From: a virus
Lineage: Duplodnaviria > Caudoviricetes
Virus record (IMG/VR): IMGVR_UViG_3300029928_000001
Coordinates: 96,001 to 160,000 of that record
Reading direction: 5' to 3' (one strand)
Length of the DNA stretch: 64,000 nucleotides
In this document: positions 1-64,000 of the stretch, one piece after another
Layout of the letters: each line of letters begins with the position of its first letter
Numbering within the stretch: the first letter of the stretch is position 1
Translations under genes and position numbers: made by a program
The notes under the pieces: model-generated
Told to the model about the DNA's origin: nothing
The model's database searches: none
Seen by the model: the letters and a program-made list of their open reading frames with translations, nothing else

Positions 1-1490
1 TTTAAATAGGACTTTCCTTCACTATCAGTATTCCAACCATTAGTATGCCAATTAAAATTATTTAAGATACAATCTTCAGTTTTGTTATTATAAGTGTATT
101 GCCATTTTTGACGAGATAAAAGACTTTCATTATTAGTACGACCATTAGCATTTAAATTGATAATCATTTGGTCTTTTTGGACATAATCCATATCTCTAGC
201 ACTCGGAGTTACTGTAATAACAAAACTTTCAGTTACACCTTTACAAGAAATACCATAATAATTATCACCAACAATTGAATCTGCAATTACCCAAGTAAAT
301 GGAGTTGATTCACTATATTGAACTTCATCCAAAGTAGTTATGACTAATCCATCATGTAATTGATCAATAGTCATTGTACCAGAAGAGCCAATAACAGGAT
401 CATAAACCATATACTAAACAATAATATCTTCATATTGCTCAATTGTAGTTGGTTTATTCATAAACCAAATAATTGGTGAGTTATTACCTTCAGCCGCATA
501 AGCAATTTCATAATTTAAATGATTAGATTCAATAGTTTTTCCATTTACAGTTGCTGTTAAATAAGCGTCTAAAGAATGAACGCCATGTGTCTGTAAATCT
601 GTACTATATATACTTGCTACAGCTGTATTATTAGAAAAACTACTTCCATACTCTTGAGTCTTTATTTCAAATCCATCAATTAAAATATGTAATATTTTTT
701 GAATTGCACCGACTGGCTTACAACTAAAATTAATTGGCTTATTAGCAGTACAAACTTTTTCTGGATTAAATCCTCCGTCATCGAGTCTTAATTCTACAAT
801 TTGCTATCCACCATAACGTACCATATCAGAACCACTATTGAGAGACTCTAATTTAATGTCAATTCTTGTACTACCGACCTAAAAATGAGATCCTAAGTCT
901 ACAATTAACTCATAATTATTAGGTACGGTTTTTTTATATTCATAATATGGTTTTACATCTACAGATGTTTCAGCATCATCAATTAAAGAAACTGTTACAG
1001 TAACAGTTGTGTCATTTTCAGCATAAGGAATAATAGTTAAGCTATAATGTTCGCCATAAACATATAAATTCTTTAACTAAGTTAGTATTTTATTTACAAA
1101 TCCAACTTTCGGCATTGCTGGCTAATCGCCTCCGCCCGTGCTGCTTCCGCTGATAGCAAGACGTTGGCAAAATACATATGTAGTCCCTAAAGAAATGACT
1201 TTATAGAAAGCGCCGTCAGGAACATTAATAATCAAATCATCTGCTTTTACTTTTTCACTTAAACCATTTCTAGTTAAAGTGTATTGTAAATCAGTAACTT
1301 TAACTGGGGCAGGATCATTACCATATAAAACAGCTACACCACTACCACCTATCAAAATTCTTTCTTGATTACTAATATCAAGATACATTTGTCCAGTATC
1401 AGTTGCGATTAAAAATTGCCCTGCTTCAATTGCAGTATTTTTAATGTTTTCGTTTAACCCTTTTACAGGCTAAAAACGTTGTTCTGACAT
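1..1490 (-). CDS. Large tail/structural protein, 5' part only (runs off the window); TAG read as sense
   Basis: ATG at 1490 after AAAGGAG; first TAG at codon 7; in frame with track ORF 1122..1388 and continues through its TAG. Confidence 0.7.
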
Positions 1491-1534
1491 ATTTTCTTTC
1501 TCCTTTCTTTCCTTTTTTAATATATAATAAAAAA

Positions 1535-1561
1535 TAGGGGAAGAGAGACTCTTCCCCTATT
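1535..1561 (-). terminator. Intrinsic terminator
   Basis: AATAGGGGAAGAG/CTCTTCCCCTATT inverted repeat followed by a T-run on the minus strand. Confidence 0.75.
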
Positions 1562-1625
1562 AAAACTATCTCTCTAAGAGATATAAAAAGTTTTTAAATG
1601 CTATTTATAACTTTTGTCCTTAAAA

Positions 1626-3293
1626 TTAAAAACTACCCCATACCATATTCATAGTAAGAGAAGCTCCATCTGCATTAAGCGTAATCGTATCTGATTTAAA
1701 GTTAAAGACAGCATCAACACCTATATTGTTGCTATCTGTTACAGTTGTTGTTACTTGGATATCTTTACCAGCAGTCTTTGCTTCTGCCGTTTGAGTTGCA
1801 CCGGTAAGAGTTGGAATACTATTAACGATTTCTTCTTCACCAGTTACAATTTTTGTAACATGACCATTATCTACTTCAAGAGATTTAACAACTGTAATTG
1901 TCTTAGTCTTTTGATAATCAGTTACTGCTCCATAAGCGGAACTATCCTCAGCGGCAGGAGTTTCTGTCGCTATATCAGCATGCGCTACAGTTACGACTCT
2001 ATCTCCATCTTCGGCAGTGTCATCAGTTAAAGTAACTTGTTTCCCTTCAGCTAATTTAATTCCACCAAGAATAGTTGGAGTGAGTGCTCCATCAGTAAGT
2101 TCAATACCATGAGTTACTTTTGTAACTTTAGTTTCATATTCATTACCAGAAGGAACAATCTCAAAACTAAAGCCAGTTTTAAGTAAACCAGTTGCTTCAT
2201 CTTCAGTACCTTGCGCAATTAATAAATCACCAACTTTAACTGTCTCACCATTATAAGTGAAATTACTCTTAGCCTTGTAAGTATCACCGTTTCTAGCTTC
2301 AGTTATTGCATCTGGACTTGCTACTGTACCACCAGTGCCAATAGTACCCTTAAATACCATTGCATCAGCAACTTTTAAAGCTTTATCAATTTCATCAGTA
2401 ATTTTTTTATCAGTTTGCGTAATCGTATAAACATCAAGAGCCGCCGCACCTTTTTGGAAATGCACATCTTTAGTATTTCCTTCAGCGCCAATTGTTACAA
2501 TAGGATCAAGGACAGAACTTGTCACATCAGTACCAGAAGTTTGCTTAGTCGTAAAAGTAAAACCAGTATCTCCATTTGCAAAAGTATGTTCTGTAACTTC
2601 TTGAACTGAAGCATCAATAGTAATACTTTTTTCTCCAGCGGTAACTGCTGCAATATTTGCACCACCAATTAAAGTAATTTCTTCATCGCTAGTGGTTGTA
2701 GTTCCATCTGCCGCTGTAACAATACTATGTTGTTTAATAGTTGCAGCTTTTTTATTATCTTTAACTTGCTCTGTTAATAAAGTTAAAGTGACCCCGCCAG
2801 TACCAGAAGAAGAAATAGTAATTTCTTTTTCATTAACTGTTAAAGTAATACCCGCGCCTTCTACTAAAGCAAAAGAATCAGCTTTAGTTGCCCCATCAGT
2901 GTCAGATGCAGTACTAGTGTCAGATACAGTACTAGTAATAGTTACTTTTTTATCTGTTTTGTCACTCACAGAGGTGGAAAAATCTTTTAATTTTGTATCT
3001 GCATTAATTTGAATAAAATTTCCTTTACTCCATACGCAAAGAACATTTTCTGCGGTTGCAAAATAAAATTGACCTGGCTCTGCGGCAGCTGGTAAAGTTG
3101 CAACATTAGCTACTGTAATTACGCCCTGATTTACTGGAACCGGACCAGCAACTGTACCAATGTATAATCTGTTAGTATCACTTGTTAAATAAAATGCACC
3201 TTCAATAGTACCAGCAGGAGTAGCAATTAAGTTATTAACGCCGGCTTGAGTACCAGATAAAAACTATAAATTTTTACCATTTAAATTTGCCAT
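1626..3293 (-). CDS. Thr/Gly-rich virion fibre/structural protein, 555 aa
   Basis: ATG 3293 with AAAGGAG; single TAG at codon 10; in frame with track ORF 1626..2969; ends TAA. Confidence 0.75.
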
Positions 3294-3313
3294 TATTTAT
3301 GACTCCTTTCATA

Positions 3314-4132
3314 TTATTCGTCTGTAATTGTCATCCATTTTAATCTACCATCAATTTCGGTAATTTTTTCAACTAAAGTATTATTCTCTCCACCATAACT
3401 GCTTAAATCACCAATTTTTTCTTGGACGATAGTATTAAAATTATTTGTAACTAAAGTACCAACTTCTGCTTTAGTTACATAATCGCTTAAATCAGTTTTC
3501 CAATCACCGACTTTTTCTAATGCCCCATTGACTACAATATACTCATCATAAGTATTTTCACCATTCGGCACAAGATAAATATATTGTTCTGCATCTGCTG
3601 CTGTAAGGTCAATTGCCTCTACAGAATCAACAATTTTACGAGATAAGGACTGATTTAATTTACTATTAATTTCATCTTTAGTATAAACATTTAAAACTTC
3701 AACGGCTTGAACTGGAGTCATCCAACCCAAATTGCCGTCTTCTTGTTTATAAGGTAAAGTACCTATTTCCGCAGTTTCAAAATTTTTTAAGCTAAGAGTC
3801 CCAACTTTTGCTTTTTCAATAGATTTATCATCTACGGAAATAATATCACTAATAGAGCCGTTTTTCCATGTTTTCGATTGTTCATCGTAAATTAAGATTT
3901 GTTTATCACCTATTTCAGTAATAACAATATCCTATAAATTTCCTAAAGAACTACCAGCGGCTCCACCTGTGCCACCAATTAATCGAGACCCTAAATATAA
4001 AGACCCAGAACTGGAATCGGCACTATCATAAATAAAATATAAAGTATCATCAGACTTTTGTGCCAAATTAGCAAATGCCGTCTTCGATCCTCTGACAAAC
4101 TTTACATAATCATTAGTTGGTTTTAAAGCCAT
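3314..4132 (-). CDS. Putative head/tail fibre-like protein, 272 aa
   Basis: Track ORFs 3932..4132 and 3314..3730 are in the same frame and joined through the TAG at 3932; contains YIYLVP...YDEYIVV..ALEKVG. Confidence 0.7.
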
Positions 4133-4181
4133 CCTTTACTCCTCTCTTTCAATGTTTATGAAGATTATTTTTTTATATTTA

Positions 4182-4213
4182 AAAAGACTTGACCAAAATG
4201 GTCAAGTCTTTTA
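4182..4213. terminator. Intrinsic terminator, possibly bidirectional
   Basis: AAAAGACTTGACC-aaaat-GGTCAAGTCTTTT. Confidence 0.7.
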
Positions 4214-4217
4214 TTCA

Positions 4218-7200
4218 TTAAGCATTTTCTAAAGCATCTAACCTTGCTTCTATTTCAGATATTTTATTAGCTATATCCAATGTTTCTAAATTACTAATAC
4301 GCTCATCTAAACCAGTAGTAACTGTACTAATATTTACATCTTCTAAATCTTTTATTCGTTGACTTAAAGCACTATCCGCATTTTCACTAGCAGTTTTATT
4401 TTCAGCAACCGTATTAGTAAGAGTTGTTAAATCAGAACTGCCAGATGTTTTATTGTCATTTACTACTTTTGTTAAAATATCTATATTGTCTTGAAGTGTT
4501 TTATCAGCATTAGCTCGTACTGAAGCTTCTTCTTTTAAAGAACCAGGAGTCTCAGCCGTACCCATTAAAATACTTAACTTATATGCATTTTTACCAATAG
4601 CAGTAGCTAAAGTGTCACTCGCTTGAATTTCTCCTGACTAATTTCCACTATAACTAGATAACACGATATCGCCTAAATTAGTTTTAGTAAAACTAAAAGC
4701 TCCTGTGGTATCTTCTAAATTTACTGCAGTAATAACATTACCATTATCAGTCATTGAAGATGACACTTTCGGCAAAGTAATTTCATACTCTTCTAAAGTA
4801 TTTACATGCCCTTTCCCATCAATACTTACTTTTGGAATAACAAATTTATTGCCAAAATTAGGAGAGCTATTTTGCAACAAACCTTTTGTATTTACAGCAG
4901 TTTGCGCATTTTCATGCTCGATCAATAATTCATTATTATTAATTTTTGTATTTAACCAATTATCAGTAGTTTTTATACTAAAACTGTCATGAGTATTTTG
5001 AGCTTTATAAGAACCACTATCAGCATTTAATTCTTGAATACCATAAGGTAACGTAATAGTAGTTAATTCTTTGTTCGTAATATGACCCGCTGCATCTGAT
5101 AATGATTGACTAATTTCAATAGTATCACTTTTATTAGTGTTTAAATTTATTTGAGCAGTAACATCATCAATTTTATTTTTTTTGTTGTGTGTAATATATA
5201 CTTTTGGATTTGAAACATCTGGGTCAATATGAGTTGTAATCCATTCATCAGTAATAGAAGGCGCTGAATGCATTCTTCCATAGCTATCAGTTACCATAAA
5301 ATGACCACAATCTAAAATTTCAATTTTAGCAATAATATCATTTAAAGTATTTAACGTACCTTGTACAGTAGAAGTATTTCTAGTTGTTTCATTTCCATAT
5401 TCTAAGAAATTATTAATTTCCAATAGTAAACCATGAATGGTATTAAGTGTGCGCGCAAACCCTACTAAAGGTTTCATAGTATAACTATTGTCATTTTTGA
5501 CTCCTAAAGTAATATTATGGGTTACTGGTATTTGAGTATTCCAATGCGAGTATAGTGGTAAAATACCTTTTGTATCTTCATAAACAAAGAAATAATCATT
5601 GCCTAAATAGTATTGCCGGTTTGGTGTAGCTACGGCATTATTATCAATATAATAACGATTATTAAGACGATAGTAGTATTTTCCTGACTCATATAAATAT
5701 ACATCAGTTAAATCAATAATCTATGATTTTATTGCTTCTTTTGGTATAGTATAATATTTTCGGCCCGCAACAAAAGCTCCATTACCATCAAAATACCAAG
5801 ACTTTCCAATTTCATCTTTATAATAATACAAATCACTTTGATAAAAACCAATGTTAGAATATTGTTTAAAAGATAAAGTATAAAAATATTCTGGCTCTGA
5901 AGCGTCATATTCTGGTAATTCACTATTTAATTTAACTTTAATATAATTATCATCAATTAATTTATAATAATTTACTGCACTTATAGACTTATCCAAAGGA
6001 ACTGTTGGAGTTAAAATATATAATTCATTAACACTTTGGAATTTTGCGTCAGATGGATTATAAGTATAAAAAACTGGTTTTTTTGTTTCATTTTCATAAA
6101 TAATATCCTGCTCATCCCCAACAAATTGAATAAAAGTATTAGGTGTTTCATATATATATTTATAACTTGGCTCAACTGTGCCCAATGTTAAATCAACAAG
6201 TTTATTCGTAAGCACATCATAATATTTAGTCGATGTCTCTTTCCAAACTTCAAGAACGCCGCTATCATCATTATAAGTATAAAGATAAATTTCTCGCATT
6301 TCACCATCGATTAAACGAGTTATCTATTCTTTCTTTTTTCGTCTATAAGCCAACAACGCATTTTTATCACGATTTGCAATATCTGCACCATTCATAGCTT
6401 GACTAGCTCTATAGTAAGTTAAAGTTGGATCTAATCCACGTAAATCTAATTTATAAACAATTTTATCCTTTTCATCATTAACGGCAGAATAAAATCGTCC
6501 TCCTTCATAAATATATCTAGCATCATGACGCACAGGAGAACCATCTATTATATATTCAAAAGCTTGAGTTGGTCCATCAAGTTTCTTATCAAGATAGTAA
6601 TTTTCATCTTCTAAATAATAATATTTATTAGGTTCATATGTTGAATCTAAAGTAACAACAGAAACTTTAGTTTCATCAATGGTAAAATATTGTTTGTCCC
6701 TATAGAAAGTTTTATCATAAATAAAATCTCCATTAGAATTTCTCCAATAATATTTTTTACCATCCATTATACTTTCAAAAGTAGAAATAGGAATTTCTCT
6801 TATTCCACCATTTACTTTACGAATATAATAAGTTTCTTGTGCATCATAAGTTCCGGTGGCCTCTTCATATAAATCATTCTTTTTTATATAATAAGTAAAA
6901 TTATTATATGACTGTTCTGTTACCTCGGTCGCTTCTTCGTATATATAGCCATCTGTTTCAGAGCCAGTTTTATCATTGTTTAATGGTTTTAAATCATCTG
7001 AAGGAGCTTTTCGATAAAATTTATCTCCTAAATAATAAATTGCATCATTATTGGCAGAGTTTTCCGCGAATTCTTTAAAATTAAAGTCTTCTGGAATATC
7101 CTTTTTTTCCTAAATAATCATGCCCATTAAATCATGTACTGAATTAATTGCGCCCGCAAGTGTTTCAACGTCAGTCTTATGATATGTATAAGTTTCTTCT

Positions 7201-8561
7201 CCATCACTTTGAATTAATTGAAGCCGTCTGCCTGAGCCGTATACTGGACTATCTTTCCAAGAGATATCAGTTAAACGCTCAGAAACCTTATCTGTTCCTC
7301 CAGAACCGGTACCATATACTACATCCCACATTTGGCTAATAGCATTACCAATACCAGGCAATACCATAGAAATTTCTTGAGTATCAACTGCATGCTACGT
7401 TTTCCCCGGGATATGAGAATTATACTAAGTATCTGCCCATTGTCCTTTATCATCAGGAGATTGACTATAGCCAGTAGTATCAATCGTAAATTTATCTTTC
7501 AAAGAAGAAATATACCTTGCTTTTGGATTAAAACCTGCCTTATTATAATATATAGCCGCTGGTAAACGTCCATTCTCGCCAATTTCATCAAGTGTAGCAA
7601 ATTGCCGCCATGTACCTGCAGTAGTATAATAATACATTGTAATTTTATCGGTTTCTTTATTATAAACTTTTCTAATCCAAGTCGTTGTTTCATCAGATAA
7701 AATTTTGTCCGTATTCGGTTCTTGGATTGCAGAACCGTCAGAATGTTCTGCCCCAGCATGCTAAATGCGCATCCCCCAAGGAGACTACCAATGCAAATTA
7801 TAATATACATCTGTACTTGCGGCATCAAAATGAGGCGCGATAGGCATTTGCGTAGGCGCATCTACCGATATATCAAAAGTCGGCACTACAGTATTTAACT
7901 CGGCTACCATAACATATTTATCTTGCCCATTTATCAAAGTTTTTTGCCATACTGTAGAATCCCATCCATGTCCAGTTAATTCAAATCCTTTTTCTTTGGC
8001 ATATTGTATATCAATATTATAATTATTTGCGTAATTATTCTATGAAGTAATACTAGAATTAGTTACCTTATCAAAAATTGCATATTTTTTACCTTCTGAA
8101 AAATAGTTTTTTATACTAGGATCAGTTAAAGTTTGTGATTTTCCATTGACATACATGGTAGTAACACCATTCTCATCAATTTCAAAATAACCTACACAAG
8201 TATAATATATATTTTTTGTTCCTTCAATTATATATACTATAGTACCAAGAGTTGTAGTCATTAAAATTCCACCTGGGGTTATAAACTCTTCATCACTATA
8301 AAGAATTTTCCCTATGTCGCTAAAGTCTGCACTATAATATAAAATATAATGACCATTAACTAAATTTAATTTTTTATTAAAATATGCTTTCTTGTAATCT
8401 AAACTAGAAGCTTCAGTATCATATTCAATTAAAATATAACGTCCCACATAAATGCCATCAGTGCTAGCATTTTCATCCATTTGCTTTCTATTGGCATATA
8501 TTCTATCAAAAACAAAGGAACTATTTTTTTCAATATCTTTTATATTACCATAAAAACCCAT
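4218..8561 (-). CDS. Large tail fibre/baseplate protein, 1447 aa, with Tyr-rich repeats and a C-terminal coiled coil
   Basis: Seven track ORFs (ending 8040, 7425, 7110, 6324, 5721, 4638, 4218) share one frame; all but the last end in TAG; final stop TAA. Confidence 0.75.
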
Positions 8562-8563
8562 TA

Positions 8564-8914
8564 TTATTCCTCCTCTGTCTCATAGATAGCATCTACAATT
8601 AAATAAGCACCATTTGTATTTAAAATTTTATTAATTGAATCTTGATCAAAACTTAAAGCGGTGATATCAGTCAAACCACTCAAATCTAATTCATAAATTC
8701 CAGTACCTCCAATAAAAATTGGTTCAATACCTTCATTTAAATAAAATTTTACTCCAGGAATAGTCTAAATACCTAATTGTACAATTGATTGTGATTCGCC
8801 GCCATCTTTAAAAAATACCTAGCCATTAGAAAGAGTACTCAATGAAATATTACTTGGCTAATTGTCTTTATTATCAGGTCCATAATACCTGAATTGACTT
8901 ACTTTTTTTGCCAT
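8564..8914 (-). CDS. Hypothetical tail protein, 116 aa (3 TAG codons; absent from the ORF track)
   Basis: GGAGGT RBS, ATG 8914, MAKKVSQFRYYG...ETEEE, TAA. Confidence 0.7.
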
Positions 8915-8927
8915 TATTGTACCTCCC

Positions 8928-11315
8928 TTAAATAATTCTTTGCGGCGCCATTTCGGCATCTATACTCATTGTACCATTATAAGATAATGGTATAGAAATT
9001 CTTGAAACTAAATATTCTCCATTGATTTTGCTTTCCTAATCATATACATATATTCTATTATTTGGCTCTAAGTAATAAACAGGTATAGCAGAAATATTGA
9101 TAGATTCTTGCCCATATGTGTATTCATATAAAAAAGAATCAATAACATCTTTTGCACTTTTTCCTTGCGCACTAATAGAAAACATATTTTTTACATGATT
9201 AGGCAAAATTACATAAGTATATCCAGTTTTATATTCTTCAGTATATTTATTATATTCTTCCAAATTATCAAAAAAAATTACATTTGGAGTTGTCCTATAA
9301 TAAATAGAATTCACATCTTGATCATTAACTGCTTTTGGCCTATCTCCTATTGCTTTAATTGAATATTTACCAAGTTCACCATCAGTACTTAAAAAATCAA
9401 ACCAAAAATTTAATAATTCTGGATTATATAATAGATTACGATTCCAATAATATAAGTTCGGATCATCAGTAAAATTTTCTTTAGGCTATTTTTCGTTTTC
9501 CCTTTGGGCAATCGGCAAAAAGAAATTACAAGACATACTATCCCATTCTTTAATAGAAGGCTACCAAGTTAATACTTTTGTAAAAGCACCTTCTATATTA
9601 TCACTGTCTATTGGTTGTTCAGTTGTTTCATAAACCCCACCTTTATATGTATATGTAGCTTGCGCATTTGGGTTATAAAGTTGCCGCCAAAATCCTTGCA
9701 TATCAATATAATATTGTTCATAACCAGTTTTTCCTTCTAAGTATGGACAATATATACTTCCATCATCTAATTTAATAGTATTATTTTCTTGAATAGTAAT
9801 TAAAAAATCATCTTCTTGATTATGTTTATAAAAATCTAAACACATTTGATAAATTAATTCTCGCCAATCTCTAATAATAATATTATATTTTTTTAAAGCA
9901 GATGGAATGATTACCTCTTTTGCTACATAAGCGGTTTTATCATAAGCTATATACCACTCTGGTTTATCATCAATGGCAATCCGCGAATGTAAAGCCACTG
10001 TATTATTATTTCCTATTTCTCGTTCGCCAAAAACAGAAAAATCATTTTTAATATTATTTAATTGTGGATTATGATTAATTGATGAGATTAACTTATTGCG
10101 TTCAAAATTATAAATAACTTTTGAAGCCATGGCGGCATTTTCCGCATAAACATCATCCTAAGTATCAATTAGACTATCCCAAGAAGTATTTAAATAAGTT
10201 CCTTTTCGTTCAAAAACAAACTATCCATCAATATTATAATAATATTGAAAATCTCCAAGCATATTTATAATTTTATCTAATACTGCATTTGTTATTGTAT
10301 CTCCGACTTGACCCATTAATTCTCCAGCATAAGTTAATTCTGTCATACGATAACCGGCCGTTTGCCCATACTCACACTTAGCAATATAATATTGTTTATC
10401 CCCAATAAGAACTGGTTCTAATTTTTCATTAAATCCATCAACTAAATTATAAATATGAGTTACATCTAAATCTTTTAACTTAACATTTGTGCCATCAAAA
10501 TACTAACAAAGCATTTCACCATTAAGAGTAATATTAGAACATGTATCTTTATTTTCAAATATAAAAAACATTGGATTTTCTACTCTATATTCCAATAATT
10601 CCAAACCAGTATCATCTACATCATTAATAATAATATTATAATAAGGCTCATTGGCATAAGTATGAATTGCTTCTCGAATAATTGTTTTAATAGGTACGGG
10701 AGTTAATGTACGCTCAATACTCTAAGTATAGTAAGATACTCCATCTTTAAATTCTTCAAAAGAAATAGTATATTCATCATTTTGTTTAATATAATACATA
10801 TTAGCTCTATATTCGCTTTTATCTTTAAAAGTAACTAATTCATATTTAGTATTTACTTCTTCAATATTAGCAAAATCAGTTGGCGCACTAATATTACCTC
10901 CAAGAGTTCCATTCAACATACACATTTTATCTTGTCCAGAAATATTAATATTAAAACCACCAGTAGAATAAGAAGTAGAAAAAGCAGTAATTAAATACGT
11001 CCCTTGCGGGAACCATATAATTTCCTCATCGGTAATTTCACTTTTTAGCCCAATTTCTAATTTGAACTTAGTTTTTAATCCCCAATAATAATCAGTAAGG
11101 TTAATATCTTTTGCCACTATATTTAAAGAAGAACAAGTCCGTCGAATCGCGGAGGAACCATCAATATTAATAGTCCCTCCAGTTATTCTACCTTCAATTG
11201 TTTCTATTGGTTCTTCGTCATAGGTTAATGCAATAATACGAGCATAAACTATTTTATTGCGCGATTCATCTAACTATTTTAAAAAATCTAAATCTAACAA
11301 AGGATTTTTAATCAT
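8928..11315 (-). CDS. Tail hub/baseplate-type protein, 795 aa
   Basis: ATG 11315 after GAGGAGG; track ORFs ending 10722, 9561 and 9036 are in frame; lies downstream of the tape measure gene. Confidence 0.7.
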
Positions 11316-11316
11316 A

Positions 11317-14001
11317 TTATAAATCCTCCTCAGTTTTTAAATTGGTCAATAAAATTATATAATCTTTATACAAATCATAATATACTTGTTTTTCTTCTTC
11401 AGTCAAAGATGTTATTTTATTTTTTTCTTGTAAAGATTTTTTCATTTTATCTAATTGCTATTTCAATCTTTTTAATTCTGCGCTTTGATTTTCAATTGAA
11501 TAATTAGTAATTCTAGTGCTATATCCACATTCTAAAACTGTCCCAACCGTTAATTCTATAGAATTGAAAAGAATTGGACCTGCAACAGAGTATTCTTGAA
11601 TATCTCTTAAATCTATCGGCGATTTATCTATATAAACCTAAGTATCATAAATACCAAAACGTTCTACTAAAGCTGTATCCTATGAATATTGTAATAATAA
11701 ATTATAATCATCTTCATTTAAGAAAAATTTCTCAGGCTACTTTAGATCATAATAAATTGTATCTATTAATCCCTCTTCATCATTTAATAAATTTGGAACC
11801 TTAGCTTTATATATCGGATAAATATTATCACACTCAGGTGGAAAGATATAATTAAAAGAATCATCAATTTTTTCGACTTCTACTTCCACTTCAACAATAT
11901 CTCTTTTTAAAAAATGTAAATAATAAAAAGATGTAAGTGTTGTTTTTATATCATTTAAATTTGGAATAATATTTTCTGCTTCTCCAATATATTGTCGTAC
12001 TGGAATATCTTCAAAATCAACTGAAGTAATAGTATTAAATGTATTAGTAGAAGCTTCATAATAACTATAAGTTATCATTGGAGAGTTCAACGTTTGTTGT
12101 TTATATCTCTCTTTGGTTTCTTCGTCCAATTTAACACTAAAAATTTTTGAGCCAGTATCAATTTGATAAATTCCAGTAGCACCAATGATAATTGTTTGAC
12201 TCGCACTACTCATTCCTTCTGCTTTAATAATTAATTTATCACCTGGGCGAAAACCTTCTAATTTAATCGTAACCGCATAATCATTAGTAATAAAATCTTT
12301 ATCTAAAAAATCTTTTATCATTTCAGATTTAAAACGTAATATTTTTAATTCTGGAGAACTTGTCTACGTAATTCCATAAGAATTAAGATTATTGTAGGTA
12401 TAATCATCTATTTCATAAGCTGTACAACTAAAATTATGCAGCATACGCCCTAGAGTATCTTCTGGAGATAATGAAACATTCATTAATCGAACAATATAAT
12501 TACCTTCCCCAGGTGAACGAAATAATTTAGGCTCTCCATTATTCAACCATTCCAATACTTTTAATTTAAAAGTCCGCTCAGCAGAAAAATTAAAACCTGT
12601 CAGTTGAGTAGTACGAAAACGACTAGTTTCAAGTAATTTTTGATTTTCCGCCGCAGTTATATAATTTCCTTTTATCTAAAAACCATTTTTCTTATTTTTA
12701 AAATAAGCGTCATCAGGCTCAAAATCAGGGATTACTGTACCTAAACGAGTCAAACGACTCACTTTAGAATTTAATCCTATTTCTGTATCAGTCATAAACA
12801 AATGCTCTTCGTCTGATAAATAAGAAATTAAACCATTCAAATTAAATTCTTTATATTCTACGTTACCGTTCCGAGTAAAGAAAGCATATTTACTACCTAT
12901 TGTATCAGTTTTACTCTCTAATACATCAATTTTAAAATTAGAAACTTGTGGATTATAAGAAATTTTTAACTATTTATTACCGTCATATAAGAACATATCT
13001 TCAAAATCAGCAAAAATTTTATTAGACTATATTCTATTAGAATATAAATCAAAATCATTATATTGTTGTAATGAATAAATATATTCTTTTCCTTGTTCAA
13101 CAGTGAAATCTTTATGTTTCCAAGCGGAAGGCTGAATACCCTTACTCTTAAATCTAAGAATTTCCTCCCATTCTTTAAAATTACTATTTTCACAAGCGCG
13201 TGAGATTAGAAAAGCTCCCGACATTAATTTCTCTTCGCCTGTAGCTTCGTCTTCCTCTCCCTCCATAGTTAAAACAACATATCCATTATCTTTATTCACC
13301 TCTGCAAACAATGCTACTTGACTTTCTGGTTCAATAGATTGCTGTTGACTAATTCGATATATAGGACTAGCTACTTCTAAATTATTATTTGTAATAATTT
13401 TATACTACAAATAATAGGTATATCCTTTATCCAATTCAAACGGTATTAAAAATTCATCATGAGAAGTATGATTAGTATCATCATTAGAATTATTGTGAAT
13501 TTGCCATCCTGTATCTTTTAAAGTTTTATTTTCATCATTACTAAATATAAAACGATATTTATATTCTTTTTCAGTAATATCCTAATTATACTAACTATAA
13601 GTGCCAATATAATTATAAGATGAAGTATTTAAACGTCCGGATTTTAAATTATCTATACTTACTATGGGTTTCGTAGTATATTTAATTATACCTACTGTAG
13701 AATAATAACCTATTGTTCCATAAGTATCTATATATGCAATCTAAACTTTATAATGTTGTCCTACTTTTAATTTATTAACATAATCAGAAATATCAAATTT
13801 AACATAATATTCTGCATTAGTGTCTGATTCTAAAACTTTAGAGGTAGTAAATAAATATTTAGTATTCTAAATAGTTTTAATTTTTAAAGAAAAACCCTAT
13901 ACCTCTCCAGAGCCTACGCTCTTATTCATGGAAAAAGGGACAGTAAGACTGTCCCCATAAAATGATGGTATAGTTCCTTCAATATATGGAGGGTATAACA
14001 T
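11317..14001 (-). CDS. Tail/baseplate protein, 894 aa
   Basis: ATG 14001; track ORFs ending 13027, 12364 and 11737 are in frame and joined through TAG; TAA at 11317. Confidence 0.7.
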
Positions 14002-14002
14002 T

Positions 14003-14155
14003 TTATTCCTCCTATTCTTCTTCAATCGAAGTCGCGCAAAGAGTGTTTAAAGCTTTTAAACATTCACTCATAAGAATTGTATCTGCTCCTTTAGTCGAGA
14101 TCTCCATTAAAGTATTTTTAATTTGTTGGACATAAGTTTGCTCTTGTTTTGTCAT
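14003..14155 (-). CDS. Small hypothetical protein, 50 aa
   Basis: MTKQEQTYVQQIKN...EEE(TAG)EE then TAA; its TAG-GAG-G supplies the RBS of the next gene. Confidence 0.55.
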
Positions 14156-14162
14156 ACTCCAC

Positions 14163-14534
14163 TCACTCCTTTATCATAAACATTAACGCATCCATTTGTT
14201 GCATTGTTAATGGCATATTTCCTAAGTCTTCTAAATCACATTGATAAAAATTAACTTCTTGTTGAATCGCAAATAATTTATTTAACTCATCAACTACATA
14301 TTGCATTTTATCAGGATCAATAATATATTGGTTAGTTTCTTCATTTAAAGTACCGTTAGAAGAAATAAGATTAATTCTTGTGTCTTCTACCTCTTGGATT
14401 AATGGTCTTAAAAGATTTATATTTTTTTGTATATAAAAATTAACTCTTACTGGAAAAATTAAATCTATTTTAGACAAAATTTGTTCATTTAAATTTTTTA
14501 AAATTGTATATAATTCTTCATTTGTATATAACAT
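14163..14534 (-). CDS. Hypothetical protein, 123 aa (possible tail fibre chaperone)
   Basis: Intact ORF with AAAGGAG RBS. Confidence 0.7.
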   Translation of the reverse strand: MLYTNEELYTILKNLNEQILSKIDLIFPVRVNFYIQKNINLLRPLIQEVEDTRINLISSNGTLNEETNQYIIDPDKMQYVVDELNKLFAIQQEVNFYQCDLEDLGNMPLTMQQMDALMFMIKE

Positions 14535-14561
14535 ATTAAAAACTCCTTTATCTCATATATA

Positions 14562-17500
14562 TTAAGCAAAACGTGCATAAAAACCTTCTTGCTACTCCGC
14601 AGTATAGCCATATAAAGTTACACCATCATTTCGTAATTGTAATACTTTTTTGTTAGCAGCACCACCGCTAGCGCTAATGTCAGAACCAACAGCAACTAAA
14701 TATATTCCTTCTCCTGCTCCATAAATAGATACACCGTCATAATCTGCTTTAGTACCAGCTGAACCAATCTATAAACGATCATTTCCACTTTCATTTATAT
14801 TATTAATACCAATCAAAAAATACGCTGCATTGGCTGAACTAGCAGAAGGACGATAAATATTTGAAGCAATAAATAAAGTATTTCCACTAAACTTAAATTT
14901 ATCCCCTAAAGAAAATCTTCCATTACTGCCTAAAAATATTCCTTCTGACCCTCCATAAGTTCCTTTATTGTTATTCGAATAAATACTATTTGACGTTATC
15001 GTAAAACCACCAATTGTACCGCTCTTAGCTGTTATATTTCCTGAGCTATCAACTGAAAATGTAGGATCATATGAATTAGGTATATATATTTCACTACCAG
15101 TAATAGTACCACTAAAATTACCATTAACAGCAGTTAAAGTACCATCCCATGTTACCCAAAATTTAGAACCAATTTTAAAAGGATAACTATTTGAATCAGG
15201 ATTTGCATTTAATTCAATATTTCCAGAAGAAGAACGTAATTTAATTAATCCATCATCAAAATCTAGCATCATCCCTCTATTAAAAGTTTGATCATATAAT
15301 TCAGACGTAATAGTGGAATGAGTACCGTCAAATAATAATCTACCTTTTCCAGACTTGCCTATAAATGCTGTACCATCTTCCTTAAAAGCATAGCTCATAG
15401 CTCCTTCATGAAAACCATAAACACCAGTCTATTTAGTTATGTCACCAGAAGAATTTGTATTGCCCCATTCGCCTATGAGAACTCCAGAGAAACGATTCTA
15501 ACTATCTTTTTTACCTGCTGCAATACTTGTGGCAAGAATACTACCTTTATCATAATCAATAGTTAAACTTTTTCCATCCCATTCGCTCAAAGTTGAAGAA
15601 GGGTAAGTGTTTTGACAAACATAAACAGGCTATGACCATATTACTTCATTATTTAAAAAATATTGTCCGCCATATTTATCAGCATTTTCAACATAAAAAG
15701 CTAATGGTTTTAATACATTGTTATCAAAAGTTCCTACAAATTTTTCACGAGCCGTAGTATCTGTTGTTATATCAGGAGTCCATAATTCCCAAAAACCACC
15801 AGAAGCATCATTAGGCATTAATAAATCCATCGACCCATTATTATTTAAGTCAGTATTATAATGTAATCGCCAAGCTTCTTTGTAATAATCTACATAACCA
15901 GCAGTGCCATAAATTACTTCTTCGGCGCAATCAATAAAAGTAGGTTTATAAACCTTGCTATCATAACTAAAAGATTCTGCCGAAATAGGTACTGGTCGGC
16001 GCACAGTCAAATCAAAATTGCCCCAACCTTTAATTGTTACTTCTAAGATAAGAAATGTATCCATACTTATTTTAGAACTACTTTGTAAAATTACTTCATT
16101 TCGAGCGTTACTCTAATAATAAACTTCTTCAATTTTTAAATTATAATTATTTTCATCAGATGCAGTACCAGTGAAAGGTATAATAGATACATTAGTACCC
16201 GATTTTGCATACCATTTCCATTCTACTCTTGCTTTTGTATCTGTCTCATCGTTTAAATCAATTTCTTGATTCTATGAATCATAGAGCACTGCGCGCACAT
16301 TTAAAGTATCGCCACCATCTTTACTAATTAAACTATGACGATAAGCTGGATCAAAATAAATCCTTAATGTTGCATCTGTTCCAGTTGTACCTGCTTGCCC
16401 AAACCCTAAACGTTTAGATGTAAAATATTCATTACCATTTTTTACTATTTTACATTGAACAATATTATTTTGGGCAGATTGAGCATAAGATTCTTTTATA
16501 AAATAATACTATTCTGCATCAATAGCATATCCATTATTTTTATCTCCATGGCGAGTGATACTAATAATTTTTTCATTATCATCATAAATAACTATACTAT
16601 TATCAGTACATTTAAAAGTATAAATCATTCCAGTCTCATCGACCGACAAAGATGAGATATTTGTAGGGGCAGCAATAATTTTATTTTCATTGTATTTATA
16701 AGAATAGTTAATATTATTTACAATAATCATTGTAGATGTAGTATTAAAAGTCCAAGTAATACTTTCTGCTTCTGTCAATAAAGCAGCAGTATTATTTTTC
16801 TCTAATAACGCATCTTCTGCAGAAAACATTGCGACTAATTTATGCGCTTCTGTAGTACGATACTATTCTAATATTTTATTGCCAGGGTCATAAATATAAT
16901 AATTGCCATAAGAGCCATCAGTGCACCAAATATTTAATCCTGCAAGGAAATCTTTAGTAGCATCATTAACGACTTCTTGTTCATTGGTAAAAGTGATTAT
17001 ATTAGAAACAATATAATCAGTACCTTGTATAATAATTACTTTAATCTATTCATTTTCTTTTTTTGTATTTGGAATAAAAGAATATAAAAAAGAATTTTTA
17101 TTTTCTTCATTTACTCTTTTCCAATACACACCACAATATTCATCAGCGGCTGGAGAACCAAAAGCATATCTATACCAACGTATTTCATAATTTGTAATAT
17201 TTTCTGGCTACACGTTATAGCCTTTTCCTTCATGAAACCATCTTAATTGTATTGTTTTTTCATTAATTGCATCAGACTATTTAGAAGTATAAGTTCTTGT
17301 ATTATTAGTAAATAAAACCGCCGATTCTTCATCAAATTCACCAATATCATATCCTAAACAAATATAAGGATCTTTAACGAATAAATTAGGAATTAATAAA
17401 TTGCCAAATTCATCTTGATATGGTAATAATTCATTGTTTTTATTAATAAAAGTACCTGGTTTTTCATAAAAATATAACTCACCTTTTATTATAGTGCCTA

Positions 17501-18353
17501 AATCAGCAATATTAAATACCTGTTCCTACTAATAAAAACTATTATAATTAAATGGATCTCCATACATATCATTTGTCGATAATGATAAATCATAAGTTTT
17601 ATAAATACTATTATAATATAGTTGTTCTATTTCTGATTTTTGAATTTCTAAACTCTATTTATAAAAAGATTCAGATAATTCAATCTTTAATGTCTCTTTA
17701 ATATAAACATATAAATCAGACTATTCTTCAACAGCCGTTGACTATTTTAAAAATAACTCTTGTAATTCTGCTAATCGACTTTTTTTATCTACAGTAATAT
17801 CATTCGCAATGGTAATTCTTAAAAGAAGCCCATATTCTCCTTTTGCGCATTCCAATTCTGTAAGCCATGAACGAAATTGTGCTTGCAAACCTAATCTTGT
17901 ATATCCATTTAAAGGCTAATTAATTTCTTTAAAATTTTTTTGCCACAATAAAGTCATTTTTACATCTGCCGGATTATTTGCTACTAACCCAATAGTAGAT
18001 ATTGTTTTATCAGTAATTATATTTCCAGTTACATCAACTATTGTCTAAAAAGGAGTCTAAAAAACATATGGCTTATCATTATCAGCCACATATTTTCCAA
18101 TAATTATTTTCTATTGTGAATAATCTCCATTAGGTACAGTTACATATACAACATCATCAAGTTCATATGTTGTATCACTGGAATAAGCATAATAAGTAGC
18201 TGAACCATCTGATACTTCATATTTACCATTTAATGCATAATCAGTATTTATAATAGTAACAGTATCAGTGATATCATAAGAAATGCCTTTTAACCGTTCT
18301 GATATAATCTAATCAACTGACTAAAATAATATCTCAGCATAATCTTTTTGCAT
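14562..18353 (-). CDS. Tail spike/tip protein, 1263 aa
   Basis: ATG 18353; track ORFs ending 16509, 15630 and 14769 are in frame; C-terminal Gly-rich beta repeats (GTITGS, GTIGGFTI). Confidence 0.7.
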
Positions 18354-18437
18354 ACTTAGCTCTCCTTTCTCTCCATATTTCTATTTTATCATAAAATTTT
18401 AAACAAATCAAATAATCATATTAGTCCAAAAGAAAAA

Positions 18438-18461
18438 AGGAGAGATATTTAATCTCTCCTT
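18438..18461 (-). terminator. Intrinsic terminator after the tape measure gene
   Basis: AAGGAGAGATT/TATCTCTCCTT stem followed by a T-run. Confidence 0.7.
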
Positions 18462-18465
18462 ATAA

Positions 18466-21400
18466 TTATTTGCGGTTTGCGTATTGCGCAGCGCGGTTAA
18501 TGAGTGTATCGAATGCTTGTTCGATTTCATTATGATTAACTGCGTTAGGGAATTCCGCATGAATTTTAACTTCTTGCGCAAGTGTCGACTTAGAGCTTCC
18601 CACATTGGCCGCACTAATATTCGATGAACCCGCATAAATAGCTTGTAAATCAATCCTTTGAACTACATCACGAAGAACTTCAATACCTGTTAAGAAGTTT
18701 TTAGTATCTTCCGCATTAAGAACTAATTCTTTCTAATGGAGCATTGCTAGTTTACCTGAATTACCCCACTCTCCAGTATAGCCGCCAGAAGCAAATGTTT
18801 TAATATTTTTTTCAGTATATTTTACCCCTAAAGAATCAAAGAATTTTTTAGCTTTGTCTTTAGTTTTTGCTGTACTATAATGAAGTTTTCCATTAGAATC
18901 ATAAATATAATAACCATGTTTATTCATCATATTTTCAGCTGTATTATTATTCCAATTTTTAGTACCTGTAGAATTAGGATTTTTATTTGCATTTTCAATA
19001 TATTTTTTTAAAGTATCTTCATTTTTGCTATAATGTAATATTCCCTAATTGTCATATCCAGTATAATACTCTTTCTATTCTGCTAGTTGACGTACCCAAG
19101 AATTATATTTATCACTCTCTCCTGTTAATCCATGACTTGCCTAATTTTTAATATCATTATTTGAATTTTCTGCTAATCTAATCATTTCAGAAATAGTATT
19201 AGTAATTTCTTGACGTAATTGAGCATAAGCTGTTGCTGCATCAAGTACACTTTTTGACATACTTTCTAAGGCAGGAATAACCTTCTTCGTTGCTTCTTCT
19301 TTCAAATTTTCTTGCTCTGTTACTAAATTACTAATTTTATCCTTATAATGATCAGCATCTAATCCTAATTTTTCATATACGGCTGAAGTTTTTGTACTGT
19401 AATCTTGCCAAGCGGCATTTGATCCTGCGATCTATTCATCTGTTGCTTTTTTCCAATCGCTCCCTTTATTGATAATATTATCATATGCATGTACCCAAGC
19501 ATCATCAACAGCTCTAGAATCTGTTTCACCAGCAATCCTAAATAATTTAGAATATGTTTCCATAATTTCGCCATATTCTTTAACAATTCTTGTTTTTTCT
19601 ACTTCTCGTTTCTCTTTATCTCCTGCATATTCTTTGTCAATCTAAGCTAATTTTTCTTGCATTTCTTTTTCAGTCTAAATAATTTTTTGCCCATAATTAT
19701 TACGAGCTTTTAATGCAATATTATACAAATCATTATTGGCATCATCTAAATCTTGCTGTGCATCTGCGATAGCGTCGCTATTAGCAGTATAAACATATCC
19801 ATAATTACCTTCACTGTCACGAGAAAGCCGAACAACACTCTTAGCATTCTGTGCTTCTTCTAAAGCAATTTGAGCCTATAACTATTTATATTTAGCTTGA
19901 GCAATTTCTAATTCTAAATTACTTAATTGATTTTTTTCACTCAATTGTTTTACATAATTTTGGTATTCTTTATATTGCTATTTGGCCGCTGCATTATTCG
20001 TTTTTTCTAAATCCTATGTTGCTTTGCGTTGTAATTTAGTTAATTCATATGCTTGATTGACAGGAGTTAAATATTCATCCCAATTAGTCTAAATATTTTT
20101 TAAAGAATCTTCTAAGCTATCGTATCCTAATCCATTAGTAAATGCATCCTCAAGTTTTTCTTTAAGCTAATCAATTGCATTTTCATATAAAGTATTTAAA
20201 GTCGTTAAATAATCTTCTGCAGAGCTTAACTACTAATCATAAGATTCTTGAACTTTTTCTGTTATCTCATCATAATTTTTTAATAACATTTCATATGTCT
20301 TATCATTTGCGATTAAATCCTAATAAGAACCTTTATATGAAGCAACATAATCATCTAATGCTTTTTTTGCAGTTTTTTGTTGAGCTTCATACATTTCATA
20401 TGATCTTGTAGCAACTTCATAATTACTTTTCGCAGTTTTACTTAAAGCTTCATTAATTGCATTAATTTCATCATATTCTTTATTTTTACCTAATAAATCC
20501 ATAATCTTTAAATAATGTTCTAAACTACTAGATACATTATCAATTCGATCAGTATATTTATCAAGCTATTCTTGAACCATATCTAATGTTTCACCATAAT
20601 AAGCTAACATTTGATCGTCTAAATCCTTCAAAGATTTAGCACTATCCAACGCGCCATCCGAAACTTCTTTAAGCCCTTCAACAAAATTAGCTTGTGAAAT
20701 TTTTCCTTGCTCATAAGCTTTTCTTAAACTACTATATTCATTTTGATAAATTTTTAATTGTTGAGTTGTTTTACTAATTTCATTCTAGGAATTATTCTTA
20801 TCATATAATAAAGATAAAGCTTCTGCGCGCTTAAAAACATTATCAGCAATTAAGTCTAATTTTGTCTCTAAAATTTTTAAATCACGTTCATTAATATCTA
20901 ATTTAACTTCTACTTTATAACTTAGTTTATCAAAATAGGTATCTTGTTGATTTCTTAAATTTTCTGCAATTTTTTCCTCTGTTTCAACAATTTCATCGCG
21001 GGTTGATTCAAGTTGAGTTAAACCTTCTGCTAATTTTTCATAAGCTTCTTTAATTTTTTCAACTTTTTTTTGAAGTTTTTCGTCATCAGGATCTTTATTT
21101 AATTTTTTAACCCAATTATCTGCTCGTTTTTTTGCTGCTGCTAAAATTTCGTTATAATTAATAATATCTCCATCTTTATCTAATTTAACTGAAGAAATTT
21201 TACTACCAGTTAACTTATTAAAACTAGAAATTCGTTTATTTGCTGTTTTTTTATCTTGCTCAAAATATTTCTAAGCTAATTTATTACGTTGCTCTAATTG
21301 CTTATTTTCTTTCTCATAAGCTTTGATACGCTTATTCATTTGCGCAATTTTATTAGTACCATACAAGCGATCTTCTAAACTAGAAATTTTTTCAATCTTT

Positions 21401-24400
21401 CTTGCGGTATCATCAAGCTCATCATCAACTCTATGATAGCGCTTTGTCTTACGATCAACTTTGTCAGTTTTAGATTTTGAGCCACCACTGCTACCAGTTG
21501 TGCCACCTTTATTTTTAGATGAATCATTATTTGTTAAGCCATTCGGTTTTTCAGAAATAGTCTATATTTGTGGACGGGTATTATCTCCTTTTTTATTCAT
21601 ATTAAAACCCCATGTGGTTACTACATCATTAATTATAGTTTTTTCTGTAGGCTCTGTATAAGTTTCTTCCGTCCATCCATCAGATGAACCATATTCACCT
21701 TGAACAATTTCATGACGAGTTCGTGTCCCTGTATATGTCTAAGTAGTTGGCTAATCTGCAGAAACATACGTAGCAGAATACTTCATAGCATCCATAATAG
21801 AATCTATCTATGCTTCAGTGAGACCGGCTGCTATAATCATTTTATTTAATGAAGCAATAAATTCTTCTTCATTTACATCAATCGTACAATCTTTAGAAAA
21901 ATCCCAAGCATCTAATTTTTCTTTTAAAGTGTTAAATCCTGTCTATAATTCTTCTGTTAATTCTGGATCTTCTAAATTAGTAGTAATATTAACTAAAATA
22001 TCTTCATAAGCAGCATCACGCAAAGCTTCAATAGCTTTTTCATCACCTTTAGCTGCTTTTTCTAATAACTCCAAATTTTGAGCATTCTTTTTGGCATCAA
22101 AAAAATCAGCAGAAATTGCTGTAGTATCAGTAATATCTAGCACATCACTCAAAGCTTCTCGTAGCCCTTGTAATGCACTATAATATTCTTCTGATTCTTT
22201 GGAACTTTTCTTTAATATATCAATCCAATTTTCACTATTTTTAGATAAAGTTTCAACACCTTTATTCATACGATAAAGTGCAACAGCATAATCATTTGCA
22301 ACTTTTTGATTGTCTGCTAAATTATCTGCAAACTCTGTACTTTCATCAGCAATTTCTTGAATATACTCTGCATAACCAGCCAATTCATCACTTTCAAAAT
22401 CATAAGTTTCTGCGGCACTAGTTAAAAAATCTTGCCCAGCTTCAGTTGCCGCTTCGCGCAATTGTTCTTTAAAATCATCTAAATTAGTAACTTCAGATAA
22501 ATTTGGCATCTCATTTAAAGCCTATTTTTCTAATTCTCCGATAGAACCTAAATAAGACATTGTATCATTTTGATCACTTACATAATTTTTAGAGTCAAAC
22601 AAATCACCAACTTTTTTAGCTTGTGATACAGATAGTTCATGTGCAATTTCTTGAGACTTTTGAGTTAATTCATCAAAAGAACCATAAACATCTTTAATCC
22701 ATTTTTTCGCATTTTCTTGTAACTATTTTAATGAAGCAGTTCCATCCTTGCCATATAATTTTTCATAAGCCTCTCTATATGCTTGACGTAAATCGTTTGC
22801 TTCGTCAGATTCATCATTTAATAATTCTAATTCTTGATAATTCAAATCACTAACTGTACTATCTAAAGACCCTAAAGCTTTGATTATTATATCACCTGAC
22901 TCTTGACGAAGATCTTCAAAAACATCTACTATAGCCTTAACGGCTTCTCCAATGTCTTCATCTGCACTAGTTAATGTTGATGCTACAGTCTCCCATTTTA
23001 TTGTTTGACCTTCATCAGAACCATCATCATAAGTTAATCCATTATCATCTGTACTTTTTAATTTAGATTCTTCAATGCCTAATAAATTTAAATAATCTTT
23101 TGCCGATTCTTCTTGATTAGCCTAAACTTCTTTTAACGTTTTTTTATAATTTTCACCAATAGTATAAGTTTCTTGCAAAATTGCTTTAACCTATTCTGCA
23201 TAATCATATTCATCTAATCCAGTAACTCGAAAAGAAGCAAGCGCAGAAATTTCAGCTTTTGTCTAAGTTTCATACTACTCAACTTTTGCTAAATAAGCAG
23301 CAAACTATTTTTTTTCATCTGCCGTTGGCTCAAGGTCATCTCCAGTAACTAATACAGATGCTGGCAATTCTGAACGCATTTTATCTAATTCAGCCTAACG
23401 CTCATTAATATTGCCAATTAAACTAGCCTACTAAGCCTAATAGACCTATTGATTCGCTTTTGCCTATAAATAATCCTAAATGTTATCTTGCGATAACTAT
23501 TCTACTAAATCTTTTGTTGAATCAATCATTGAAGCAATTTCTGGATATTTTTCTAATATTTCCAAAGCAGATGAATTTGCTTCATTTAAAGCTTCTTGCC
23601 ATTCTTTAGTACCTGCAGTACATGCATCAATACGTTCTACAATTGAATTAAAATTTTCAAAAGTATTCTAAATATCGTTAGCAACAGATTTTGTTTCTTC
23701 TAAAGTAGAATTAAGTTCTTCTGCTGATTCTTGTGCCGCTTGTAATTTTCCTTCTGGAGTTGTTGCCTCCCAAGCATCAAATGCTTTTTTTACTAAAACA
23801 ACAATTCCTACAAGAGCGCTAATACCTGCAGCTACTACACCTAATCCAATTAATAATGGAGTCATAGAAGCCAATAATCCAGCATTGGCAGCAGTTTGAG
23901 CAACAGTTAAATTAATACCTACAATTTTTGCAGCATTTTCTCCCAATAAAGCAACTTTAGACAATCCACGAATAACTAAATTACTTTCCTCAATTGTCTA
24001 ACCTGCTTTAATTGCAGCGTTATAAGTAAGCGCTCCAGTAGCAGCAATTTTTAAAGTTGAAGCAAGCGTACTTATGCCCGTAATCACTTGTGGTAAAGCG
24101 ATTGGCGCAACTGTTAAAAAAGTCATAAATTTTTCGCCCAAGGTTGCATCTTCGCTAGCCAATGTCTAAAACATACTAATTAAAGAACTTATTCCAAAAA
24201 TTATTGAAGAAAGGGCAGTGCTTAATTGCATAATGGTCTAGCCAGTTGTCCCTAAACTATTATTCGCCTATTCTAATGTTTCTAGTATATGTTCTTCAAT
24301 TTGTTTTTGTTTATCTGCCGCCTAATTAACATTTTCTTGTAAATTTCGCTATTGCTGTAATTTTGCAACAATAGCATCATAAACTTGCCCTATTTGACGT

Positions 24401-26658
24401 TCATTCCAATCAATACCTTCATTATTTGCGTATTGCATTGTTTCATTAATTACAGCTGAACGAGCGCTACGATCAATTAATCCACTTTGGGCTTCAAAAA
24501 AATCTGCTTGAAATGCCGCACTTCGATTTCTTTTCCCAGAAGCTCTTAATCTATTATATACAGAATCACCAAGAGTGTTAGATCCATATCTATCACCAAT
24601 ATCAATTAATGCTTGATTTAATTCTTGATTATTTTGATTGCCACTATCTCGATATGCCTTAACGGCAGCCATAATTTCTTCTTTTGCTTTTTGGCTATTT
24701 TTAATCCTATCTTCAATATTTGAAGATGCCATTCTAACCATTCTATCTTCTTCAGTAGTTGTGTTAAAAGTATGGCTATCATAAGCGTGACCCATTAAAT
24801 TTAAAGACGCATCTTCAGCATTTATTTTACTTAAATCAACCTACTTCTATAATTCAATAGTTTGATCTTGCAAAACTTTTAATACTTCTACTTCACTAGC
24901 AAGCTCTTTACTTTTTGACGCGCCAATGATATCAGATATTTCTGCAATTTTTTGCTATAATTGCACCCTAGTCGCCATGTCTTCTGCCATTTGCTAATCA
25001 GTTAAATCAGCCTATGGATTATTAGCAATTATATTAGCTTCTTCAACTGCTTTTTGCTATAATTCTAACGCCTATTTTTTTAATGTACCGTCAGCTAATT
25101 GAATACGATAAACTAATTCATCAACAGATGCACTAATCTAACTGCCAAAGACTTTAAACATTAAAGTAGCTACTAATGGTAATACTGATTTTAAACCACC
25201 TATACGTTCAATAAAAGCATCTAAGCCAGATAATAAATCTGCTAGACTATTATTTAGCTAAATAAAAAAATCATCGTCTAAAAGATCATTATATATGTCT
25301 TCAGCAGCCGCACGTACTCGCTTACGAGCTGCTTCCCAAGATTCAGCATAGATTTCAGCTTGTTCTTCTAAAGTACCATCAGCATTATAAGCAGTCTCTA
25401 AATTTTGTTTCATAAAATCCCAATTATCAAATAATGCCATAAATTGAGAATATTGACGAACACCAGCTACAACTTGAGCTAATGCTACTTTTTGATCATC
25501 AGCAAGTGTCGACCAAGTAGATCCGATATCATTTAAAATATCGTCCATATCTCTTAAATTGCCTTCAGTGTCTTTAATCTATACGCCTACTTTAGCAAGA
25601 CCTTTAGAATATTTATTTAAATCTGTGCCGTCATCTAAAGTATCACCTTGCTGTAATCCTTGAATACGTGAAAATATAGTTTTTAATGCCGTACCAACTA
25701 CATCTTCAGATTGACGTGTTCTATCTACAATGGTTGTAATAGCAGAAGTTGCATATTCAAATGATAAACCAATAGTATCAGCAACCGCTGCAAACTTTTC
25801 AAGACCACCTGCAATTTCTTCAGTGCTTGCCGCTGTACCTGCTCCCAATTTAGTCATTACATCGCCAAAATGTTCAGCTGCTTGGGTGCCATCTTTATTA
25901 AAGTTATTCCAAACAGCAGTCATATAAGAAGATACATCATCAACAGCTTCGCCCGTTACGTTTGCCATTTTAATCGTAGCATTTGTACGTTCTTCTACTT
26001 CACTATCAGACAAACCCTGTTGATAGAAAATTAAAGCAGCATCAGCATATTTTTTTGTAGTTGTACTAAGAGCTTGCGCAGCTTGGTTTGCTCGGTCTGC
26101 AAATTTATCCATTTCCTCAGCACTTAAACCACTAACTATTCTAATATCATTTAATGACTTATTTAATCCTTGAGCATAAGAATAAGCGCTTTGAATCGCT
26201 GATTGAACTCCGTGTATAGCGCTTGATGCAATTTGCCATCTTGCTGTATTTTTTAATGTTGTGGCAAACTCATCTAATAAACTTTGCGTCTATTTAATTG
26301 GAATTTCTGCTTGCATAATAGATTGCGCTAATTGTCCAAATGCTTGTACTCCTGTTGGACCTAACTTTTCTAACTATTGTCTATAATAAGTTAAATCTTT
26401 TGCTCCAGACGATAAAGATTTACTAAATTTTGATAAATCTAAATTACCAGTGTTTACATTTGTAGCTTGTTCTAAAACAGTTTTTAGCTAACTAGCTGCA
26501 TTTTTAGCCTAAATTAAATCATCAGATAACTAAGTAGCGCCCTTAATATTAGTACCAGTTGATAATTGTTCTAACATTTGCTATAAACTTTGTATCTAAC
26601 TTTTCGCTTGGGAAGTATTTGCTGTAAAAGCTAAATTTACATTTAACTATTTTGCCAT
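18466..26658 (-). CDS. Tail tape measure protein, 2730 aa (many TAG codons)
   Basis: Seven track fragments (25579, 25258, 24349, 23668, 21943, 20320, 18733) share one frame; TMP-type N-terminal domain (VGTALKTIFSRI) and C-terminal FASGGYTG..GKLAMLH. Confidence 0.9.
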
Positions 26659-26705
26659 ACTATCTCCTTTCTCTCACAATATTTTTTACTTTGCAAAATA
26701 AAAAA

Positions 26706-26740
26706 TAAGGAGAAAGAGTATTGTTACTCTTTCTCCTTAT
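26706..26740 (-). terminator. Intrinsic terminator
   Basis: TAAGGAGAAAGAGTA/TACTCTTTCTCCTTA followed by a T-run. Confidence 0.7.
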
Positions 26741-26774
26741 ACTCTCGATATATTTCAAAATTTTATTAAATCAA

Positions 26775-27287
26775 TTATCCCATTTTGGTTAATATATTTT
26801 TTAATAAAGTTAAATTTTCTGGGTTAGCAATTGTATTTTGAAGATTTTCTACATCCAAACTAAGATTACTATAATCAGAACTTATCCCATCTAAAATTCC
26901 ATAAACCGAATTCTTATACTCATAAATACTTCTAATCAATTCACTCACATATCCATGTACTTCTTGATATGCCTTAATTGGTACAATTTGATAAATTTCG
27001 CTTACTTTTAAAACATCATAAACTTTAAAAATATTCTCCATTTGTTTTTCAGTAATAGAAATATTCGTATAAGCAAAAAATGTTTTTACAGTTAAAAATA
27101 CATTAATCCTCATTGGATTATAATATCCATTTTCATCGACAGAAGAATTTACTATATCTTGCACTAATTCAATTAATTCTTCTATTGGTAAATATTCTTT
27201 AACTTCAATAATATTTCCTTTCCATTCTCTTTCAATTGGTTCAGACTTTTCTTGAAGTTTTAATTTTCCATACGCAACTTTTGCCAT
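26775..27287 (-). CDS. Hypothetical protein, 170 aa, TAG-free (possible tail assembly chaperone)
   Basis: Intact ORF, AGGAGG RBS, own sigmaA promoter. Confidence 0.75.
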   Translation of the reverse strand: MAKVAYGKLKLQEKSEPIEREWKGNIIEVKEYLPIEELIELVQDIVNSSVDENGYYNPMRINVFLTVKTFFAYTNISITEKQMENIFKVYDVLKVSEIYQIVPIKAYQEVHGYVSELIRSIYEYKNSVYGILDGISSDYSNLSLDVENLQNTIANPENLTLLKNILTKMG

Positions 27288-27315
27288 TTAATTAGCCTCC
27301 TTTTTCTCTATTTAG

Positions 27316-27344
27316 AGTTTAACAAAAAATTTTATAATTGTCAA
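27316..27344 (-). promoter_or_regulatory. sigmaA-type promoter
   Basis: TTGACA-N17-TAAACT with extended TG. Confidence 0.65.
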
Positions 27345-28363
27345 ATTTTAAGATTTTCTAACAAATTATTAATAACATTATCAATATGTTGATTAATTTG
27401 ATCTGTTGTATTTTCATCACCATTTAAAAATAATTCCTATATTTTTTCTTGAGCCTATTTAACATCAGTACTTTGTTGTATCTTTCTAAAAAAAGATTCT
27501 AATTCTTCTAAATAATTAATCAAAGTAGTAGCAGACATTAAATTTGCTGAATTTGTTTTTATCTAATTTAGTCCTACGTCTCCACCTTTAAAACCTTTTA
27601 CATTATCATATTTTAACTAATTTAAAAAGTATTCTCTCTAAAATTCTTCTGAAGAAATTGAATTTAACTAAGTGCCATATTTATTTATTGTTGCATCAAA
27701 AGCCTAATAAATCCATCCACGATTAAATAATTTAAAACTATAGGCACTTCGTCCTCTTTTTCCATTTCCTTCGTTAGGCTACCAAGCGTAAGCTCGTTCT
27801 TTTTTGCCATATTTAGATTCTATTTCTTTGTTAATAATATAATTAGTTTTTGAACGACCAGGATGACGAAATTTATTAATTACATCAAAGTGCTTCTTAA
27901 ATGCGTCTTCAGCTTTTGTATCATGTTTTAATTTATTTAATTTTTCTTTTGAAAGTACTCCAGGTAAACGTAAAGTTGTTTTGTCACGATAAACTAAATT
28001 CATTAATTCGCTTTCTGTTAAAGTATATATTTTTACTTCATTTAATTCACCGCTACGATAATAAATTTTATACTAAATTTCCTAATCTTTACCTAAAAAA
28101 TATGTTCTAACAGCCATAATTAATTCATAAGATTTTTTTAATTCCTCTTCTAATTTTTTATCAATAATAGCATTTTTATTTTTCGTCCTTTTATTAATAG
28201 AATAAGTATTAACGCAATATTCTAAAGTTTTCTTCTATAAAGCTAAAAGTTTTATTTTATTCTCGACAGTCGCATTAGCCCATTTTATTGTATCAAAAAC
28301 TACATTATTAGCTACTAAATCATATATTTCCTTTTTATCAGACTAATCTATATATTGCTCCAT
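27341..28363 (-). CDS. Hypothetical protein, 340 aa, TAG-rich
   Basis: ATG 28363 after AGGTG; in frame with track ORF 27779..28003; TGA stop. Confidence 0.65.
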
Positions 28364-28386
28364 AGCTATCACCTATAATAAAAATA

Positions 28387-28409
28387 AGGGGAGTTCACAA
28401 ACTCCCCTA
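28387..28409 (-). terminator. Intrinsic terminator after the major tail gene
   Basis: AGGGGAGTT/AACTCCCCT stem. Confidence 0.7.
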
Positions 28410-28417
28410 TAAAGTTA

Positions 28418-29356
28418 TCACTTAAACAAATTAGCCTATTCTGCTTCGAACTGTGCTTCGTAAGTTCCGTAATTGTGATAAGTACCAAGTCTTTCTACAT
28501 CAGCAGTACCTGCTACGTCAACGATTTGAATAGCAGCTAATACTTTCTTAGTCTTATCAAATCTTGTATAATCTGGGAATGCATCCATAGTAAATGTAAA
28601 TGTACTTGGATCTCCAGAAGAAGCAAGAGTAAAGTTAAAGTTAGATTGAATCTTACAGTTTGGAATAATAAATTCTGCCGGTAAATCTACACCATTTGTA
28701 TCTCTAAATAATGTAGAAGCTTCTAAGTAATAGTTTCCGCCAAACTTATCCGGAGTAATTTCAATCTGTTGAGCACCAGATTTTCTTTCTACGTAATAAT
28801 CTACAAGAACTACGCATCCTTCATAGAATACAGAAAGATCATCCGTAGATTTTAATGTAATAGTTTTTCCATCTTTAGTAGCTGGAATATACGGTTCGGT
28901 GACAGGTTCACCGTCAGTAGTTGCCATTACATAAATAAAATCTTCGCCTTCTTTGAAATAAGGTTCTTCGTCAAGAGTAATAGTAACACCAGTTACCTGG
29001 TCACCCACTGTTGCTACTTCAACAGCATCAGTTTGTTCAGTTGCATGAACTTTAATAGTTTTATTTTCAGAAGCTTCAATTAAACCAGCCCCAGAAAGAA
29101 TCATGAATCCAGCAGGAGAAATAAGCGCATCTTCCATCGTGAAAGTTACAGTTCTTTCACCTTCCCATGCTACGAGTCTTGCGTTACCACGTCCGCCTTG
29201 CGCGTATACCGTAGTAGCAGCGCCTTCCATACTGGAGGTCTTTAAAGTGTCAAAATAAATGACAGGTTCATTTTTATAGAAAATCTTATTGCCGACTTTT
29301 TGAGCTGCTTTTGCTTTTAAAACAACGTTGCAAATCTCACGTGCACCGAATTTCAT
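28418..29356 (-). CDS. Major tail (tube) protein, 312 aa
   Basis: YAQGGRGN..LVAWEGERTVTFTMEDAL and SSGDPSTFTFTMD motifs; position between neck genes and tape measure; TAG at codon 307, then TGA. Confidence 0.8.
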
Positions 29357-29375
29357 AATTTAGTGTCCTCCTTAA

Positions 29376-30098
29376 TCAATGAATATTTTTCATCCAATTA
29401 TCCGGTTTATCTTCTGGGCTACCGCCCGCTAACCGAACTCGAATATCAATATCCCAATTAACATATAATGAATATCTCTCTAATAAATCATAAACCTAAT
29501 ACACAGTAAGCTATTTACAATCATTAAGAGATAAATGTAATCCAATAGATAAAGTAGAAAGATACTAAGAAAAAACACTTCCTATAGTTCCACCTTTTTC
29601 TGCCGCAACTTTTTGGCGCCCTTGCATAATCTTATCCGCAATTGCCTTAGCCTAAGCATTTGCTGGATTAAAAGTTGTCTAATCCATTGAACTATTATTT
29701 ACACAAAAAATGGTTTTTATATTTTCTTGAAGAAATTCAAAACTATCTTCATCAACCATAATTGAATTTCCCTCAGAATTAAAAATGATTGATCTTGGAG
29801 AAAATATAATTTTATATTGTGGAAAAACCAACTGAAGTAATGAAAGGACTGCTTCTTTTTTATCAGCCGTCTCTTTCTCATTCATTATTGTCATAAATAT
29901 CTGAAAGTTTGTTATATCCAATAAATCATTTTCGCCCGAAGAAATCATATTTTTATTTACTGTTAAAGTCTGTAACGCAATAAAAAAATCTTTCTCTCCT
30001 ATTAATGCTATTTCTTTCATAGTAGGCTAATGCGCAATTAATTGACATTCTTCTATTGGAATATCAGTTCCGCACATTAAAGCTAATCGAATATCCAT
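29376..30098 (-). CDS. Hypothetical neck/tail-associated protein, 240 aa
   Basis: TAATG overlap with the upstream gene; includes track ORF 29679..30020; TGA stop. Confidence 0.7.
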
Positions 30099-30712
30099 TA
30101 TAACAAATCTTCTAAGTCTATATTAGAATTATTAAAAATAGCGTCAAAGTTAGCGTCCATATCTTTTTGGTCTTTTGCATTAGGAGAATTTTTTTGATCA
30201 TCATCTGCGTGAACTGCAGAATACATTAATGTAATTCCTGCAAATTCATCATTAAGAATTATCTAAGAAGCACCTAAAAATTCAAGAGTTCCTATACCAC
30301 TTAAATGCTTATTATTAAATAAGGTATCGATCTCAGCGGCGATTTTATAAGGCCGCAACTAAAAATCTCCCAACTCCCATTGATCCATATGACAAATAAT
30401 ATCAAAACTAATAACATTATCCCTATAATATGGATTTGTCATATTAGGGGTAAAATTATCAAAAGATATAATAATATAATTTAAAACATCTTTATCTATA
30501 TATACTTTAGGAATCATTCTAATATAACGCTCAGAAACTAATTGTGCATCCTATTCTTTAGTAAGATTAGGTTTATTTAAACAATCTTTTGTAGTATAAT
30601 ACAATAATTTTTTTAATCTATTATTTTTTAGCATCATATCAATAATCATTCCCATGTCTTTTTCTATAGAAATAAAGCTTGACTTTGGATATTGATAAGT
30701 TAATTTATACAT
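30098..30712 (-). CDS. Putative tail terminator/neck protein, 204 aa (absent from the ORF track)
   Basis: ATG 30712; open when TAG is read as sense (..SFDIICHMDQW..LRPYKIAAEID..). Confidence 0.7.
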
Positions 30713-30731
30713 TCCTTTTTCTCCTCTATAT

Positions 30732-31841
30732 TTAGAATAATGACTCTACAACAATAGTTTTACTAATAGACTATTCTCCATTAGTAAATATTAAATCAAA
30801 CTATCCGCTAAAAGTATTATTCCATTTAATACGTATTTGCGGTTGCCCTTTATCATTTTTTGAGCACTTATAGACTACTGGTATTTTTTCATCTATCTTC
30901 CAGCTCCCATTTTCCATAGAACCAACAAATACGTAATTATAAACTTGTTTTGGTTGAATAAATCCCTCACCCTTGATTTCTTTACCAGATTCTTCAGGAC
31001 GTAAAAGTTTACCCGATGGTACTTTACCATCTACAAGTTCTTTTTCTACATCATCTTTATCTTGATTAATGTAATATTCAACCGCTGTAAATTCAATAAT
31101 ACCTTGCATGCTATATGTGTCTGTTGCCTCTATTCGCCAGCAAACAGTATTTTCACCATCAGATAATAAAAATTTATTATATCTTTTACACCATTGCAAA
31201 GTATCTTTATTTTTTGGAATTAACATATTTAAAGAATAATTTGGAACATCTAAACTTATTCCATTCTTTTGAATTGATTCAATTCTAGTTTCTACTGGAC
31301 CTCGAATTGCCGCATAAGTATAACGTTCTTCTCCATCATCATTTAACCAACGAATAATATAAGAACAACGTCTTATATCTCCTCTAAAATATGCTAATTC
31401 TGTTAAATCCTATAAATATATTAACCAATAGGTTCCAGTTTGGCACCATTCAAAAACAGTTCCTGGCTCAAAATTATATTCCCAACCTATTGAAATAACT
31501 TTATCATCATAATCTTGTTTAACTTTATTTGGATTAATAAGTGCCCGAGCTGGTGGCTAATCTTTTTCATTGTCCATCAATGGCACATAATCCTATATAT
31601 ATTTTTTAACGAAAGCCCCCTAATAAGAATATAAGACGGCTCTATCGAGTGTCCTACGCTTATCTTTTATCATTCTCGATTGCTGCGCGGGGCCGCCAGC
31701 TGCATACAGATGTTTTGCTAAAGCATTTACTCCTTGAACTGATGAAGGAGCAATTTTTGGTCTCTACAACTGTCCAGGTTGTATTCCCTAATCTTTTAAA
31801 AATTTATCCCAATAAAAACCACCAATCTCATGCAAGTCCAT
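30732..31841 (-). CDS. Putative head closure/neck protein, 369 aa
   Basis: ATG 31841 after AGGAGG; includes track ORF 30801..31226. Confidence 0.7.
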
Positions 31842-32145
31842 TTTTAGCCTCCTAAATTAAACTAATACATTCAAAAACTGTTTTACGATAAATATCAAAA
31901 TTAGGTTTTACAATTAATATTCCTTCTAATTTAGACAACAGCTATAAATAAAGCGGGTTAGAAGAAAAAATTTCATTTAAACCCGCTATATCTATAATTA
32001 CTGTTCTAAGTTGTTTTTCCCAATTTTCATTGTTTTCATGCATTGGAATTAATTTCCATAACTAATTTGTTAATCTAGTTATGTCTTTTGTTATAGATTC
32101 AATAGGTATGCAAAAATTATACTTAGTATAAATTTCCTGTCCCAT
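31828..32145 (-). CDS. Hypothetical protein, about 105 aa
   Basis: Open through three TAGs (..RLTN(Q)LWKLIPMHE..); start codon uncertain. Confidence 0.55.
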
Positions 32146-33988
32146 TACTGAACCAATTCCAAGTTGATTTATAAATACCATTTTCATCTTTTTCTCTACG
32201 CTTATATAATCTCTACATATGAAGAGATTGTCTATTGCATTCTCCAAGCAATGACTAAAGTTTTGCAAGATGATTAGCTTGACTCGTAAATTTAAAATCC
32301 GCAATTTTGTTATCCCATAGGCTTTTTATCCTATGGTTCTTATACTTGTTATTCGTATAAGTTCGGCATATCTTTTCATCCTTAAGGGATGTTTTAGGCT
32401 CGTGGAAAGTATTATCTTAAATATTATATTTTTCTTTTATTTGTAGAAAATGATTCTTTTTGCGGGCTAAAGCTAAGTAATCATTATCATAAAATAAATT
32501 ACCAAGAACAATGCTATCTCTTACATAATATCTAATATCATAAATAGTATGAATACGTGTCTAAGAATGAATTGTTGGCATACTTAATTGATATTTATCA
32601 TGTAAAAATTTAGCTATTTCTTTTAAATAGTTAAAACTGGCACAAACAAGATTCATATTTATTTTTTTACCTTGAGGTTCAAAAATTGAACCATCGCCGT
32701 CAAAAAAACCTCTAATAAAATCAATCATATATTTTTCTGGGAGATTAGGCAATTTATCTAATCTAAATGTTTTATTATTACCTATTCCATATTTTTCAAT
32801 TTTCTGCCTTAAGGATTTTGATGTAAAAGATAAAGAAGAACTAGGGAAACCATTATTATCAAATTGTATAATGTTTCCTGTATACTCTATTTCTTGAGCA
32901 ATTCGTTCAAGAATCTCTTCATCTTTACGAGCTAAAGTAATAACTACTTTATTTTTTGCTCCACGCGTAATCGGTAAATATCCATCTGCCGCGATAAAAC
33001 CAAGAATCCAAGCACCATTATGACTTTCAAAATTATAATCATCATTTACTTTATATTTTCGCAAATCGGACATCTCTTTTACTTGCGCTGATTCTTTTAC
33101 ATTACGTATATGAATATTATTATCTTGTAAAATTGTACGAACTTTATCAAAGCTAAAAGGTAAATTTAACTCTTGTACAATTTTTGATAATCCATAACCT
33201 TTATTATATAGACCAATAATTTGTTTTTGAGTTTCAATATCAACTTCTTGTTTTTTACGGCCACCTTTTTGTGCTCCGGGATTAGTGCGAATCGGCACAT
33301 TATTTTCTTTTAAAATTCTTTTTATTACCGAATCACCAAAAGGTAAATTTAATTCTGTTTTAATCTATTTTCGAGTATATGTTTTGTGAACATATAAATT
33401 AATAATTTGTTCTTCCAATTCTTTTGGAACTGTTATTTTTGACATTTAAGTTTTCCTTTCTATGCTCTGCGCGTGTCAATAGCTTTTAAACTAAGACTTC
33501 CGCTCTGATTCCCATTTCAGGGTTCCAGTTTTTCCTAAAATTTATTACTTTATTATTACTAACAAAGAGGGCAGGATTATCTACCCCGAGAATTTCATTC
33601 GAGTGTTTTCAATAGAAGTAATCTATCTCTATAACCAACCAGTCATCATTAAAATGGCAAGTATATTTATTTCTTCTGAAGTCAGTTCTACTCCAAAAGT
33701 TGATCGTTCCACAAGCACTTTCGGCGGTAAATTAGGATCAAATTCATCTAATTCATTCCAGATTGTACCAATTACAAAATCATTTTCTTCAACATCATCC
33801 TAGTCTATAATATCATATTTTGTTTCGTAATTATATAAATCTATTTTAGGAAACTCAAAACCAGGAATAGCATCAATCAATAATCTTTGTAAATCTTTCA
33901 AAGTATCTTGTGGCGTTAATTCCAAATACATATCATCTGTAATTTTTCCGAGAAAGCGATCATATACAGTAGTAAATTTAGTTCCCAC
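32123..33988 (-). CDS. Putative head-tail adaptor, 194 aa, spliced (exons 33583..33988 and 32123..32301)
   Basis: Joining at U|intron...G| gives MKFSG-S-DFKFTSQANHL; exon total 585 nt = 195 codons. Confidence 0.75.
32302..33582 (-). mobile_element. Group I intron (1281 nt) with a LAGLIDADG homing endonuclease gene between the P7 strands
   Basis: Exon ends in U and intron ends in G; P7-like pairing G(A)GCAUA (~33462) with UAUGCC (~32365); frame restored on splicing. Confidence 0.8.
32417..33445 (-). CDS. LAGLIDADG homing endonuclease, 342 aa, with N-terminal HTH-like repeats
   Basis: WILGFIAADG and FIRGFFDGDG motifs; extends track ORF 32561..33298 through two TAGs. Confidence 0.85.
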
Positions 33989-34014
33989 CTATTTTCGCCC
34001 TCCTATTTTACATA

Positions 34015-34593
34015 TTATTTTTCAGTATTAACTACTTTATACTTAGGTTTTTCTTCTGTAGTTAATGGCTCAGTTCTGCGACTTGGAGCCGTAGTTGTCT
34101 GTACTCTTCTTACAGGAGCACTTTCAGGTTCTTTTCCTTCTTTATCTTCAGCTTCTTCCGCTTCTTTATTTCTTAAAGCTACAGCCAAATCAAATCCTGT
34201 CTTTTCTTTTAATGCTTCCGCCTTGCGCATATCTGTCATTGGCAATAATACTGCCATTTCTTTAATCAAATCAATGATACCAATTGGCGCAAAGTCTAAA
34301 CAATCTAAGAAGGCATCTAAGCTACCTTTAAGAATTAAATCAACAATCTGTTCTTCACTATAGTCATATTCTGGCTCAGTATGAATCCCCAATTCTTCTC
34401 TCAATTCAGCATTTTGAATTTGTAAAAAATTAGCCATTAATTCTCTGCCACCAGCTTGATATGTTAATTTATCTAATTCTTCTTTACTAATAATTTTCGT
34501 TTCACTTGGCGCAAATTCTCTTCTAATACCATCTTCTGGAATAGAATAAATAACCATACTTGCACTTCTATTTTTTACACTAAATTTTTCCAA
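34015..34593 (-). CDS. Hypothetical head-region protein, 192 aa, TAG-free
   Basis: Intact ORF with AAAGGAG RBS, directly after the capsid gene. Confidence 0.75.
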   Translation of the reverse strand: MEKFSVKNRSASMVIYSIPEDGIRREFAPSETKIISKEELDKLTYQAGGRELMANFLQIQNAELREELGIHTEPEYDYSEEQIVDLILKGSLDAFLDCLDFAPIGIIDLIKEMAVLLPMTDMRKAEALKEKTGFDLAVALRNKEAEEAEDKEGKEPESAPVRRVQTTTAPSRRTEPLTTEEKPKYKVVNTEK

Positions 34594-34626
34594 CGTTTAT
34601 TCTCCTTTATCTCTTAACTAAAAATA

Positions 34627-34654
34627 GGGGAGAGGGAAAATTCCCATCTCCCCT
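34627..34654 (-). terminator. Terminator after the major capsid gene
   Basis: GGGAGA(T)GGGAA/TTCCCTCTCCC stem plus T-run. Confidence 0.65.
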
Positions 34655-34684
34655 CAGTTATTTATATTAATTTTTCTGAGTGAA

Positions 34685-35785
34685 TTAAACAGACATCTGT
34701 CCTGCGTAATTCTTTACCTTACCCTTGACACCATCAAGGTTCCAAGTATTCATCTTACCTACAAGAGCAGTATCTACATAAGCGCAGATATTATTGGCAA
34801 GCATGCAAGTAACTCCAACTTTCTTATAAACCATAATGTCTTTAGACCAATCATCATTATCATGATCTTTTACAAGAGTATCACCCTCAAAAGCAATTTT
34901 AACTGGTTTATTATCAGCACCTTGCGGGATAATCCAAGCATAACCAGGATCAATTACTTTAGTAGTATTAGTTTCATCTTCAAAACCTTGTTCAAGAATA
35001 ATAACAGTCTTACCCTTGTAGTTAGCAAGTCTACCAGTTCTCCATAATTCATCCTTCATTGCTTCAGTGTATCTCCATGCTTCCTTCGGAATCATGTTTA
35101 CAGCAAATTCATAAGTACAATAAATAGTAGGAGTGCCATAAGCAGATGCGATTGTGATTAATCTATCAAATGCCTGTTCATCAAAACCATTAGCAGCAAC
35201 TCTATTTGCTGGCGGCAATTGATTTACAGAAGCTTTTAAAGCAGCACCAACTTCTTTAAAGATAAGTTCATCCATACCTTCGAGTAAAATCTGATAAAGT
35301 TCAGCCATGTCGATACGACTGTCCATGAATTCTTCAAGACCGATCTGAACTCCGCCTCCAATAGCACTCGTACGTACTTCAAAGCTTTCTTCGTTAGCTC
35401 CAAGTTTAAATACTTCATATCTGCCAGCTAAACCAACTCTAGTAATAAACTGTTTAGCTCTCTTATTAGAAGTAAGTTTTCTTCTAAAAATTGGTTTGTC
35501 ACCTTGCGCAAATGTTTTTACTTCAGCAAACTGTTCATACTACTCTACGACCTTTTTAGGAAGTACTTCAGTAATAGATTGTTCTATTAAAGAGAAAAAT
35601 TCATTCTTATTTTCTCTATATAATTGCGGAGTACCAACTAACTCCTTAAATTCATTTCTTACTGTGTCATTTAAATCTTCATAACTAAGATTTTTACCAC
35701 CAAAGCTGTATGCAACAGGAGAAGCAGGATCAGCTTTCGCAGTTTGATTCATCAAAGCAAGTAAATTAGCTCTATCTAATGCCAT
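34685..35785 (-). CDS. Major capsid protein, 366 aa (one TAG, codon 82)
   Basis: Track ORFs 35540..35785 and 34685..35326 are joined in frame with no other stop; size and position after protease/scaffold. Confidence 0.8.
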
Positions 35786-35802
35786 TGTCCTATCTCCTTT
35801 CC

Positions 35803-36582
35803 TTATGCAATTCTCATAATCTTAACGCCTTTTTGATGATCTGGCATAGTATAAACTTTAACTACTTGCCAAGTCATTTTTTCATCTTCGCCTGGCTCTA
35901 AAATACCAGTAGCACCAACTTTTAATGTATCACCAACGTTAAGTTCAGTAGCAGCAACTGTATTAGTTGTAAAAATGTCGCCAATGTTCGTCTTGAAGAC
36001 TCTCGGAACCATAGTAGTACCTTCTGGCATTTTCTGCGTCTTATATGGTCCTTCAATATGGAACGGATCTTCATTATAATAAATTTCATACATATCAGGA
36101 GCGGCAGTTACATCATCAAATGGATATTTCTTGCCATTAAGTTCAATTTCAGATTTACCTTCTGCATCTACTCCATTATAATATCTGGACTGTCTATCCC
36201 AAACTGTATCGGCAGTATGAGTAGTACCATCAGCAGCTAAACCATATCCAAATGGACTATAAATTCTAGCCTGATAATTATCTTTTAACATAGCAAATTC
36301 ACAATCATGTTGCTGAATGCCATTAATATCTCTATATAATTTAATTTCATTGTAAACAAGCATCCATTCGCCAGCTCCAGTAAAATTAACTACACCAGAA
36401 GCATAATCATATTTTACAAACTGACCTTGCTCTAATACCTCGATGTCCTTATCAGCAGGTAATTGCGCATAAATTTGGCCAGTTCTTTGAGCGGAAAGAT
36501 GATTCGGTTCTACTTGACCATAACCATATTCTACATAAGATGCTTGGCTTGTAATATTTTTCTTTAAGAAATCACTAAGCAT
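35803..36582 (-). CDS. Putative capsid decoration/structural protein, 259 aa
   Basis: Intact ORF between scaffold and capsid genes; GAGGAGG RBS. Confidence 0.7.
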   Translation of the reverse strand: MLSDFLKKNITSQASYVEYGYGQVEPNHLSAQRTGQIYAQLPADKDIEVLEQGQFVKYDYASGVVNFTGAGEWMLVYNEIKLYRDINGIQQHDCEFAMLKDNYQARIYSPFGYGLAADGTTHTADTVWDRQSRYYNGVDAEGKSEIELNGKKYPFDDVTAAPDMYEIYYNEDPFHIEGPYKTQKMPEGTTMVPRVFKTNIGDIFTTNTVAATELNVGDTLKVGATGILEPGEDEKMTWQVVKVYTMPDHQKGVKIMRIA

Positions 36583-36603
36583 TTTGTATATATCCTCCTC
36601 AAA

Positions 36604-38121
36604 TTAATGTCTATTTTTTGCAGTCTCAAGAACAGCTTGAACCCAAGCTGGAGTAGCTGCATCTGCACCTGTATCTTCAAGATTATAAATTGTAGGTCCT
36701 GGAGCAGGTTCTTCTTTGTGTTCTTCATTATCTAAATTAAAATTAACCTTATTTCGCACACAAATAACAGAAAGCTTTGCTTCAATCTCATCTAATGAAT
36801 AAGTATTAATATTTTCGATAACATCTTTTTTGTCTTCTTCAGAAAGCATAAAGAAAGTATTGTTAATCATATCTTCTTTAGCTTCTTTTTCAACACCTAA
36901 CTTAAATTCTTTTAAATTGGTATTTTCAGTGGTTAATGTTTCATTACTTTCTTTTAAACTATTCAAAGTACTTTTTAATTCATTAACCTTACTTTCTAAT
37001 TCAGAATATTTAGTTTGTAATTCAACATATTCTGGAATTTCATCTAAATTATATTGTGCCGGAGTTGGTTCAGGATCGGCAGGAGCCGGTTCACTCTGTT
37101 CTGCAATCTTAGCTGCTTTAAACTCAGACTCAAATTTTTCAACATCTTCAAGCGCAAATTGCGGAGTTGCAGATGGAGTAAAAGTTTTATCTACAGCAAC
37201 TAATTCTTCTTGTGGTTCAAAACCAGAAGCTTCAGTTAAACCAAAATTCATTCTTACAAATTTAGAAGTCTTTCTATCTTGAAGAATAGTAAACTTCTGT
37301 CCACCTTCTTCATAAATGCCTTCTACTCTATACTGGGAACACCATTCATCTTCACCAGGATAGTTTGTAATTAAATAACTATGAATTGCAGACCAAAGAG
37401 CATCACCAATTTCTACAGCATATCTTGTAAACATCTAGTGTGTTCCTCCTTCGTCTTCTAATAAATCCGTTAACTGTTTCATCATTGAGAACAACTGTTC
37501 CTTAAAATTGTCATCTAATGAAAACTTAACGTCAGTAATTGTAGCACCTTCAAAGCAAGGTTCTACATCTTCTCCTAAAATACAAAGTTTGGAAATAATA
37601 GCCTCATTTATAATAAAAAACTAAGCACCATCTTTAGCATTTTTTGTCCAAGTGGCATCTAAAGTTTTTTGGTCTAATTCCATAGATTGGTTATTACCTT
37701 TATCAATGATACGTTGAGCTTCTTCATACTGTCCAGTCCATAAATAACCTTCAGTCATAAGATACTCACGTTCATCTTGACCATCATCTAAAAATTTCTA
37801 GAACCAAACTTTTGCGTTTAAATCTACAAAACCATAAGGCTTTGTAGTATCTTTAATTTCAAATTTTCCATTAGAAATATCAATAATGCGGTTATGCTCT
37901 TCAAAATCGCCTTCAGCCTCGTTGTAATATCCTACAATTGGCGACCCCGGTAAGCTATTAGCCATCCCTCGCGCAACATCTTTAGTAATAATACTACCAT
38001 TGCGATTTGGATCTTCTCCTACATAACACACTTTAATTTGACACTTTGAAATCAAAGGATTAAGAGGAGTAATATTAATAAATTCAATAGGAGTTTCAAG
38101 CTTTACACTCGTATGTTTCAT
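36604..38121 (-). CDS. Prohead protease-scaffold fusion, 505 aa (3 TAG), with a nested scaffold start at 37434
   Basis: NRNGS, SLPGSPIVG, QSMEL and LCILGEDVEPCFEGA motifs; acidic coiled-coil C-terminus; internal AGGAGG before ATG 37434. Confidence 0.8.
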
Positions 38122-38131
38122 AGTATCCTCC

Positions 38132-39706
38132 TCAACTCATTGATTCTTTATTTTGAATTGTTTTTTCTGACTTTTGGTCATCGGCCTTTTCAGGTCGTCC
38201 CGCAGTCTTTTCCTCTGTTTTATTCTAAGTTTTTGAGGTACTTGATTTTTCATTTTTACCCAAAATATCTGAACTGCTCATTGTATTTGATGACATAGGC
38301 GGTATCATAATTTCAGATAAATTCAAATAATCATTTTCAAAAATAATTGAATTAAGAATAAAACTTTGAGAATGTCCAAGCGCAATTTGAGGTAACATTT
38401 TAGAATATCCAATTTGCGTTTGTTCTTTATATAACTTCGCAATTTCTTTATAATTAAATTGCGTTGTTTCTAACATATTAAATTTAAATGAATATTTTTT
38501 ATTTCCAGTTAATTGACGACTAATTCTATCAAAAAACATTTCAAACTGTTGAAGTAAATTTCTAACAGTTGCTTCATCTGTTAAAATAGATTTTTCCAAT
38601 GATAAATTACCATCAGTATTAAATAAGTTTCTTGAAATACCAAGAGCATTATATACTGTACGTTCAACTTTAGATAAATCATCTTTTGTAGTAGTAGTCG
38701 TACTATCTGACATATCAATTGATTCAATATCCGCAAATGTAGTTAATACATCAACACCAATAGCACGTTTTAACATTGCCACAGCATTATTGTGTATATC
38801 TTTAGCTTCATCCATATCAAAGATTAAGTCACCATTTTTATCCATTGGTAATTTTTGAACAATAATCTTTAATAATTTCTACATTTGTTTGCGCCGATCG
38901 AGATCTTGCGCAGCATCAAGGTCAATCAACGTAGGCACTGAATTAATAAACGTTGGAATATCACTTCCATTAAAGTTAAATTTAATACAATTGCCCAAAG
39001 TTAACATATACCACCCGCCAATTTCACCTTGAATGTCAGGCGGCAATTTTCCTTTTTTATAAAGGATATAACCTTTTTTAAATTCATCTGGAAATAAATC
39101 TAATACTTTTAAACGATAATTAACATCTGAAAAAGTATCGAAATATCTCATATTAAATTCTACAGCAGGAACTGTCCCTACGCTGTAGCGCACACGGCAG
39201 TATTGAGGCGGCAATTCTTGTAAACATATACCTGTCTTGGACGGCACTAAATAGCCATAATAACAGCCTTCTACAAGCACCTTCAGGGCAATCTCGCCGC
39301 ACACTTTTTTAATATAAGACGCATCTAAAAATGATAAAGCTTTTGCAAAATCTTTCAAAACTTTTTCTTGTCTTATATCTTGATCAAAAATTTCTGGAAC
39401 AAGATACCAATCATATCTATAAAGAAAAGCAAAGTAATCGCAAACTCTTTGATAAATACCATTAGTTTCATAAAAGAATTTTGAAATAGCTCTTAACTAA
39501 TCATAATTTCTATTGATTAAGGCTCTGTATACTGTAGGCTTGTCGACATACCGAACTTTTAAATCACCATAGGTTTTAAATGACCCAAGATTTAAAGTAG
39601 CATCTTCTAAAGTTTTTAATCCTACTTTAACTTTTTTAAATTCGGCATTATTATTTACCATATCAAAGCCTTTTTCATGAATAAATTCAGTCCTTGACTT
39701 TTCCAA
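38132..39706 (-). CDS. Portal protein, 524 aa
   Basis: Three track ORFs joined in frame through TAG; C-terminal GRPEK; position between terminase and protease. Confidence 0.8.
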
Positions 39707-39723
39707 ATCATAACCTCCTTTCT

Positions 39724-40080
39724 TTAGTATCCAGCTTTTTCTAATATATAATCTAAAGAAAGAAGATTTTCATCAGTATAAGGAATTTCAATTAATTTTA
39801 TATCATGTAAAGCGCAGAACCTACGTTTTTTATTATCATTATGCTGCTATTGGTAAAGCGCACGTTTACCACCAAATTTACTACTTGGTTCATAATGTTG
39901 TTTACCTTGATATTCAATTAAAAAATCAAGATTGTCATCATCATCAAAAACAGCAAAATCAAAACGTAACGGTCTACCATTTTCACTATTTAAGCCAGGA
40001 AAGATATATTCTTCCTGGAACACTAAATCAGCTTCTTCTAAAATCATATGTATCTTCATTTCTCCTCTGGAAGACAGCAT
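39724..40080 (-). CDS. PD-(D/E)XK-type endonuclease, 118 aa
   Basis: LRFDF...LIEYQGKQHY...NDNKKRRFC..IKLIEIPY motif; one TAG. Confidence 0.75.
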
Positions 40081-40099
40081 AATATCTCTCCTTTCTTAA

Positions 40100-43000
40100 T
40101 TAGTTCATAAAGCTCCAATCAGATGCTTTAAAACGTTTTCTTTTCTTTTTATTGTCTTCTTCTTCTTTAATATAATATAAAGCATATTCTACATAATAAA
40201 TATATATTATAGACTATATCTTAATTAAACTGTAATCAGTTTAACCACCACCGCTTCGCATTAAGGAATTTCACCTTAAAGCTACTCCCTTTCGGGATAG
40301 TCGTTGGACTTTCCTTATAATAAAACTATAAGGCTTAGCACAGGATTCTTTATAAGGTTTGCTTTAATTCCCCTATAACATTCCCCGTTAGCAAATAAGT
40401 AAAAACTTATTCACACCCTGCTTTTACAGGTTCAATGGTGAAGCGCCTAAAGAACTTAAACATGAATTTACAATAATCAACTTACGCTCAAGAACAGTAT
40501 CAATCGTAGCATTTTTATACATATTCGTAAGTATTCTTAAAACATCTTGTTGTCCACTTAATCTAAATTGATAAGTAATTTTACTTTTTACATTTTGTTC
40601 TATACTTACTTTGTCTTTTTGACATAATTTACGAATATCTTGTAGAAAATATTTATTACCAGTCCAAGAAATAGTATATCTATTATTATTTTTTGACCAA
40701 GTGATACAACCATCTCCATCAAAAAATCCTCTTAAAAAATCCCAAATATATTCTGAATTAATATTAGGCATACGCAATTCTTCAACATAATTTTTGTTAG
40801 AAACGCATCCCCAAGCAATTAAATCATCATGTAACTAAGAATCTCTAATCGAAAAATCATACATTATACAAGGTTGACTGAAACGATTATCTGTTACTAC
40901 TGAAATTTTATTATTATAAGCTCCTATCGCTTGTTTGAATTTTTCTACATGCTCCTAGTCTTTTAATCCTAAAGCTATGGTATTAGTTTTACTACTAACA
41001 GTTCCATCAGCATACATAAAACCTAACCAATAAGCTTTTTCCGAGCTATCTATATTTGTAAAATAATTAGAGTTTCTTGGATAATTACGGATCTTTTTAT
41101 TAATTATTTCTACATTCATTTTTCGCAATAAGTTTCTAATTGCCTATGGCTAAACATTAAATTCACTAGCTAAACTTTTTAATGTTCGATCTTTATCTAC
41201 ATATTCTTGCTTAATATACTGCTTTTGGTCCTCTGACCAAATGATTGCTCCAGTGCCTTGTTTACGAGCAATAGTGTATAAATCCATATTAAATTCTCCT
41301 TTTCTTTCTTTGACGCAGAAAATTTATCTTTTTTTATTCCTTTGTTTGCTTGTTTAAGAATAATATTTAAACCTTCATTTTCTTCCTTTAGATTTAACAT
41401 TTCTTCTTCTAAGATAGAGGTTAATGTGAATGGACGCAAATATTCAACTCTTTTTTCAGGAGTCATATTTTGTCCAACCTTAGTTCCTAATAATTTAGCT
41501 TTCGCAGTTCGTTCATCTATTAAGAACTTTATTTTTCCAGAAGATAATTGTGTTTGACAGTTAGCATGAGCTTCAGTATTGATTGGCGCAGTTGCTTTAA
41601 TAATATACATTACGTCTTCTTCACATACTTTGCTCTTATACTTCTTATACTCGCCGTCCTTGTCATTCATAACGCCAAAGTCCGGGTATGTTTCATTTGT
41701 ATCTGGATTAATTTGCGGTTTTACCATATAATCAATTAAACCGATGCCTACATTTTTTTATTCCATTTAATTCGCTACATTAAACGCGTTCTCTAATGAA
41801 CTGCTATATATTACTATATAGATTAGACTATATCTTCATTAAAAATGCTTTCCGCTTCCAACTATCAATCGCTTATAGTTGTACTCCCTTTCGGGATAGT
41901 CGTTGAACCTTTTAATTAAAATTTATGTCTTTTGTTAAATATACCCAATTATGTTTATTTTTAATGGCGCCTATAGCGTCTGCGCAAACCCCATATTTTT
42001 CTCCAATTTCTTTTTGAGTATATTTTTTACTTAATAATAATTCAATAATTTCTTTAACATCTTGTTCGGTAAGCTTACTAGCATTATTCTTTTCGCCTTT
42101 TTGATTTTTTAATCCAATTTTATGAGCATGTATAGTATTTTCTTTGCTAGTTACCCACTCTAAATTTGATAAATTATTATTTTGTTTATTACCATCAATA
42201 TGATTTACTTGTAAATTTTCCATATTATCTATTGGATAAAAATTTTCTAAAATTAATCTATGAACAGAATATGTATGTCGTCCGTCTTCAGAAATAAGAC
42301 GCACTTTTTCATACCCATCTTTATCTAAATGCTTTGACAAAATTTTATTAGTTTTTTCACTATATATATTTCCATTTTCTAAAGCATAATAATCATATTT
42401 TAATTTATATTTAGAATTTACAATTAATCTTTTTTCCATAAATTTTTAAACCTCCAAAAAAAGTTTTAATTAACTTGGCTGCTGATTACCCTCAACTTTA
42501 CTTGGTCGGGCTTCCCAGCAATTCAAAAAGTTTTAAATGGGCTAGACATATTAACCCATTACCGTCAATTACAATTCTCTTCGCTTTATATTTATAATAC
42601 AATTTTTTTAACCCTATCGCCTAATCTTCAAAATGCGTGTCTGTCAATGAATAAATATTGACCAAACTTTTTATTGAAGCACCTTGCGGCTGTGGAGTTA
42701 CTTTAAATACTTCTACAACAGTATTGTCTCCCTTACGGCCTACGTCCACCGAAAGAATGTAATAACTACCCTTACCTGAGCGCCCAGAAGCTTCATACTC
42801 AGGTTGTTTTAATATTCTATGCTTATCAAATGTTTCAGCACTAAAGAAAGCATTTTCCGCAGACCCAGCCCATTTCGATTCATATTCACGAGCAAATGAT
42901 GTTTCATTAAATGTACCGTCCATGCGCAAATCATTAACAAAGTTCTTATCAAGCAAATGAACTAAAACAGGTATTTTATAAGTACCACCTAATACCATTG

Positions 43001-45165
43001 CTTTTTGCGGTTTAACAATTTGCCATACGAGAATTTGAATCAATTTATCATAAGGGAATGAGTTTTTGTAGCCGGCAGTTGTTCATCAATTTTCTGTATA
43101 ATACGCTACCATTATACACGTCTTTTAAAGACTGCTATATATTCCTATATAGATAAGACTATCTCTTCACCTTCAGCTTTACCTGCTAAGGGCCCTCCGC
43201 TTCGGTTCGCTTGAACCTACTCCCTTTCGGGATAGTCGTTGAACTTTCTAATAATAATATTATTAGCTTAGCTGCTGATTATCCGTTCTGGACTTTTCAG
43301 CAATTCAAAGGGTTTACTGTTACTAATTTCTTAGTAATGATGCTAACTCTTTTTTTTGTTCAAAAGATAATTTTTGATAATCTAACCAATAATCTTTATA
43401 AGAATCATGTTTTAAAATTGTATATAAACTATTACTACTTCCTATTCGTAATTTTTCTATTAACCAAGTTTTTGGCATAATATTAAATTCTTCATTTACA
43501 TACATCATAAAAACTTGTTCTTGAGTAAATTTTCTTTTAGAAGAATAAACAGTTGTATGACACTTTAAATCATAAAAATTACTTGATTCAAGAAAAATAT
43601 TATATAAATCTTTTTTTTGTTCATCAGACATTTTTTCATACTCTTCAATAATAATTGTATGATTAACTTTACGTTTAATCCGACTAATAGTTGTTCTAGA
43701 TACTCCAAACATATCTGCTAACACTTGACCAGGCTTAGAGCAAAATTCTAATGCAGCACAAATGGAAAAAATATCAGTTTTCGTTAACGTACTTCCACCA
43801 TTAGAAGGTCCAAAATTTCCGCCTTCGTTTTGATTATATCCATTATAATAACTATCATATAATTTTATATAATATTGTTCTTTTTCACTAATTTCTTCTA
43901 CGGTTACCTCTCCCGCATAAATTTCTTCAAAAGAAAAATTTTCTATACCATATATATTGAATTCTTTCTATAAAAAACTATTATCATGTCTATTGCATCT
44001 TAAATCTGTAAAATGTCTATTTCTTCTTCTTCTTATATTATTTGTTAATCCAATATATTTTTTATGATTGATTAAATTTTCAATTTTATAAATATAATAC
44101 ATAAAATTCACCTCTCTTCAATAATATCTAAAAAGAAAGATAAATCAATGTTTCACTTTTGTCCAAAAAATTAACATATAACTGCGACTTGTTTAGTTGC
44201 TCCTCAGGGTGGGTGGTTCCATCCATGCAACGTCGCGACACGTTCATCGTAGGTATAATGACCTGGGAGAGTATATCACCGTCAACACCGACACACTCTT
44301 CAACAACTCCAGCGTGACGACGCTTACCTCTAGACGTCTCTCTTGCGGCAATATTGTCAAAATATGAGCCATTCTTAAACACATATTTTGCGTAATCTTT
44401 ACCTTCAAGAGTTACTCCTTTATTCCAGTTTATTTCTTTTTTGAAGGCCGGTATGAGGTTACATATCTCGTCAACCTTCTCCTTCATAATGCCTGCTGCC
44501 TATTCTTTACCTCCTGAGGTCACGAATAATTTACAACGGGGGTAGAGAACACAACGAATCATCAATATCATCATTGCCAGGAATGATTTGGAATCTTTAT
44601 ATTCTATTAAGCTCGCAAAACTTAATACGTTTATTAAAAAACTGCTTACAATTTCTTGTAAGAATAGACTATTTCACACTTTTATAATAAAAAGTTCCTC
44701 CTTTTCGGTTTAAGGGAATCTCACCCGCCCCATTAACTTGGGCCCTACTCCTATTGCCTCTATTTTTATTCCGAGGAGGCTTCTTTCAGGATAGTCGTTG
44801 AAGTTTCTTAAGCTTACGCTCAAGCTTACCTGCGAATTTCCTTAACTAAATTTTAGTCTTAGGTTCAACGCAATTAAAAGGATTTGTCCAAGATTTTACT
44901 CCATTGGCGCCATTCACGCTCTCGGAAAAACACAATAAACATATTGATGACGCGCCGCCGCGCGCAAAAATACTCGTTGATAAAAATAAAATTTAAAATC
45001 TTGCGGATTTCCAGATTCTAAAAGGAAATCAACAAATTTATCTGGATATTCTCTCCAGAGAGAAATATACTATCGAGCAACTGGAATAATTGCCCGAACA
45101 CGTTCTTCTGATAAACCAATTTTTTTCTTAGAATGAGATAAGTCTAATAAATCTTGGAGTGCCAT
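40100..45165 (-). CDS. terL: Terminase large subunit, 576 aa, 5 exons (44916..45165, 44174..44594, 42554..43083, 41313..41750, 40100..40191)
   Basis: Spliced product restores Walker A (FPRAYSKS), Walker B (VVEE), TTAG, SVDVG, IDGNGLG and KDKFSALEY; exon total 1731 nt = 577 codons. Confidence 0.9.
40192..41312 (-). mobile_element. Group I intron 4 of terL (1121 nt) with LAGLIDADG gene
   Basis: U|...G| junctions; CAACGACTA (R) and GATATAGTC (S) elements. Confidence 0.85.
40424..41287 (-). CDS. LAGLIDADG homing endonuclease, 287 aa
   Basis: YWLGFMYADG and FLRGFFDGDG motifs; AAGGAG RBS; at least four TAGs. Confidence 0.85.
41751..42553 (-). mobile_element. Group I intron 3 of terL (803 nt) with HNH gene
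   Basis: U|...G| junctions; AATTGCTGGGAA (P), AATCAGCAGC (Q), CAACGACTA (R) and GATATAGTC (S). Confidence 0.9.
41912..42439 (-). CDS. HNH homing endonuclease, 175 aa, TAG-free
   Basis: VHRL...VNHIDGNKQNN..NLEW motif and C-terminal HTH. Confidence 0.9.
   Translation of the reverse strand: MEKRLIVNSKYKLKYDYYALENGNIYSEKTNKILSKHLDKDGYEKVRLISEDGRHTYSVHRLILENFYPIDNMENLQVNHIDGNKQNNNLSNLEWVTSKENTIHAHKIGLKNQKGEKNNASKLTEQDVKEIIELLLSKKYTQKEIGEKYGVCADAIGAIKNKHNWVYLTKDINFN
43084..44173 (-). mobile_element. Group I intron 2 of terL (1090 nt) with GIY-YIG gene
   Basis: U|...G| junctions giving YV-TTAG; P/Q/R/S elements at 43150-43310. Confidence 0.88.
43320..44102 (-). CDS. GIY-YIG homing endonuclease, 260 aa
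   Basis: MYYIYKIEN..KKYIG.T...R and GYN motifs; in frame with track ORF 43323..43724 through TAG; ends TAG-TAA. Confidence 0.85.
44595..44915 (-). mobile_element. Group I intron 1 of terL (321 nt), no endonuclease gene
   Basis: Interrupts Walker A (GCG T|AT TCC); CAACGACTA and AAATAGTC P7 strands; terminal G. Confidence 0.85.
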
Positions 45166-46376
45166 TAGAATGTCTCATCCTTACTTTCTTTAATTACTTT
45201 TAAGATTGCCGCATTAGTATCATTTGTTTCATCTTCTAAGAAGTTATTATATTCTTCAAAATCATTATCATTAATCTCTTGATTTTTTATATTATCTAAA
45301 TCTTCTAGTGTTAATTCTTCGTCTTCATCTTCATCTTCTTCCTGTTCCTCTTGACGAGTCATTTCTTTTACGGCATTGTCAATTAAATTACCTAAATTCA
45401 TTTCTTCAGTAACTAAAGAATAAGTATAATCTTTTAAATCTTGTAAAGTTTCATCAACTTTATCATTTGGTTTATCAATATAGAAACGAGGAATAAAACC
45501 TTCAGATTCACATAAAACCACAAGCTCACTAATTGAATCTACAAATTCACCATTTTCTGCTTTGTTCTGCGCAGCAGTGAATTTTCCTGATTTCATCAAC
45601 GTATCATAGACCTTACTCATCTTTTGGAATCCCTCAATATCGCCTAAGTCGATGAGCTGATTCGCCTTCAAGCTAGTCTTACAGATAAGCTTTAAAGTAT
45701 CAATATGACCTGCTGTTTGAATATCATAAGATTCGCACATGTCATTATATAATTGCTCAAGTTTTACCCATTCTTCTGGTTTATAAATTCTACCCCATTT
45801 TAAACGAAGATAAGTTCTATCTTCGTCAGTTAAATCAATATCATCTACAATATCTTGGTCCTGCGGGCTCGGAACCGGCACTTGCGCAGGTTCTGGTCGT
45901 GGTGGCGGCACAATAGGATTAACAGAATCATTAATTGCTTCGGCAATCTCTTGTGCAGAATAACCACGTTCGGCCATTGCAGTTTTCATACGATTAGCTT
46001 CTAATTCTTGAAGGAATTCACTATCTTTCCAACGATAGTCTTTCCATTTTTTTAATTTCATTTTTGCTAAATATCTGCCAACAATAGTTGTGCCAGTTAC
46101 TTTAGAAGGATCTTGTGCGTAATTACGCATAAGCTTGTTCCACTCATCGGGCACGTACGGCACATCAGCCTCTTTAAGAATCCATTTATATGTGTTAGGG
46201 TCCCAATTGTCAACCATCATAGTAATACATTGTTTACATTGATGCAATTTACAATCATTATCTCCATATTTTTCTTCATTATTAGAAGAATAAAACTGGG
46301 TTCCTTTCATTGTTTTATGACAGGTTTCGCAAAAATATTCTTTTTTGTCAGTTTCTGTTTTTGCTAATTTCGCCAA
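45165..46376 (-). CDS. Putative terminase small subunit, 403 aa, with N-terminal CxxC...CxxC zinc finger; TAG-free
   Basis: Intact ORF; TAATG overlap with terL. Confidence 0.65.
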   Translation of the reverse strand: MAKLAKTETDKKEYFCETCHKTMKGTQFYSSNNEEKYGDNDCKLHQCKQCITMMVDNWDPNTYKWILKEADVPYVPDEWNKLMRNYAQDPSKVTGTTIVGRYLAKMKLKKWKDYRWKDSEFLQELEANRMKTAMAERGYSAQEIAEAINDSVNPIVPPPRPEPAQVPVPSPQDQDIVDDIDLTDEDRTYLRLKWGRIYKPEEWVKLEQLYNDMCESYDIQTAGHIDTLKLICKTSLKANQLIDLGDIEGFQKMSKVYDTLMKSGKFTAAQNKAENGEFVDSISELVVLCESEGFIPRFYIDKPNDKVDETLQDLKDYTYSLVTEEMNLGNLIDNAVKEMTRQEEQEEDEDEDEELTLEDLDNIKNQEINDNDFEEYNNFLEDETNDTNAAILKVIKESKDETF

Positions 46377-46387
46377 AAATAATCACC

Positions 46388-47437
46388 TCACTTTTTTTTA
46401 TTACGGCATTTCTTACAGATACTATAATATCCATCTTTACTGGTTTTATTTTTGGAAAAATATTTATTATGGGCTAATTTAATTTGCCCACACTTACTAC
46501 ATTTTTTATAACGTCCACGCGCATAATTAAGATAGTAATTATCAAGCCATTCATCTTCAGCTTGTGATGCAATTAATTTTGGAATTTTATTGCGCCAAAG
46601 ACTTGATATATATTCTACGCTATGTGTTTCTCCAAATTCTTTATTTAACAATTCTTGTATTTCTATATTTTGTAATCCATCAATTTTATATTGAACAATT
46701 TTTTCATATAATGGATAGTCCATAAGCGCAGCTGTACTGGTATTATCAAAGTCTTCCATGAGATGCCAAGTATCACTTGGTAATTGGTCCCATGAATCTT
46801 GTTTTAATTTAGAATAATTGCATAAGATAAAAGAGCATACTCTTTTATCTAATAAACTTATTCCAGAAGGAATAGGAAATTCTTTATCATTAAAATCTTC
46901 TGTCAAATCGGGCAATTCTAAATAATGTTTGCCGCGAGTGAGATTCATTATGCCGATCGGTTTGCGATAAGCAGCTTTTATTACATATTGGTCTTTGCGC
47001 ATCTCTATTAAAGCTCTTTTTATTATATACGCGTCTTTTCCTTCTGCAACTTTTAATTTTTCTTCCCATAAATGTATTGTTTCACGCAATTGTTTTAAAA
47101 AAGGAATTTCATCTATATCTTTCTTTGTTATTGTCACTTTTGGTCTTAAAATCATATGTTTATTTTCAGTCATCATATTATAAATTGCGTCTTCGCCATT
47201 TTCTAGCTAAGAAACAAGACCTTCAAACGATGTTTCATTTTTATTAACTGTAATCATACGATTATCAGTTAAAATTTTTCTTTCTCGTTTTTCTTGTTTT
47301 TCCATACACATAATGAGATAATCTGCTAATATTTCTAAATATTTTTCATTTGGTTCTTCTTCTAATTCATCTAAAATTTTTTTTACTAACTCATTACGCT
47401 CTTCTGGAGTCTATAAAGTATAGTCTAACTTTATCAC
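46388..47437 (-). CDS. Putative transcription regulator, 349 aa (sigma region-4-like HTH plus C-terminal Zn finger)
   Basis: GTG 47437 after AGGAGG; TAG at codons 9 and 77; in frame with track ORF 46388..47176. Confidence 0.65.
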
Positions 47438-47544
47438 TTATAAGCCTCCTTTTTAGTAAATAATAAATTTCGGAACTAGCGTTCCTCCATTTATTATTTA
47501 CTAAATGTGTGGAACTTTTTTCCCATATTTATTACCCTATATAT

Positions 47545-47613
47545 AGTATAACAAAATTTTTTTGTTGTGTCAAAGAATTTTTTATTGATTTTTATAAAAA
47601 TTTTTATTATAAT
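47545..47613. promoter_or_regulatory. Divergent sigmaA-type promoter pair (leftward operon and RF2)
   Basis: Minus: TTGACA-N17-TATACT (47573..47545); plus: TTGATT-N17-TATAAT (47585..47613). Confidence 0.7.
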
Positions 47614-47645
47614 ATATATAGAAAAAGAAAAAGAGGTTAAAAAAT

Positions 47646-48698
47646 ATGGACTTTACTAGTTATGGCTTTAGCCAAAAGGAAGAAGAATTAAAATATTTGC
47701 GCGAAGAGGTGGCAGACCGATGTGCAAGAGGTATATATGACAACGTTGATTTATTGAAGAAGTGTAAGGTACTTGAACATCAACTTTATTATAAAGAGCA
47801 AATTGAAGAATGGGAAAAAGACTTAGCTGTTGTGAATGAGCTTTTGGATGAAGAGCCAGAAGATAAAGGTATGTTAGAAACTAAGTCAAAAGTTGAAAAT
47901 CGATTGCGAAAATTGCGCGAGGACCTTGACACTGAGCTGCTTTTAGACGGGGATTATGATAATGACGATGCCGTTGTGTCGATTCACGCGGGCGAAGGCG
48001 GCACTGAAGCATGCGATTGGGCGGAAATGTTGTATAGAATGTATCAACGGTGGGCGCAATCAAATGGTTATGAAATAGAGGTAATTGATGGATTAAATGG
48101 TAGCGTTGCAGGTATTAAAAATATTGAATTTAAAGTTAAAGGTGTTAATGCTTATGGAATGCTACAAGGTGAAATGGGTGTTCATAGATTGGTTAGGGTA
48201 AGCCCATTTGATGCTAAAGGAAGGCGGCATACAAGCTTTGCGGCAGTTGAAGTTTTGCCGGATTTAGATGATGTGGAGCTTGACGCTGTTATGATAAATC
48301 CGGAGGATTTAGAACAACAAACATTTAGAAGCGGTGGAGCTGGTGGGCAATATCAAAATACGACTGAAAGTGGTGTTAGATTAATTCATAAACCTACTGG
48401 TTTAATTGCGGAGAGTAGAGAAGAGCGCAGTCAACATCAGAATAAAGATAAGTGTTTAAAAAGATTGAAAGCAATGTTGGCTAAGAAGGCTATGGACGAA
48501 AGACTGAAGGAAATTAAAGAGCTGAGAGGAGAACAGCTTTTTAATGAATGGGGCAGTCAGATTAGAAGCTATGTTTTTATGCCTTACCAATTGGTTAAAG
48601 ATGAAAGAACCGGATGTCAGAGTGGGAATATTAATGCTGTGATGGATGGGGATATAAATAAATTTATGAAAGAATATTTATTATGGAGGAAACAATAA
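47646..48698 (+). CDS. prfB: Peptide chain release factor 2, phage-encoded
   Basis: SPF recognition loop (VRVSPFDA..RRHTSF), GGAGGQ, GGTEACDW and RSQHQNK motifs. Confidence 0.95.
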   Translation: MDFTSYGFSQKEEELKYLREEVADRCARGIYDNVDLLKKCKVLEHQLYYKEQIEEWEKDLAVVNELLDEEPEDKGMLETKSKVENRLRKLREDLDTELLLDGDYDNDDAVVSIHAGEGGTEACDWAEMLYRMYQRWAQSNGYEIEVIDGLNGSVAGIKNIEFKVKGVNAYGMLQGEMGVHRLVRVSPFDAKGRRHTSFAAVEVLPDLDDVELDAVMINPEDLEQQTFRSGGAGGQYQNTTESGVRLIHKPTGLIAESREERSQHQNKDKCLKRLKAMLAKKAMDERLKEIKELRGEQLFNEWGSQIRSYVFMPYQLVKDERTGCQSGNINAVMDGDINKFMKEYLLWRKQ

Positions 48699-48799
48699 TG
48701 GGTAGAAGTAAAAGTTTATTTAAAAACGTTTGCGGGAGTATGAGTAGAAAGTATAGTAGAAGAGCAGTTAAAAGTGTTTATGATTTCTTGTGGAAGTAA
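48698..48799 (+). CDS. Small basic peptide, 33 aa
   Basis: TAATG overlap with prfB; GGAGG RBS; MGRSKSLFKNVCGSMSRKYSRRAVKSVYDFLWK. Confidence 0.5.
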   Translation: MGRSKSLFKNVCGSMSRKYSRRAVKSVYDFLWK

Positions 48800-49095
48800 G
48801 AGGTTTATTATCCCTTACTTTTTTTGCGATTATAGAATTTGAGAAACATTTGATAGGAGTTTGTCCCAGGTAATAACCTTTTTCTCTTTCCAAAATAATT
48901 TTTTCCCGTAATACACGCCCCCTTTTTCTCTAACGAGAAAAAGTACAAGCTCTATTGTCGCCTTTCAGGCGCCAAGACCCCACGGGTAAAAATAACACCC
49001 TCCCACAAACTATAATACTTGCTCGCGCCGCTTGCAGACGCAAACGGCGTGCCTTCTATTAATTTACATTCTTACCACTTTTTTCCAAGAGAAAG

Positions 49096-49112
49096 TTGGC
49101 ACGAATCTTGCA
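49096..49112 (+). promoter_or_regulatory. sigma54-type -24/-12 box
   Basis: TTGGCACGAATCTTGCA matches TGGCACG-N4-TTGCW. Confidence 0.6.
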
Positions 49113-49228
49113 TAAGGTCTTCCTGAAATTACCATTGTACTAAATAAAAAACATTGCAAAACCTCTTGACAGACTTGCTCGACTATGCTATACTATAAGT
49201 ACAGTAAAGGAAAGAACGAGGTAAAAAA

Positions 49229-49552
49229 ATGTTAGAAAGAATGAAAGACTGGGCTATTATGTTATTAACTGTAAGTATTATCCTTATCATTGCCGTTGTA
49301 TGCGGTATCATGCAGACCGCAGACGCTGACACAACGACACGCACAATGGAAGCAACTGCCATTGCCAAAACTTACCATGAACAAGGCGATTACACTTCTA
49401 TGACCTTCCGCACAAGCGATGGCAATGAGTGGACGTATGACTATACAGTATGTCCTATTGGTGCAAAGTGTACTATTACCTTTGATACACAAGGCACAAG
49501 CACGGTAGAGGATGACATTATTACAAACATCATGTGTGAGTTGGCAGAGTAA
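49229..49552 (+). CDS. Membrane-anchored hypothetical protein, 107 aa
   Basis: Own promoter and GAGGT RBS; hydrophobic N-terminus. Confidence 0.8.
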   Translation: MLERMKDWAIMLLTVSIILIIAVVCGIMQTADADTTTRTMEATAIAKTYHEQGDYTSMTFRTSDGNEWTYDYTVCPIGAKCTITFDTQGTSTVEDDIITNIMCELAE

Positions 49553-49640
49553 AAAATCTGCCAACTCTTGAAAAAGCTATTGACAACATCAACATTCTAT
49601 GTTATACTATAGATACAGCAAAGGAAAAGAGGTAAACAAA

Positions 49641-49796
49641 ATGAAAAAGTTTTTAAGCAATGCAATTACTACAGTATCTGCTATCTTTGTCGCTTGGTTT
49701 GTACTCTCATGGCTTGAGGTATGTTGCAAGAACACAGCACCAGACCCACAGTATTCACCATTAAACTTATTAGTAATTTTATTAGAAAACGCTTGA
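49641..49796 (+). CDS. Small membrane protein, 51 aa
   Basis: GAGGT RBS before ATG 49641; own promoter. Confidence 0.75.
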   Translation: MKKFLSNAITTVSAIFVAWFVLSWLEVCCKNTAPDPQYSPLNLLVILLENA

Positions 49797-49877
49797 CAAA
49801 CACATCGATAAACCTATTGACAACTTGCCTTGCTTATGGTATACTTTAAATACAGTAAGGAAAGAGAGGTAAACAAA

Positions 49878-50084
49878 ATGAGAACTATTTGTTACAAATT
49901 GGACACACCAATTATTTATAATAAAGGTACAAAGTACGAAAAACATTTAGATACATTCTTAGATAAATACATTGCTGGAACAGATGAAGAGATTCAAGCA
50001 ATCATCGACGAAATGAACCAAAAGGCAAAAGATAGAGTGTATTTTATGGACGAACAGTCGATGTTCGACACTACAGGAAATTAA
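49878..50084 (+). CDS. Hypothetical protein, 68 aa
   Basis: GAGGT RBS; own promoter. Confidence 0.75.
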   Translation: MRTICYKLDTPIIYNKGTKYEKHLDTFLDKYIAGTDEEIQAIIDEMNQKAKDRVYFMDEQSMFDTTGN

Positions 50085-50153
50085 AAAAAGATATTGACAA
50101 AGTATTAAAAGTATGGTATAGTAAAGATACAAAAAAAGAAAGAGGTAAATAAA

Positions 50154-50432
50154 ATGTTGACAAAAGTAACAGTAAAGAAAATGAATAATGAAGTATATAT
50201 TAACTTAACAGACCATTCAGACAGTGTATACAAAAATACTCTATGGATTGTAGCAGACTTGGTAAAATTAGGATATAATTTTATAGAAATAATTCCGTAT
50301 GGAGTTATCAGAGTCAATACAAATGATTATAAAGGTGTGACCTTTGGGGTTCAAAAATGGTTAAAAGAAAATGAGATTATTGAAAATATAAAATTAGATA
50401 CAGAATATACAACATTTAATTTATTAGATTAA
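50154..50432 (+). CDS. Hypothetical protein, 92 aa
   Basis: GAGGT RBS; own promoter. Confidence 0.75.
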   Translation: MLTKVTVKKMNNEVYINLTDHSDSVYKNTLWIVADLVKLGYNFIEIIPYGVIRVNTNDYKGVTFGVQKWLKENEIIENIKLDTEYTTFNLLD

Positions 50433-50507
50433 AAAAAACTTATTGACAAATTAAAAAAAGTATGTTATAATAAATTATAATCAAAAAGGAAATGAGGTAA
50501 AAGAAAA

Positions 50508-50720
50508 ATGTTAGAAATGATTTTATTACTGGTTACGGCTTGCGGTTTGATTATGTGGACGGTACACAAAGACCGCAAGAAAGCAAATTGGTTTTATGTA
50601 GTTGACAATTTAAGCATTGATGTTTGCCGCAAGTTTTCCGACTTGGCAACAGCTCAAGAGATGTATAACTTGTGTGTGGCAGACGGGCATGAGGTTTATT
50701 TAAAGAGATTAAGGGGCTAA
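50508..50720 (+). CDS. Membrane-anchored hypothetical protein, 70 aa
   Basis: GAGGT RBS; own promoter; hydrophobic N-terminus. Confidence 0.75.
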   Translation: MLEMILLLVTACGLIMWTVHKDRKKANWFYVVDNLSIDVCRKFSDLATAQEMYNLCVADGHEVYLKRLRG

Positions 50721-50734
50721 AGCCCCTTAGGTGT

Positions 50735-50777
50735 GAGGGTAACGGCATTCTATGGCGGTTCAATTCCGTCAACCCTC
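50735..50777 (+). ncRNA. tRNA-like minihelix (acceptor stem and T-arm only)
   Basis: GAGGGT...GGCGG-TTCAATT-CCGTC-A-ACCCTC. Confidence 0.45.
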
Positions 50778-50977
50778 TGTTTTACCTCTTGTGGACATGG
50801 AGCGAGTCCTCAGACGCTCCTCTCCTTTTAGCAAACACATGTTCATTTTTTATACCTCTTAAAAAGGATTGGAATTTATTTCCAGTCCTTTTTTCTTTGC
50901 GCCGGCGGCGCGCCCACGGTTGCAGGGCGCGTTTTTTTCAGATATTTCCAATGCTACCACTTTTTTACAGTGTAAAG

Positions 50978-51033
50978 TTGGCACGAATCTTGCATGGTCG
51001 CTTCCTGAATTTACCATTGGCACGATTCTTGCA
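50978..51033 (+). promoter_or_regulatory. Two tandem sigma54-type -24/-12 boxes
   Basis: TTGGCACGAATCTTGCA (50978) and TTGGCACGATTCTTGCA (51017). Confidence 0.6.
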
Positions 51034-51155
51034 AGGTCCTCGGGCTGGCAAGATCTGGAAGAAAAATTTTTTTTATTTTTTTATCGAAAACCCCTTGACA
51101 GGTTCGCTGTTCTGTGGTATACTTTAGATACAGTAAAGGAAAGAGGTAAACAAAA

Positions 51156-51614
51156 ATGACAAAGACAACATTCTTAAAACATTACAATTCGTTTTCAGCA
51201 GCTCATAACTACTTGGTATTCTTCTTATATAAGAAAAATCTGTATATGGCAGAATGTGGAAAAATCCAGCCAAGATGGGTAGTAGAAAACTATGAAACAT
51301 ATGGACACACACAGAAATACATGATTTCTCTGAAAAACCAACATAAAGAACAGTTAATCCGCAAAGGCGCAAAGCTGTTAATGACAGAATCCGAATTTAT
51401 GGCAATAGATGTACCAAACAGGGGTAGAAAATGTGAAAAGTGGCTACATGAGACTACTAACCAAGACGGCGTATATAAATATGATACAGTACCATTCAAT
51501 ATTGATGGCGATATTACAATCAATGGAATTAAATACCAAGTAAAATTCCAAAACGCAAGTCTTGCGAATGTAAGAACGATTGAAAAATTAAAGAAAGAGA
51601 GAAGAGGAAAATGA
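51156..51614 (+). CDS. Hypothetical protein, 152 aa (possible nuclease-like fold)
   Basis: RBS and promoter; GD...YQVK motif is only suggestive. Confidence 0.75.
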   Translation: MTKTTFLKHYNSFSAAHNYLVFFLYKKNLYMAECGKIQPRWVVENYETYGHTQKYMISLKNQHKEQLIRKGAKLLMTESEFMAIDVPNRGRKCEKWLHETTNQDGVYKYDTVPFNIDGDITINGIKYQVKFQNASLANVRTIEKLKKERRGK

Positions 51615-51715
51615 AAAGTCGGTGGAAAAATTCCACCGACAAAATAAAGAAAAACTATTGACAGAGTGGAAAAAAGATGCTATAATAAAGAAAAGATAAA
51701 GAGAGGTAAGAAAAA

Positions 51716-52162
51716 ATGAAAAAAACAATTTGGTTTGATCTTGACGGTACACTTGTTAATTTATACGGCGTGCAAGACTGGTTGCCTATGATTCAGGCAT
51801 ACGACCCAACACCGTACGCTGTAGCAAAGCCACTTGTAAGATTCAGTCATTTAGCAAGATTGCTAAATATGCTCCAAGGGCAAGGCTACAATATCGGCAT
51901 TATCTCTTGGTTAGCAAAGAATAGCACCGCCGAATATGACGGACTGGTAGCGGAAACCAAAAGAGCATATTTAAGAAAGCACCTGCCGAGCGTACGATTT
52001 GATGCAATCAATATTGTGCCTTATGGAACATTAAAAGATACTTTTAATAATGGTTTTGACTTTCTCTTTGATGATGAAGAACAAAACAGAGAAAATTGGA
52101 CTGGTGAAGCATATGACGCAAAAGATTTAATTGCGGTTTTACAAGAAATGGTAAGGGGGTAA
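51716..52162 (+). CDS. HAD-superfamily phosphatase (5'(3')-nucleotidase-like)
   Basis: FDLDGT motif I, IISW motif II and LFDD motif IV. Confidence 0.85.
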   Translation: MKKTIWFDLDGTLVNLYGVQDWLPMIQAYDPTPYAVAKPLVRFSHLARLLNMLQGQGYNIGIISWLAKNSTAEYDGLVAETKRAYLRKHLPSVRFDAINIVPYGTLKDTFNNGFDFLFDDEEQNRENWTGEAYDAKDLIAVLQEMVRG

Positions 52163-52193
52163 GAGTGGATATACATCCACTCTTTTTTATATA

Positions 52194-52210
52194 TGCAAAA
52201 ATCATGCCAA
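52194..52210 (-). promoter_or_regulatory. sigma54-type -24/-12 box
   Basis: TTGGCATGATTTTTGCA on the minus strand. Confidence 0.55.
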
Positions 52211-52389
52211 CTCGACAGCGGCCGGCCCACGGATGCGGGGGCCGGTTTTCCATTATACCACAACTCTACACACTTTGTCAAGCGAAAATTAATAAAAAAA
52301 ATAAAAAAACTTTTTTCCTAAAACCCCTTGACAAACCGGTGTCCTTGTGTTATACTATAACTACAGTAAGGAAAGAAAGAGGTAACAAA

Positions 52390-52530
52390 ATGAAAGTATT
52401 CGTAGTATACAATTCGTTAAATCTTCCAGTTTTAACCACTGAAGACGAGTCCCTTGCAGACTGGACCGCCGCTTTTGAAGGTGGTTACTTTGTCGAGAAA
52501 TTTGACAAAAATTACCACTTGACATGGTAA
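52390..52530 (+). CDS. Small hypothetical protein, 46 aa
   Basis: GAGGT RBS; own promoter. Confidence 0.65.
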   Translation: MKVFVVYNSLNLPVLTTEDESLADWTAAFEGGYFVEKFDKNYHLTW

Positions 52531-52576
52531 TCATTCTATGTTATAATAAGGTATAAACAAAAAGGAGATTGATAAA

Positions 52577-53320
52577 ATGAAAGAATTATTTATGACCATT
52601 GACACAGAAACCACAAACTCACTTGATGACCCATTGTGCTATGATGTTGGCGGTTGTATCCATGATGAACACGGCAAGGTATACAAGACATTTTCTTATG
52701 TAGTGTATGAGATTTTTTTCCAAGAGTTGGAATTAATGAAAACAAGTTACTTTGCTGAAAAGATTCCGCAGTATTTAGAAGAAATTGAAAACGGCACAAG
52801 AGTTGTGGCAAGATTTTCCACAATCAAAAAAAGAATTGCTGAAATGTGCAAAAAGTACAATGTTCAAGCCATCATTGCTCACAATGCAAGATTTGATTAT
52901 AAGTCTTTGTCAACAACACAGAGGTTTTTAACTTCTTCCAAGTATAGGTATTTTCTTCCTTATGGTATTCCAGTTTATGATACTCTGAAAATGGCAAGAA
53001 ATACCATTGTTAAGACAGAAGAATACAAAGTATTTTGTAAGAAACATGGTTTTGTGGCAAAAAATGGAAATCCAAGAGCAACAGCGGAAGTTCTTTACAG
53101 ATTCTTAACAAATGATTTAGACTTTGTGGAAGAGCACACAGGCTTACAAGACACTTTAATTGAAAAGGAAATTTTTGTAAAGTGCTTACAGATTGACCCT
53201 AATGTGGAAAAAAATTGCTTTACACCAAAAATCTATTGTACTTGCGGTTGCCCTTGTTCCATGGCACGCATTAACGGCACTTGCAAGAAAACTGACAATA
53301 AATGTAAGTGGGGGTTTTAG
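52577..53320 (+). CDS. DEDDh 3'-5' exonuclease (DnaQ-like)
   Basis: IDTET, AHNARFD and HTGLQD motifs; ends TAG. Confidence 0.85.
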   Translation: MKELFMTIDTETTNSLDDPLCYDVGGCIHDEHGKVYKTFSYVVYEIFFQELELMKTSYFAEKIPQYLEEIENGTRVVARFSTIKKRIAEMCKKYNVQAIIAHNARFDYKSLSTTQRFLTSSKYRYFLPYGIPVYDTLKMARNTIVKTEEYKVFCKKHGFVAKNGNPRATAEVLYRFLTNDLDFVEEHTGLQDTLIEKEIFVKCLQIDPNVEKNCFTPKIYCTCGCPCSMARINGTCKKTDNKCKWGF

Positions 53321-53345
53321 CCCCCGCTTAGAAAGGTGGTAAAAA

Positions 53346-53558
53346 ATGGATTTACAAAAAGCGTATGAAATGGTATTTAATGATATGACAGGAAGAGGTT
53401 CCAGCTTTTTCCAAGGAAATTATGATAGTAAAAATGGCAACAAAGAATTTATGTATGGTATTCTTACAGTAATGGAATTTATTTCCTATGAAGTAGGAGT
53501 GGAAGATTTTGACAATGTATTTATAAAAAATATGGTAAAAAGTGAAGAAAAGGCTTGA
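53346..53558 (+). CDS. Hypothetical protein, 70 aa
   Basis: AAGGTGG RBS. Confidence 0.7.
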   Translation: MDLQKAYEMVFNDMTGRGSSFFQGNYDSKNGNKEFMYGILTVMEFISYEVGVEDFDNVFIKNMVKSEEKA

Positions 53559-53963
53559 CATCAAGCCCTTTTTGTGGTATAATGGGTGCCCCGCGCACGG
53601 CTGAGGGCGCGGGTTTTTCATTATACCACATTTGCACCCATTTTGTCAAGAGAAAAATGCGAAAAAAATAAAAAAACTTTTTTTCCTAAAACCCTTGACA
53701 AAATGGGTGTATGGGTGTATACTATAAGAGTACTAAGGGTTAAGGCAAACGGCAAGCCTAAGAAAAACTTGAAAAAAGTTAAAAAAGTACTTGACAAATT
53801 ACTTAACCTGTGGTATACTTAAAGAGTAGTAAGGGTTAAGGCAACAAAGCCAAAGTTAAAAAAGTTAAAAAAACCTCTTGACAAACTGCCGAATCCATGC
53901 TATAATAAGATATAAGATAAACCAAAGGGGTTGTGACCTACCACAAGAAAGAGAGTTGATACT

Positions 53964-54320
53964 ATGGAAAAGAAAATGACTAAAAAAGAAATGTTCGCCG
54001 CTATTATTGCAAAGTATGACCTGACCACAGATGAAGTGGAATTCCTCAACCATGAGATTGAACTTTTGGAGAGAAAAGCGGGCAAAGACCGCAAACCAAC
54101 AGCTAACCAGTTGGTAAATGCTGGAATTAAAGAGGAAATTGTTTCCATTCTCACAGGAGCGGAACGCATGACTTGCACAGAGATTGCTAAGGCTCTTCAG
54201 CCGTCCCACACAGAGGATATCTCCGTGAACAAGGTTTCCGCTCTGATGAAACAGCTTATTGAAGCTGGAAAGGTTGTAAAGACCGTTGAAAAGAGAAAGT
54301 CCTATTTCTCTGTAGCTTAA
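53964..54320 (+). CDS. Winged-helix DNA-binding protein (paralog of 56507..56869)
   Basis: MTCTEIAKAL...VSALMKQLIEAGKV. Confidence 0.8.
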   Translation: MEKKMTKKEMFAAIIAKYDLTTDEVEFLNHEIELLERKAGKDRKPTANQLVNAGIKEEIVSILTGAERMTCTEIAKALQPSHTEDISVNKVSALMKQLIEAGKVVKTVEKRKSYFSVA

Positions 54321-54376
54321 TTCCAAAGGCGGGGGAATAAATCCCCCGCCAATAAAAAAGAAAGAGGTGGTAAAAA

Positions 54377-54607
54377 ATGCCAATGAATTTTGAAATCAAA
54401 GTTGAAAAACAAGACAGTTTATCCCAAGAAGAAAATAACATTATTCGTGCTTTACAGATTTTACAAGATGTTTGTTCAAGTCATGATAACTGTAGAATTG
54501 TTTGCCCATTATGGAGCATGGAACTGGAAGAATGTGTAATATCTTATTGCACCAATCCATTAGACATAGACATCAACCCATGCCGAACTTTTAGGGCGGT
54601 AAAATAA
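54377..54607 (+). CDS. Cys-rich hypothetical protein, 76 aa
   Basis: GAGGTGG RBS. Confidence 0.7.
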   Translation: MPMNFEIKVEKQDSLSQEENNIIRALQILQDVCSSHDNCRIVCPLWSMELEECVISYCTNPLDIDINPCRTFRAVK

Positions 54608-54668
54608 TCCGCCTATTGACTTTTATAATTTATTATGTTATAATAAATTATAAAGAAAAATAAAGGAG

Positions 54669-55058
54669 TTGATACCTATGGCAAAACCTACCAGAGAACA
54701 CATTGAAAAGTTGATGAAAAATCTTGATTTGACGGAAGAAGAAGCACTGGAACTTATTGCCAGTGATGATGAGGTAGACCACATGAAAGCAAGTGCTGTC
54801 AATGATGATTTAACAGACGCCCAAAAGAAAGCAAGCAAGAAAGCCCGTTCAAGTGGTAAGACCACCGTCGGCAAAACTAAAGTAGTTAAAGAGAAAAAGA
54901 TTGATGATGACAAAGTTTTCCTTGTAAAAACTTTCCAGTCGCTCTTGGAAAATCTTAACAATACAGAAAATGTAAATGTTGAGAATGAGCAAAAAATTAT
55001 TACATTTAATTACAATGGAAGAAAATTCAAGATTGACTTGTCAGCACCAAGAAAGTAA
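54669..55058 (+). CDS. Hypothetical protein (paralog of 56900..57256)
   Basis: AAGGAG RBS and promoter; shares LT.EQKK and E..I.F..NG..(F/Y).I.L...RK with the paralog. Confidence 0.8.
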   Translation: MIPMAKPTREHIEKLMKNLDLTEEEALELIASDDEVDHMKASAVNDDLTDAQKKASKKARSSGKTTVGKTKVVKEKKIDDDKVFLVKTFQSLLENLNNTENVNVENEQKIITFNYNGRKFKIDLSAPRK

Positions 55059-55310
55059 AATTTAGACAGGAATTAAATTCCTGCCTATTTTTTCCATAGT
55101 TTTTGGAAAACTCTGTCAGTCTTGGGAGAAATTTCCAGGCGGCCGCCCGCTCTCGAATGAGGCGGGCAGTTTTCCACATTTTTACAGTATTGGCACAATT
55201 TTTCAACCAAAAGAACATGAAAAAATTTTAAAGAAATTTGCCCGAAACCCCTTGACACGGTACGCAATTCATGTTATAATAAGGTATACCAAGAGGAAAG
55301 GAGAAAGAAC

Positions 55311-55526
55311 ATGGAAAAGGTAATGATTTACACTTTAGAACCTGTTGACGCATTTACATTTAATTACTTTTATGGGGTAGCTACTACCATGAGAGAAAAA
55401 GTAAAGAATTTATCTTCTATTATTGAAGATGTAAAGTTTAACTATGAAGATGATGAAGAATTAACTGTCTACTGGGCAGACGGCACAAGCACAGATTATT
55501 TTATTCAAGAAAAGGAGTTGATTTAA
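55311..55526 (+). CDS. Hypothetical protein, 71 aa
   Basis: RBS and own promoter. Confidence 0.7.
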   Translation: MEKVMIYTLEPVDAFTFNYFYGVATTMREKVKNLSSIIEDVKFNYEDDEELTVYWADGTSTDYFIQEKELI

Positions 55527-55528
55527 TA

Positions 55529-56017
55529 ATGAATAATTTTATTATCTTTTTTACACTTTTAACACTTGCCAATGTTATTATCCAAACGGTAAAATCACTT
55601 GTCACCATTAAAGGGGGCAAGTGGACGGCGGCAACGGTCAACGCAATAACTTTTGCACTTTATACCTATGTTATTTTCTTCACTGCCGTTGAGGGTATTG
55701 CCCTTTGGCAAAAGGCTTTAATCACTGGATTATGTAACTTTGCGGGAGTGCTTGCCGTGAAGTGGCTTGAAGAGAAAACCGCAAAAGACAAACTTTGGAT
55801 TTATAACTGTACTGCCAAAGTGGACGGCACAGAAATCAAAAAAATTGCAGAATTGCTTAAGGAAATGAACATTTCATTGACTTATAATGAATTAAAAGAT
55901 GAATTGTTTACAATGAGTATTTACTCATACACACAAAAAGAATCTGAAATGATTAAAAGTGTATTAGAAAATTATGATGTAAAATATTGTGTAATTGAAA
56001 CAAAGGGGGTAAAATAA
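55529..56017 (+). CDS. Membrane protein, 162 aa (three hydrophobic segments plus a soluble C-terminal domain)
   Basis: Hydrophobicity pattern; resembles DUF5698/DUF2179-type proteins (inference). Confidence 0.75.
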   Translation: MNNFIIFFTLLTLANVIIQTVKSLVTIKGGKWTAATVNAITFALYTYVIFFTAVEGIALWQKALITGLCNFAGVLAVKWLEEKTAKDKLWIYNCTAKVDGTEIKKIAELLKEMNISLTYNELKDELFTMSIYSYTQKESEMIKSVLENYDVKYCVIETKGVK

Positions 56018-56229
56018 TGGAAATTAGAGTTGTAAAAAATAATTATAGACCATTTAGAGAAGTAGCGACAGGAGAAGTGTTCTTGTATAACAATGAACAC
56101 TACATGCGGACAGAGAGTTATGGCGGTTGGGGTATCAATGCTGTGAATTTATTCACAGGTGAGTTGATTACCTTAAATCAAGCTGATAGTGTAATTCTTG
56201 AAGATAACTGTTATTTAGCTATTGAATAA
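56017..56229 (+). CDS. Hypothetical protein, 70 aa
   Basis: TAATG coupling to the previous gene. Confidence 0.75.
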   Translation: MEIRVVKNNYRPFREVATGEVFLYNNEHYMRTESYGGWGINAVNLFTGELITLNQADSVILEDNCYLAIE

Positions 56230-56506
56230 ACAAGAGCCTGGATTTTTCCAGGCTTTTCCAGTCTCTCGAGGGCCCTTCCAGAAATTTACAGAAACTTTTT
56301 TAGAAAACCTCTTGACAGGATAGCCCCATTATGTTATACTATAATTGTTCCAAGGAAGAGAATAAAAAGTGAGCAAATAAGCTCAAAGAAAAAAATAAAA
56401 AAAGTTTGAAAAACCCTTGACAACAACAACTGAATATGTTATAATAAGGTATAAGTTAAAGAAAGGGTACCGCCACCTAAGAGCGGAGAAAGAGAAGTGG
56501 TAAATT

Positions 56507-56869
56507 ATGGAAAAGAAAATGACTAAAAAGGAAATGTTTGCACAGATTATCAGAAACTACAATCTGACAACAGAGGAAGTAGACTTCCTTAACCATGAGA
56601 TTGAATTGTTAGCAAGAAAAGCTGGCAAGGATAGAAAGCCAACTGCTAATCAGTTAGCTAACCAGTCCTTAAAGGCTGAAATGTTGGCACTTATGGAAGA
56701 TAACAGACTGTACACTTGTACAGAGTTATCCAAGGAGTTACAGAAAACTCATGTTGAGGATATTTCTGTAAATAAGACTTCCGCATTACTTACACAGTTA
56801 GTCACAGAGGGTTCTGTAGAAAAAACTGTAGAGAAAAGAAAGTCTTACTTCTCCAAGGTTTTAGGTTAG
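56507..56869 (+). CDS. Winged-helix DNA-binding protein (paralog of 53964..54320)
   Basis: Identical MEKKMTKKEMFA start and KTVEKRKSYFS end; TAG stop. Confidence 0.8.
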   Translation: MEKKMTKKEMFAQIIRNYNLTTEEVDFLNHEIELLARKAGKDRKPTANQLANQSLKAEMLALMEDNRLYTCTELSKELQKTHVEDISVNKTSALLTQLVTEGSVEKTVEKRKSYFSKVLG

Positions 56870-56899
56870 GCTCATGCCTAACCTAAAGGGGGCAAGCCT

Positions 56900-57256
56900 A
56901 TGACCCAAAAGGAAAAGTTAATAAAGTTAGGTATGACCGAGTCAGAGGCGGACAATGTTCTTGCCTCTGACCGTCAAATTGATAAAATGACCCGCATGGC
57001 TGACATCAATTCAGATTTGACTGATGAACAAAAAAAGGTAGTAAAACAATCAAAAAATGTTAAAAATTATACCAAAACGGCAAGAAAACCAAAAGAAAAG
57101 GTTGAAAATGCGGAAAAAGTAGAGATAATTGCGCAAATAGCTGACTGTTTGATGCCTATAGTTGACTGTTTAAGCGTGGAAAATGCCGAAAGGGTGATAA
57201 AATTTACAAAAAACGGGCAAAATTATTCAATTACACTAACAAAACATAGGAAATAG
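56900..57256 (+). CDS. Hypothetical protein (paralog of 54669..55058)
   Basis: Ends RK-TAG, followed directly by a terminator. Confidence 0.8.
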   Translation: MTQKEKLIKLGMTESEADNVLASDRQIDKMTRMADINSDLTDEQKKVVKQSKNVKNYTKTARKPKEKVENAEKVEIIAQIADCLMPIVDCLSVENAERVIKFTKNGQNYSITLTKHRK

Positions 57257-57452
57257 GGGAGAAATCCTCTATTTTTATTTTGGCTCGCCGCTCACTGAAG
57301 CGAGAGGCGAGAGTTTTCATTTATGGTATCTCTTACCAATTTTGGCAAATAAAAACTGGAAATTACTTCTATTAAATTTTTTCCTAAAATCTATTGACAA
57401 TTTGCGCAAGCTATGCTATACTATAGATACAGTAAAGAGAGGAGATAAAAAA

Positions 57453-57644
57453 ATGGATAAAAGATTTTATGAATTAAACAAAGAAGAGATGCAAGAAATG
57501 AGAAATACTCTGTGGGATGCATTCATGGAGCAGTTAAAAGATTGGATTCCTAATTATGAATGGGAAGAACTGGAAGAACTTCCAATGTCTGAACAAGATG
57601 AAATTTTAGAGAATTTAATGAATAAAGTTAAAAAAGATTTATAA
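57453..57644 (+). CDS. Acidic hypothetical protein, 63 aa
   Basis: GAGGAG RBS; own promoter. Confidence 0.75.
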   Translation: MDKRFYELNKEEMQEMRNTLWDAFMEQLKDWIPNYEWEELEELPMSEQDEILENLMNKVKKDL

Positions 57645-57700
57645 AAACCTGTTGACAAAGTATTATACTGTTAGTATAATAAAAAAAGGAGAATAGAAAA

Positions 57701-57907
57701 ATGGATAAAAAATATTATAACAAGCCAACGCAAGTAAAATTTTATGATGTAGACAATGATTTGTGGGTAGGCGGTATTGCTTACCATGATGAAATTATTT
57801 GCGGATGTTGTGGCGGTATTCAAAAAATTAGTGAGCTTAAGGAAGATGAAATTATTGAGTATACTTATTGGGTAAATATTAGTGATGAAATTAAAGGAGA
57901 CTGGTAG
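57701..57907 (+). CDS. Hypothetical protein, 68 aa (ICGCCGG motif)
   Basis: AAGGAG RBS; own promoter; TAG stop inside the terminator stem GGTAGGCT/AGCCTACC. Confidence 0.75.
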   Translation: MDKKYYNKPTQVKFYDVDNDLWVGGIAYHDEIICGCCGGIQKISELKEDEIIEYTYWVNISDEIKGDW

Positions 57908-58371
57908 GCTGGAAAAGCCTACCATTTTTTTTATGTCCATTTGGCGGGTCGCCCTCGGAGGGGGAGACCCGTAATCCCCTCCCTCACCTCATATGGCAAT
58001 TTTTTCTGGTGAAAGTCGACCCCGCATATGCGCCTCTTCATTCCCGAAACTTTGCTACACAAGAGAGGGACCCCCAGCCCTGCGGGCCGAGAATGAATTA
58101 TCCAAAGGCGCCCCCATATGGGCGCCCAGAGAGTGTAAAGCGTTTCTTTATTTGAAAAATTTAAAAAAATATGTTATAATTAAAAAAACGGCATTTTTAA
58201 GCCGCGAGACACAAAAAAAAGTAGGTAATTAACCTACCTTTTATCTATTTGCCACGATTTTGGGCTTTGACAAGCCCAAATGAGAAAATATTCAGCCCAT
58301 TATTTTTAATGGGAATAGACGGCCATCTAGCTTTTCTACGGATAGCAAAGTTAATAAGGAAGTGAGAGCTT

Positions 58372-59058
58372 TTAAAATACACACCTTTCATAAACTGGCA
58401 CCTTAATCGGCCTTACCCCATATGTTAAATAATACTCATTTAATCCGCTCAAGAATCTTTTATTTTTCTCAGCCCCAATGCGCATATACGCTTCTTGCTA
58501 AGTAATATTACCCTCTTTTAATTCTGTCAATAAATCTTCTTCTTCTTTAATATTAATACTAAAATTAAACATTCCTCTTAATGTTTCTACTTCTTCATCA
58601 CTCATTAATACATACGCATTTTTATTCGGATCTAAATAACACCATCTATAATCAGTTTTAGTATAATAGCCCTGTTCAACTAACTCTTTTAAATTAACTC
58701 TAGTATAACAGGTAATAGTAGATAATTTCAAATCTAAAGCCTATATTTCTCCTTCTACTGATATAATTCTTGCTATATTAGATCCTGTCTACCGATTATC
58801 TGTTTCAATTGTTTCTTTAATTTTGTCTTGAAATAATGTCTTACGTTTTAAATTAGAATATTCTTTATACGGAATAAAATCTCCATACTATTCATGAAAT
58901 ATATAATAAATACTATTGCCTTTTATTATAATTTCATAGTCATAAAAATATTTAAGATGCTATTCCTATATATTACGTTTATTCCTTAATGTTCCATAAG
59001 ATATACCTAACTCTTTAGCTAATTCTTTTGAAGAATATTTTTTTTCTAATTCTATCAT
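58372..59058 (-). CDS. HTH DNA-binding protein, 228 aa (6 TAG)
   Basis: YSSKELAKELGISYGTL HTH; includes track ORF 58498..58731; TAA stop. Confidence 0.7.
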
Positions 59059-59560
59059 TGCTCTAATCCTTTCTTAATAGTTAACTAGTAGCGTCATTGT
59101 AACGAAATTTTTTCGGTCTGTATATATATAGAGCGCAAAAATTTAGTGACAATGATACAACTGTCATTTATATATAAAAGAAACCAAGAGAGAATTGATA
59201 AACATTGCCCAAATTAAAAAAGTATTCATTTTTATTAAACTAAATAAAATCTCTTAAGTTTGATAAAAATGAATACTTTAGCGGGAACTTGTTCCTGCTG
59301 GGAGAAGGGAGAAAGAAATTTTGAAATGAAATTTTGGTAGAGTCCTTTTTTGAGATGAAAATTATAGAGTTTCCTTTTAGGGGAACGAAGTTCCCCTAAG
59401 GCCAGAAGAGAAAGATATGATTGCTATTACTATAACGATTGCAATAAAAACTGCGGGAGGTGGTGGTGGCGCGAGGGGCAGGCAACTCCCACCATTTGTG
59501 CAATTAACATACTCCCACCATTTATGCGGTTAACACCGCACTATTTTACCCATCCAACCC

Positions 59561-60490
59561 TTAATACTTATACTCACAAACTCTACCCGCTAAATTCCCC
59601 TCAGGCTCCAAAAGCGCAATAGTAGCAAGTTCCATACTTTTCACATCACGTTCAGTTAAAGTAATATTAGCATTTAACCTTGCTACATCAATCAACCTTA
59701 CAAATTCAATATCATCCTCTGGTTTTATCATGCTATAAAATTTTAATTCTTTACTACCCATTTGAATCTTTTCTTTGTGCTCATTCCACCTTAATTCAAA
59801 ATCTCTCATAGTCATACCCACATATAATAAACTACCATTTTTATAAATACCATAAATTCCAAAAGAATCAGCAGCTGATAAATGCTTATACTCTCCTTCA
59901 ATACCACAACTATATCCTGCTTTATTCTTAAATCGCCTAAACACATAAGATTTTTTCGTTAAAGCGCTTAATTTATCAACATAACCTTCTTTAATTTTTA
60001 TATTGCCCTGCCAATCAACTTTCATCCACGCATGTTCATTATCTAATATAGTCCAATAAACAGATAAAATATCTTCCCAATTATAATATTCTCCTATATG
60101 ATTTTCTATCCATTCTCTATCTCTAAATTTATCTTTATATAATTCTTTATACTTTTTTGCTAATTCTTTTTCATATTCTTTATCTATTTTATCTTGCTCT
60201 TCCTTTTTCTTTTTTCGTTCAATATCTTCTTTAAATTCAATATACTTATTAGGTTTTAATAAACAAGTATATTCATACCAATTTCTACTTAATTTAAGGC
60301 CTTCACAATATTTTTTCTGAATATATCCAATTTCTTTCTTAGAAATAACAATTGTTTTATTTTGCGCAACTGCATCTTTTAATCCATATTTTTCATCTAA
60401 ATAACTATATGCTTCTGCTAGCATTTTCGCTTTTGCCTTACTTAAATTTCTATTTACACCTAAATCATATATTTCTTCTGCTGTATACAT
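59561..60490 (-). CDS. Protein with C-terminal GIY-YIG endonuclease domain, 309 aa
   Basis: GIYGIY..LLYVGMT..FELRWNEH. Confidence 0.8.
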   Translation of the reverse strand: MYTAEEIYDLGVNRNLSKAKAKMLAEAYSYLDEKYGLKDAVAQNKTIVISKKEIGYIQKKYCEGLKLSRNWYEYTCLLKPNKYIEFKEDIERKKKKEEQDKIDKEYEKELAKKYKELYKDKFRDREWIENHIGEYYNWEDILSVYWTILDNEHAWMKVDWQGNIKIKEGYVDKLSALTKKSYVFRRFKNKAGYSCGIEGEYKHLSAADSFGIYGIYKNGSLLYVGMTMRDFELRWNEHKEKIQMGSKELKFYSMIKPEDDIEFVRLIDVARLNANITLTERDVKSMELATIALLEPEGNLAGRVCEYKY

Positions 60491-60501
60491 TTTAATCTCC
60501 T

Positions 60502-61050
60502 TTAAAATATAAACTCATCTCTTTCAGCGACCGGTAGAGTTTTTGCGGCGTCAGCCGTAAAAACTCCCTTTCCGACGTTTTTTACGTCAGTAAAAAACCC
60601 GGAAAACGTAACATTATCATTGGGGTTTTTCCGGTTATTACGTGTTATATCTTCAACCTTTTTTACGGGTTCTTGCTTTTTCTTACGGAAATACTTTTCT
60701 AAAGAACTAACTGAACAACCTATTTGCGCAGCTATGTCTTTATAAGTATAACCCTGCGCGCGCAACTCATCAGCTTTATTATAATCAATAGTAGAAGGTC
60801 TTCCTCCCTTCGACCCATTCTCTCGCGCAGCTACATATCTATCTTTAGCACTACTTATAGAAGTAATGGTTTGTTCTAATCCATAAGCCCATACAATATC
60901 ATCCTCTTCTGGAATAATACCATATAGACCATAATTACAAACTGCCTCTAAAAACATATCCGCAGCTTCTAAACTAACTAATTTCTTTAATCTTAAATAA
61001 TTCTTAAAAGTGCTTTCATAAAATACAAAACTTTCAGTATTTAATGCCAT
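60502..61050 (-). CDS. Putative replication initiator-like protein (DUF6291-like N-terminus plus HTH), 182 aa
   Basis: SFVFY...YGLYG...ENGSKGGRP, then TYKDIAAQIGCSVSSL. Confidence 0.65.
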   Translation of the reverse strand: MALNTESFVFYESTFKNYLRLKKLVSLEAADMFLEAVCNYGLYGIIPEEDDIVWAYGLEQTITSISSAKDRYVAARENGSKGGRPSTIDYNKADELRAQGYTYKDIAAQIGCSVSSLEKYFRKKKQEPVKKVEDITRNNRKNPNDNVTFSGFFTDVKNVGKGVFTADAAKTLPVAERDEFIF

Positions 61051-61051
61051 A

Positions 61052-61225
61052 TCATTTACCTCCTGACACTAAATCTAAAAAACATTTTTGTATTTCATCA
61101 CTCCATTCATAAACCCAACAAGTAAACTCCGGCTTTTTAGGATTAGGCAGTTGCGCAACTGGCTTAAACCCTCTCTACTACAAGCCTAAATTAATTTTTA
61201 ACGAATAAATTATTTTGTTTGTCAT
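61052..61225 (-). CDS. Small hypothetical protein, 57 aa (tandem TAG-TAG)
   Basis: GAGGAGG RBS; MTNKIIYSLKINLGL(QQ)RGFKP...WVYE. Confidence 0.65.
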
Positions 61226-61351
61226 TTGATATTTGTCCTCCTCATACCGTAAAAAACCATAATATAGTTTTTACGACTTAATATTATTAACCCGTAATTA
61301 TTAAATTTTACGGGTTTTTTCTTACGATAAAGTATTTTATACTCTATTCTT

Positions 61352-61380
61352 ATTATAACAAAAATTTTACGATTTTGCAA
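61352..61380 (-). promoter_or_regulatory. sigmaA-type promoter
   Basis: TTGCAA-N17-TATAAT with extended TG. Confidence 0.6.
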
Positions 61381-61478
61381 ATTCATCGTGAAATCTGTCG
61401 CCACTCGTTCTTTATTACGACTATGTTGTAACAATCCCCCTTTATTTTTTCTTCCGTAGGATGAAAAAATAAAAAAAT

Positions 61479-61497
61479 AGGGAGCTTTCGCTCCCTA
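61479..61497 (-). terminator. Intrinsic terminator
   Basis: TAGGGAGC-GAAA-GCTCCCTA plus T-run. Confidence 0.75.
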
Positions 61498-61501
61498 AAA
61501 A

Positions 61502-62600
61502 TTAACTCATTCTACTTCTTATTTCATATACTCCACAAAATTTATAACCCAAACTCGAAAAATCTAATTTACCGGTTACTATATTCTAAACTTTATTAGA
61601 ATCAGTAGACAAAAAAGTATTAATATTATTATTAGTCACCTTATAAGTATCACCATTTAATAAAGTTACTATCATATATACATTTCCAGAAATAACCTAA
61701 TATAACTAGACCTAAACAATTGTTAATTCGTCATATATTACCTTTGTAGGTTCTATTAACGATATTGTGACATTAAAACATTCCTAATATGGAAAAACAA
61801 TAGTATTTACATCCAAAGGAAATTGCACCATATCTGTCGGTAAAGTATAATAATTGTCTCCTTCTAATTCAATATAATCTAAATCATATGCACTAAAAAA
61901 TTCTACATCTTGTTCTTTAAGAGCTTGAATAGCTGCTGAAGAAAAATTTAATTTTTTCTTTTTATATCCTAAGTTTTTATTGAATAAAATGCTTATTCCA
62001 TTAAACATATGACTAAAAGCAAATATGTTACTATTATCAATTTCAGCTTTAATTTGCGGTAATGACTAAAGATTCCACTATCCAGTAAATAATCCGGAAT
62101 ATACCTTTGTATTATTTACATTTTTAGATGGTAAAATTAATTCACTTAAATCGACAATATGTGAAAGATTTGTTAGAGATGCTGAAAACAATTCAGCAAA
62201 ACAATAATCAGGAGGCTCAAAACTTTCATCATAAGTATAATGAACTAATGCATTTAAATTACCAGAAATTTTTATATCTAAACCAACAGCATTATATCCT
62301 TGAAGTGAGGCAACACGTACGCGTAAACAACTAGGACCTTCATTAGAAGAATATAAAGTAGTACCATCTACTCCTCGAATATACACATAAGAAGATTCAT
62401 TTAAAGATATAGCATCACTATCATTAATAAAAAGATCTGTCCATTTAATCGTATCTAAACTATACTGCCATTTTCCATCTCCACAAAATCTTCCTTCAAT
62501 CACTAAAGGTAATCCATCAATACTTTCAAACTTTACCCATTGCGGCAAAGCCTGCATGCCCCCCCCCCTCAGTTTGCACACACGTATTTAAATAAGCCAT
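61502..62600 (-). pseudogene. Putative tail-fibre/adhesin gene, frameshifted at a G10 tract (365 aa if G9)
   Basis: ATG 62600 (MAYLN..) is out of frame by one base at 62559..62568; downstream frame is open through TAGs to TAA 61502; BspA/LRR-like YCFAELF..LILPS. Confidence 0.6.
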
Positions 62601-62662
62601 ATATTGTTCACTTCGTTTACAACACTTCTTCTGGTTGTAAACTACTCTCCTTTCTAAAAAAA

Positions 62663-63799
62663 TTACAAATACATCAATCTACACCCAAGAAACGCATGAG
62701 CATTAGACGCATCATAATTCACATAACAACAGAACAAGCCCGCACTATCACCGCCAGCCCAATTACCGCCCACACTAGCAAAACAACTCGCATTAACACG
62801 ACCAGAATCAGGCCAGTAAGTAGTTGATGAACCACCAGTTTGCTTTCCAACAAAGCCTCCACCATTTGTGCCTTGGAGTTGTTTCATGTATCCACTCATA
62901 TTTGAAGACAAACCAGAAGAGGTTGAGAAATCATAATCTAATGCTGTTGTCCCAGTTGTAAAGTTTGATGTTTTAGTTAACAAATTATAACTGCTGTCAC
63001 AATATAATCCACCTAACCACTGGAGTAAATTACCCCATGCATCCTCAAGACCAAATAATTTAACTCTGTCTGTACCACTTGAAGTATTACCATAGCACAT
63101 ACCTTTTTTATTTGTTGCACCCGTATTCTATTTTGCTGAACCACTTACATAACCTTTACCCAATGCAGCCTGTGAATTAAGATTACCATATTTAAGCAGA
63201 TATAAACATTGGATATAAGCCCATTGATAAAAGCCCATAATATCATAGCCTGAACCTCTCTTTTGTGCCGCAGCTATTGCATCTGTTAAACTTATATTCG
63301 TCAATGGCGCAGCATTAGAAATAGATTGCATTTTATTATTAACTTCATCACTTGCTAAATAAGCTCCAAGATATAAGTAATCCTGTACAACGCCATTCTT
63401 TGTAAATGCTCTATATTGAAATTTAGAATTATTTGGTTCATTTGTAATTGAAACAGTAATAACACTACCACTTGTTGTAATATTAACTCCCATCCTAGGA
63501 AATTCTATCATAACATCATACCTATCATCACCAGCATCTTCAATATCATTAGTAGTATTATCTCCATCTTCGTTTTCTGTAAAATCGTTTGGTCTCAAAT
63601 ATGTTTTTATCGTACCCTCACACATAATACAAGGTTTATATCCAAATATTTCATCCCATTTATCACTGCCCTTAGTCATACCAACCGCATCATCAGCATA
63701 TGTACAACAAGTGAGCGGATTTGAATTTGACTAATCTATTTTAAGTGTCCAAATTTTGTATTTACTTTTTGATTTTATTTTCTATTTAAAATAAGCCAA
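62663..63799 (-). CDS. Tail fibre/receptor-binding protein with C-terminal C-type-lectin-like domain, 378 aa
   Basis: TTG start; track ORFs 63128..63679 and 62663..63100 joined through TAG; GLEDAWGN and GGNW...AG...GCRL motifs. Confidence 0.75.
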
Positions 63800-63802
63800 T
63801 CC

Positions 63803-64000
63803 TTATTCATACCTCCCTCGTAAAATAACTATACCCGAGCCGCCATTGCCTGCAACGTAAGCATGTGAATAGTTTCTATTAACAAAACCTCCACCGCCAC
63901 CGCCTCCTGTATTAGCAGCTGCATGTATTGTCACATTAGATGAATACCCTCCTTGCGCGCCTCCTCCAGCACCACCGGATCCACCGTAACATTCAACATC
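63803..64000 (-). CDS. Glycine-rich tail protein, C-terminal fragment
   Basis: ..ANTGGGGGGG...AGNGGSGIVILR, TAA 63803. Confidence 0.7.
   Translation of the reverse strand, partial: DVECYGGSGGAGGGAQGGYSSNVTIHAAANTGGGGGGGFVNRNYSHAYVAGNGGSGIVILRGRYE

Follow-up and report, generated by a model that had tools for sequence, protein, structure and literature searches.

Does TAG mean the same thing in every gene of a phage genome? The window, by which we mean the whole stretch of 64,000 nt of DNA analysed here, raises this question. The original prediction was that TAG is a sense codon in its late genes and a stop in its early genes, the code switching during infection. Coding density, homolog alignments and the ends of orthologs bear out the assignment of the codons. 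The interpretation as two codes is supported as well: two patterns that would speak against it, late homologs ending at the TAG positions and early proteins consistently extended past TAG, were both looked for, and neither was found. Judged from the sequence of this 178-kb gut phage, TAG encodes glutamine in the late (virion) genes and is a true stop in the early block. The best explanation as a whole, to which we assign a probability of roughly 85%, is the published "code-switch" strategy, in which late genes read TAG as Gln and early genes use the standard code. That the code changes in the course of infection is something we infer from promoters and gene content. We place the phage among the siphophages of the SPbeta/Phassvirus-related assemblage, as one of SPbeta/YonD-YonG type; its host is probably a low-GC Gram-positive gut bacterium.

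TAG in the late genes

The late (virion and packaging) block fills positions 3..47437 of the minus strand and encodes, by PHROG matches, tail proteins, a tape measure, structural proteins, a portal and terminase-like pieces. It can be read only with TAG as Gln. When coding density under code 11 and code 15 was compared by region, ORF coverage of the minus strand at 80-144 kb of the genome rose from 0.1-0.7 to ~1.0 once TAG was read as sense, and that of the plus strand at 28-72 kb was unchanged. The 32 late genes at 1-47.4 kb contain 184 in-frame TAGs in 14,406 codons (12.8 per 1000), distributed over 26 of these genes. They terminate, as predicted, at TAA (24 genes) or TGA (8 genes) and never at TAG, and TAG makes up ~28% of the Gln-like codons (TAG, CAA and CAG) in virion genes. 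The tail tape measure protein (18466..26658, minus strand; phrog_4211, E 1.4e-64, the match covering the first ~660 residues) does have the predicted length of 2730 aa, but the "seven in-frame fragments" from which it was said to assemble do not describe a gene that holds 64 in-frame TAGs. A second recoded block on the minus strand (58372..63799), which includes a tail protein (phrog_5302), flanks the early block together with the first. Across 58.3-65 kb, a region that extends past the window's end, there are 25 TAGs in 1949 codons, and all stops are TAA.

The residue inserted at TAG had merely been assumed to be Gln, and alignment with homologs confirmed it. With the portal protein (38132..39706, minus strand; 524 aa with three in-frame TAGs; phrog_2739, E 1.3e-84) as query we recruited 224 related IMG/VR stretches at 55-68% identity, and the codons aligned with late TAGs were taken from 80 related loci. 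Opposite these TAGs, ~2160 non-gap positions hold CAA 801 times, TAG 397 times and CAG 242 times. The three codons thus occupy about two thirds of the aligned positions, the background frequency of Gln being 3.3%, and TAG is therefore read as Gln. In the same 80 loci the alignments cross the TAGs uninterrupted.

Neither strand nor block strictly defines the code, a point that speaks against a clean division. Several of the minus-strand late genes are free of TAG, and some plus-strand genes elsewhere have mid-gene TAGs (genome 2-4, 17 and 20.7 kb). The middle (replication) block at 27-72 kb of the genome has 12 TAGs in 13,383 codons (0.9 per 1000), mostly artefacts of upstream ORF extension; like the early genes, the replication genes can be translated with the standard code.

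TAG in the early block

An array of ~20 near-identical host-type (sigma-70-type) promoters extends over 49158..57680 on the plus strand. Their consensus is AAAACCYCTTGACA-N17-TATAMT with an extended -10 TG, and each precedes small genes with strong Shine-Dalgarno sites; the region also contains four repeat families (D1-D4). Matches of at least 11/12 number 60 in the genome, 20 of them within 49158..57680 and almost none in the late block. The confinement of ~20 consensus extended -10 promoters to this block supports its identification as early.

Between 47646 and 57907 we curated 21 plus-strand genes, 2468 codons in all, and none has an internal TAG. Fourteen end in TAA, three in TGA and four in TAG, the last at 53320, 56869, 57256 and 57907, exactly the positions predicted. 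A share of 19% (4/21) is about the ordinary proportion of TAG stops in low-GC bacteria. Early proteins are not extended past TAG: in orthologs, as in two paralog pairs, the reading frame closes with TAA or TGA 0-3 residues from the early TAGs. In the relative L087, for example, orthologs end in ..KWGNS-TAA and ..VVEG-TAA where the genes here end in ..KWGF-TAG and ..VLG-TAG, respectively. The reverse swap also occurs, L087 having TAG in place of TAA in the release factor gene described below and in the orthologs of 50508..50720 and 53964..54320.

The first of the four genes, encoding a DnaQ-like exonuclease (52577..53320, plus strand; phrog_20187, E 1e-42), has an L087 ortholog of 80% identity that ends one residue further, with TAA. 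Its TAG lies within a hairpin of -19.5 kcal/mol directly upstream of the ribosome-binding site of the next gene. The second gene, 56507..56869 (plus strand), has a back-up TAA three codons beyond its TAG, which is inside a 13-bp hairpin (-19.1 kcal/mol). Its paralog at 53964..54320 (plus strand; 68% identical, E 1e-58) ends in TAA, the two ends agreeing within 2 residues.

The third gene, 56900..57256, and its paralog 54678..55058 (both plus strand; 36% identity, E 1e-15) form the pair on which the original prediction had relied. As it described, both proteins end in RK, the former with TAG and the latter with TAA followed by a terminator; its start for the latter, TTG 54669, is less likely than ATG 54678. 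The terminator that had been noted after 56900..57256 is present as an intrinsic terminator (57249..57276 plus a T-run), and its stem contains the TAG, the next in-frame stop (57296..57298) lying beyond the T-tract. An L087 ortholog that is only 53% identical keeps RK-TAG although the sequence downstream is unrelated, and L087 is itself TAG-recoded; other members of the family end in RK-TAA, RK-TGA or RKPKN-TAA. In the fourth gene (57701..57907, plus strand; 68 aa) the TAG is again part of the stem of a terminator, which spans 57902..57924 and is followed by T8; the hairpin has a folding energy of -19.4 kcal/mol and a z of -5.0. The next in-frame stop of this gene is at 58010..58012.

Alternative explanations

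The early TAG stops could be neutral leftovers from a recent acquisition of gene cassettes from phages that use the standard code; the switch would then be real and the stops uninformative about regulation. Other viral contigs (L081-L083) do contain homologs of these cassettes in which promoters and terminators are arranged alike, GC content is 35-37% in the early versus 27-35% in the late block, TAG and TAA interchange freely among orthologs, and a cassette has been duplicated inside the early block. Set against this are the RK-TAG kept in the 53%-identical ortholog of another TAG-recoded phage and the finding that several recoded relatives, too, have TAG near ORF ends in their early blocks, which argue that the TAG stops are long-lived. 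We consider such an origin possible, if on the unlikely side; it is compatible with a code switch and does not replace it.

A single code would make TAG glutamine everywhere and always, for example in a UAG-suppressing host. Early proteins would then carry short C-terminal tails, and the early avoidance of TAG would stem from, for example, composition. Such a view corresponds to the "dual-coded" interpretation of Pfennig et al. (10.1101/2022.06.29.495998) and draws on the fact that all TAG-ending early ORFs reach TAA or TGA within 4-35 codons, so that code 15 gives nearly identical proteins. However, the tails are not conserved, orthologs and paralogs end at or close to the TAG positions with TAA or TGA, and at the two TAGs in terminator stems the T-tract is reached before any in-frame stop. 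At the late-gene rate ~32 internal TAGs would be expected in the early genes, and there are none (Poisson P(0) ~2e-14); early DNA as such does not lack the triplet, which occurs 81 times in the other two frames of these genes. If TAG were sense and uniformly placed, the probability of all four lying so near the ends of code-15 ORFs is 7e-5. A tRNA-CUA of the phage's own would also be pointless if the host already suppressed UAG. Taken together, these points make a single code very improbable. Weaker still, to the point of being hardly credible, is the proposal that the late genes are not recoded and represent pseudogenes, assembly errors or programmed read-through of a normal stop: they are indeed fragmented under code 11, but all 184 interruptions are TAG and never TAA or TGA, 80 relatives have Gln codons at the TAG sites, a dedicated tRNA-CUA is present, and the pattern recurs in relatives from many samples.

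Release factor, regulator and suppressor tRNA

The first plus-strand gene beyond the late block (47646..48698) encodes a phage release factor 2 (RF2). Its product scores 398 bits against TIGR00020 (prfB; cut-off 370) versus 241 and 232 bits against RF1 models, has the Pfam PCRF and RF-1 domains, and contains SPF codon-recognition and GGQ motifs. The ORF has no internal TAG, ends in TAA and is uninterrupted, with no +1 frameshift site in the gene. Release factors of this type read UAA and UGA and not UAG. All relatives whose RF2 has the SPF motif (L001 and L085-L091) are TAG-recoded. RF2 is absent from 4 other TAG-recoded relatives with complete or near-complete genomes and is therefore not required for recoding in the group. 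A point against the code-switch explanation is that RF2 alone could not prevent host RF1 from terminating at UAG.

Divergent from RF2, the first gene of the late-strand operon (46388..47437, minus strand) encodes a putative regulator with a Cys4 C-terminus. It matches phrog_5767, named "sigma factor" (E 4e-47); it has no Pfam match and no Foldseek match at E <= 0.001, and residues ~206-296 of its structural model resemble sigma region 4/HTH at middling scores (Z 6.5-7.1). From the PHROG name and these scores we call the predicted protein sigma-like in the restricted sense of a region-4-like HTH. With in-frame TAGs as its codons 9 and 77, the gene could be described as amber-gated. The alignment with orthologs begins at residue 1 and places a consensus Gln at codon 77. 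The GTG start at 47437 is preceded by a strong Shine-Dalgarno site and by a sigma-70-type promoter (47573..47545). This promoter (TTGACA-17-TATACT with TG, 11/12) belongs to a divergent pair at 47545..47613 whose plus-strand member, TTGATT-17-TATAAT (10/12), faces RF2. The order of late block, regulator, divergent RF2 and early block is common to seven relatives (L085-L091), in which late genes have 8.5-10.8 TAGs per 1000 codons.

As predicted, the window contains no suppressor tRNA according to ARAGORN, whose sole call is an 88-nt tRNA-Phe(AAA) that lacks Rfam support. A search of the rest of the genome, which had been proposed as a check, located a tRNA-CUA at genome 9907..9978 (ARAGORN anticodon cta; Rfam tRNA 44.4 bits), behind a host-type promoter (genome 9518). 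No sequence feature that would delay its transcription was found, which counts against a timed switch. The genome also carries a tmRNA (RF00023, 82.4 bits with a gathering threshold of 47, E 1.8e-31, full-length match), for which ARAGORN gives the tag peptide AKNNYRPVLMAA; a true tmRNA was not detected in any of ten relatives tested. An HDV-like core (ACCTYYNCGTGG flanked by a stem) begins directly 3' of both RNAs. The copy after the tmRNA scores 24.8 bits against RF02682 (HDV-F-prausnitzii), below the gathering threshold of 44, and the copy after the tRNA-CUA is recognised solely by the shared core motif.

Proposed course of infection

Under the code-switch strategy, the early block would be expressed after injection by host RNA polymerase and host translation, including host RF1. 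The suppressor tRNA would then build up, RF2 would take over termination at TAA and TGA, the codons at which all late genes stop, and UAG would increasingly be read as Gln. The first protein unlocked may be the sigma-like/HTH regulator, which has a host-type promoter but TAG as its codons 9 and 77, and which could then switch on the late operons, themselves devoid of host-type promoters. Because these operons would need an amber-containing regulator, late translation would be blocked until the switch. By then ribosomes would continue past the stops of the TAG-ending early genes, either for 4-35 codons or as far as a terminated transcript reaches, and this would be tolerated because the job of the early products is done.

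A further proposal is that the early TAG stops act as an expiry date. With the suppressor at work, these stops would be read through. At the two TAGs in terminator stems, ribosomes would meet no in-frame stop before the T-tract and would run off the transcript, and the phage's own tmRNA would tag these early proteins for degradation. Together with the TAG-avoiding middle class of genes, this would amount to a three-tier use of one codon, as stop, avoided and Gln. We regard it as a distinctly unlikely elaboration.

Relation to known systems

TAG-recoded phages with recoding restricted to late genes were reportedly described by Ivanova in 2014. Late-restricted recoding and a proposed switch have since been published for code-15 gut phages (Yutin 2021, PMC7886860; Borges 2021/2022, 10.1101/2021.08.26.457843), with metaproteomic support (Peters 2022, PMC9523058). 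Those phages resemble the present one: they concentrate TAG as Gln in structural genes, their early genes can be read with the standard code, and they have a tRNA-CUA. Likewise, some of their TAG-recoded lineages carry RF2, and close relatives use code 11, 15 or 4. Late-restricted recoding with a suppressor tRNA and RF2 is thus already published, and this phage adds another example. It differs in lineage, the earlier papers dealing mostly with crAss-like, Lak and "gemstone" clades and this one being an SPbeta/YonD-YonG-type siphophage with its 2730-aa tape measure. Moreover, early genes are there described as "compatible with the standard code", whereas the ortholog and paralog ends reported here document that TAG actually serves as a stop, in 4 of the 21 early genes.

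The "dual-coded" early blocks of Mgcod (Pfennig et al. 2022) are similar in that blocks follow strand for the most part, code 15 is indispensable for the late block, the other can be read almost identically in both codes, and the suppressor tRNA is located elsewhere than in the recoded block. Unlike them, the early block here uses TAG as a stop and does not just avoid it, and a middle block is almost without TAG.

The Phassvirus group (phAss-1 and relatives; Babkin 2023, PMC10607447) also consists of human-gut siphophages with very long tape measures (~3150 aa in that group), with TAG as Gln in terminase, portal and tape-measure genes, and with tRNA-CUA and no dedicated aminoacyl-tRNA synthetase. 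The present genome differs in size (178 kb versus 133-138 kb), in having a single tRNA-CUA where that group has two or three, and in carrying RF2 and tmRNA. Its portal is 41% identical to that of phAss-1, and a megablast of window positions 30-50 kb against the phage collection returned no match beyond one 52-nt stretch. On both counts we rejected membership in the proposed genus Phassvirus; the two are related at a higher rank only.

Theta (HDV-like) ribozymes lie beside suppressor tRNAs in recoded gut phages, and 85% of such tRNAs are reported to carry one (Kienbeck 2024, PMC10879173). The candidate HDV-like core directly 3' of the tRNA-CUA resembles these. In this phage, the tmRNA and the suppressor tRNA have the same kind of HDV-like 3' element.

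Results

TAG is required as a sense codon for the late genes of this phage. The original prediction held that the minus-strand structural genes assemble only in this way, and comparison of coding density under codes 11 and 15 bears it out: when TAG is treated as sense, ORF coverage on the minus strand climbs from 0.1-0.7 to ~1.0 across 80-144 kb of the genome (coordinates of the whole record; others are those of the window), and plus-strand coverage at genome 28-72 kb stays as it was. In-frame TAG occurs in 26 of the 32 minus-strand genes at 1-47.4 kb, with 184 in 14,406 codons (12.8 per 1000), and makes up 28% of their Gln-like codons (TAG, CAA, and CAG). The same rate holds for the other minus-strand block (58.3-65 kb). 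As had been proposed, the true stops of the 32 genes are TAA (24) and TGA (8), with no others. The tape measure protein does have the predicted 2730 residues, but not the predicted seven fragments, since its gene holds 64 in-frame TAGs.

To identify the residue at these codons, late proteins from 26-47 kb, with an X for each TAG, were compared by tblastn with 80 related loci. The relatives carry Gln at 1043 of 2307 such positions, against a background of 3.3%, and a stop symbol at 397; the aligned codons are chiefly CAA (801), TAG (397), and CAG (242), with GAA and AAA next. The alignments continue across the late TAG sites, so homologs do not stop there. Glutamine, which had been assumed, is thus confirmed by sequence comparison as the meaning of TAG in late genes. 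For one late gene, 28418..29356, the sole TAG lies six codons before the end, and the C termini of relatives are too variable to assign it as stop or Gln. Several genes within the late block are free of TAG (26775..27287, 34015..34593, 35803..36582, 45165..46376, and 14163..14534, all minus strand), which may reflect high or earlier expression; the ortholog of 45165..46376 in the closest relative, L085, has two TAGs. The correspondence between code and strand is not strict. In another relative, two TAG-rich genes lie on the "early" strand right after the gene for release factor RF2 (L086:11020-13647; 11 TAGs in one and six in the other, a radical SAM gene), and therefore recoded modules can occupy that strand.

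The early block was curated by ribosome-binding site (RBS) and promoter context as 21 plus-strand genes at 47646-57907. These genes contain no internal TAG in 2468 codons, where ~32 would be expected at the late-gene rate, and their other two frames hold 81; the claim that the plus-strand genes at 47.6-57.9 kb lack internal TAG therefore stands. They end in TAA (14), TGA (3), or TAG (4), and the coordinates predicted for the four TAG ends (53320, 56869, 57256, and 57907) are exact. If TAG were sense here too and randomly placed, four TAGs lying 4-35 codons before the ends of code-15 ORFs would have a probability of 7e-5. The paralogs proposed as an internal control, 54678..55058 (RK-TAA) and 56900..57256 (RK-TAG), are real, being 36% identical (E 1e-15) with RK at both ends. 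A second pair, 53964..54320 (TAA) and 56507..56869 (TAG), is 68% identical (E 1e-58), with ends at most two residues apart; the two pairs thus indicate that a two-gene cassette has been duplicated within the block.

Orthologs in L087, a 45.6-kb contig whose early block is syntenic with that of the window, agree. The exonuclease 52577..53320 ends ..KWGF-TAG and its ortholog ..KWGNS-TAA; the paralog gene 56507..56869 ends ..KVLG-TAG and its ortholog ..VVEG-TAA; the RK gene 56900..57256 reads RK-TAG followed by GRNPLF..., and its ortholog RK-TAG followed by the unrelated AVKLLT.... Further members of the RK family end RK-TAA, RK-TGA, or RKPKN-TAA. The reverse exchange, TAG in L087 versus TAA in the window, is seen for RF2 (TAG-K-TAA), 50508..50720 (TAG-L-TAA), and 53964..54320. 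The L087 RF2 gene (L087:9980-11050) itself ends in TAG, then K-TAA, though RF2 cannot read UAG. In L087 and six other RF2-carrying relatives, late genes are recoded (8.5-10.8 TAG per 1000 codons), and in the early blocks of most of these, TAG lies mostly a few codons from ORF ends. The context of the stops points the same way. The TAGs at 57256 and 57907 lie within intrinsic terminator stems (-13.9 kcal/mol and -19.4 kcal/mol, respectively); a T-run comes after each stem, and the next in-frame stop is past the T-tract; the terminator described as directly following 56900..57256 thus in fact includes its stop. Early proteins are not extended past TAG, as orthologs and paralogs end there with TAA or TGA. 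Paralogs, orthologs, and context, three lines of sequence evidence, agree that TAG is a real stop in early genes. Together with its avoidance in the middle (replication) block, these results hint at three regimes, in which TAG is a stop early, avoided in the middle, and Gln late.

Two further ideas about the TAG stops were discarded. A fifth TAG-terminated early gene (50789..51127, TTG start) was dropped because it lacks an RBS, holds two sigma-54-like motifs, and overlaps a 76-nt repeat of which the second copy lies between genes. All four early TAG stops (53318, 56867, 57254, and 57905) lie inside stable hairpins of -14 to -24 kcal/mol, which could suggest a special embedding; about 6 of the 17 TAA or TGA stops of the block are also in or against strong hairpins, and with only four TAG stops we read the overlap as possibly no more than genes ending at terminators.

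A whole-genome scan for TTGACA-N16-18-TATAAT with at least 11 of 12 matches found 60 sites, 20 of them on the plus strand at 49.1-57.7 kb and almost none in the minus-strand late block. The 20 early promoters form repeat families that share an AAAACCYC upstream and a TG-extended -10, and in which the leader and the RBS are conserved as well. Such an array is characteristic of a regulon transcribed by host polymerase, and the block would be expressed early. The only three perfect sigma-54-type motifs (TGGCAC-N5-TTGCA) in the genome also lie in this block, at 49097, 50979, and 51018 on the plus strand (0.02 expected in the window), two of them within the 76-nt repeat (49062..49137 and 50944..51019). 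A 29-nt promoter-like sequence, TTGAAAAATTTAAAAAAATATGTTATAAT, occurs in three identical copies, at genome 6344, genome 9518, and window 58152; one lies ~390 nt upstream of a tRNA-CUA gene, and the copy at 58152 has downstream of it only a ~60-nt transcript that ends in a terminator. Just past the terminators of the region of the RK paralogs, 57935..58150 and 55100..55180 are GC-rich, hairpin-rich, and ORF-free and may be structured RNAs; neither matches Rfam at gathering score.

The RF2 gene (47646..48698) scores 398 bits with TIGR00020 (cut-off 370) and clearly lower with RF1 models, and has SPF and GGQ motifs in an uninterrupted frame. It is divergent from the first late-strand gene, 46388..47437, in which codons 9 and 77 are TAG and which has a host-type promoter and a strong Shine-Dalgarno site. 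Orthologs of this late-strand gene align from residue 1, with a consensus Gln at codon 77. PHROGs assigns it to sigma factors (E 4e-47), and its structure model (mean pLDDT 76) has a region-4-like helix-turn-helix (HTH) at residues 206-296, with middling Z scores of 6.5-7.1, and a Cys4 C terminus. Pfam and Foldseek returned nothing, and a search of PDB sequences with its profile gave nothing meaningful. We infer that 46388..47437 encodes a sigma-like or HTH regulator whose translation depends on suppression, which would place a simple gate on late transcription.

Among relatives, SPF-motif RF2 was found in L001 and L085-L091, every one TAG-recoded; L058, also recoded, has a partial release factor match in which the SPF motif was not seen. 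RF2 was not found in four other TAG-recoded and five standard-code relatives (completeness 98-100% in eight and 87% in one). The idea that recoding requires RF2 is therefore unsupported, and RF2, restricted to TAG-recoded genomes among the relatives examined, appears to be an accessory that accompanies recoding. Peptide patterns of RF2 gave no match in IMG/VR; a large protein search found many homologs, on ~170-kb contigs.

No suppressor tRNA had been seen in the window, and Rfam at gathering score likewise finds no tRNA there; an ARAGORN tRNA-Phe(AAA) at 50691..50778 was accordingly rejected. The rest of the genome does contain the tRNA-CUA whose search had been recommended (genome 9907..9978), in a cluster with a true tmRNA (genome 9176..9465; 82.4 bits in Rfam; tag peptide AKNNYRPVLMAA). 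The alignments at late TAG sites suggest that the suppressor carries Gln. The tmRNA is directly followed by an HDV-like element (genome 9466..9525; RF02682, 24.8 bits, below threshold; L084:3176-3525 spans both in L084, a stretch of this genome). The core of the element, ACCTYYNCGTGG, has only two other copies in the 178 kb, one directly 3' of tRNA-CUA (genome 9979..~10040; L084:3979-4040) and one with no recognized tRNA adjoining (genome 6489; L084:~460-530). The placement beside the tmRNA and tRNA-CUA, with a sub-threshold Rfam score, fits the theta ribozymes that Kienbeck et al. (PMC10879173) found adjoining suppressor tRNAs. Ten relatives, with the L086-L091 records outside the search, yielded no true tmRNA, only sub-cut-off tRNA cross-matches. 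We speculate, from two genes, that suppression of early TAG stops could cause ribosome run-off and tagging of those early proteins by the phage tmRNA for degradation.

Discussion

Descriptions of TAG-to-Gln recoding restricted to late genes, accompanied by a phage-encoded suppressor tRNA and RF2, go back to 2014, with detailed accounts from 2021 onward. Borges et al. (10.1101/2021.08.26.457843) proposed a switch model with suppressor tRNAs, in which the genes for the code change are in standard code, and reported RF2 in TAG-recoded Lak and Agate phages. Pfennig et al. (10.1101/2022.06.29.495998) described code blocks that follow strand and "dual-coded" early blocks, Peters et al. (PMC9523058) provided metaproteomic support, and Babkin et al. 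(PMC10607447) described the related phAss-1 group. A known recoding has thus been correctly rediscovered in a new genome, and the state of knowledge is unchanged. A modest addition is the direct comparative evidence for TAG as a used early stop, in 4 of 21 genes here and recurrently in relatives. The value lies in a well-resolved case within a Gram-positive-type siphophage lineage. It brings close together a promoter-defined early regulon in which TAG demonstrably still serves as a stop, a divergent promoter region shared by RF2 and an amber-containing regulator, and HDV-like elements that follow both the suppressor tRNA and the tmRNA. For annotation, code 11 alone or code 15 alone miscalls the genome.

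The window (bases 96,001-160,000) lies within a single viral contig of 178,419 bp and encodes a portal, the 2730-residue tape measure, tail and virion proteins, homing endonucleases, and terminase-like pieces. The portal matches 224 related stretches in IMG/VR (55-68% identity; contigs up to ~200 kb). Its identity is 41% with the portal of the gut phage phAss-1 and 26-29% with portals from large phages of Enterococcus, Bacillus, Lactococcus, and Clostridioides. Neighboring genes in relatives have SPbeta-type YonB, YonD, and YonG domains, and the phage is therefore a large siphophage. The hosts of its relatives, together with sigma-A-type promoters and strong Shine-Dalgarno sites, point to a low-GC Gram-positive gut bacterium as the probable host. 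Most of the 80 portal-linked relatives are TAG-recoded. About 25 loci have 0-2 in-frame TAGs and so use the standard code (L004, L018, L034, L036-L042, L045-L055, L057, L069, and L075), and at least one, L029 (portal 55-68% identical), is TGA-recoded, with 21 in-frame TGAs in late genes. The same late genes are thus found in different codes among close relatives (portals 55-68% identical). Given a host, a lineage spanning TAG-recoded, TGA-recoded, and standard codes would be convenient for studying the timing of the switch and the fate of host RF1.

The late block also contains a gene resembling the terminase large subunit in four pieces (44914..45165, 44086..44574, 42498..43043, and 41179..41727; minus strand, 41179..45165 overall), separated by insertions, two of which hold endonuclease genes (GIY-YIG, 43320..44111; HNH, 41912..42439). 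The gene is single in L086 and L088 (576-577 aa). Rfam group I and II introns were not found at 40.0-45.3 kb at E <= 0.1. A 52-nt stretch (43198..43249) located between the GIY-YIG gene and a terminase-like piece matches, at 90-92% identity, DNA that carries no annotation in Escherichia phage nepoznato and in several Vibrio phages.

Follow-up and report, generated by a model that had tools for sequence, protein, structure and literature searches.

Genes and promoters at an early/late junction

The locus lies in a window of 64,000 nucleotides (the whole stretch of DNA analyzed here) from a 178-kb gut phage (31% GC) of a 170–200 kb lineage distantly related to the Enterococcus phages EF1 and VRE9, and marks the junction of its diverging early and late genes. 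The features are as follows, in window coordinates:

45165..46376, minus strand: phrog_3314 gene, 403 aa; zinc ribbon at the N-terminus, acidic tail; abuts terL exon 1
46388..47437, minus strand: gene A, 349 aa, GTG start, phrog_5767; requires TAG to be read as Gln
47207..47209, minus strand: in-frame TAG, codon 77 of gene A; aligned column Q 41, TAG 18
47411..47413, minus strand: in-frame TAG, gene A codon 9; the alignment of 67 relatives has E 39, D 8, T 7, Q 6, TAG 2 in this column
47452..47505, minus strand: long hairpin in the gene A leader (~108 nt), with a 17-bp lower stem and a 5-bp apical stem
47545..47573, minus strand: predicted gene A promoter of the host sigmaA type, TTGACA (47573-47568), 17 nt, TGnTATACT; 11/12 plus extended -10
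47585..47613, plus strand: predicted RF2 promoter of the sigmaA type, TTGATT (47585-47590), 17 nt, TATAAT (47608-47613); 10/12
47646..48698, plus strand: RF2 (prfB), 350 aa, ATG to TAA, TAG-free, a single ORF
48698..48799, plus strand: basic ORF of 33 aa that overlaps the stop of RF2 (TAATG); a hairpin and a T-run come next

The rightward gene scores 398 bits with the TIGR00020 prfB model (cut-off 370), as against 232–241 bits with the RF1 models, which is under the cut-offs of those models. It combines the PCRF (PF03462, E=1e-49) and RF-1 (PF00472, E=6e-32) domains and displays the SPF (VSPFDA) and GGQ (SGGAGGQ) motifs, both invariant across 18 aligned homologues. With none of its 17 Gln-type codons being TAG and with a TAA end, it is the TAG-free RF2 that the first-pass annotation had recognized. 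Its 350 codons run unbroken, without a programmed +1 frameshift site at an in-frame UGA, a feature typical of bacterial prfB genes though not defining for them. The small ORF that follows is not conserved in L003, the nearest relative in IMG/VR.

Leftward, a strong Shine-Dalgarno sequence (AAGGAGG) lies 7 nt 5′ of the GTG start of gene A. This gene opens a TAG-rich block, with the phrog_3314 gene directly behind it and terL next, an order that is fixed and gap-free in 80 relatives; gene A heads the leftward operon, as had been proposed. The phrog_3314 gene is TAG-free here and carries 2–15 TAGs in recoded relatives. Hairpins past its stop were considered as terminators and rejected, being located within terL exon 1.

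The two promoters stand back to back with their -35 boxes 11 nt apart, and the -10 box of the RF2 promoter ends 32 nt 5′ of the ATG. Promoter-like sites in the region number 16 against 13.9 ± 4.0 in shuffled sequences, a count that is not in itself above chance. Of ~60 distinct upstream regions from relatives, essentially all have an equivalent promoter 21–64 nt 5′ of the gene A orthologue, and in L003 a 12/12 site with TG occupies the place of the RF2 promoter, such that the back-to-back arrangement recurs there. The divergent sigmaA-type pair described earlier is accordingly retained, with its leftward member conserved across the family. The class to which the gene A promoter belongs, TTGACA-17-TG-TATA(A/C)T, is represented by ~25 copies clustered at window 47.5–58.2 kb; TTGAAA-17-TG-TATAAT sites precede the suppressor tRNA array, and a sigmaA-like site stands at the head of the second late block too. 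The leader hairpin of gene A has a minimum free energy of -28 kcal/mol (z -5.3); no Rfam family matched in 46000-51000, this hairpin included, and the relatives have short leaders that lack it.

Fold and candidate roles of protein A

The gene A product matches phrog_5767 (E=5e-47), which PHROGs labels 'sigma factor' and groups under transcription regulation. It belongs to a widespread, uncharacterized family (>6,600 database matches) that always heads the packaging/virion block behind a host-type promoter. An AF2 model (pLDDT 87) shows a helical domain at the N-terminus, then a long helical hairpin (residues 105–157), an HTH of the sigma4/LuxR type near the C-terminus (residues 241–294) and a C-terminal Cys4 zinc ribbon, the cysteines of which (C313/C316/C341/C344) are invariant in the family. 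Residues 203–302 gave fold matches with Z-scores of 6.3–8.1: the sigma factors WhiG, SigH, SigB, BldN, SigK, SigD and SigW (Z 6.3–7.1) are on a par with a regulator of the LuxR type, an archaeal factor and a small terminase (the last at Z 8.1). By this model, protein A is a DNA-binding protein with a sigma4/LuxR-like HTH and a Cys4 ribbon. Of its earlier description as an HTH/Zn-finger regulator, the DNA-binding part therefore stands, and a role in late transcription is putative; no sigma region 2 could be demonstrated.

Sequence searches of protein A against Pfam, NCBIfam and PDB recovered no regulator, sigma or terminase family. Pfam sigma region 4 had no match in the protein A family, and sigma region 2 (PF04542) was absent from the phage genome and from 76 family members; weak region-4 matches elsewhere in the phage were set aside as generic HTH proteins rather than sigma factors. 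Profile-profile comparison of the family with E. coli RpoE/FliA/RpoH using hhalign yielded a probability of 0.3%. Foldseek searches of PDB with the whole model or its N-terminal domain returned nothing below E 0.1, the model of residues 1–100 had no PDB match over Z 4.8, and BFVD gave unannotated relatives and zinc-ribbon matches only. Likewise, the names of the database clusters refer to the zinc ribbon alone, and the single longer fused form recovered is likely a chimeric call.

For protein A, we place about even chances on a role as a late transcription factor; the main alternative is a protein that recognizes DNA for packaging. Since gene A heads an operon running straight into terL, the packaging role is equally possible for the protein. 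The small terminase subunit has an N-terminal HTH followed by central oligomerization helices, and its gene lies beside terL. Protein A has the same type of HTH as the small terminase of phage G20C (PDB 4xvn), its top single HTH fold match (Z 8.1, rmsd 2.1 Å over 52 residues), and is likewise encoded upstream of terL. One might hence propose that it is a DNA-recognition component of packaging, small-terminase-like or a partner of the phrog_3314 protein, and no regulator, with its TAGs just marking a late gene at the head of a packaging operon. In line with this, no recognizable small terminase was found alongside the fixed, gap-free gene A-phrog_3314-terL order in the 80 relatives; the N-terminal helical domain and ensuing hairpin recall the small-terminase layout; similar Cys4 ribbons occur at the end of protein A and the beginning of the phrog_3314 protein; and neither Pfam nor hhalign gave a sigma signal. 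However, the domain order is different, with the terminase-matching HTH near the C-terminus rather than the N-terminus, the protein is large for a small terminase (349 aa) and has an added zinc ribbon, and it is phrog_3314, intervening between gene A and terL, that abuts the latter. Moreover, PHROGs places protein A under transcription regulation, and its N-terminal domain alone is without a match (best Z 4.8). Taken as a full account of the locus, the packaging proposal seems to us rather improbable.

Amber codons in gene A and the code-switch proposal

The phage shows TAG-to-Gln recoding of the code 15 type. Among Gln-type codons, counted as TAG/(Gln+TAG), TAG makes up 0.06 on the plus strand, against 0.26 in the late block and 0.26–0.39 across both leftward blocks. 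In-frame TAGs number 233 in the late block, where 36 of 43 genes bear them; on the gene map, structural genes are TAG-rich, and early and replication genes avoid in-frame TAG. Four early genes use TAG as their terminal stop codon, which suggests that TAG may act as a stop early in infection. A tRNA(CUA) at genome 9907-9978, part of a 10-tRNA array (ARAGORN tRNA(cta)), is one that we infer to be charged with Gln.

Both TAGs reported in gene A, at codons 9 and 77, are in frame. The former is seen only in the gene A of the window and in the unrelated L011, and arose twice independently, so an early TAG position is not conserved among the relatives. Column 77 is glutamine-majority with TAG, as are columns 98, 116 and 261; L003 has E at position 9 and Q at 77, and P0004, a 95%-identical relative, has Q at codon 77. 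Across the family, 29 of ~31 recoded lineages (29/36 lineages overall) have 1–7 in-frame TAGs in the gene A orthologue, at shifting positions and with a density like that of neighboring genes, and standard-code relatives keep gene A and its promoter with zero TAG. The load in the window's gene A is 2 of 12 Gln-type codons, against the norm of 0.26 for late genes here. The claim that gene A is translated only after amber is reassigned survives in part: no full-length protein A is possible without TAG read-through, which applies to almost every recoded relative too, and glutamine is the majority residue in the TAG columns. The standard-code relatives, with the same gene and promoter and no TAG, speak against the wider first-pass interpretation.

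As a whole, the account that we favor as probable is that of an early/late junction with TAG-as-Gln late genes and an accessory RF2, at which gene A is not a dedicated position-specific gate and its TAGs would be ordinary products of the recoding of late genes throughout the genome, where sites tolerant of glutamine drift between CAA/CAG and TAG. Rightward, a lineage-specific RF2 written in the standard code would open a ~10-kb array of small early genes, each with a strong host-type promoter; leftward, the family-conserved host-type promoter would serve gene A, phrog_3314 and terL, together with the remaining genes of the virion block. The gene A mRNA would probably be made early by the host RNA polymerase, and protein A, like the products of the other TAG-bearing late genes (36/43), would appear only after the phage suppressor tRNA outcompetes host RF1, the outcome being a passive feed-forward delay. 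RF2 itself may be an accessory that came in at the divergent promoter region within a single sub-lineage, outside any conserved switch.

The distribution of RF2 bears directly on the first-pass annotation's proposal that RF2 and gene A constitute a code-switch control locus. Among IMG/VR relatives, RF2 is adjacent to gene A only in L003 and L004 (the nearest clade), and six complete recoded relatives lack it. The two genes hence do not form a conserved control module, and we do not retain the proposal. RF2-based locus searches recovered no close relatives in IMG/VR and, in metagenomes, one truncated 3.6-kb contig. RF2 proteins of 69–90% identity occur on other ~170 kb contigs, so the pairing may extend beyond what is seen in IMG/VR.

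A stronger version of the proposal would make protein A the master activator of late transcription, sigma-like or an antiterminator, with the ambers as a selected gate and the RF2 pairing as a dedicated code-switch locus at which the code change is the trigger. The conserved host-type promoter before gene A, the recurrence of back-to-back promoters in L003 and the sigma4-like domain (sigma factors are 7 of the 11 fold matches over residues 200–300) are consistent with it. The presence of at least one TAG in gene A of 29 of ~31 recoded lineages, combined with N-terminal enrichment, could reflect selection for a gate. This enrichment (17/29 lineages vs 8.2 expected; Fisher p=0.005 with column 20) nonetheless hangs on one column, which is common to three clades and without which it disappears (p=0.36). 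Genome-wide, first TAGs within 10 codons number 8 against ~4 expected, a marginal excess (p 0.02–0.06) that is sensitive to start-codon calls.

Promoter searches also offer it some material. The late strand has no sigmaA match of at least 11/12 inside the 64-kb late block, and a rare non-sigmaA motif, GGNCAA-N25-TTTTATAT, occurs 5′ of three TAG-bearing genes (three late-strand sites and one plus-strand site, i.e., 4 vs 0.09 expected); it is non-random, yet has only 3–4 copies and no link to gene A. The only 7-mer signal enriched in 25 late intergenic regions was the ribosome-binding site, with no late promoter consensus, and a search for a T7-type polymerase was uninformative either way, with 0 matches in the phage but also 0 in control genomes.

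Against protein A as master activator stand the unconserved TAG positions, position 9 having arisen independently in two lineages, the six complete recoded relatives without RF2, the TAG-free gene A and promoter of the standard-code relatives, and the lack of any detected sigma region 2 or profile similarity to sigma factors. Furthermore, terL is predicted from contiguity to be co-transcribed with gene A, and consequently the packaging genes at least need no A-dependent promoter. On these grounds we consider the master-activator scheme unlikely. The notion of the code change acting through gene A as the early-to-late trigger is likewise not borne out: the TAG load of the gene is ordinary, every late gene is itself gated by TAG, and the first of these are predicted to be co-transcribed with it. 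We are similarly doubtful of a form of the idea framed for the whole 170–200-kb gut phage family, in which protein A would be a late transcription or antitermination factor licensed by the suppressor tRNA, with selection keeping at least one amber, preferably near the 5′ end. Were this true, the code switch would lie upstream of late transcription in addition to acting on each late protein, a translational-to-transcriptional relay.

Finally, that the TAGs are true stops, with gene A either disrupted or expressed as several short polypeptides, the 349-aa frame being an artifact, is highly improbable: translation with table 11 yields just a 262-aa ORF and databases contain shortened calls (P0008, P0004), but homology runs unbroken over both TAGs to full-length standard-code orthologues, a strong Shine-Dalgarno sequence and start precede codon 1, and the phage encodes a tRNA(CUA) and bears 233 in-frame TAGs in its late block.

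Relation to known regulatory and recoding systems

Phage late-transcription factors include the sigma-like SPO1 gp33/gp34 and T4 gp55, and the zinc-finger activators or antiterminators P2 Ogr and lambda/phage 21 Q. Protein A resembles these in being encoded at the early/late boundary and in its sigma4-like HTH and Cys4 zinc site; by analogy, it may be a small protein directed at DNA or polymerase and produced ahead of the late genes. It differs in having no sequence or profile similarity to sigma factors; no region 2 was found in it and no late promoter class is tied to it. If the code switch did control a late transcription factor, a reassigned codon would time a whole transcriptional program, and the published correlative model of the code switch would become a defined two-gene circuit that is testable with reporters.

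Stop-codon-recoded gut phages with a mid-infection code switch were described by Borges et al. (bioRxiv 10.1101/2021.08.26.457843, later Nat Microbiol 2022), who reported RF2 in the TAG-recoded Lak/Agate phages and a standard-code 'code change operon' in Jade phages, and proposed a translational delay of late functions. The general model of a code switch gating late genes, with a phage RF2, is thus already published (Borges et al., 2021/22). As in those phages, TAG encodes Gln in the structural and late genes of the present phage, early genes are compatible with the standard code, and the phage has its own suppressor tRNA and RF2, with the recoding machinery written in the standard code. In contrast to those phages, it belongs to a separate lineage (170–200 kb, distant kin of EF1/VRE9), and RF2 is dispensable in most of its relatives, six complete recoded ones lacking it. 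Also in contrast to that work, which treats no such case and in which the word 'sigma' does not occur, the recoded set here includes a DNA-binding protein that heads the late block behind a host-type promoter.

The same logic has been engineered in E. coli as a synthetic feed-forward loop in which a suppressor tRNA serves to abolish leaky expression (PMC7969014), where one input yields both the suppressor tRNA and an amber-bearing mRNA, and protein is made only when both are present. The phage arrangement differs in being natural and inferred, with both elements behind constitutive-looking host-type promoters. The locus adds a well-resolved case from an abundant, large family of gut phages, in which a phage RF2 is dispensable for amber recoding, and a widespread uncharacterized DNA-binding family that heads the packaging/virion block.

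A divergent RF2-gene A locus

The phage contig (single, 178,419 bp, 31% GC; the window covers its bases 96001-160000) carries a release factor 2 (RF2) gene divergent from an amber-containing gene, hereinafter gene A, which the gene map confirms as the first of a leftward virion block. The elements of this locus are (window coordinates, unless marked as genome):

46388-47437 (-): gene A, a 349-aa frame from GTG with TAG as sense; AAGGAGG precedes the GTG
47646-48698 (+): RF2, a TAG-free 350-aa ORF with a TAA stop, separated from gene A by a 208-bp gap
208-bp gap (-): leftward promoter, TTGACA-17-TGnTATACT, 11/12 plus extended -10
208-bp gap (+): rightward promoter, TTGATT-17-TATAAT, 10/12
47452-47505 (-): 54-nt leader hairpin 5' of gene A, 17-bp stem plus 5-bp apical stem, z -5.3
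48698-48799 (+): strongly basic 33-aa ORF overlapping the RF2 stop (TAATG), with its own GGAGG

The structural claims of the first-pass annotation were borne out: the back-to-back sigmaA-type promoters are present, with 11 nt between their -35 boxes; RF2 is free of TAG; and translation with TAG as sense places in-frame TAGs at codons 9 and 77 of gene A, where a table 11 reading gives only a 262-aa ORF. The RF2 product scores 398 bits against TIGR00020 (cut-off 370), exceeding the scores of RF1 models, and displays PCRF and RF-1 domains with SPF and GGQ motifs; on such profile and motif evidence it is a bona fide RF2. No frameshift site was found in its 350-aa ORF.

The gene A leader, at ~108 nt, is unusually long, those of relatives being 21-64 nt and devoid of the hairpin; the latter has a TAG triplet in its apical loop and no Rfam match. 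A hairpin with a T-run lies 3' of the 33-aa ORF, which is missing 3' of RF2 in the nearest IMG/VR relative (L003).

Amber codons and RF2 across relatives

We retrieved 80 IMG/VR loci of gene A, representing 36 lineages at 90% protein identity. The orthologue contains 1-7 in-frame TAGs in 29 of the 36 lineages, at a density similar to that of phrog_3314 (the second gene of the leftward operon) and the large terminase gene terL at the same loci. Two clear standard-code clades have zero TAG in gene A and its neighbors, and gene A is also TAG-free in two or three apparently recoded lineages. Since the TAG columns are mostly glutamine columns (e.g., 41 Q and 18 TAG at position 77; positions 98, 116, and 261 are alike), TAG is assigned to Gln. 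The early TAG, whose conservation in related phages would be expected of a dedicated gate, is not kept in place: no TAG position is conserved among the orthologues in these 80 loci, the position 9 TAG is limited to the window and the distant L011, and position 77 turned TAG separately in three clades. In L003, positions 9 and 77 are E and Q, and seven TAGs lie elsewhere in the gene; a 95% identical database homologue (P0004) has Q at 77 and is called from M43, a start that suggests some stop further upstream. A TAG within the first 32 codons is seen in 17 of 29 lineages versus 8.2 expected (Fisher p=0.005), an excess that hangs on column 20, common to three clades (p=0.36 without it); the 5' bias of the first TAG over this genome's late genes is marginal. 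From these alignments we conclude that gene A belongs to the amber-dependent gene set family-wide, with a position-specific gate absent. In the gene A tree, the standard-code loci L005, L006, L013, and L014 branch together as one clade amid recoded lineages; therefore, the code was gained or lost more than once in the phage family.

The proposal that RF2 and gene A constitute a shared control locus fares poorly in the same comparison. Among the IMG/VR loci, RF2 occurs within 4 kb 5' of gene A only in L003 and L004, where 109 bp separate the two divergent genes and a 12/12+TG promoter of RF2 stands back to back with that of gene A; hence, its position beside gene A is lineage-specific. L037 has a partial copy further from gene A. 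Whole-record searches recovered RF2 in the genome of L003 only, and not in two standard-code relatives or in six recoded relatives whose genomes are complete or nearly so; since complete recoded relatives lack it, this family can recode without RF2. Other ~170-kb contigs encode RF2 proteins at 69-90% identity, and other RF2-neighborhood searches yielded only one truncated contig.

Promoter classes and the distribution of TAG

A genome-wide scan for sigmaA promoters (threshold 11/12 or better) revealed ~25 TTGACA-17-TG-TATA(A/C)T sites crowding genome 143.5-154.2 kb (window 47545-58180), mostly on the + strand and 20-60 nt 5' of small ORFs of unassigned function. By its sequence organization, this resembles an early region of the host-takeover type in which each gene has its own promoter. 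The site preceding gene A is of the same class, and none was detected on the late strand within the late block; TTGAAA-type sites occur in the tRNA array and a second leftward block. Across the 80 relatives, a near-consensus site is found 21-64 nt 5' of the gene A orthologue in almost every distinct upstream region, in recoded and standard-code phages alike, and this conservation makes the predicted transcription of gene A by the host sigmaA polymerase well supported comparatively.

A second divergent pair lies just past the window end (genome 161031 (-) and 161105 (+)), with a TTGAAA-17-TATAAT site opening the second TAG-rich leftward block (tail protein included) opposite a 12/12 early promoter. 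A further motif, GGNCAA-N25-(C/T)TTTANAT, has late-strand copies at 1581-1619, 44126-44164, and 59172-59210 (-), 5' of TAG-bearing genes, and one + strand copy near the genome end beyond the window (4 in total versus 0.09 expected genome-wide); GGACAAAAGT is common to two copies, and the motif may be a second promoter type.

The leftward block (genome 143,437 down to 74,143) consists of long virion genes when TAG is sense, with TAG in 36 of its 43 genes and a TAG/(Gln+TAG) of 0.26 versus 0.06 for the plus-strand genes, which mostly lack it. In the standard code, TAG is the terminal codon of four early plus-strand genes (window 53320, 56869, 57256, and genome 147127); reading it as Gln would lengthen them by 3-16 residues. 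A tRNA(CUA) is among the tRNAs of the array at genome 7.5-10.2 kb. The phrog_3314 gene (45165-46376, -; 403 aa) begins 11 nt after gene A and directly precedes terL; 0/18 of its Gln-type codons are TAG (chance ~0.004 at the late-gene rate), and its orthologues in recoded relatives have 2-15 TAGs each. Two neighboring features are:

40103-45165 (-): split terL, five collinear pieces with four insertions of ~0.3-1.1 kb
50691-50778 (+): 88-nt tRNA-Phe(aaa) called by ARAGORN

The terL pieces correspond to aa 1-84, 86-236, 226-402, 402-547, and 549-577 of one relative's 577-aa TerL; one insertion holds a GIY-YIG homing endonuclease ORF (43320-44111) and two others ORFs of 175 and 287 aa, and terL is uninterrupted in relatives. 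Rfam detects no tRNA within 46000-51000 at E<=1, and the tRNA-Phe(aaa) is likely a false call or tRNA-like element.

Protein A and the proposed code switch

Protein A matches phrog_5767, labeled 'sigma factor' (E 5e-47), and has 41%-identity homologues in Enterococcus phages EF1/VRE9/H1, always heading the same gene order; the family comprises >6,600 database matches (1,222 representatives at 50% identity). In an AlphaFold model built with 76 diverse homologues as input (pLDDT 87), residues 1-100 form a helical N-terminal domain, followed by a long hairpin at 105-157, a linker that is disordered, another helical domain spanning 198-306, and a ribbon in which four cysteines are invariant. Residues 203-302 match sigma region 3-4 or 4 of WhiG, SigH, SigB, BldN, SigK, SigD, and SigW at Z 6.3-7.1, values in the range where the tool warns of a common arrangement, and tie with a small terminase HTH (Z 8.1), a LuxR-type regulator, and an archaeal factor. 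We do not file protein A as a sigma factor because these folds only tie, the N-terminal domain alone has no fold match, no Pfam sigma domain is detected in 76 family members, and the hhalign probability of the family for three E. coli sigma factors is 0.3%. We instead class it as a predicted DNA-binding protein that combines a sigma4/LuxR-type HTH with a zinc ribbon. Of the putative HTH/Zn-finger regulator first annotated, the domains stand; its regulatory role is putative. We keep alive a packaging role: the order gene A, phrog_3314, terL is fixed, a recognizable small terminase is absent, and the ribbons at the end of protein A and the start of phrog_3314 are similar.

Full-length protein A needs TAG read-through, and its gene, like the suppressor tRNA, is behind host-type promoters. 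Both RNAs would be made early, and codon 9 would act as a stop for host RF1, truncating protein A, for as long as the suppressor tRNA has not built up, whereupon protein A would arrive together with the other late proteins. This feed-forward AND gate, a logic shared with a synthetic circuit (PMC7969014), would extend the published translational-delay model to one more gene. Earlier work (Borges et al., bioRxiv 10.1101/2021.08.26.457843) already proposed that recoding gates late genes, together with RF2 carried by TAG-recoded phages and 'code change' genes written in standard code; our literature search found no published link between recoding and a phage regulator or sigma-like gene. The locus features are real and the comparative data tidy, and the general idea is already known. 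The annotated view that the code change acts through protein A as the early-to-late trigger loses support: because terL is co-transcribed with gene A and TAGs are present in the late genes themselves, protein A is not needed to explain the late-gene delay. Standard-code relatives retain the same layout without TAG.

Follow-up and report, generated by a model that had tools for sequence, protein, structure and literature searches.

Bacterial enhancer-dependent sigma-54 promoters of the -24/-12 type include tandem sigma-70/sigma-54 arrangements, for example glnAp1/p2. Sigma-54 is viewed as a host-only, activator-locked factor, and phage transcription is described via sigma-70-type factors or phage polymerases. 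A full-text literature search returned no paper that describes sigma-54 sites as elements of phages; the nearest literature was a preprint on the T4-like early protein Htm, which has a bEBP-like fold without the GAFTGA loop. In E. coli, transcriptionally inactive and intragenic sites of the sigma-54 holoenzyme have been mapped by ChIP-seq (Bonocora et al. 2015, PMC4591121). The expression of genes overlapping the intragenic sites was not reduced, which the authors took to exclude repression by a roadblock. The promoter-early stem-loop (PeSL) units of T4-type phages are a further related system and represent mobile regulatory cassettes (Arbiol et al. 2010, PMC2839356).

The window analysed here is a stretch of 64,000 nucleotides (positions 96,001 to 160,000 of IMG/VR record IMGVR_UViG_3300029928_000001) within a genome of 178,419 bp. 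It belongs to a large phage, from gut or rumen, that infects Gram-positive bacteria. The style of its promoters and ribosome-binding sites and the relatives of its structural proteins, which resemble those of large Bacillus siphophages, point to a host among the Bacillota. The early region is divided by repeated boundary modules of terminator, GC hairpin and sigmaA promoter, to which the sigma-54-type boxes belong (Table 1). Between 46.5 and 59.5 kb, it comprises about 20 sigmaA promoters of consensus type and 26 hairpins resembling terminators, which form repeat families D1-D9. Two winged-helix genes (53964..54320 and 56507..56869) lie in the same region. An Rfam search of the window at the gathering threshold returned nothing.

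Table 1. Sigma-54-type boxes and accompanying elements in the early region (window coordinates).
Feature	Position	Strand	Remarks
Sigma-54 box 1, module 1	49096..49112	+	TTGGCACGAATCTTGCA, exact match
Sigma-54 box 2a, module 2	50978..50994	+	TTGGCACGAATCTTGCA; paralogue of box 1
Sigma-54 box 2b	51017..51033	+	TTGGCACGATTCTTGCA; 39 bp past box 2a
Backward-facing sigma-54 box	52194..52210	-	TTGGCATGATTTTTGCA; between nucleotidase-gene terminator and GC hairpin, aimed at the end of the nucleotidase gene
Decayed box, homologous place of module 5	55190..55205	+	TTGGCACAATTTTTCA; GG kept, -12 GC absent
GC hairpin, module 1	49025..49052	+	
GC hairpin and T-run, module 2	50899..50938	+	
GC hairpin, module 3	52220..52249	+	contains CGGCCGG
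Intrinsic terminator of nucleotidase gene 51716..52162	52161..52190	+	
Backward-facing consensus sigmaA promoter	52252..52281	-	TTGACA-18-TATAAT with TG; fires into the GC hairpin, across the backward sigma-54 box
Module 4	53590..53649	-	GC hairpin 53590-53613 and backward sigmaA promoter 53649-53620; without sigma-54 box, the clade-typical state
Forward sigmaA promoter of gene 51156..51614	51095..51123	+	downstream of boxes 2a/2b
Forward sigmaA promoter of gene 49229..49552	49166..49194	+	downstream of box 1

The motif TGGCAYG-N4-TTGCA is matched at 49096, 50978 and 51017 on the plus strand and at 52210-52194 on the minus strand. These four positions had been named in an earlier note and proved to be exact matches. 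The pattern TGGCAYG-N4-TTGC occurs four times in the window, while none turned up in 100 dinucleotide-preserving shuffles of the window (mean 0.00, maximum 0). Scored against TGGCACG-N4-TTGCW with fixed spacing, three sites reach 12/12 and one 11/12. The scan of the whole genome that the earlier note had proposed was run, and no further site with at least 11 of the 12 consensus positions was present in the 178,419 bp. All four boxes lie in non-coding DNA, and their weakly conserved flanks also fit the sigma-54 consensus (aaagT ahead of the box, an A behind the G and T/A behind TTGC). A fifth, degenerate copy had been proposed at 55190. It does occupy the corresponding place of a decayed module sharing CCAC-T-run-ACAG, but it is a decayed homologue and no longer a box, because it has no GC at -12.

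The adjacency of the boxes to GC hairpins was likewise borne out. The first plus-strand box of each module (49096 and 50978) is found 43-46 nt downstream of the hairpin: box 1 lies 43 nt past it and 117 nt ahead of the ATG at 49229. Box 2b follows its hairpin after 85 nt and precedes the ATG at 51156 by 123 nt, and the minus-strand box is about 9 nt from its hairpin. The neighbouring genes have consensus sigmaA promoters of their own, as had been stated (the two listed in Table 1 and a third at 52328-52356). The boxes had further been described as having no dedicated downstream gene, which holds for the minus-strand box only. The three plus-strand boxes are aimed at genes 49229..49552 and 51156..51614, whose start codons follow after 117-162 nt, distances that correspond to ordinary leader lengths, and a sigmaA promoter stands between the boxes and these genes. 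The backward boxes face nothing but the antisense strand of a terminator and a gene end, and neither an ORF nor a conserved RNA was found there. For the backward box in the window, the predicted start falls within the terminator hairpin of the nucleotidase gene.

The modules themselves are repeated. Segments 49071-49137 and 50954-51019 had been called diverged copies of each other, and over 49062-49137 and 50944-51019 they are indeed copies at 80% identity. The box is identical between them at 17/17 positions, all 15 mismatches falling among the 59 positions of the flanks. Across the window phage, the related phage L125 and IMGVR_UViG_3300028888_000426, 11 box copies are available, of which 12 of the 17 positions are invariant. 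Variation is confined to the Y/r/N positions, at which the sigma-54 consensus is degenerate. The GG/GC spacing, on whose conservation in relatives the earlier note had staked its claim, is the same in all 11 copies from the three phages. In non-coding DNA compared between the window and L125, none of 36 core positions is substituted, versus 37 of 401 elsewhere (p=0.036). In the L125 orthologue of box 2a, two positions are substituted, and the consensus is degenerate at each of them; box 2b is unchanged, and the backward sigmaA promoter at 52252..52281 is kept. Orthologues of the backward box occupy the same junction of L125 (2136-) and of IMGVR_UViG_3300028888_000426 (L095 11635+), and the box is kept past the terminator of the nucleotidase gene in a relative with no more than 52-57% identity in that protein. 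Neutral non-coding DNA can no longer be aligned where proteins share about 55% identity, yet one box keeps its position.

The boxes are nevertheless accessory and absent in most relatives. Near the same exonuclease gene, six boxes occur in 4 of the 79 loci sampled from relatives, about 75 of the 79 being without any, and Phass-1 has 0 boxes. Orientation is mixed and varies relative to the genes between relatives, and the majority of independent copies point against genes. By blastn, the region had no match in the phage collection. The homologues P0002 and P0003 are 80-82% identical.

The phage genome was also searched for sigma-54 machinery. Sigma54_DBD (rpoN) was not found, and the bEBP, Sigma54_activ_2 and AAA_5 domains (PF00158, PF14532 and PF07728 searched) are absent. 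No host-like upstream activator repeats were seen near the phage boxes, where the only upstream dyads are the GC hairpins, 4-46 bp off (4-10 bp at backward boxes). The sigma-54 boxes of Absicoccus have A/T-rich upstream repeats, unlike the GC dyads of the phage; a role of the GC hairpins as activator sites is thus unsupported by the sigma-54 promoters of this candidate host genus. Absicoccus is only weakly indicated as the host. The sole host link is a 74%-identical RF2 on a contig of 4.2 kb that had been binned with an Absicoccus MAG; within the bacterial genomes this is likely a mis-binned phage contig, and it has no box within 1 kb downstream. RF2 as a probe returned no viral relatives, and a search of Absicoccus with the portal protein and with 20 kb of the phage's DNA gave only short promoter-like matches and no spacer. 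Sigma54_DBD is present in 20/20 Absicoccus genomes, and the boxes of this genus share the same 16-mers with those of the phage.

The explanation we favour, with rather less than even confidence, is that the boxes are selectively kept binding sites of the host sigma-54 (SigL/RpoN) holoenzyme and act as activator-gated promoters in both sense and antisense direction. The match to the consensus, the grouping of the boxes, their pattern of conservation, their setting within the modules and the lack of phage rpoN or bEBP are observed directly, whereas holoenzyme binding, firing and the identity of any activator are inferred. The boxes would be built into mobile terminator/GC-hairpin/promoter modules dividing the early gene cassettes, and the host holoenzyme would dock on them in the closed state. 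As no activator is encoded by the phage, this closed complex would fire only with an active host enhancer-binding protein. The three forward boxes would represent a second, conditional promoter before two early cassettes, and the backward box would start antisense transcription into the end of the preceding cassette. Related phages may achieve the same constitutively via backward-facing sigmaA promoters at that place. Where the boxes sit, the wider clade has sigmaA promoters that face backward and fire towards and into a GC hairpin. Strong promoters directed against genes are followed by such a hairpin in 48/179 cases, versus 8/884 for forward ones, which implies that backward entry of RNA polymerase is a normal part of the module. 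The earlier interpretation is partly supported: its core, host sigma-54 polymerase sites as opposed to ordinary dedicated promoters, is backed by the exact consensus match, the invariant core of the 11 copies, the position kept in a distant relative and the lack of phage rpoN and bEBP. The use that the phage seems to make of a host enzyme was described in none of the papers found.

The main rival, possible though on balance unlikely, is that the holoenzyme binds and never fires. It would then serve as a local insulator or termination aid or, once the phage DNA has been replicated, as a decoy for sigma-54. A phage without an activator is what this idea expects, and the preponderance of independent copies aimed against genes fits it, as do backward boxes placed 9-10 nt from a terminator T-run in two different junctions. 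Local density points the same way: four boxes lie within 3.1 kb, versus 11-14 per 2.1-2.6 Mb in four of five sigma-54-using Absicoccus genomes (2 in the fifth), and in the Absicoccus genomes sampled no two sites are closer than about 1.7 kb. Further support comes from box pairs spaced 26-39 bp and from many unrelated viral contigs in which gaps between genes are densely filled with up to 14 boxes; at 36 of 119 loci, at least three boxes lie inside 400 bp. However, a terminator facing the box was rejected as a general feature, as a strict hairpin finder detected 1 case among 328 boxes of other viral contigs; for a co-directional terminator within 80 nt upstream, the count was 8 against 1. The earlier note had proposed decoys, transcription roadblocks or anchors for DNA entry as possible functions. 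The intragenic sigma-54 sites of E. coli, which left the expression of overlapping genes unreduced (PMC4591121), weaken the notion of a pure roadblock. As decoys, four sites per genome are few, and their fixed positions would be unexplained.

It is improbable that the boxes have another reader, such as a DNA-binding protein of phage or host or a cassette recombinase, and only resemble a sigma-54 promoter. In favour of this idea, modules carrying boxes are gained or lost as whole units between the window phage and L125: an additional gene cassette of 71 codons is present in L125 at the 50897/50936 junction, and the small gene 52391-52530 is missing from it. CGGCCGG (CCGGCCG) always stands 6-8 nt upstream of the four backward boxes of the HAD-junction type (those of three HAD-gene junctions and L125 771), and the two winged-helix genes lie in the same region. 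Yet the motif has no dyad symmetry, every position informative for sigma-54 is matched, and variation occurs only where sigma-54 tolerates change. Its recurrence in phages of 35-65% GC with different gene sets indicates a universal host factor. CCGGCCG-N5-9-box was rejected as a wider composite motif, being limited to this lineage with other matches due to GC-rich chance. The phage's own sigma factor (46388..47176) is unlikely to be the reader because the motif occurs in no late operon. More doubtful still is that the boxes have no function and are chance or host-derived sequence spread through duplication of intergenic modules: three of the four form one repeat family, most relatives manage without them and module 5 holds a decayed copy, but the minus-strand box is outside that family, the core is kept against diverged flanks in paralogues and orthologues, and one position has been retained at about 55% protein identity.

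Activator-gated promoters would tie the early programme to the signalling of host enhancer-binding proteins, whereas silent binding would make parked polymerase a structural control element; clustered, conserved boxes in the first-expressed region of a phage without an activator raise both possibilities. Motif arrays recur in many other viral contigs, and an answer for this phage would therefore apply widely. A broader conjecture, to which we assign a rather low probability, is that many phage lineages park host sigma-54 polymerase at the borders of transcription units or in genome-end gaps. This could be an activator-free control device or, if unlocked by an unrecognised non-AAA+ phage factor, a private polymerase pool. 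If true, the window would be a Bacillota-phage example, placed where relatives have a backward sigmaA promoter.

The phage boxes share with bacterial sigma-54 promoters an identical -24/-12 element, GG and GC 10 bp apart and a non-coding location. Like tandem sigma-70/sigma-54 promoters, the forward boxes stand at a normal distance from start codons, upstream of a second promoter. Unlike them, the phage has no rpoN, bEBP or recognisable activator sites, several copies are aimed at the 3' end of the gene before them, and boxes 26-39 bp apart lie inside repeated mobile boundary modules. The E. coli sites (PMC4591121) are similar in that the holoenzyme can sit without firing and many serve no obvious gene. 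They are scattered, mostly intragenic and often weak, whereas those of the phage are perfect and non-coding, cluster within 3 kb and are associated with terminators and GC hairpins. The PeSL cassettes (PMC2839356) belong to another host phylum and an unrelated phage lineage, and the modules described here add GC-rich hairpins, backward promoters and, in a few lineages, sigma-54 boxes. In both systems, small early genes are split by recurring units that combine a strong sigma-70-type promoter with a stem-loop, and close relatives differ by the insertion or deletion of whole cassettes at such units.

The window covers bases 96001-160000 of an IMG/VR virus record (178,419 bp, 31% GC) that CheckV rates complete. 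Reading TAG as Q opens up its minus-strand structural genes, the products of which are similar to proteins of large Bacillus siphophages and of Phass-1, a gut phage that uses code 15. The sole plus-strand block of the window, from 47.6 to 58 kb, opens with a release factor 2 (RF2) gene, followed by about 20 small genes, each preceded by a near-consensus, TG-extended TTGACA-17-TATAAT promoter and by a strong ribosome-binding site. This block is the early, host-sigmaA-driven region of a Bacillota phage. It also contains a pair of paralogous winged-helix genes (53964-54320 and 56507-56869), the first 150 nt of which are 79% identical (repeat D8). At 50691-50778, overlapping the end of gene 50508..50720, ARAGORN calls a tRNA-Phe of 88 nt (anticodon AAA), to which Rfam gives no match. 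The call is conserved in the close relative L125 (about 260-320); it may be an element that resembles a tRNA without being one.

Five modules, each with a GC-rich hairpin, divide the early region into blocks. Modules 1 and 2 carry, 43-46 nt past the hairpin, one or two forward boxes (sigma-54 -24/-12 motifs pointing with the early genes), and next an A/T-rich tract, a sigmaA promoter and the gene. Module 3 runs from the nucleotidase stop codon (52162) through an ordinary terminator, the backward box, the GC hairpin and a perfect backward sigmaA promoter to the next gene's forward promoter; module 4 has the same layout without the box. Upstream of every box lies a GC dyad, away from which the box points. 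The -24 element TTGGCA of modules 1 and 2 aligns with the TTGTCA that the backward -35 of modules 3 and 4 gives when read on the other strand; a single substitution separates the two.

Features of the early region and its surroundings (window positions)
Feature	Position	Strand	Remark
Phage sigma factor	46388..47176	opposite to early block	phrog_5767
GC hairpin, module 1	49025-49052
Box 1	49096	+	module 1
Gene of module 1	49229..49552	+	small membrane protein
GC hairpin, module 2	50899-50931
Box 2a	50978	+	module 2
Box 2b	51017	+	module 2
Gene of module 2	51156..51614	+	152 aa; function not assigned
Terminator, module 3	52161-52190		past nucleotidase gene
Backward box	52210-52194	-	module 3
GC hairpin, module 3	52220-52245
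Backward sigmaA promoter, module 3	52281-52252	-	perfect
Bidirectional terminator	53548-53571
GC hairpin, module 4	53590-53613
Backward sigmaA promoter, module 4	53649-53620	-	perfect
GC hairpin, module 5	about 55139-55169

The four boxes are found exactly where the earlier note had placed them. The pattern TGGCAYG-N4-TTGC occurs four times in the window and never in 100 shuffles of it, and a scan of the whole genome, which the note had proposed, returns no further site matching at least 11 of the 12 consensus positions, so that all four lie within 3.1 kb. The note's repeat between modules 1 and 2 is confirmed: 49062-49137 and 50944-51019 share 80% identity, with all 15 mismatches in flanking positions and 17/17 matches in the box. 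The degenerate copy proposed at 55190 is indeed a homologue of the box, but it has lost the -12 GC and is decayed; its module still shares the upstream CCAC-T-run-ACAG.

L125, whose 152-aa gene product is 94% identical, retains boxes 2a and 2b and the backward box. It carries an extra cassette with a 71-codon gene (L125 438-810, against window 50897-50936), at the 3' end of which a terminator, a backward box and a GC hairpin appear again, and it lacks one small gene (window 52391-52530). Cassettes are therefore gained and lost at the modules. A distant relative, IMGVR_UViG_3300028888_000426 (28.7 kb; nucleotidase 52-57% and exonuclease 44-53% identical), has three boxes within 2 kb, one of which lies past the nucleotidase terminator, aimed back at the gene, with a GC dyad before it. 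It is module 3's junction again, in spite of surrounding non-coding DNA that no longer aligns. The three phages together have 11 boxes, in which 12 of 17 positions are invariant; variation is confined to five positions, precisely those given as Y, r or N in the sigma-54 consensus. In a comparison of the window with L125, the core has changed at 0/36 positions and the remaining aligned non-coding DNA at 37/401 (p=0.036).

The boxes are not clade-wide: 79 loci around exonuclease homologues (1.13 Mb) hold six boxes, spread over four loci; three of the six boxes belong to IMGVR_UViG_3300028888_000426. The box of locus L237, in backward orientation, lies 5 nt from a GCCCGGGCG dyad and about 150 nt upstream of the 152-aa gene homologue. 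No box was found in Phass-1. Bacillus phage Kirov (MW084976.1, a cultured B. cereus phage) has an intergenic consensus box, aaagTTGGCACGCTTTTTGCT, at 158086-158102 (L136 1085-1103), and a second within gene Kirov_274. The intergenic box lies in a 1.4-kb gap without genes, with the phage's small-gene block 326 nt downstream of it. About 1 kb of gene-free DNA adjoins the backward boxes of IMGVR_UViG_3300028888_000426 (13.2-14.3 kb; L055 80-1100) and L237 (1150-1300); it contains GAACATATGTTC palindromes, GC-rich blocks, and TTGTCAGAATATT and CAGTATGCAGTAT repeats, and could be an origin or terminus region.

The backward sigmaA promoters of modules 3 and 4 fire straight into the GC hairpins. The module 4 transcript would stop at the bidirectional terminator, as an antisense RNA some 70 nt long. 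Clade-wide, a GC-rich hairpin lies at most 60 nt past 48 of 179 strong backward promoters, against 8 of 884 forward ones, and the unit is present in 26/80 loci; these borders thus normally have a backward polymerase entry site beside a GC hairpin. In a few lineages, sigma-54 boxes occur at or beside this site. Most relatives have a short, GCCCGGGC-like GC dyad downstream of the nucleotidase gene. Loci L225-L303 come from about 65 related phages, all AT-rich; in most of these, the palindrome GCCCGGGC(G) or a near variant lies between the end of the nucleotidase homologue and the next promoter.

The best hint of a host is a 4.2-kb contig, with an RF2 74% identical, binned into an Absicoccus MAG; a search for a further phage-Absicoccus link found none. 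Sigma54_DBD is encoded by this MAG and by all 20 sampled genomes of the genus. Four of five sampled genomes have 11-14 sites and the fifth, a fragmentary MAG (G004), has two; some of the sites share 16-mers with the phage, and none are closer together than about 1.7 kb. In sigma-54 promoters of the genus, A/T-rich repeats lie upstream and a gene follows at 40-100 nt; the phage boxes lack such repeats, and the backward ones also lack a gene ahead. At three loci in two genomes of the genus (L309, L310 and L321; G012 and G015), a long (CCAA)n microsatellite adjoins three boxes directly on their downstream side and might be a phase-variable leader.

The box motif, which has no dyad symmetry, recurs in viral contigs that are unrelated in gene content and range over 35-65% GC, often in dense arrays of up to 14 copies, a spread that fits only a universal host factor. 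In one pattern scan of viral contigs, 36/119 loci had at least three boxes within 400 bp, 19 of the 36 beside a podovirus-type terminase-portal block. In these 19 (L007, L040, L051, L067, L079 and others), one side is a terminase/M15 endolysin/SU10-type portal block, the other holds early genes (PF17338 GP88-like protein or ThyX), and the array is immediately preceded by a C-rich tract.

The host sigma-54 holoenzyme probably binds the predicted sites; the consequences of that binding we infer. Our tentative preference is that the boxes may act as conditional promoters for this holoenzyme. A perfect intergenic sigma-54 box is as a rule a promoter, and tandem sigma-70/sigma-54 promoters exist; both points favour this reading, as do the forward boxes, which face genes, and the backward ones, which take the place of backward sigmaA promoters that work in relatives. 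Against it, neither an activator nor a recognisable activator site was found in the phage, and box orientation varies between copies. The domains Sigma54_DBD, Sigma54_activat, Sigma54_activ_2 and AAA_5 are all absent from the phage.

Less probable, though the main rival, is that the holoenzyme docks silently, as a local insulator or decoy. The absent activator, the bias towards backward orientation and the arrays in other viral contigs would suit this, but four sites make a thin decoy, and evidence from E. coli opposes repression by sigma-54 sites acting as roadblocks (PMC4591121). Recognition by a different protein is improbable, and boxes without function slightly more so, because the conservation pattern tracks the sigma-54 consensus; the motif is missing from the late operons, which makes it unlikely that the phage's own sigma factor reads it.

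Gain and loss of cassettes at such units has likewise been described for the PeSL cassettes of T4-type phages (PMC2839356). A full-text literature search returned no paper that treats sigma-54 sites as cis-elements of phages; nearest is a preprint on a T4-like early protein with a fold like that of enhancer-binding proteins (bEBPs), which activate sigma-54 polymerase, proposed to perhaps act on that polymerase. The element itself is a classical -24/-12 site; non-classical are its boundary-module context, its backward orientation and its carrier, a phage that lacks the system's other components.
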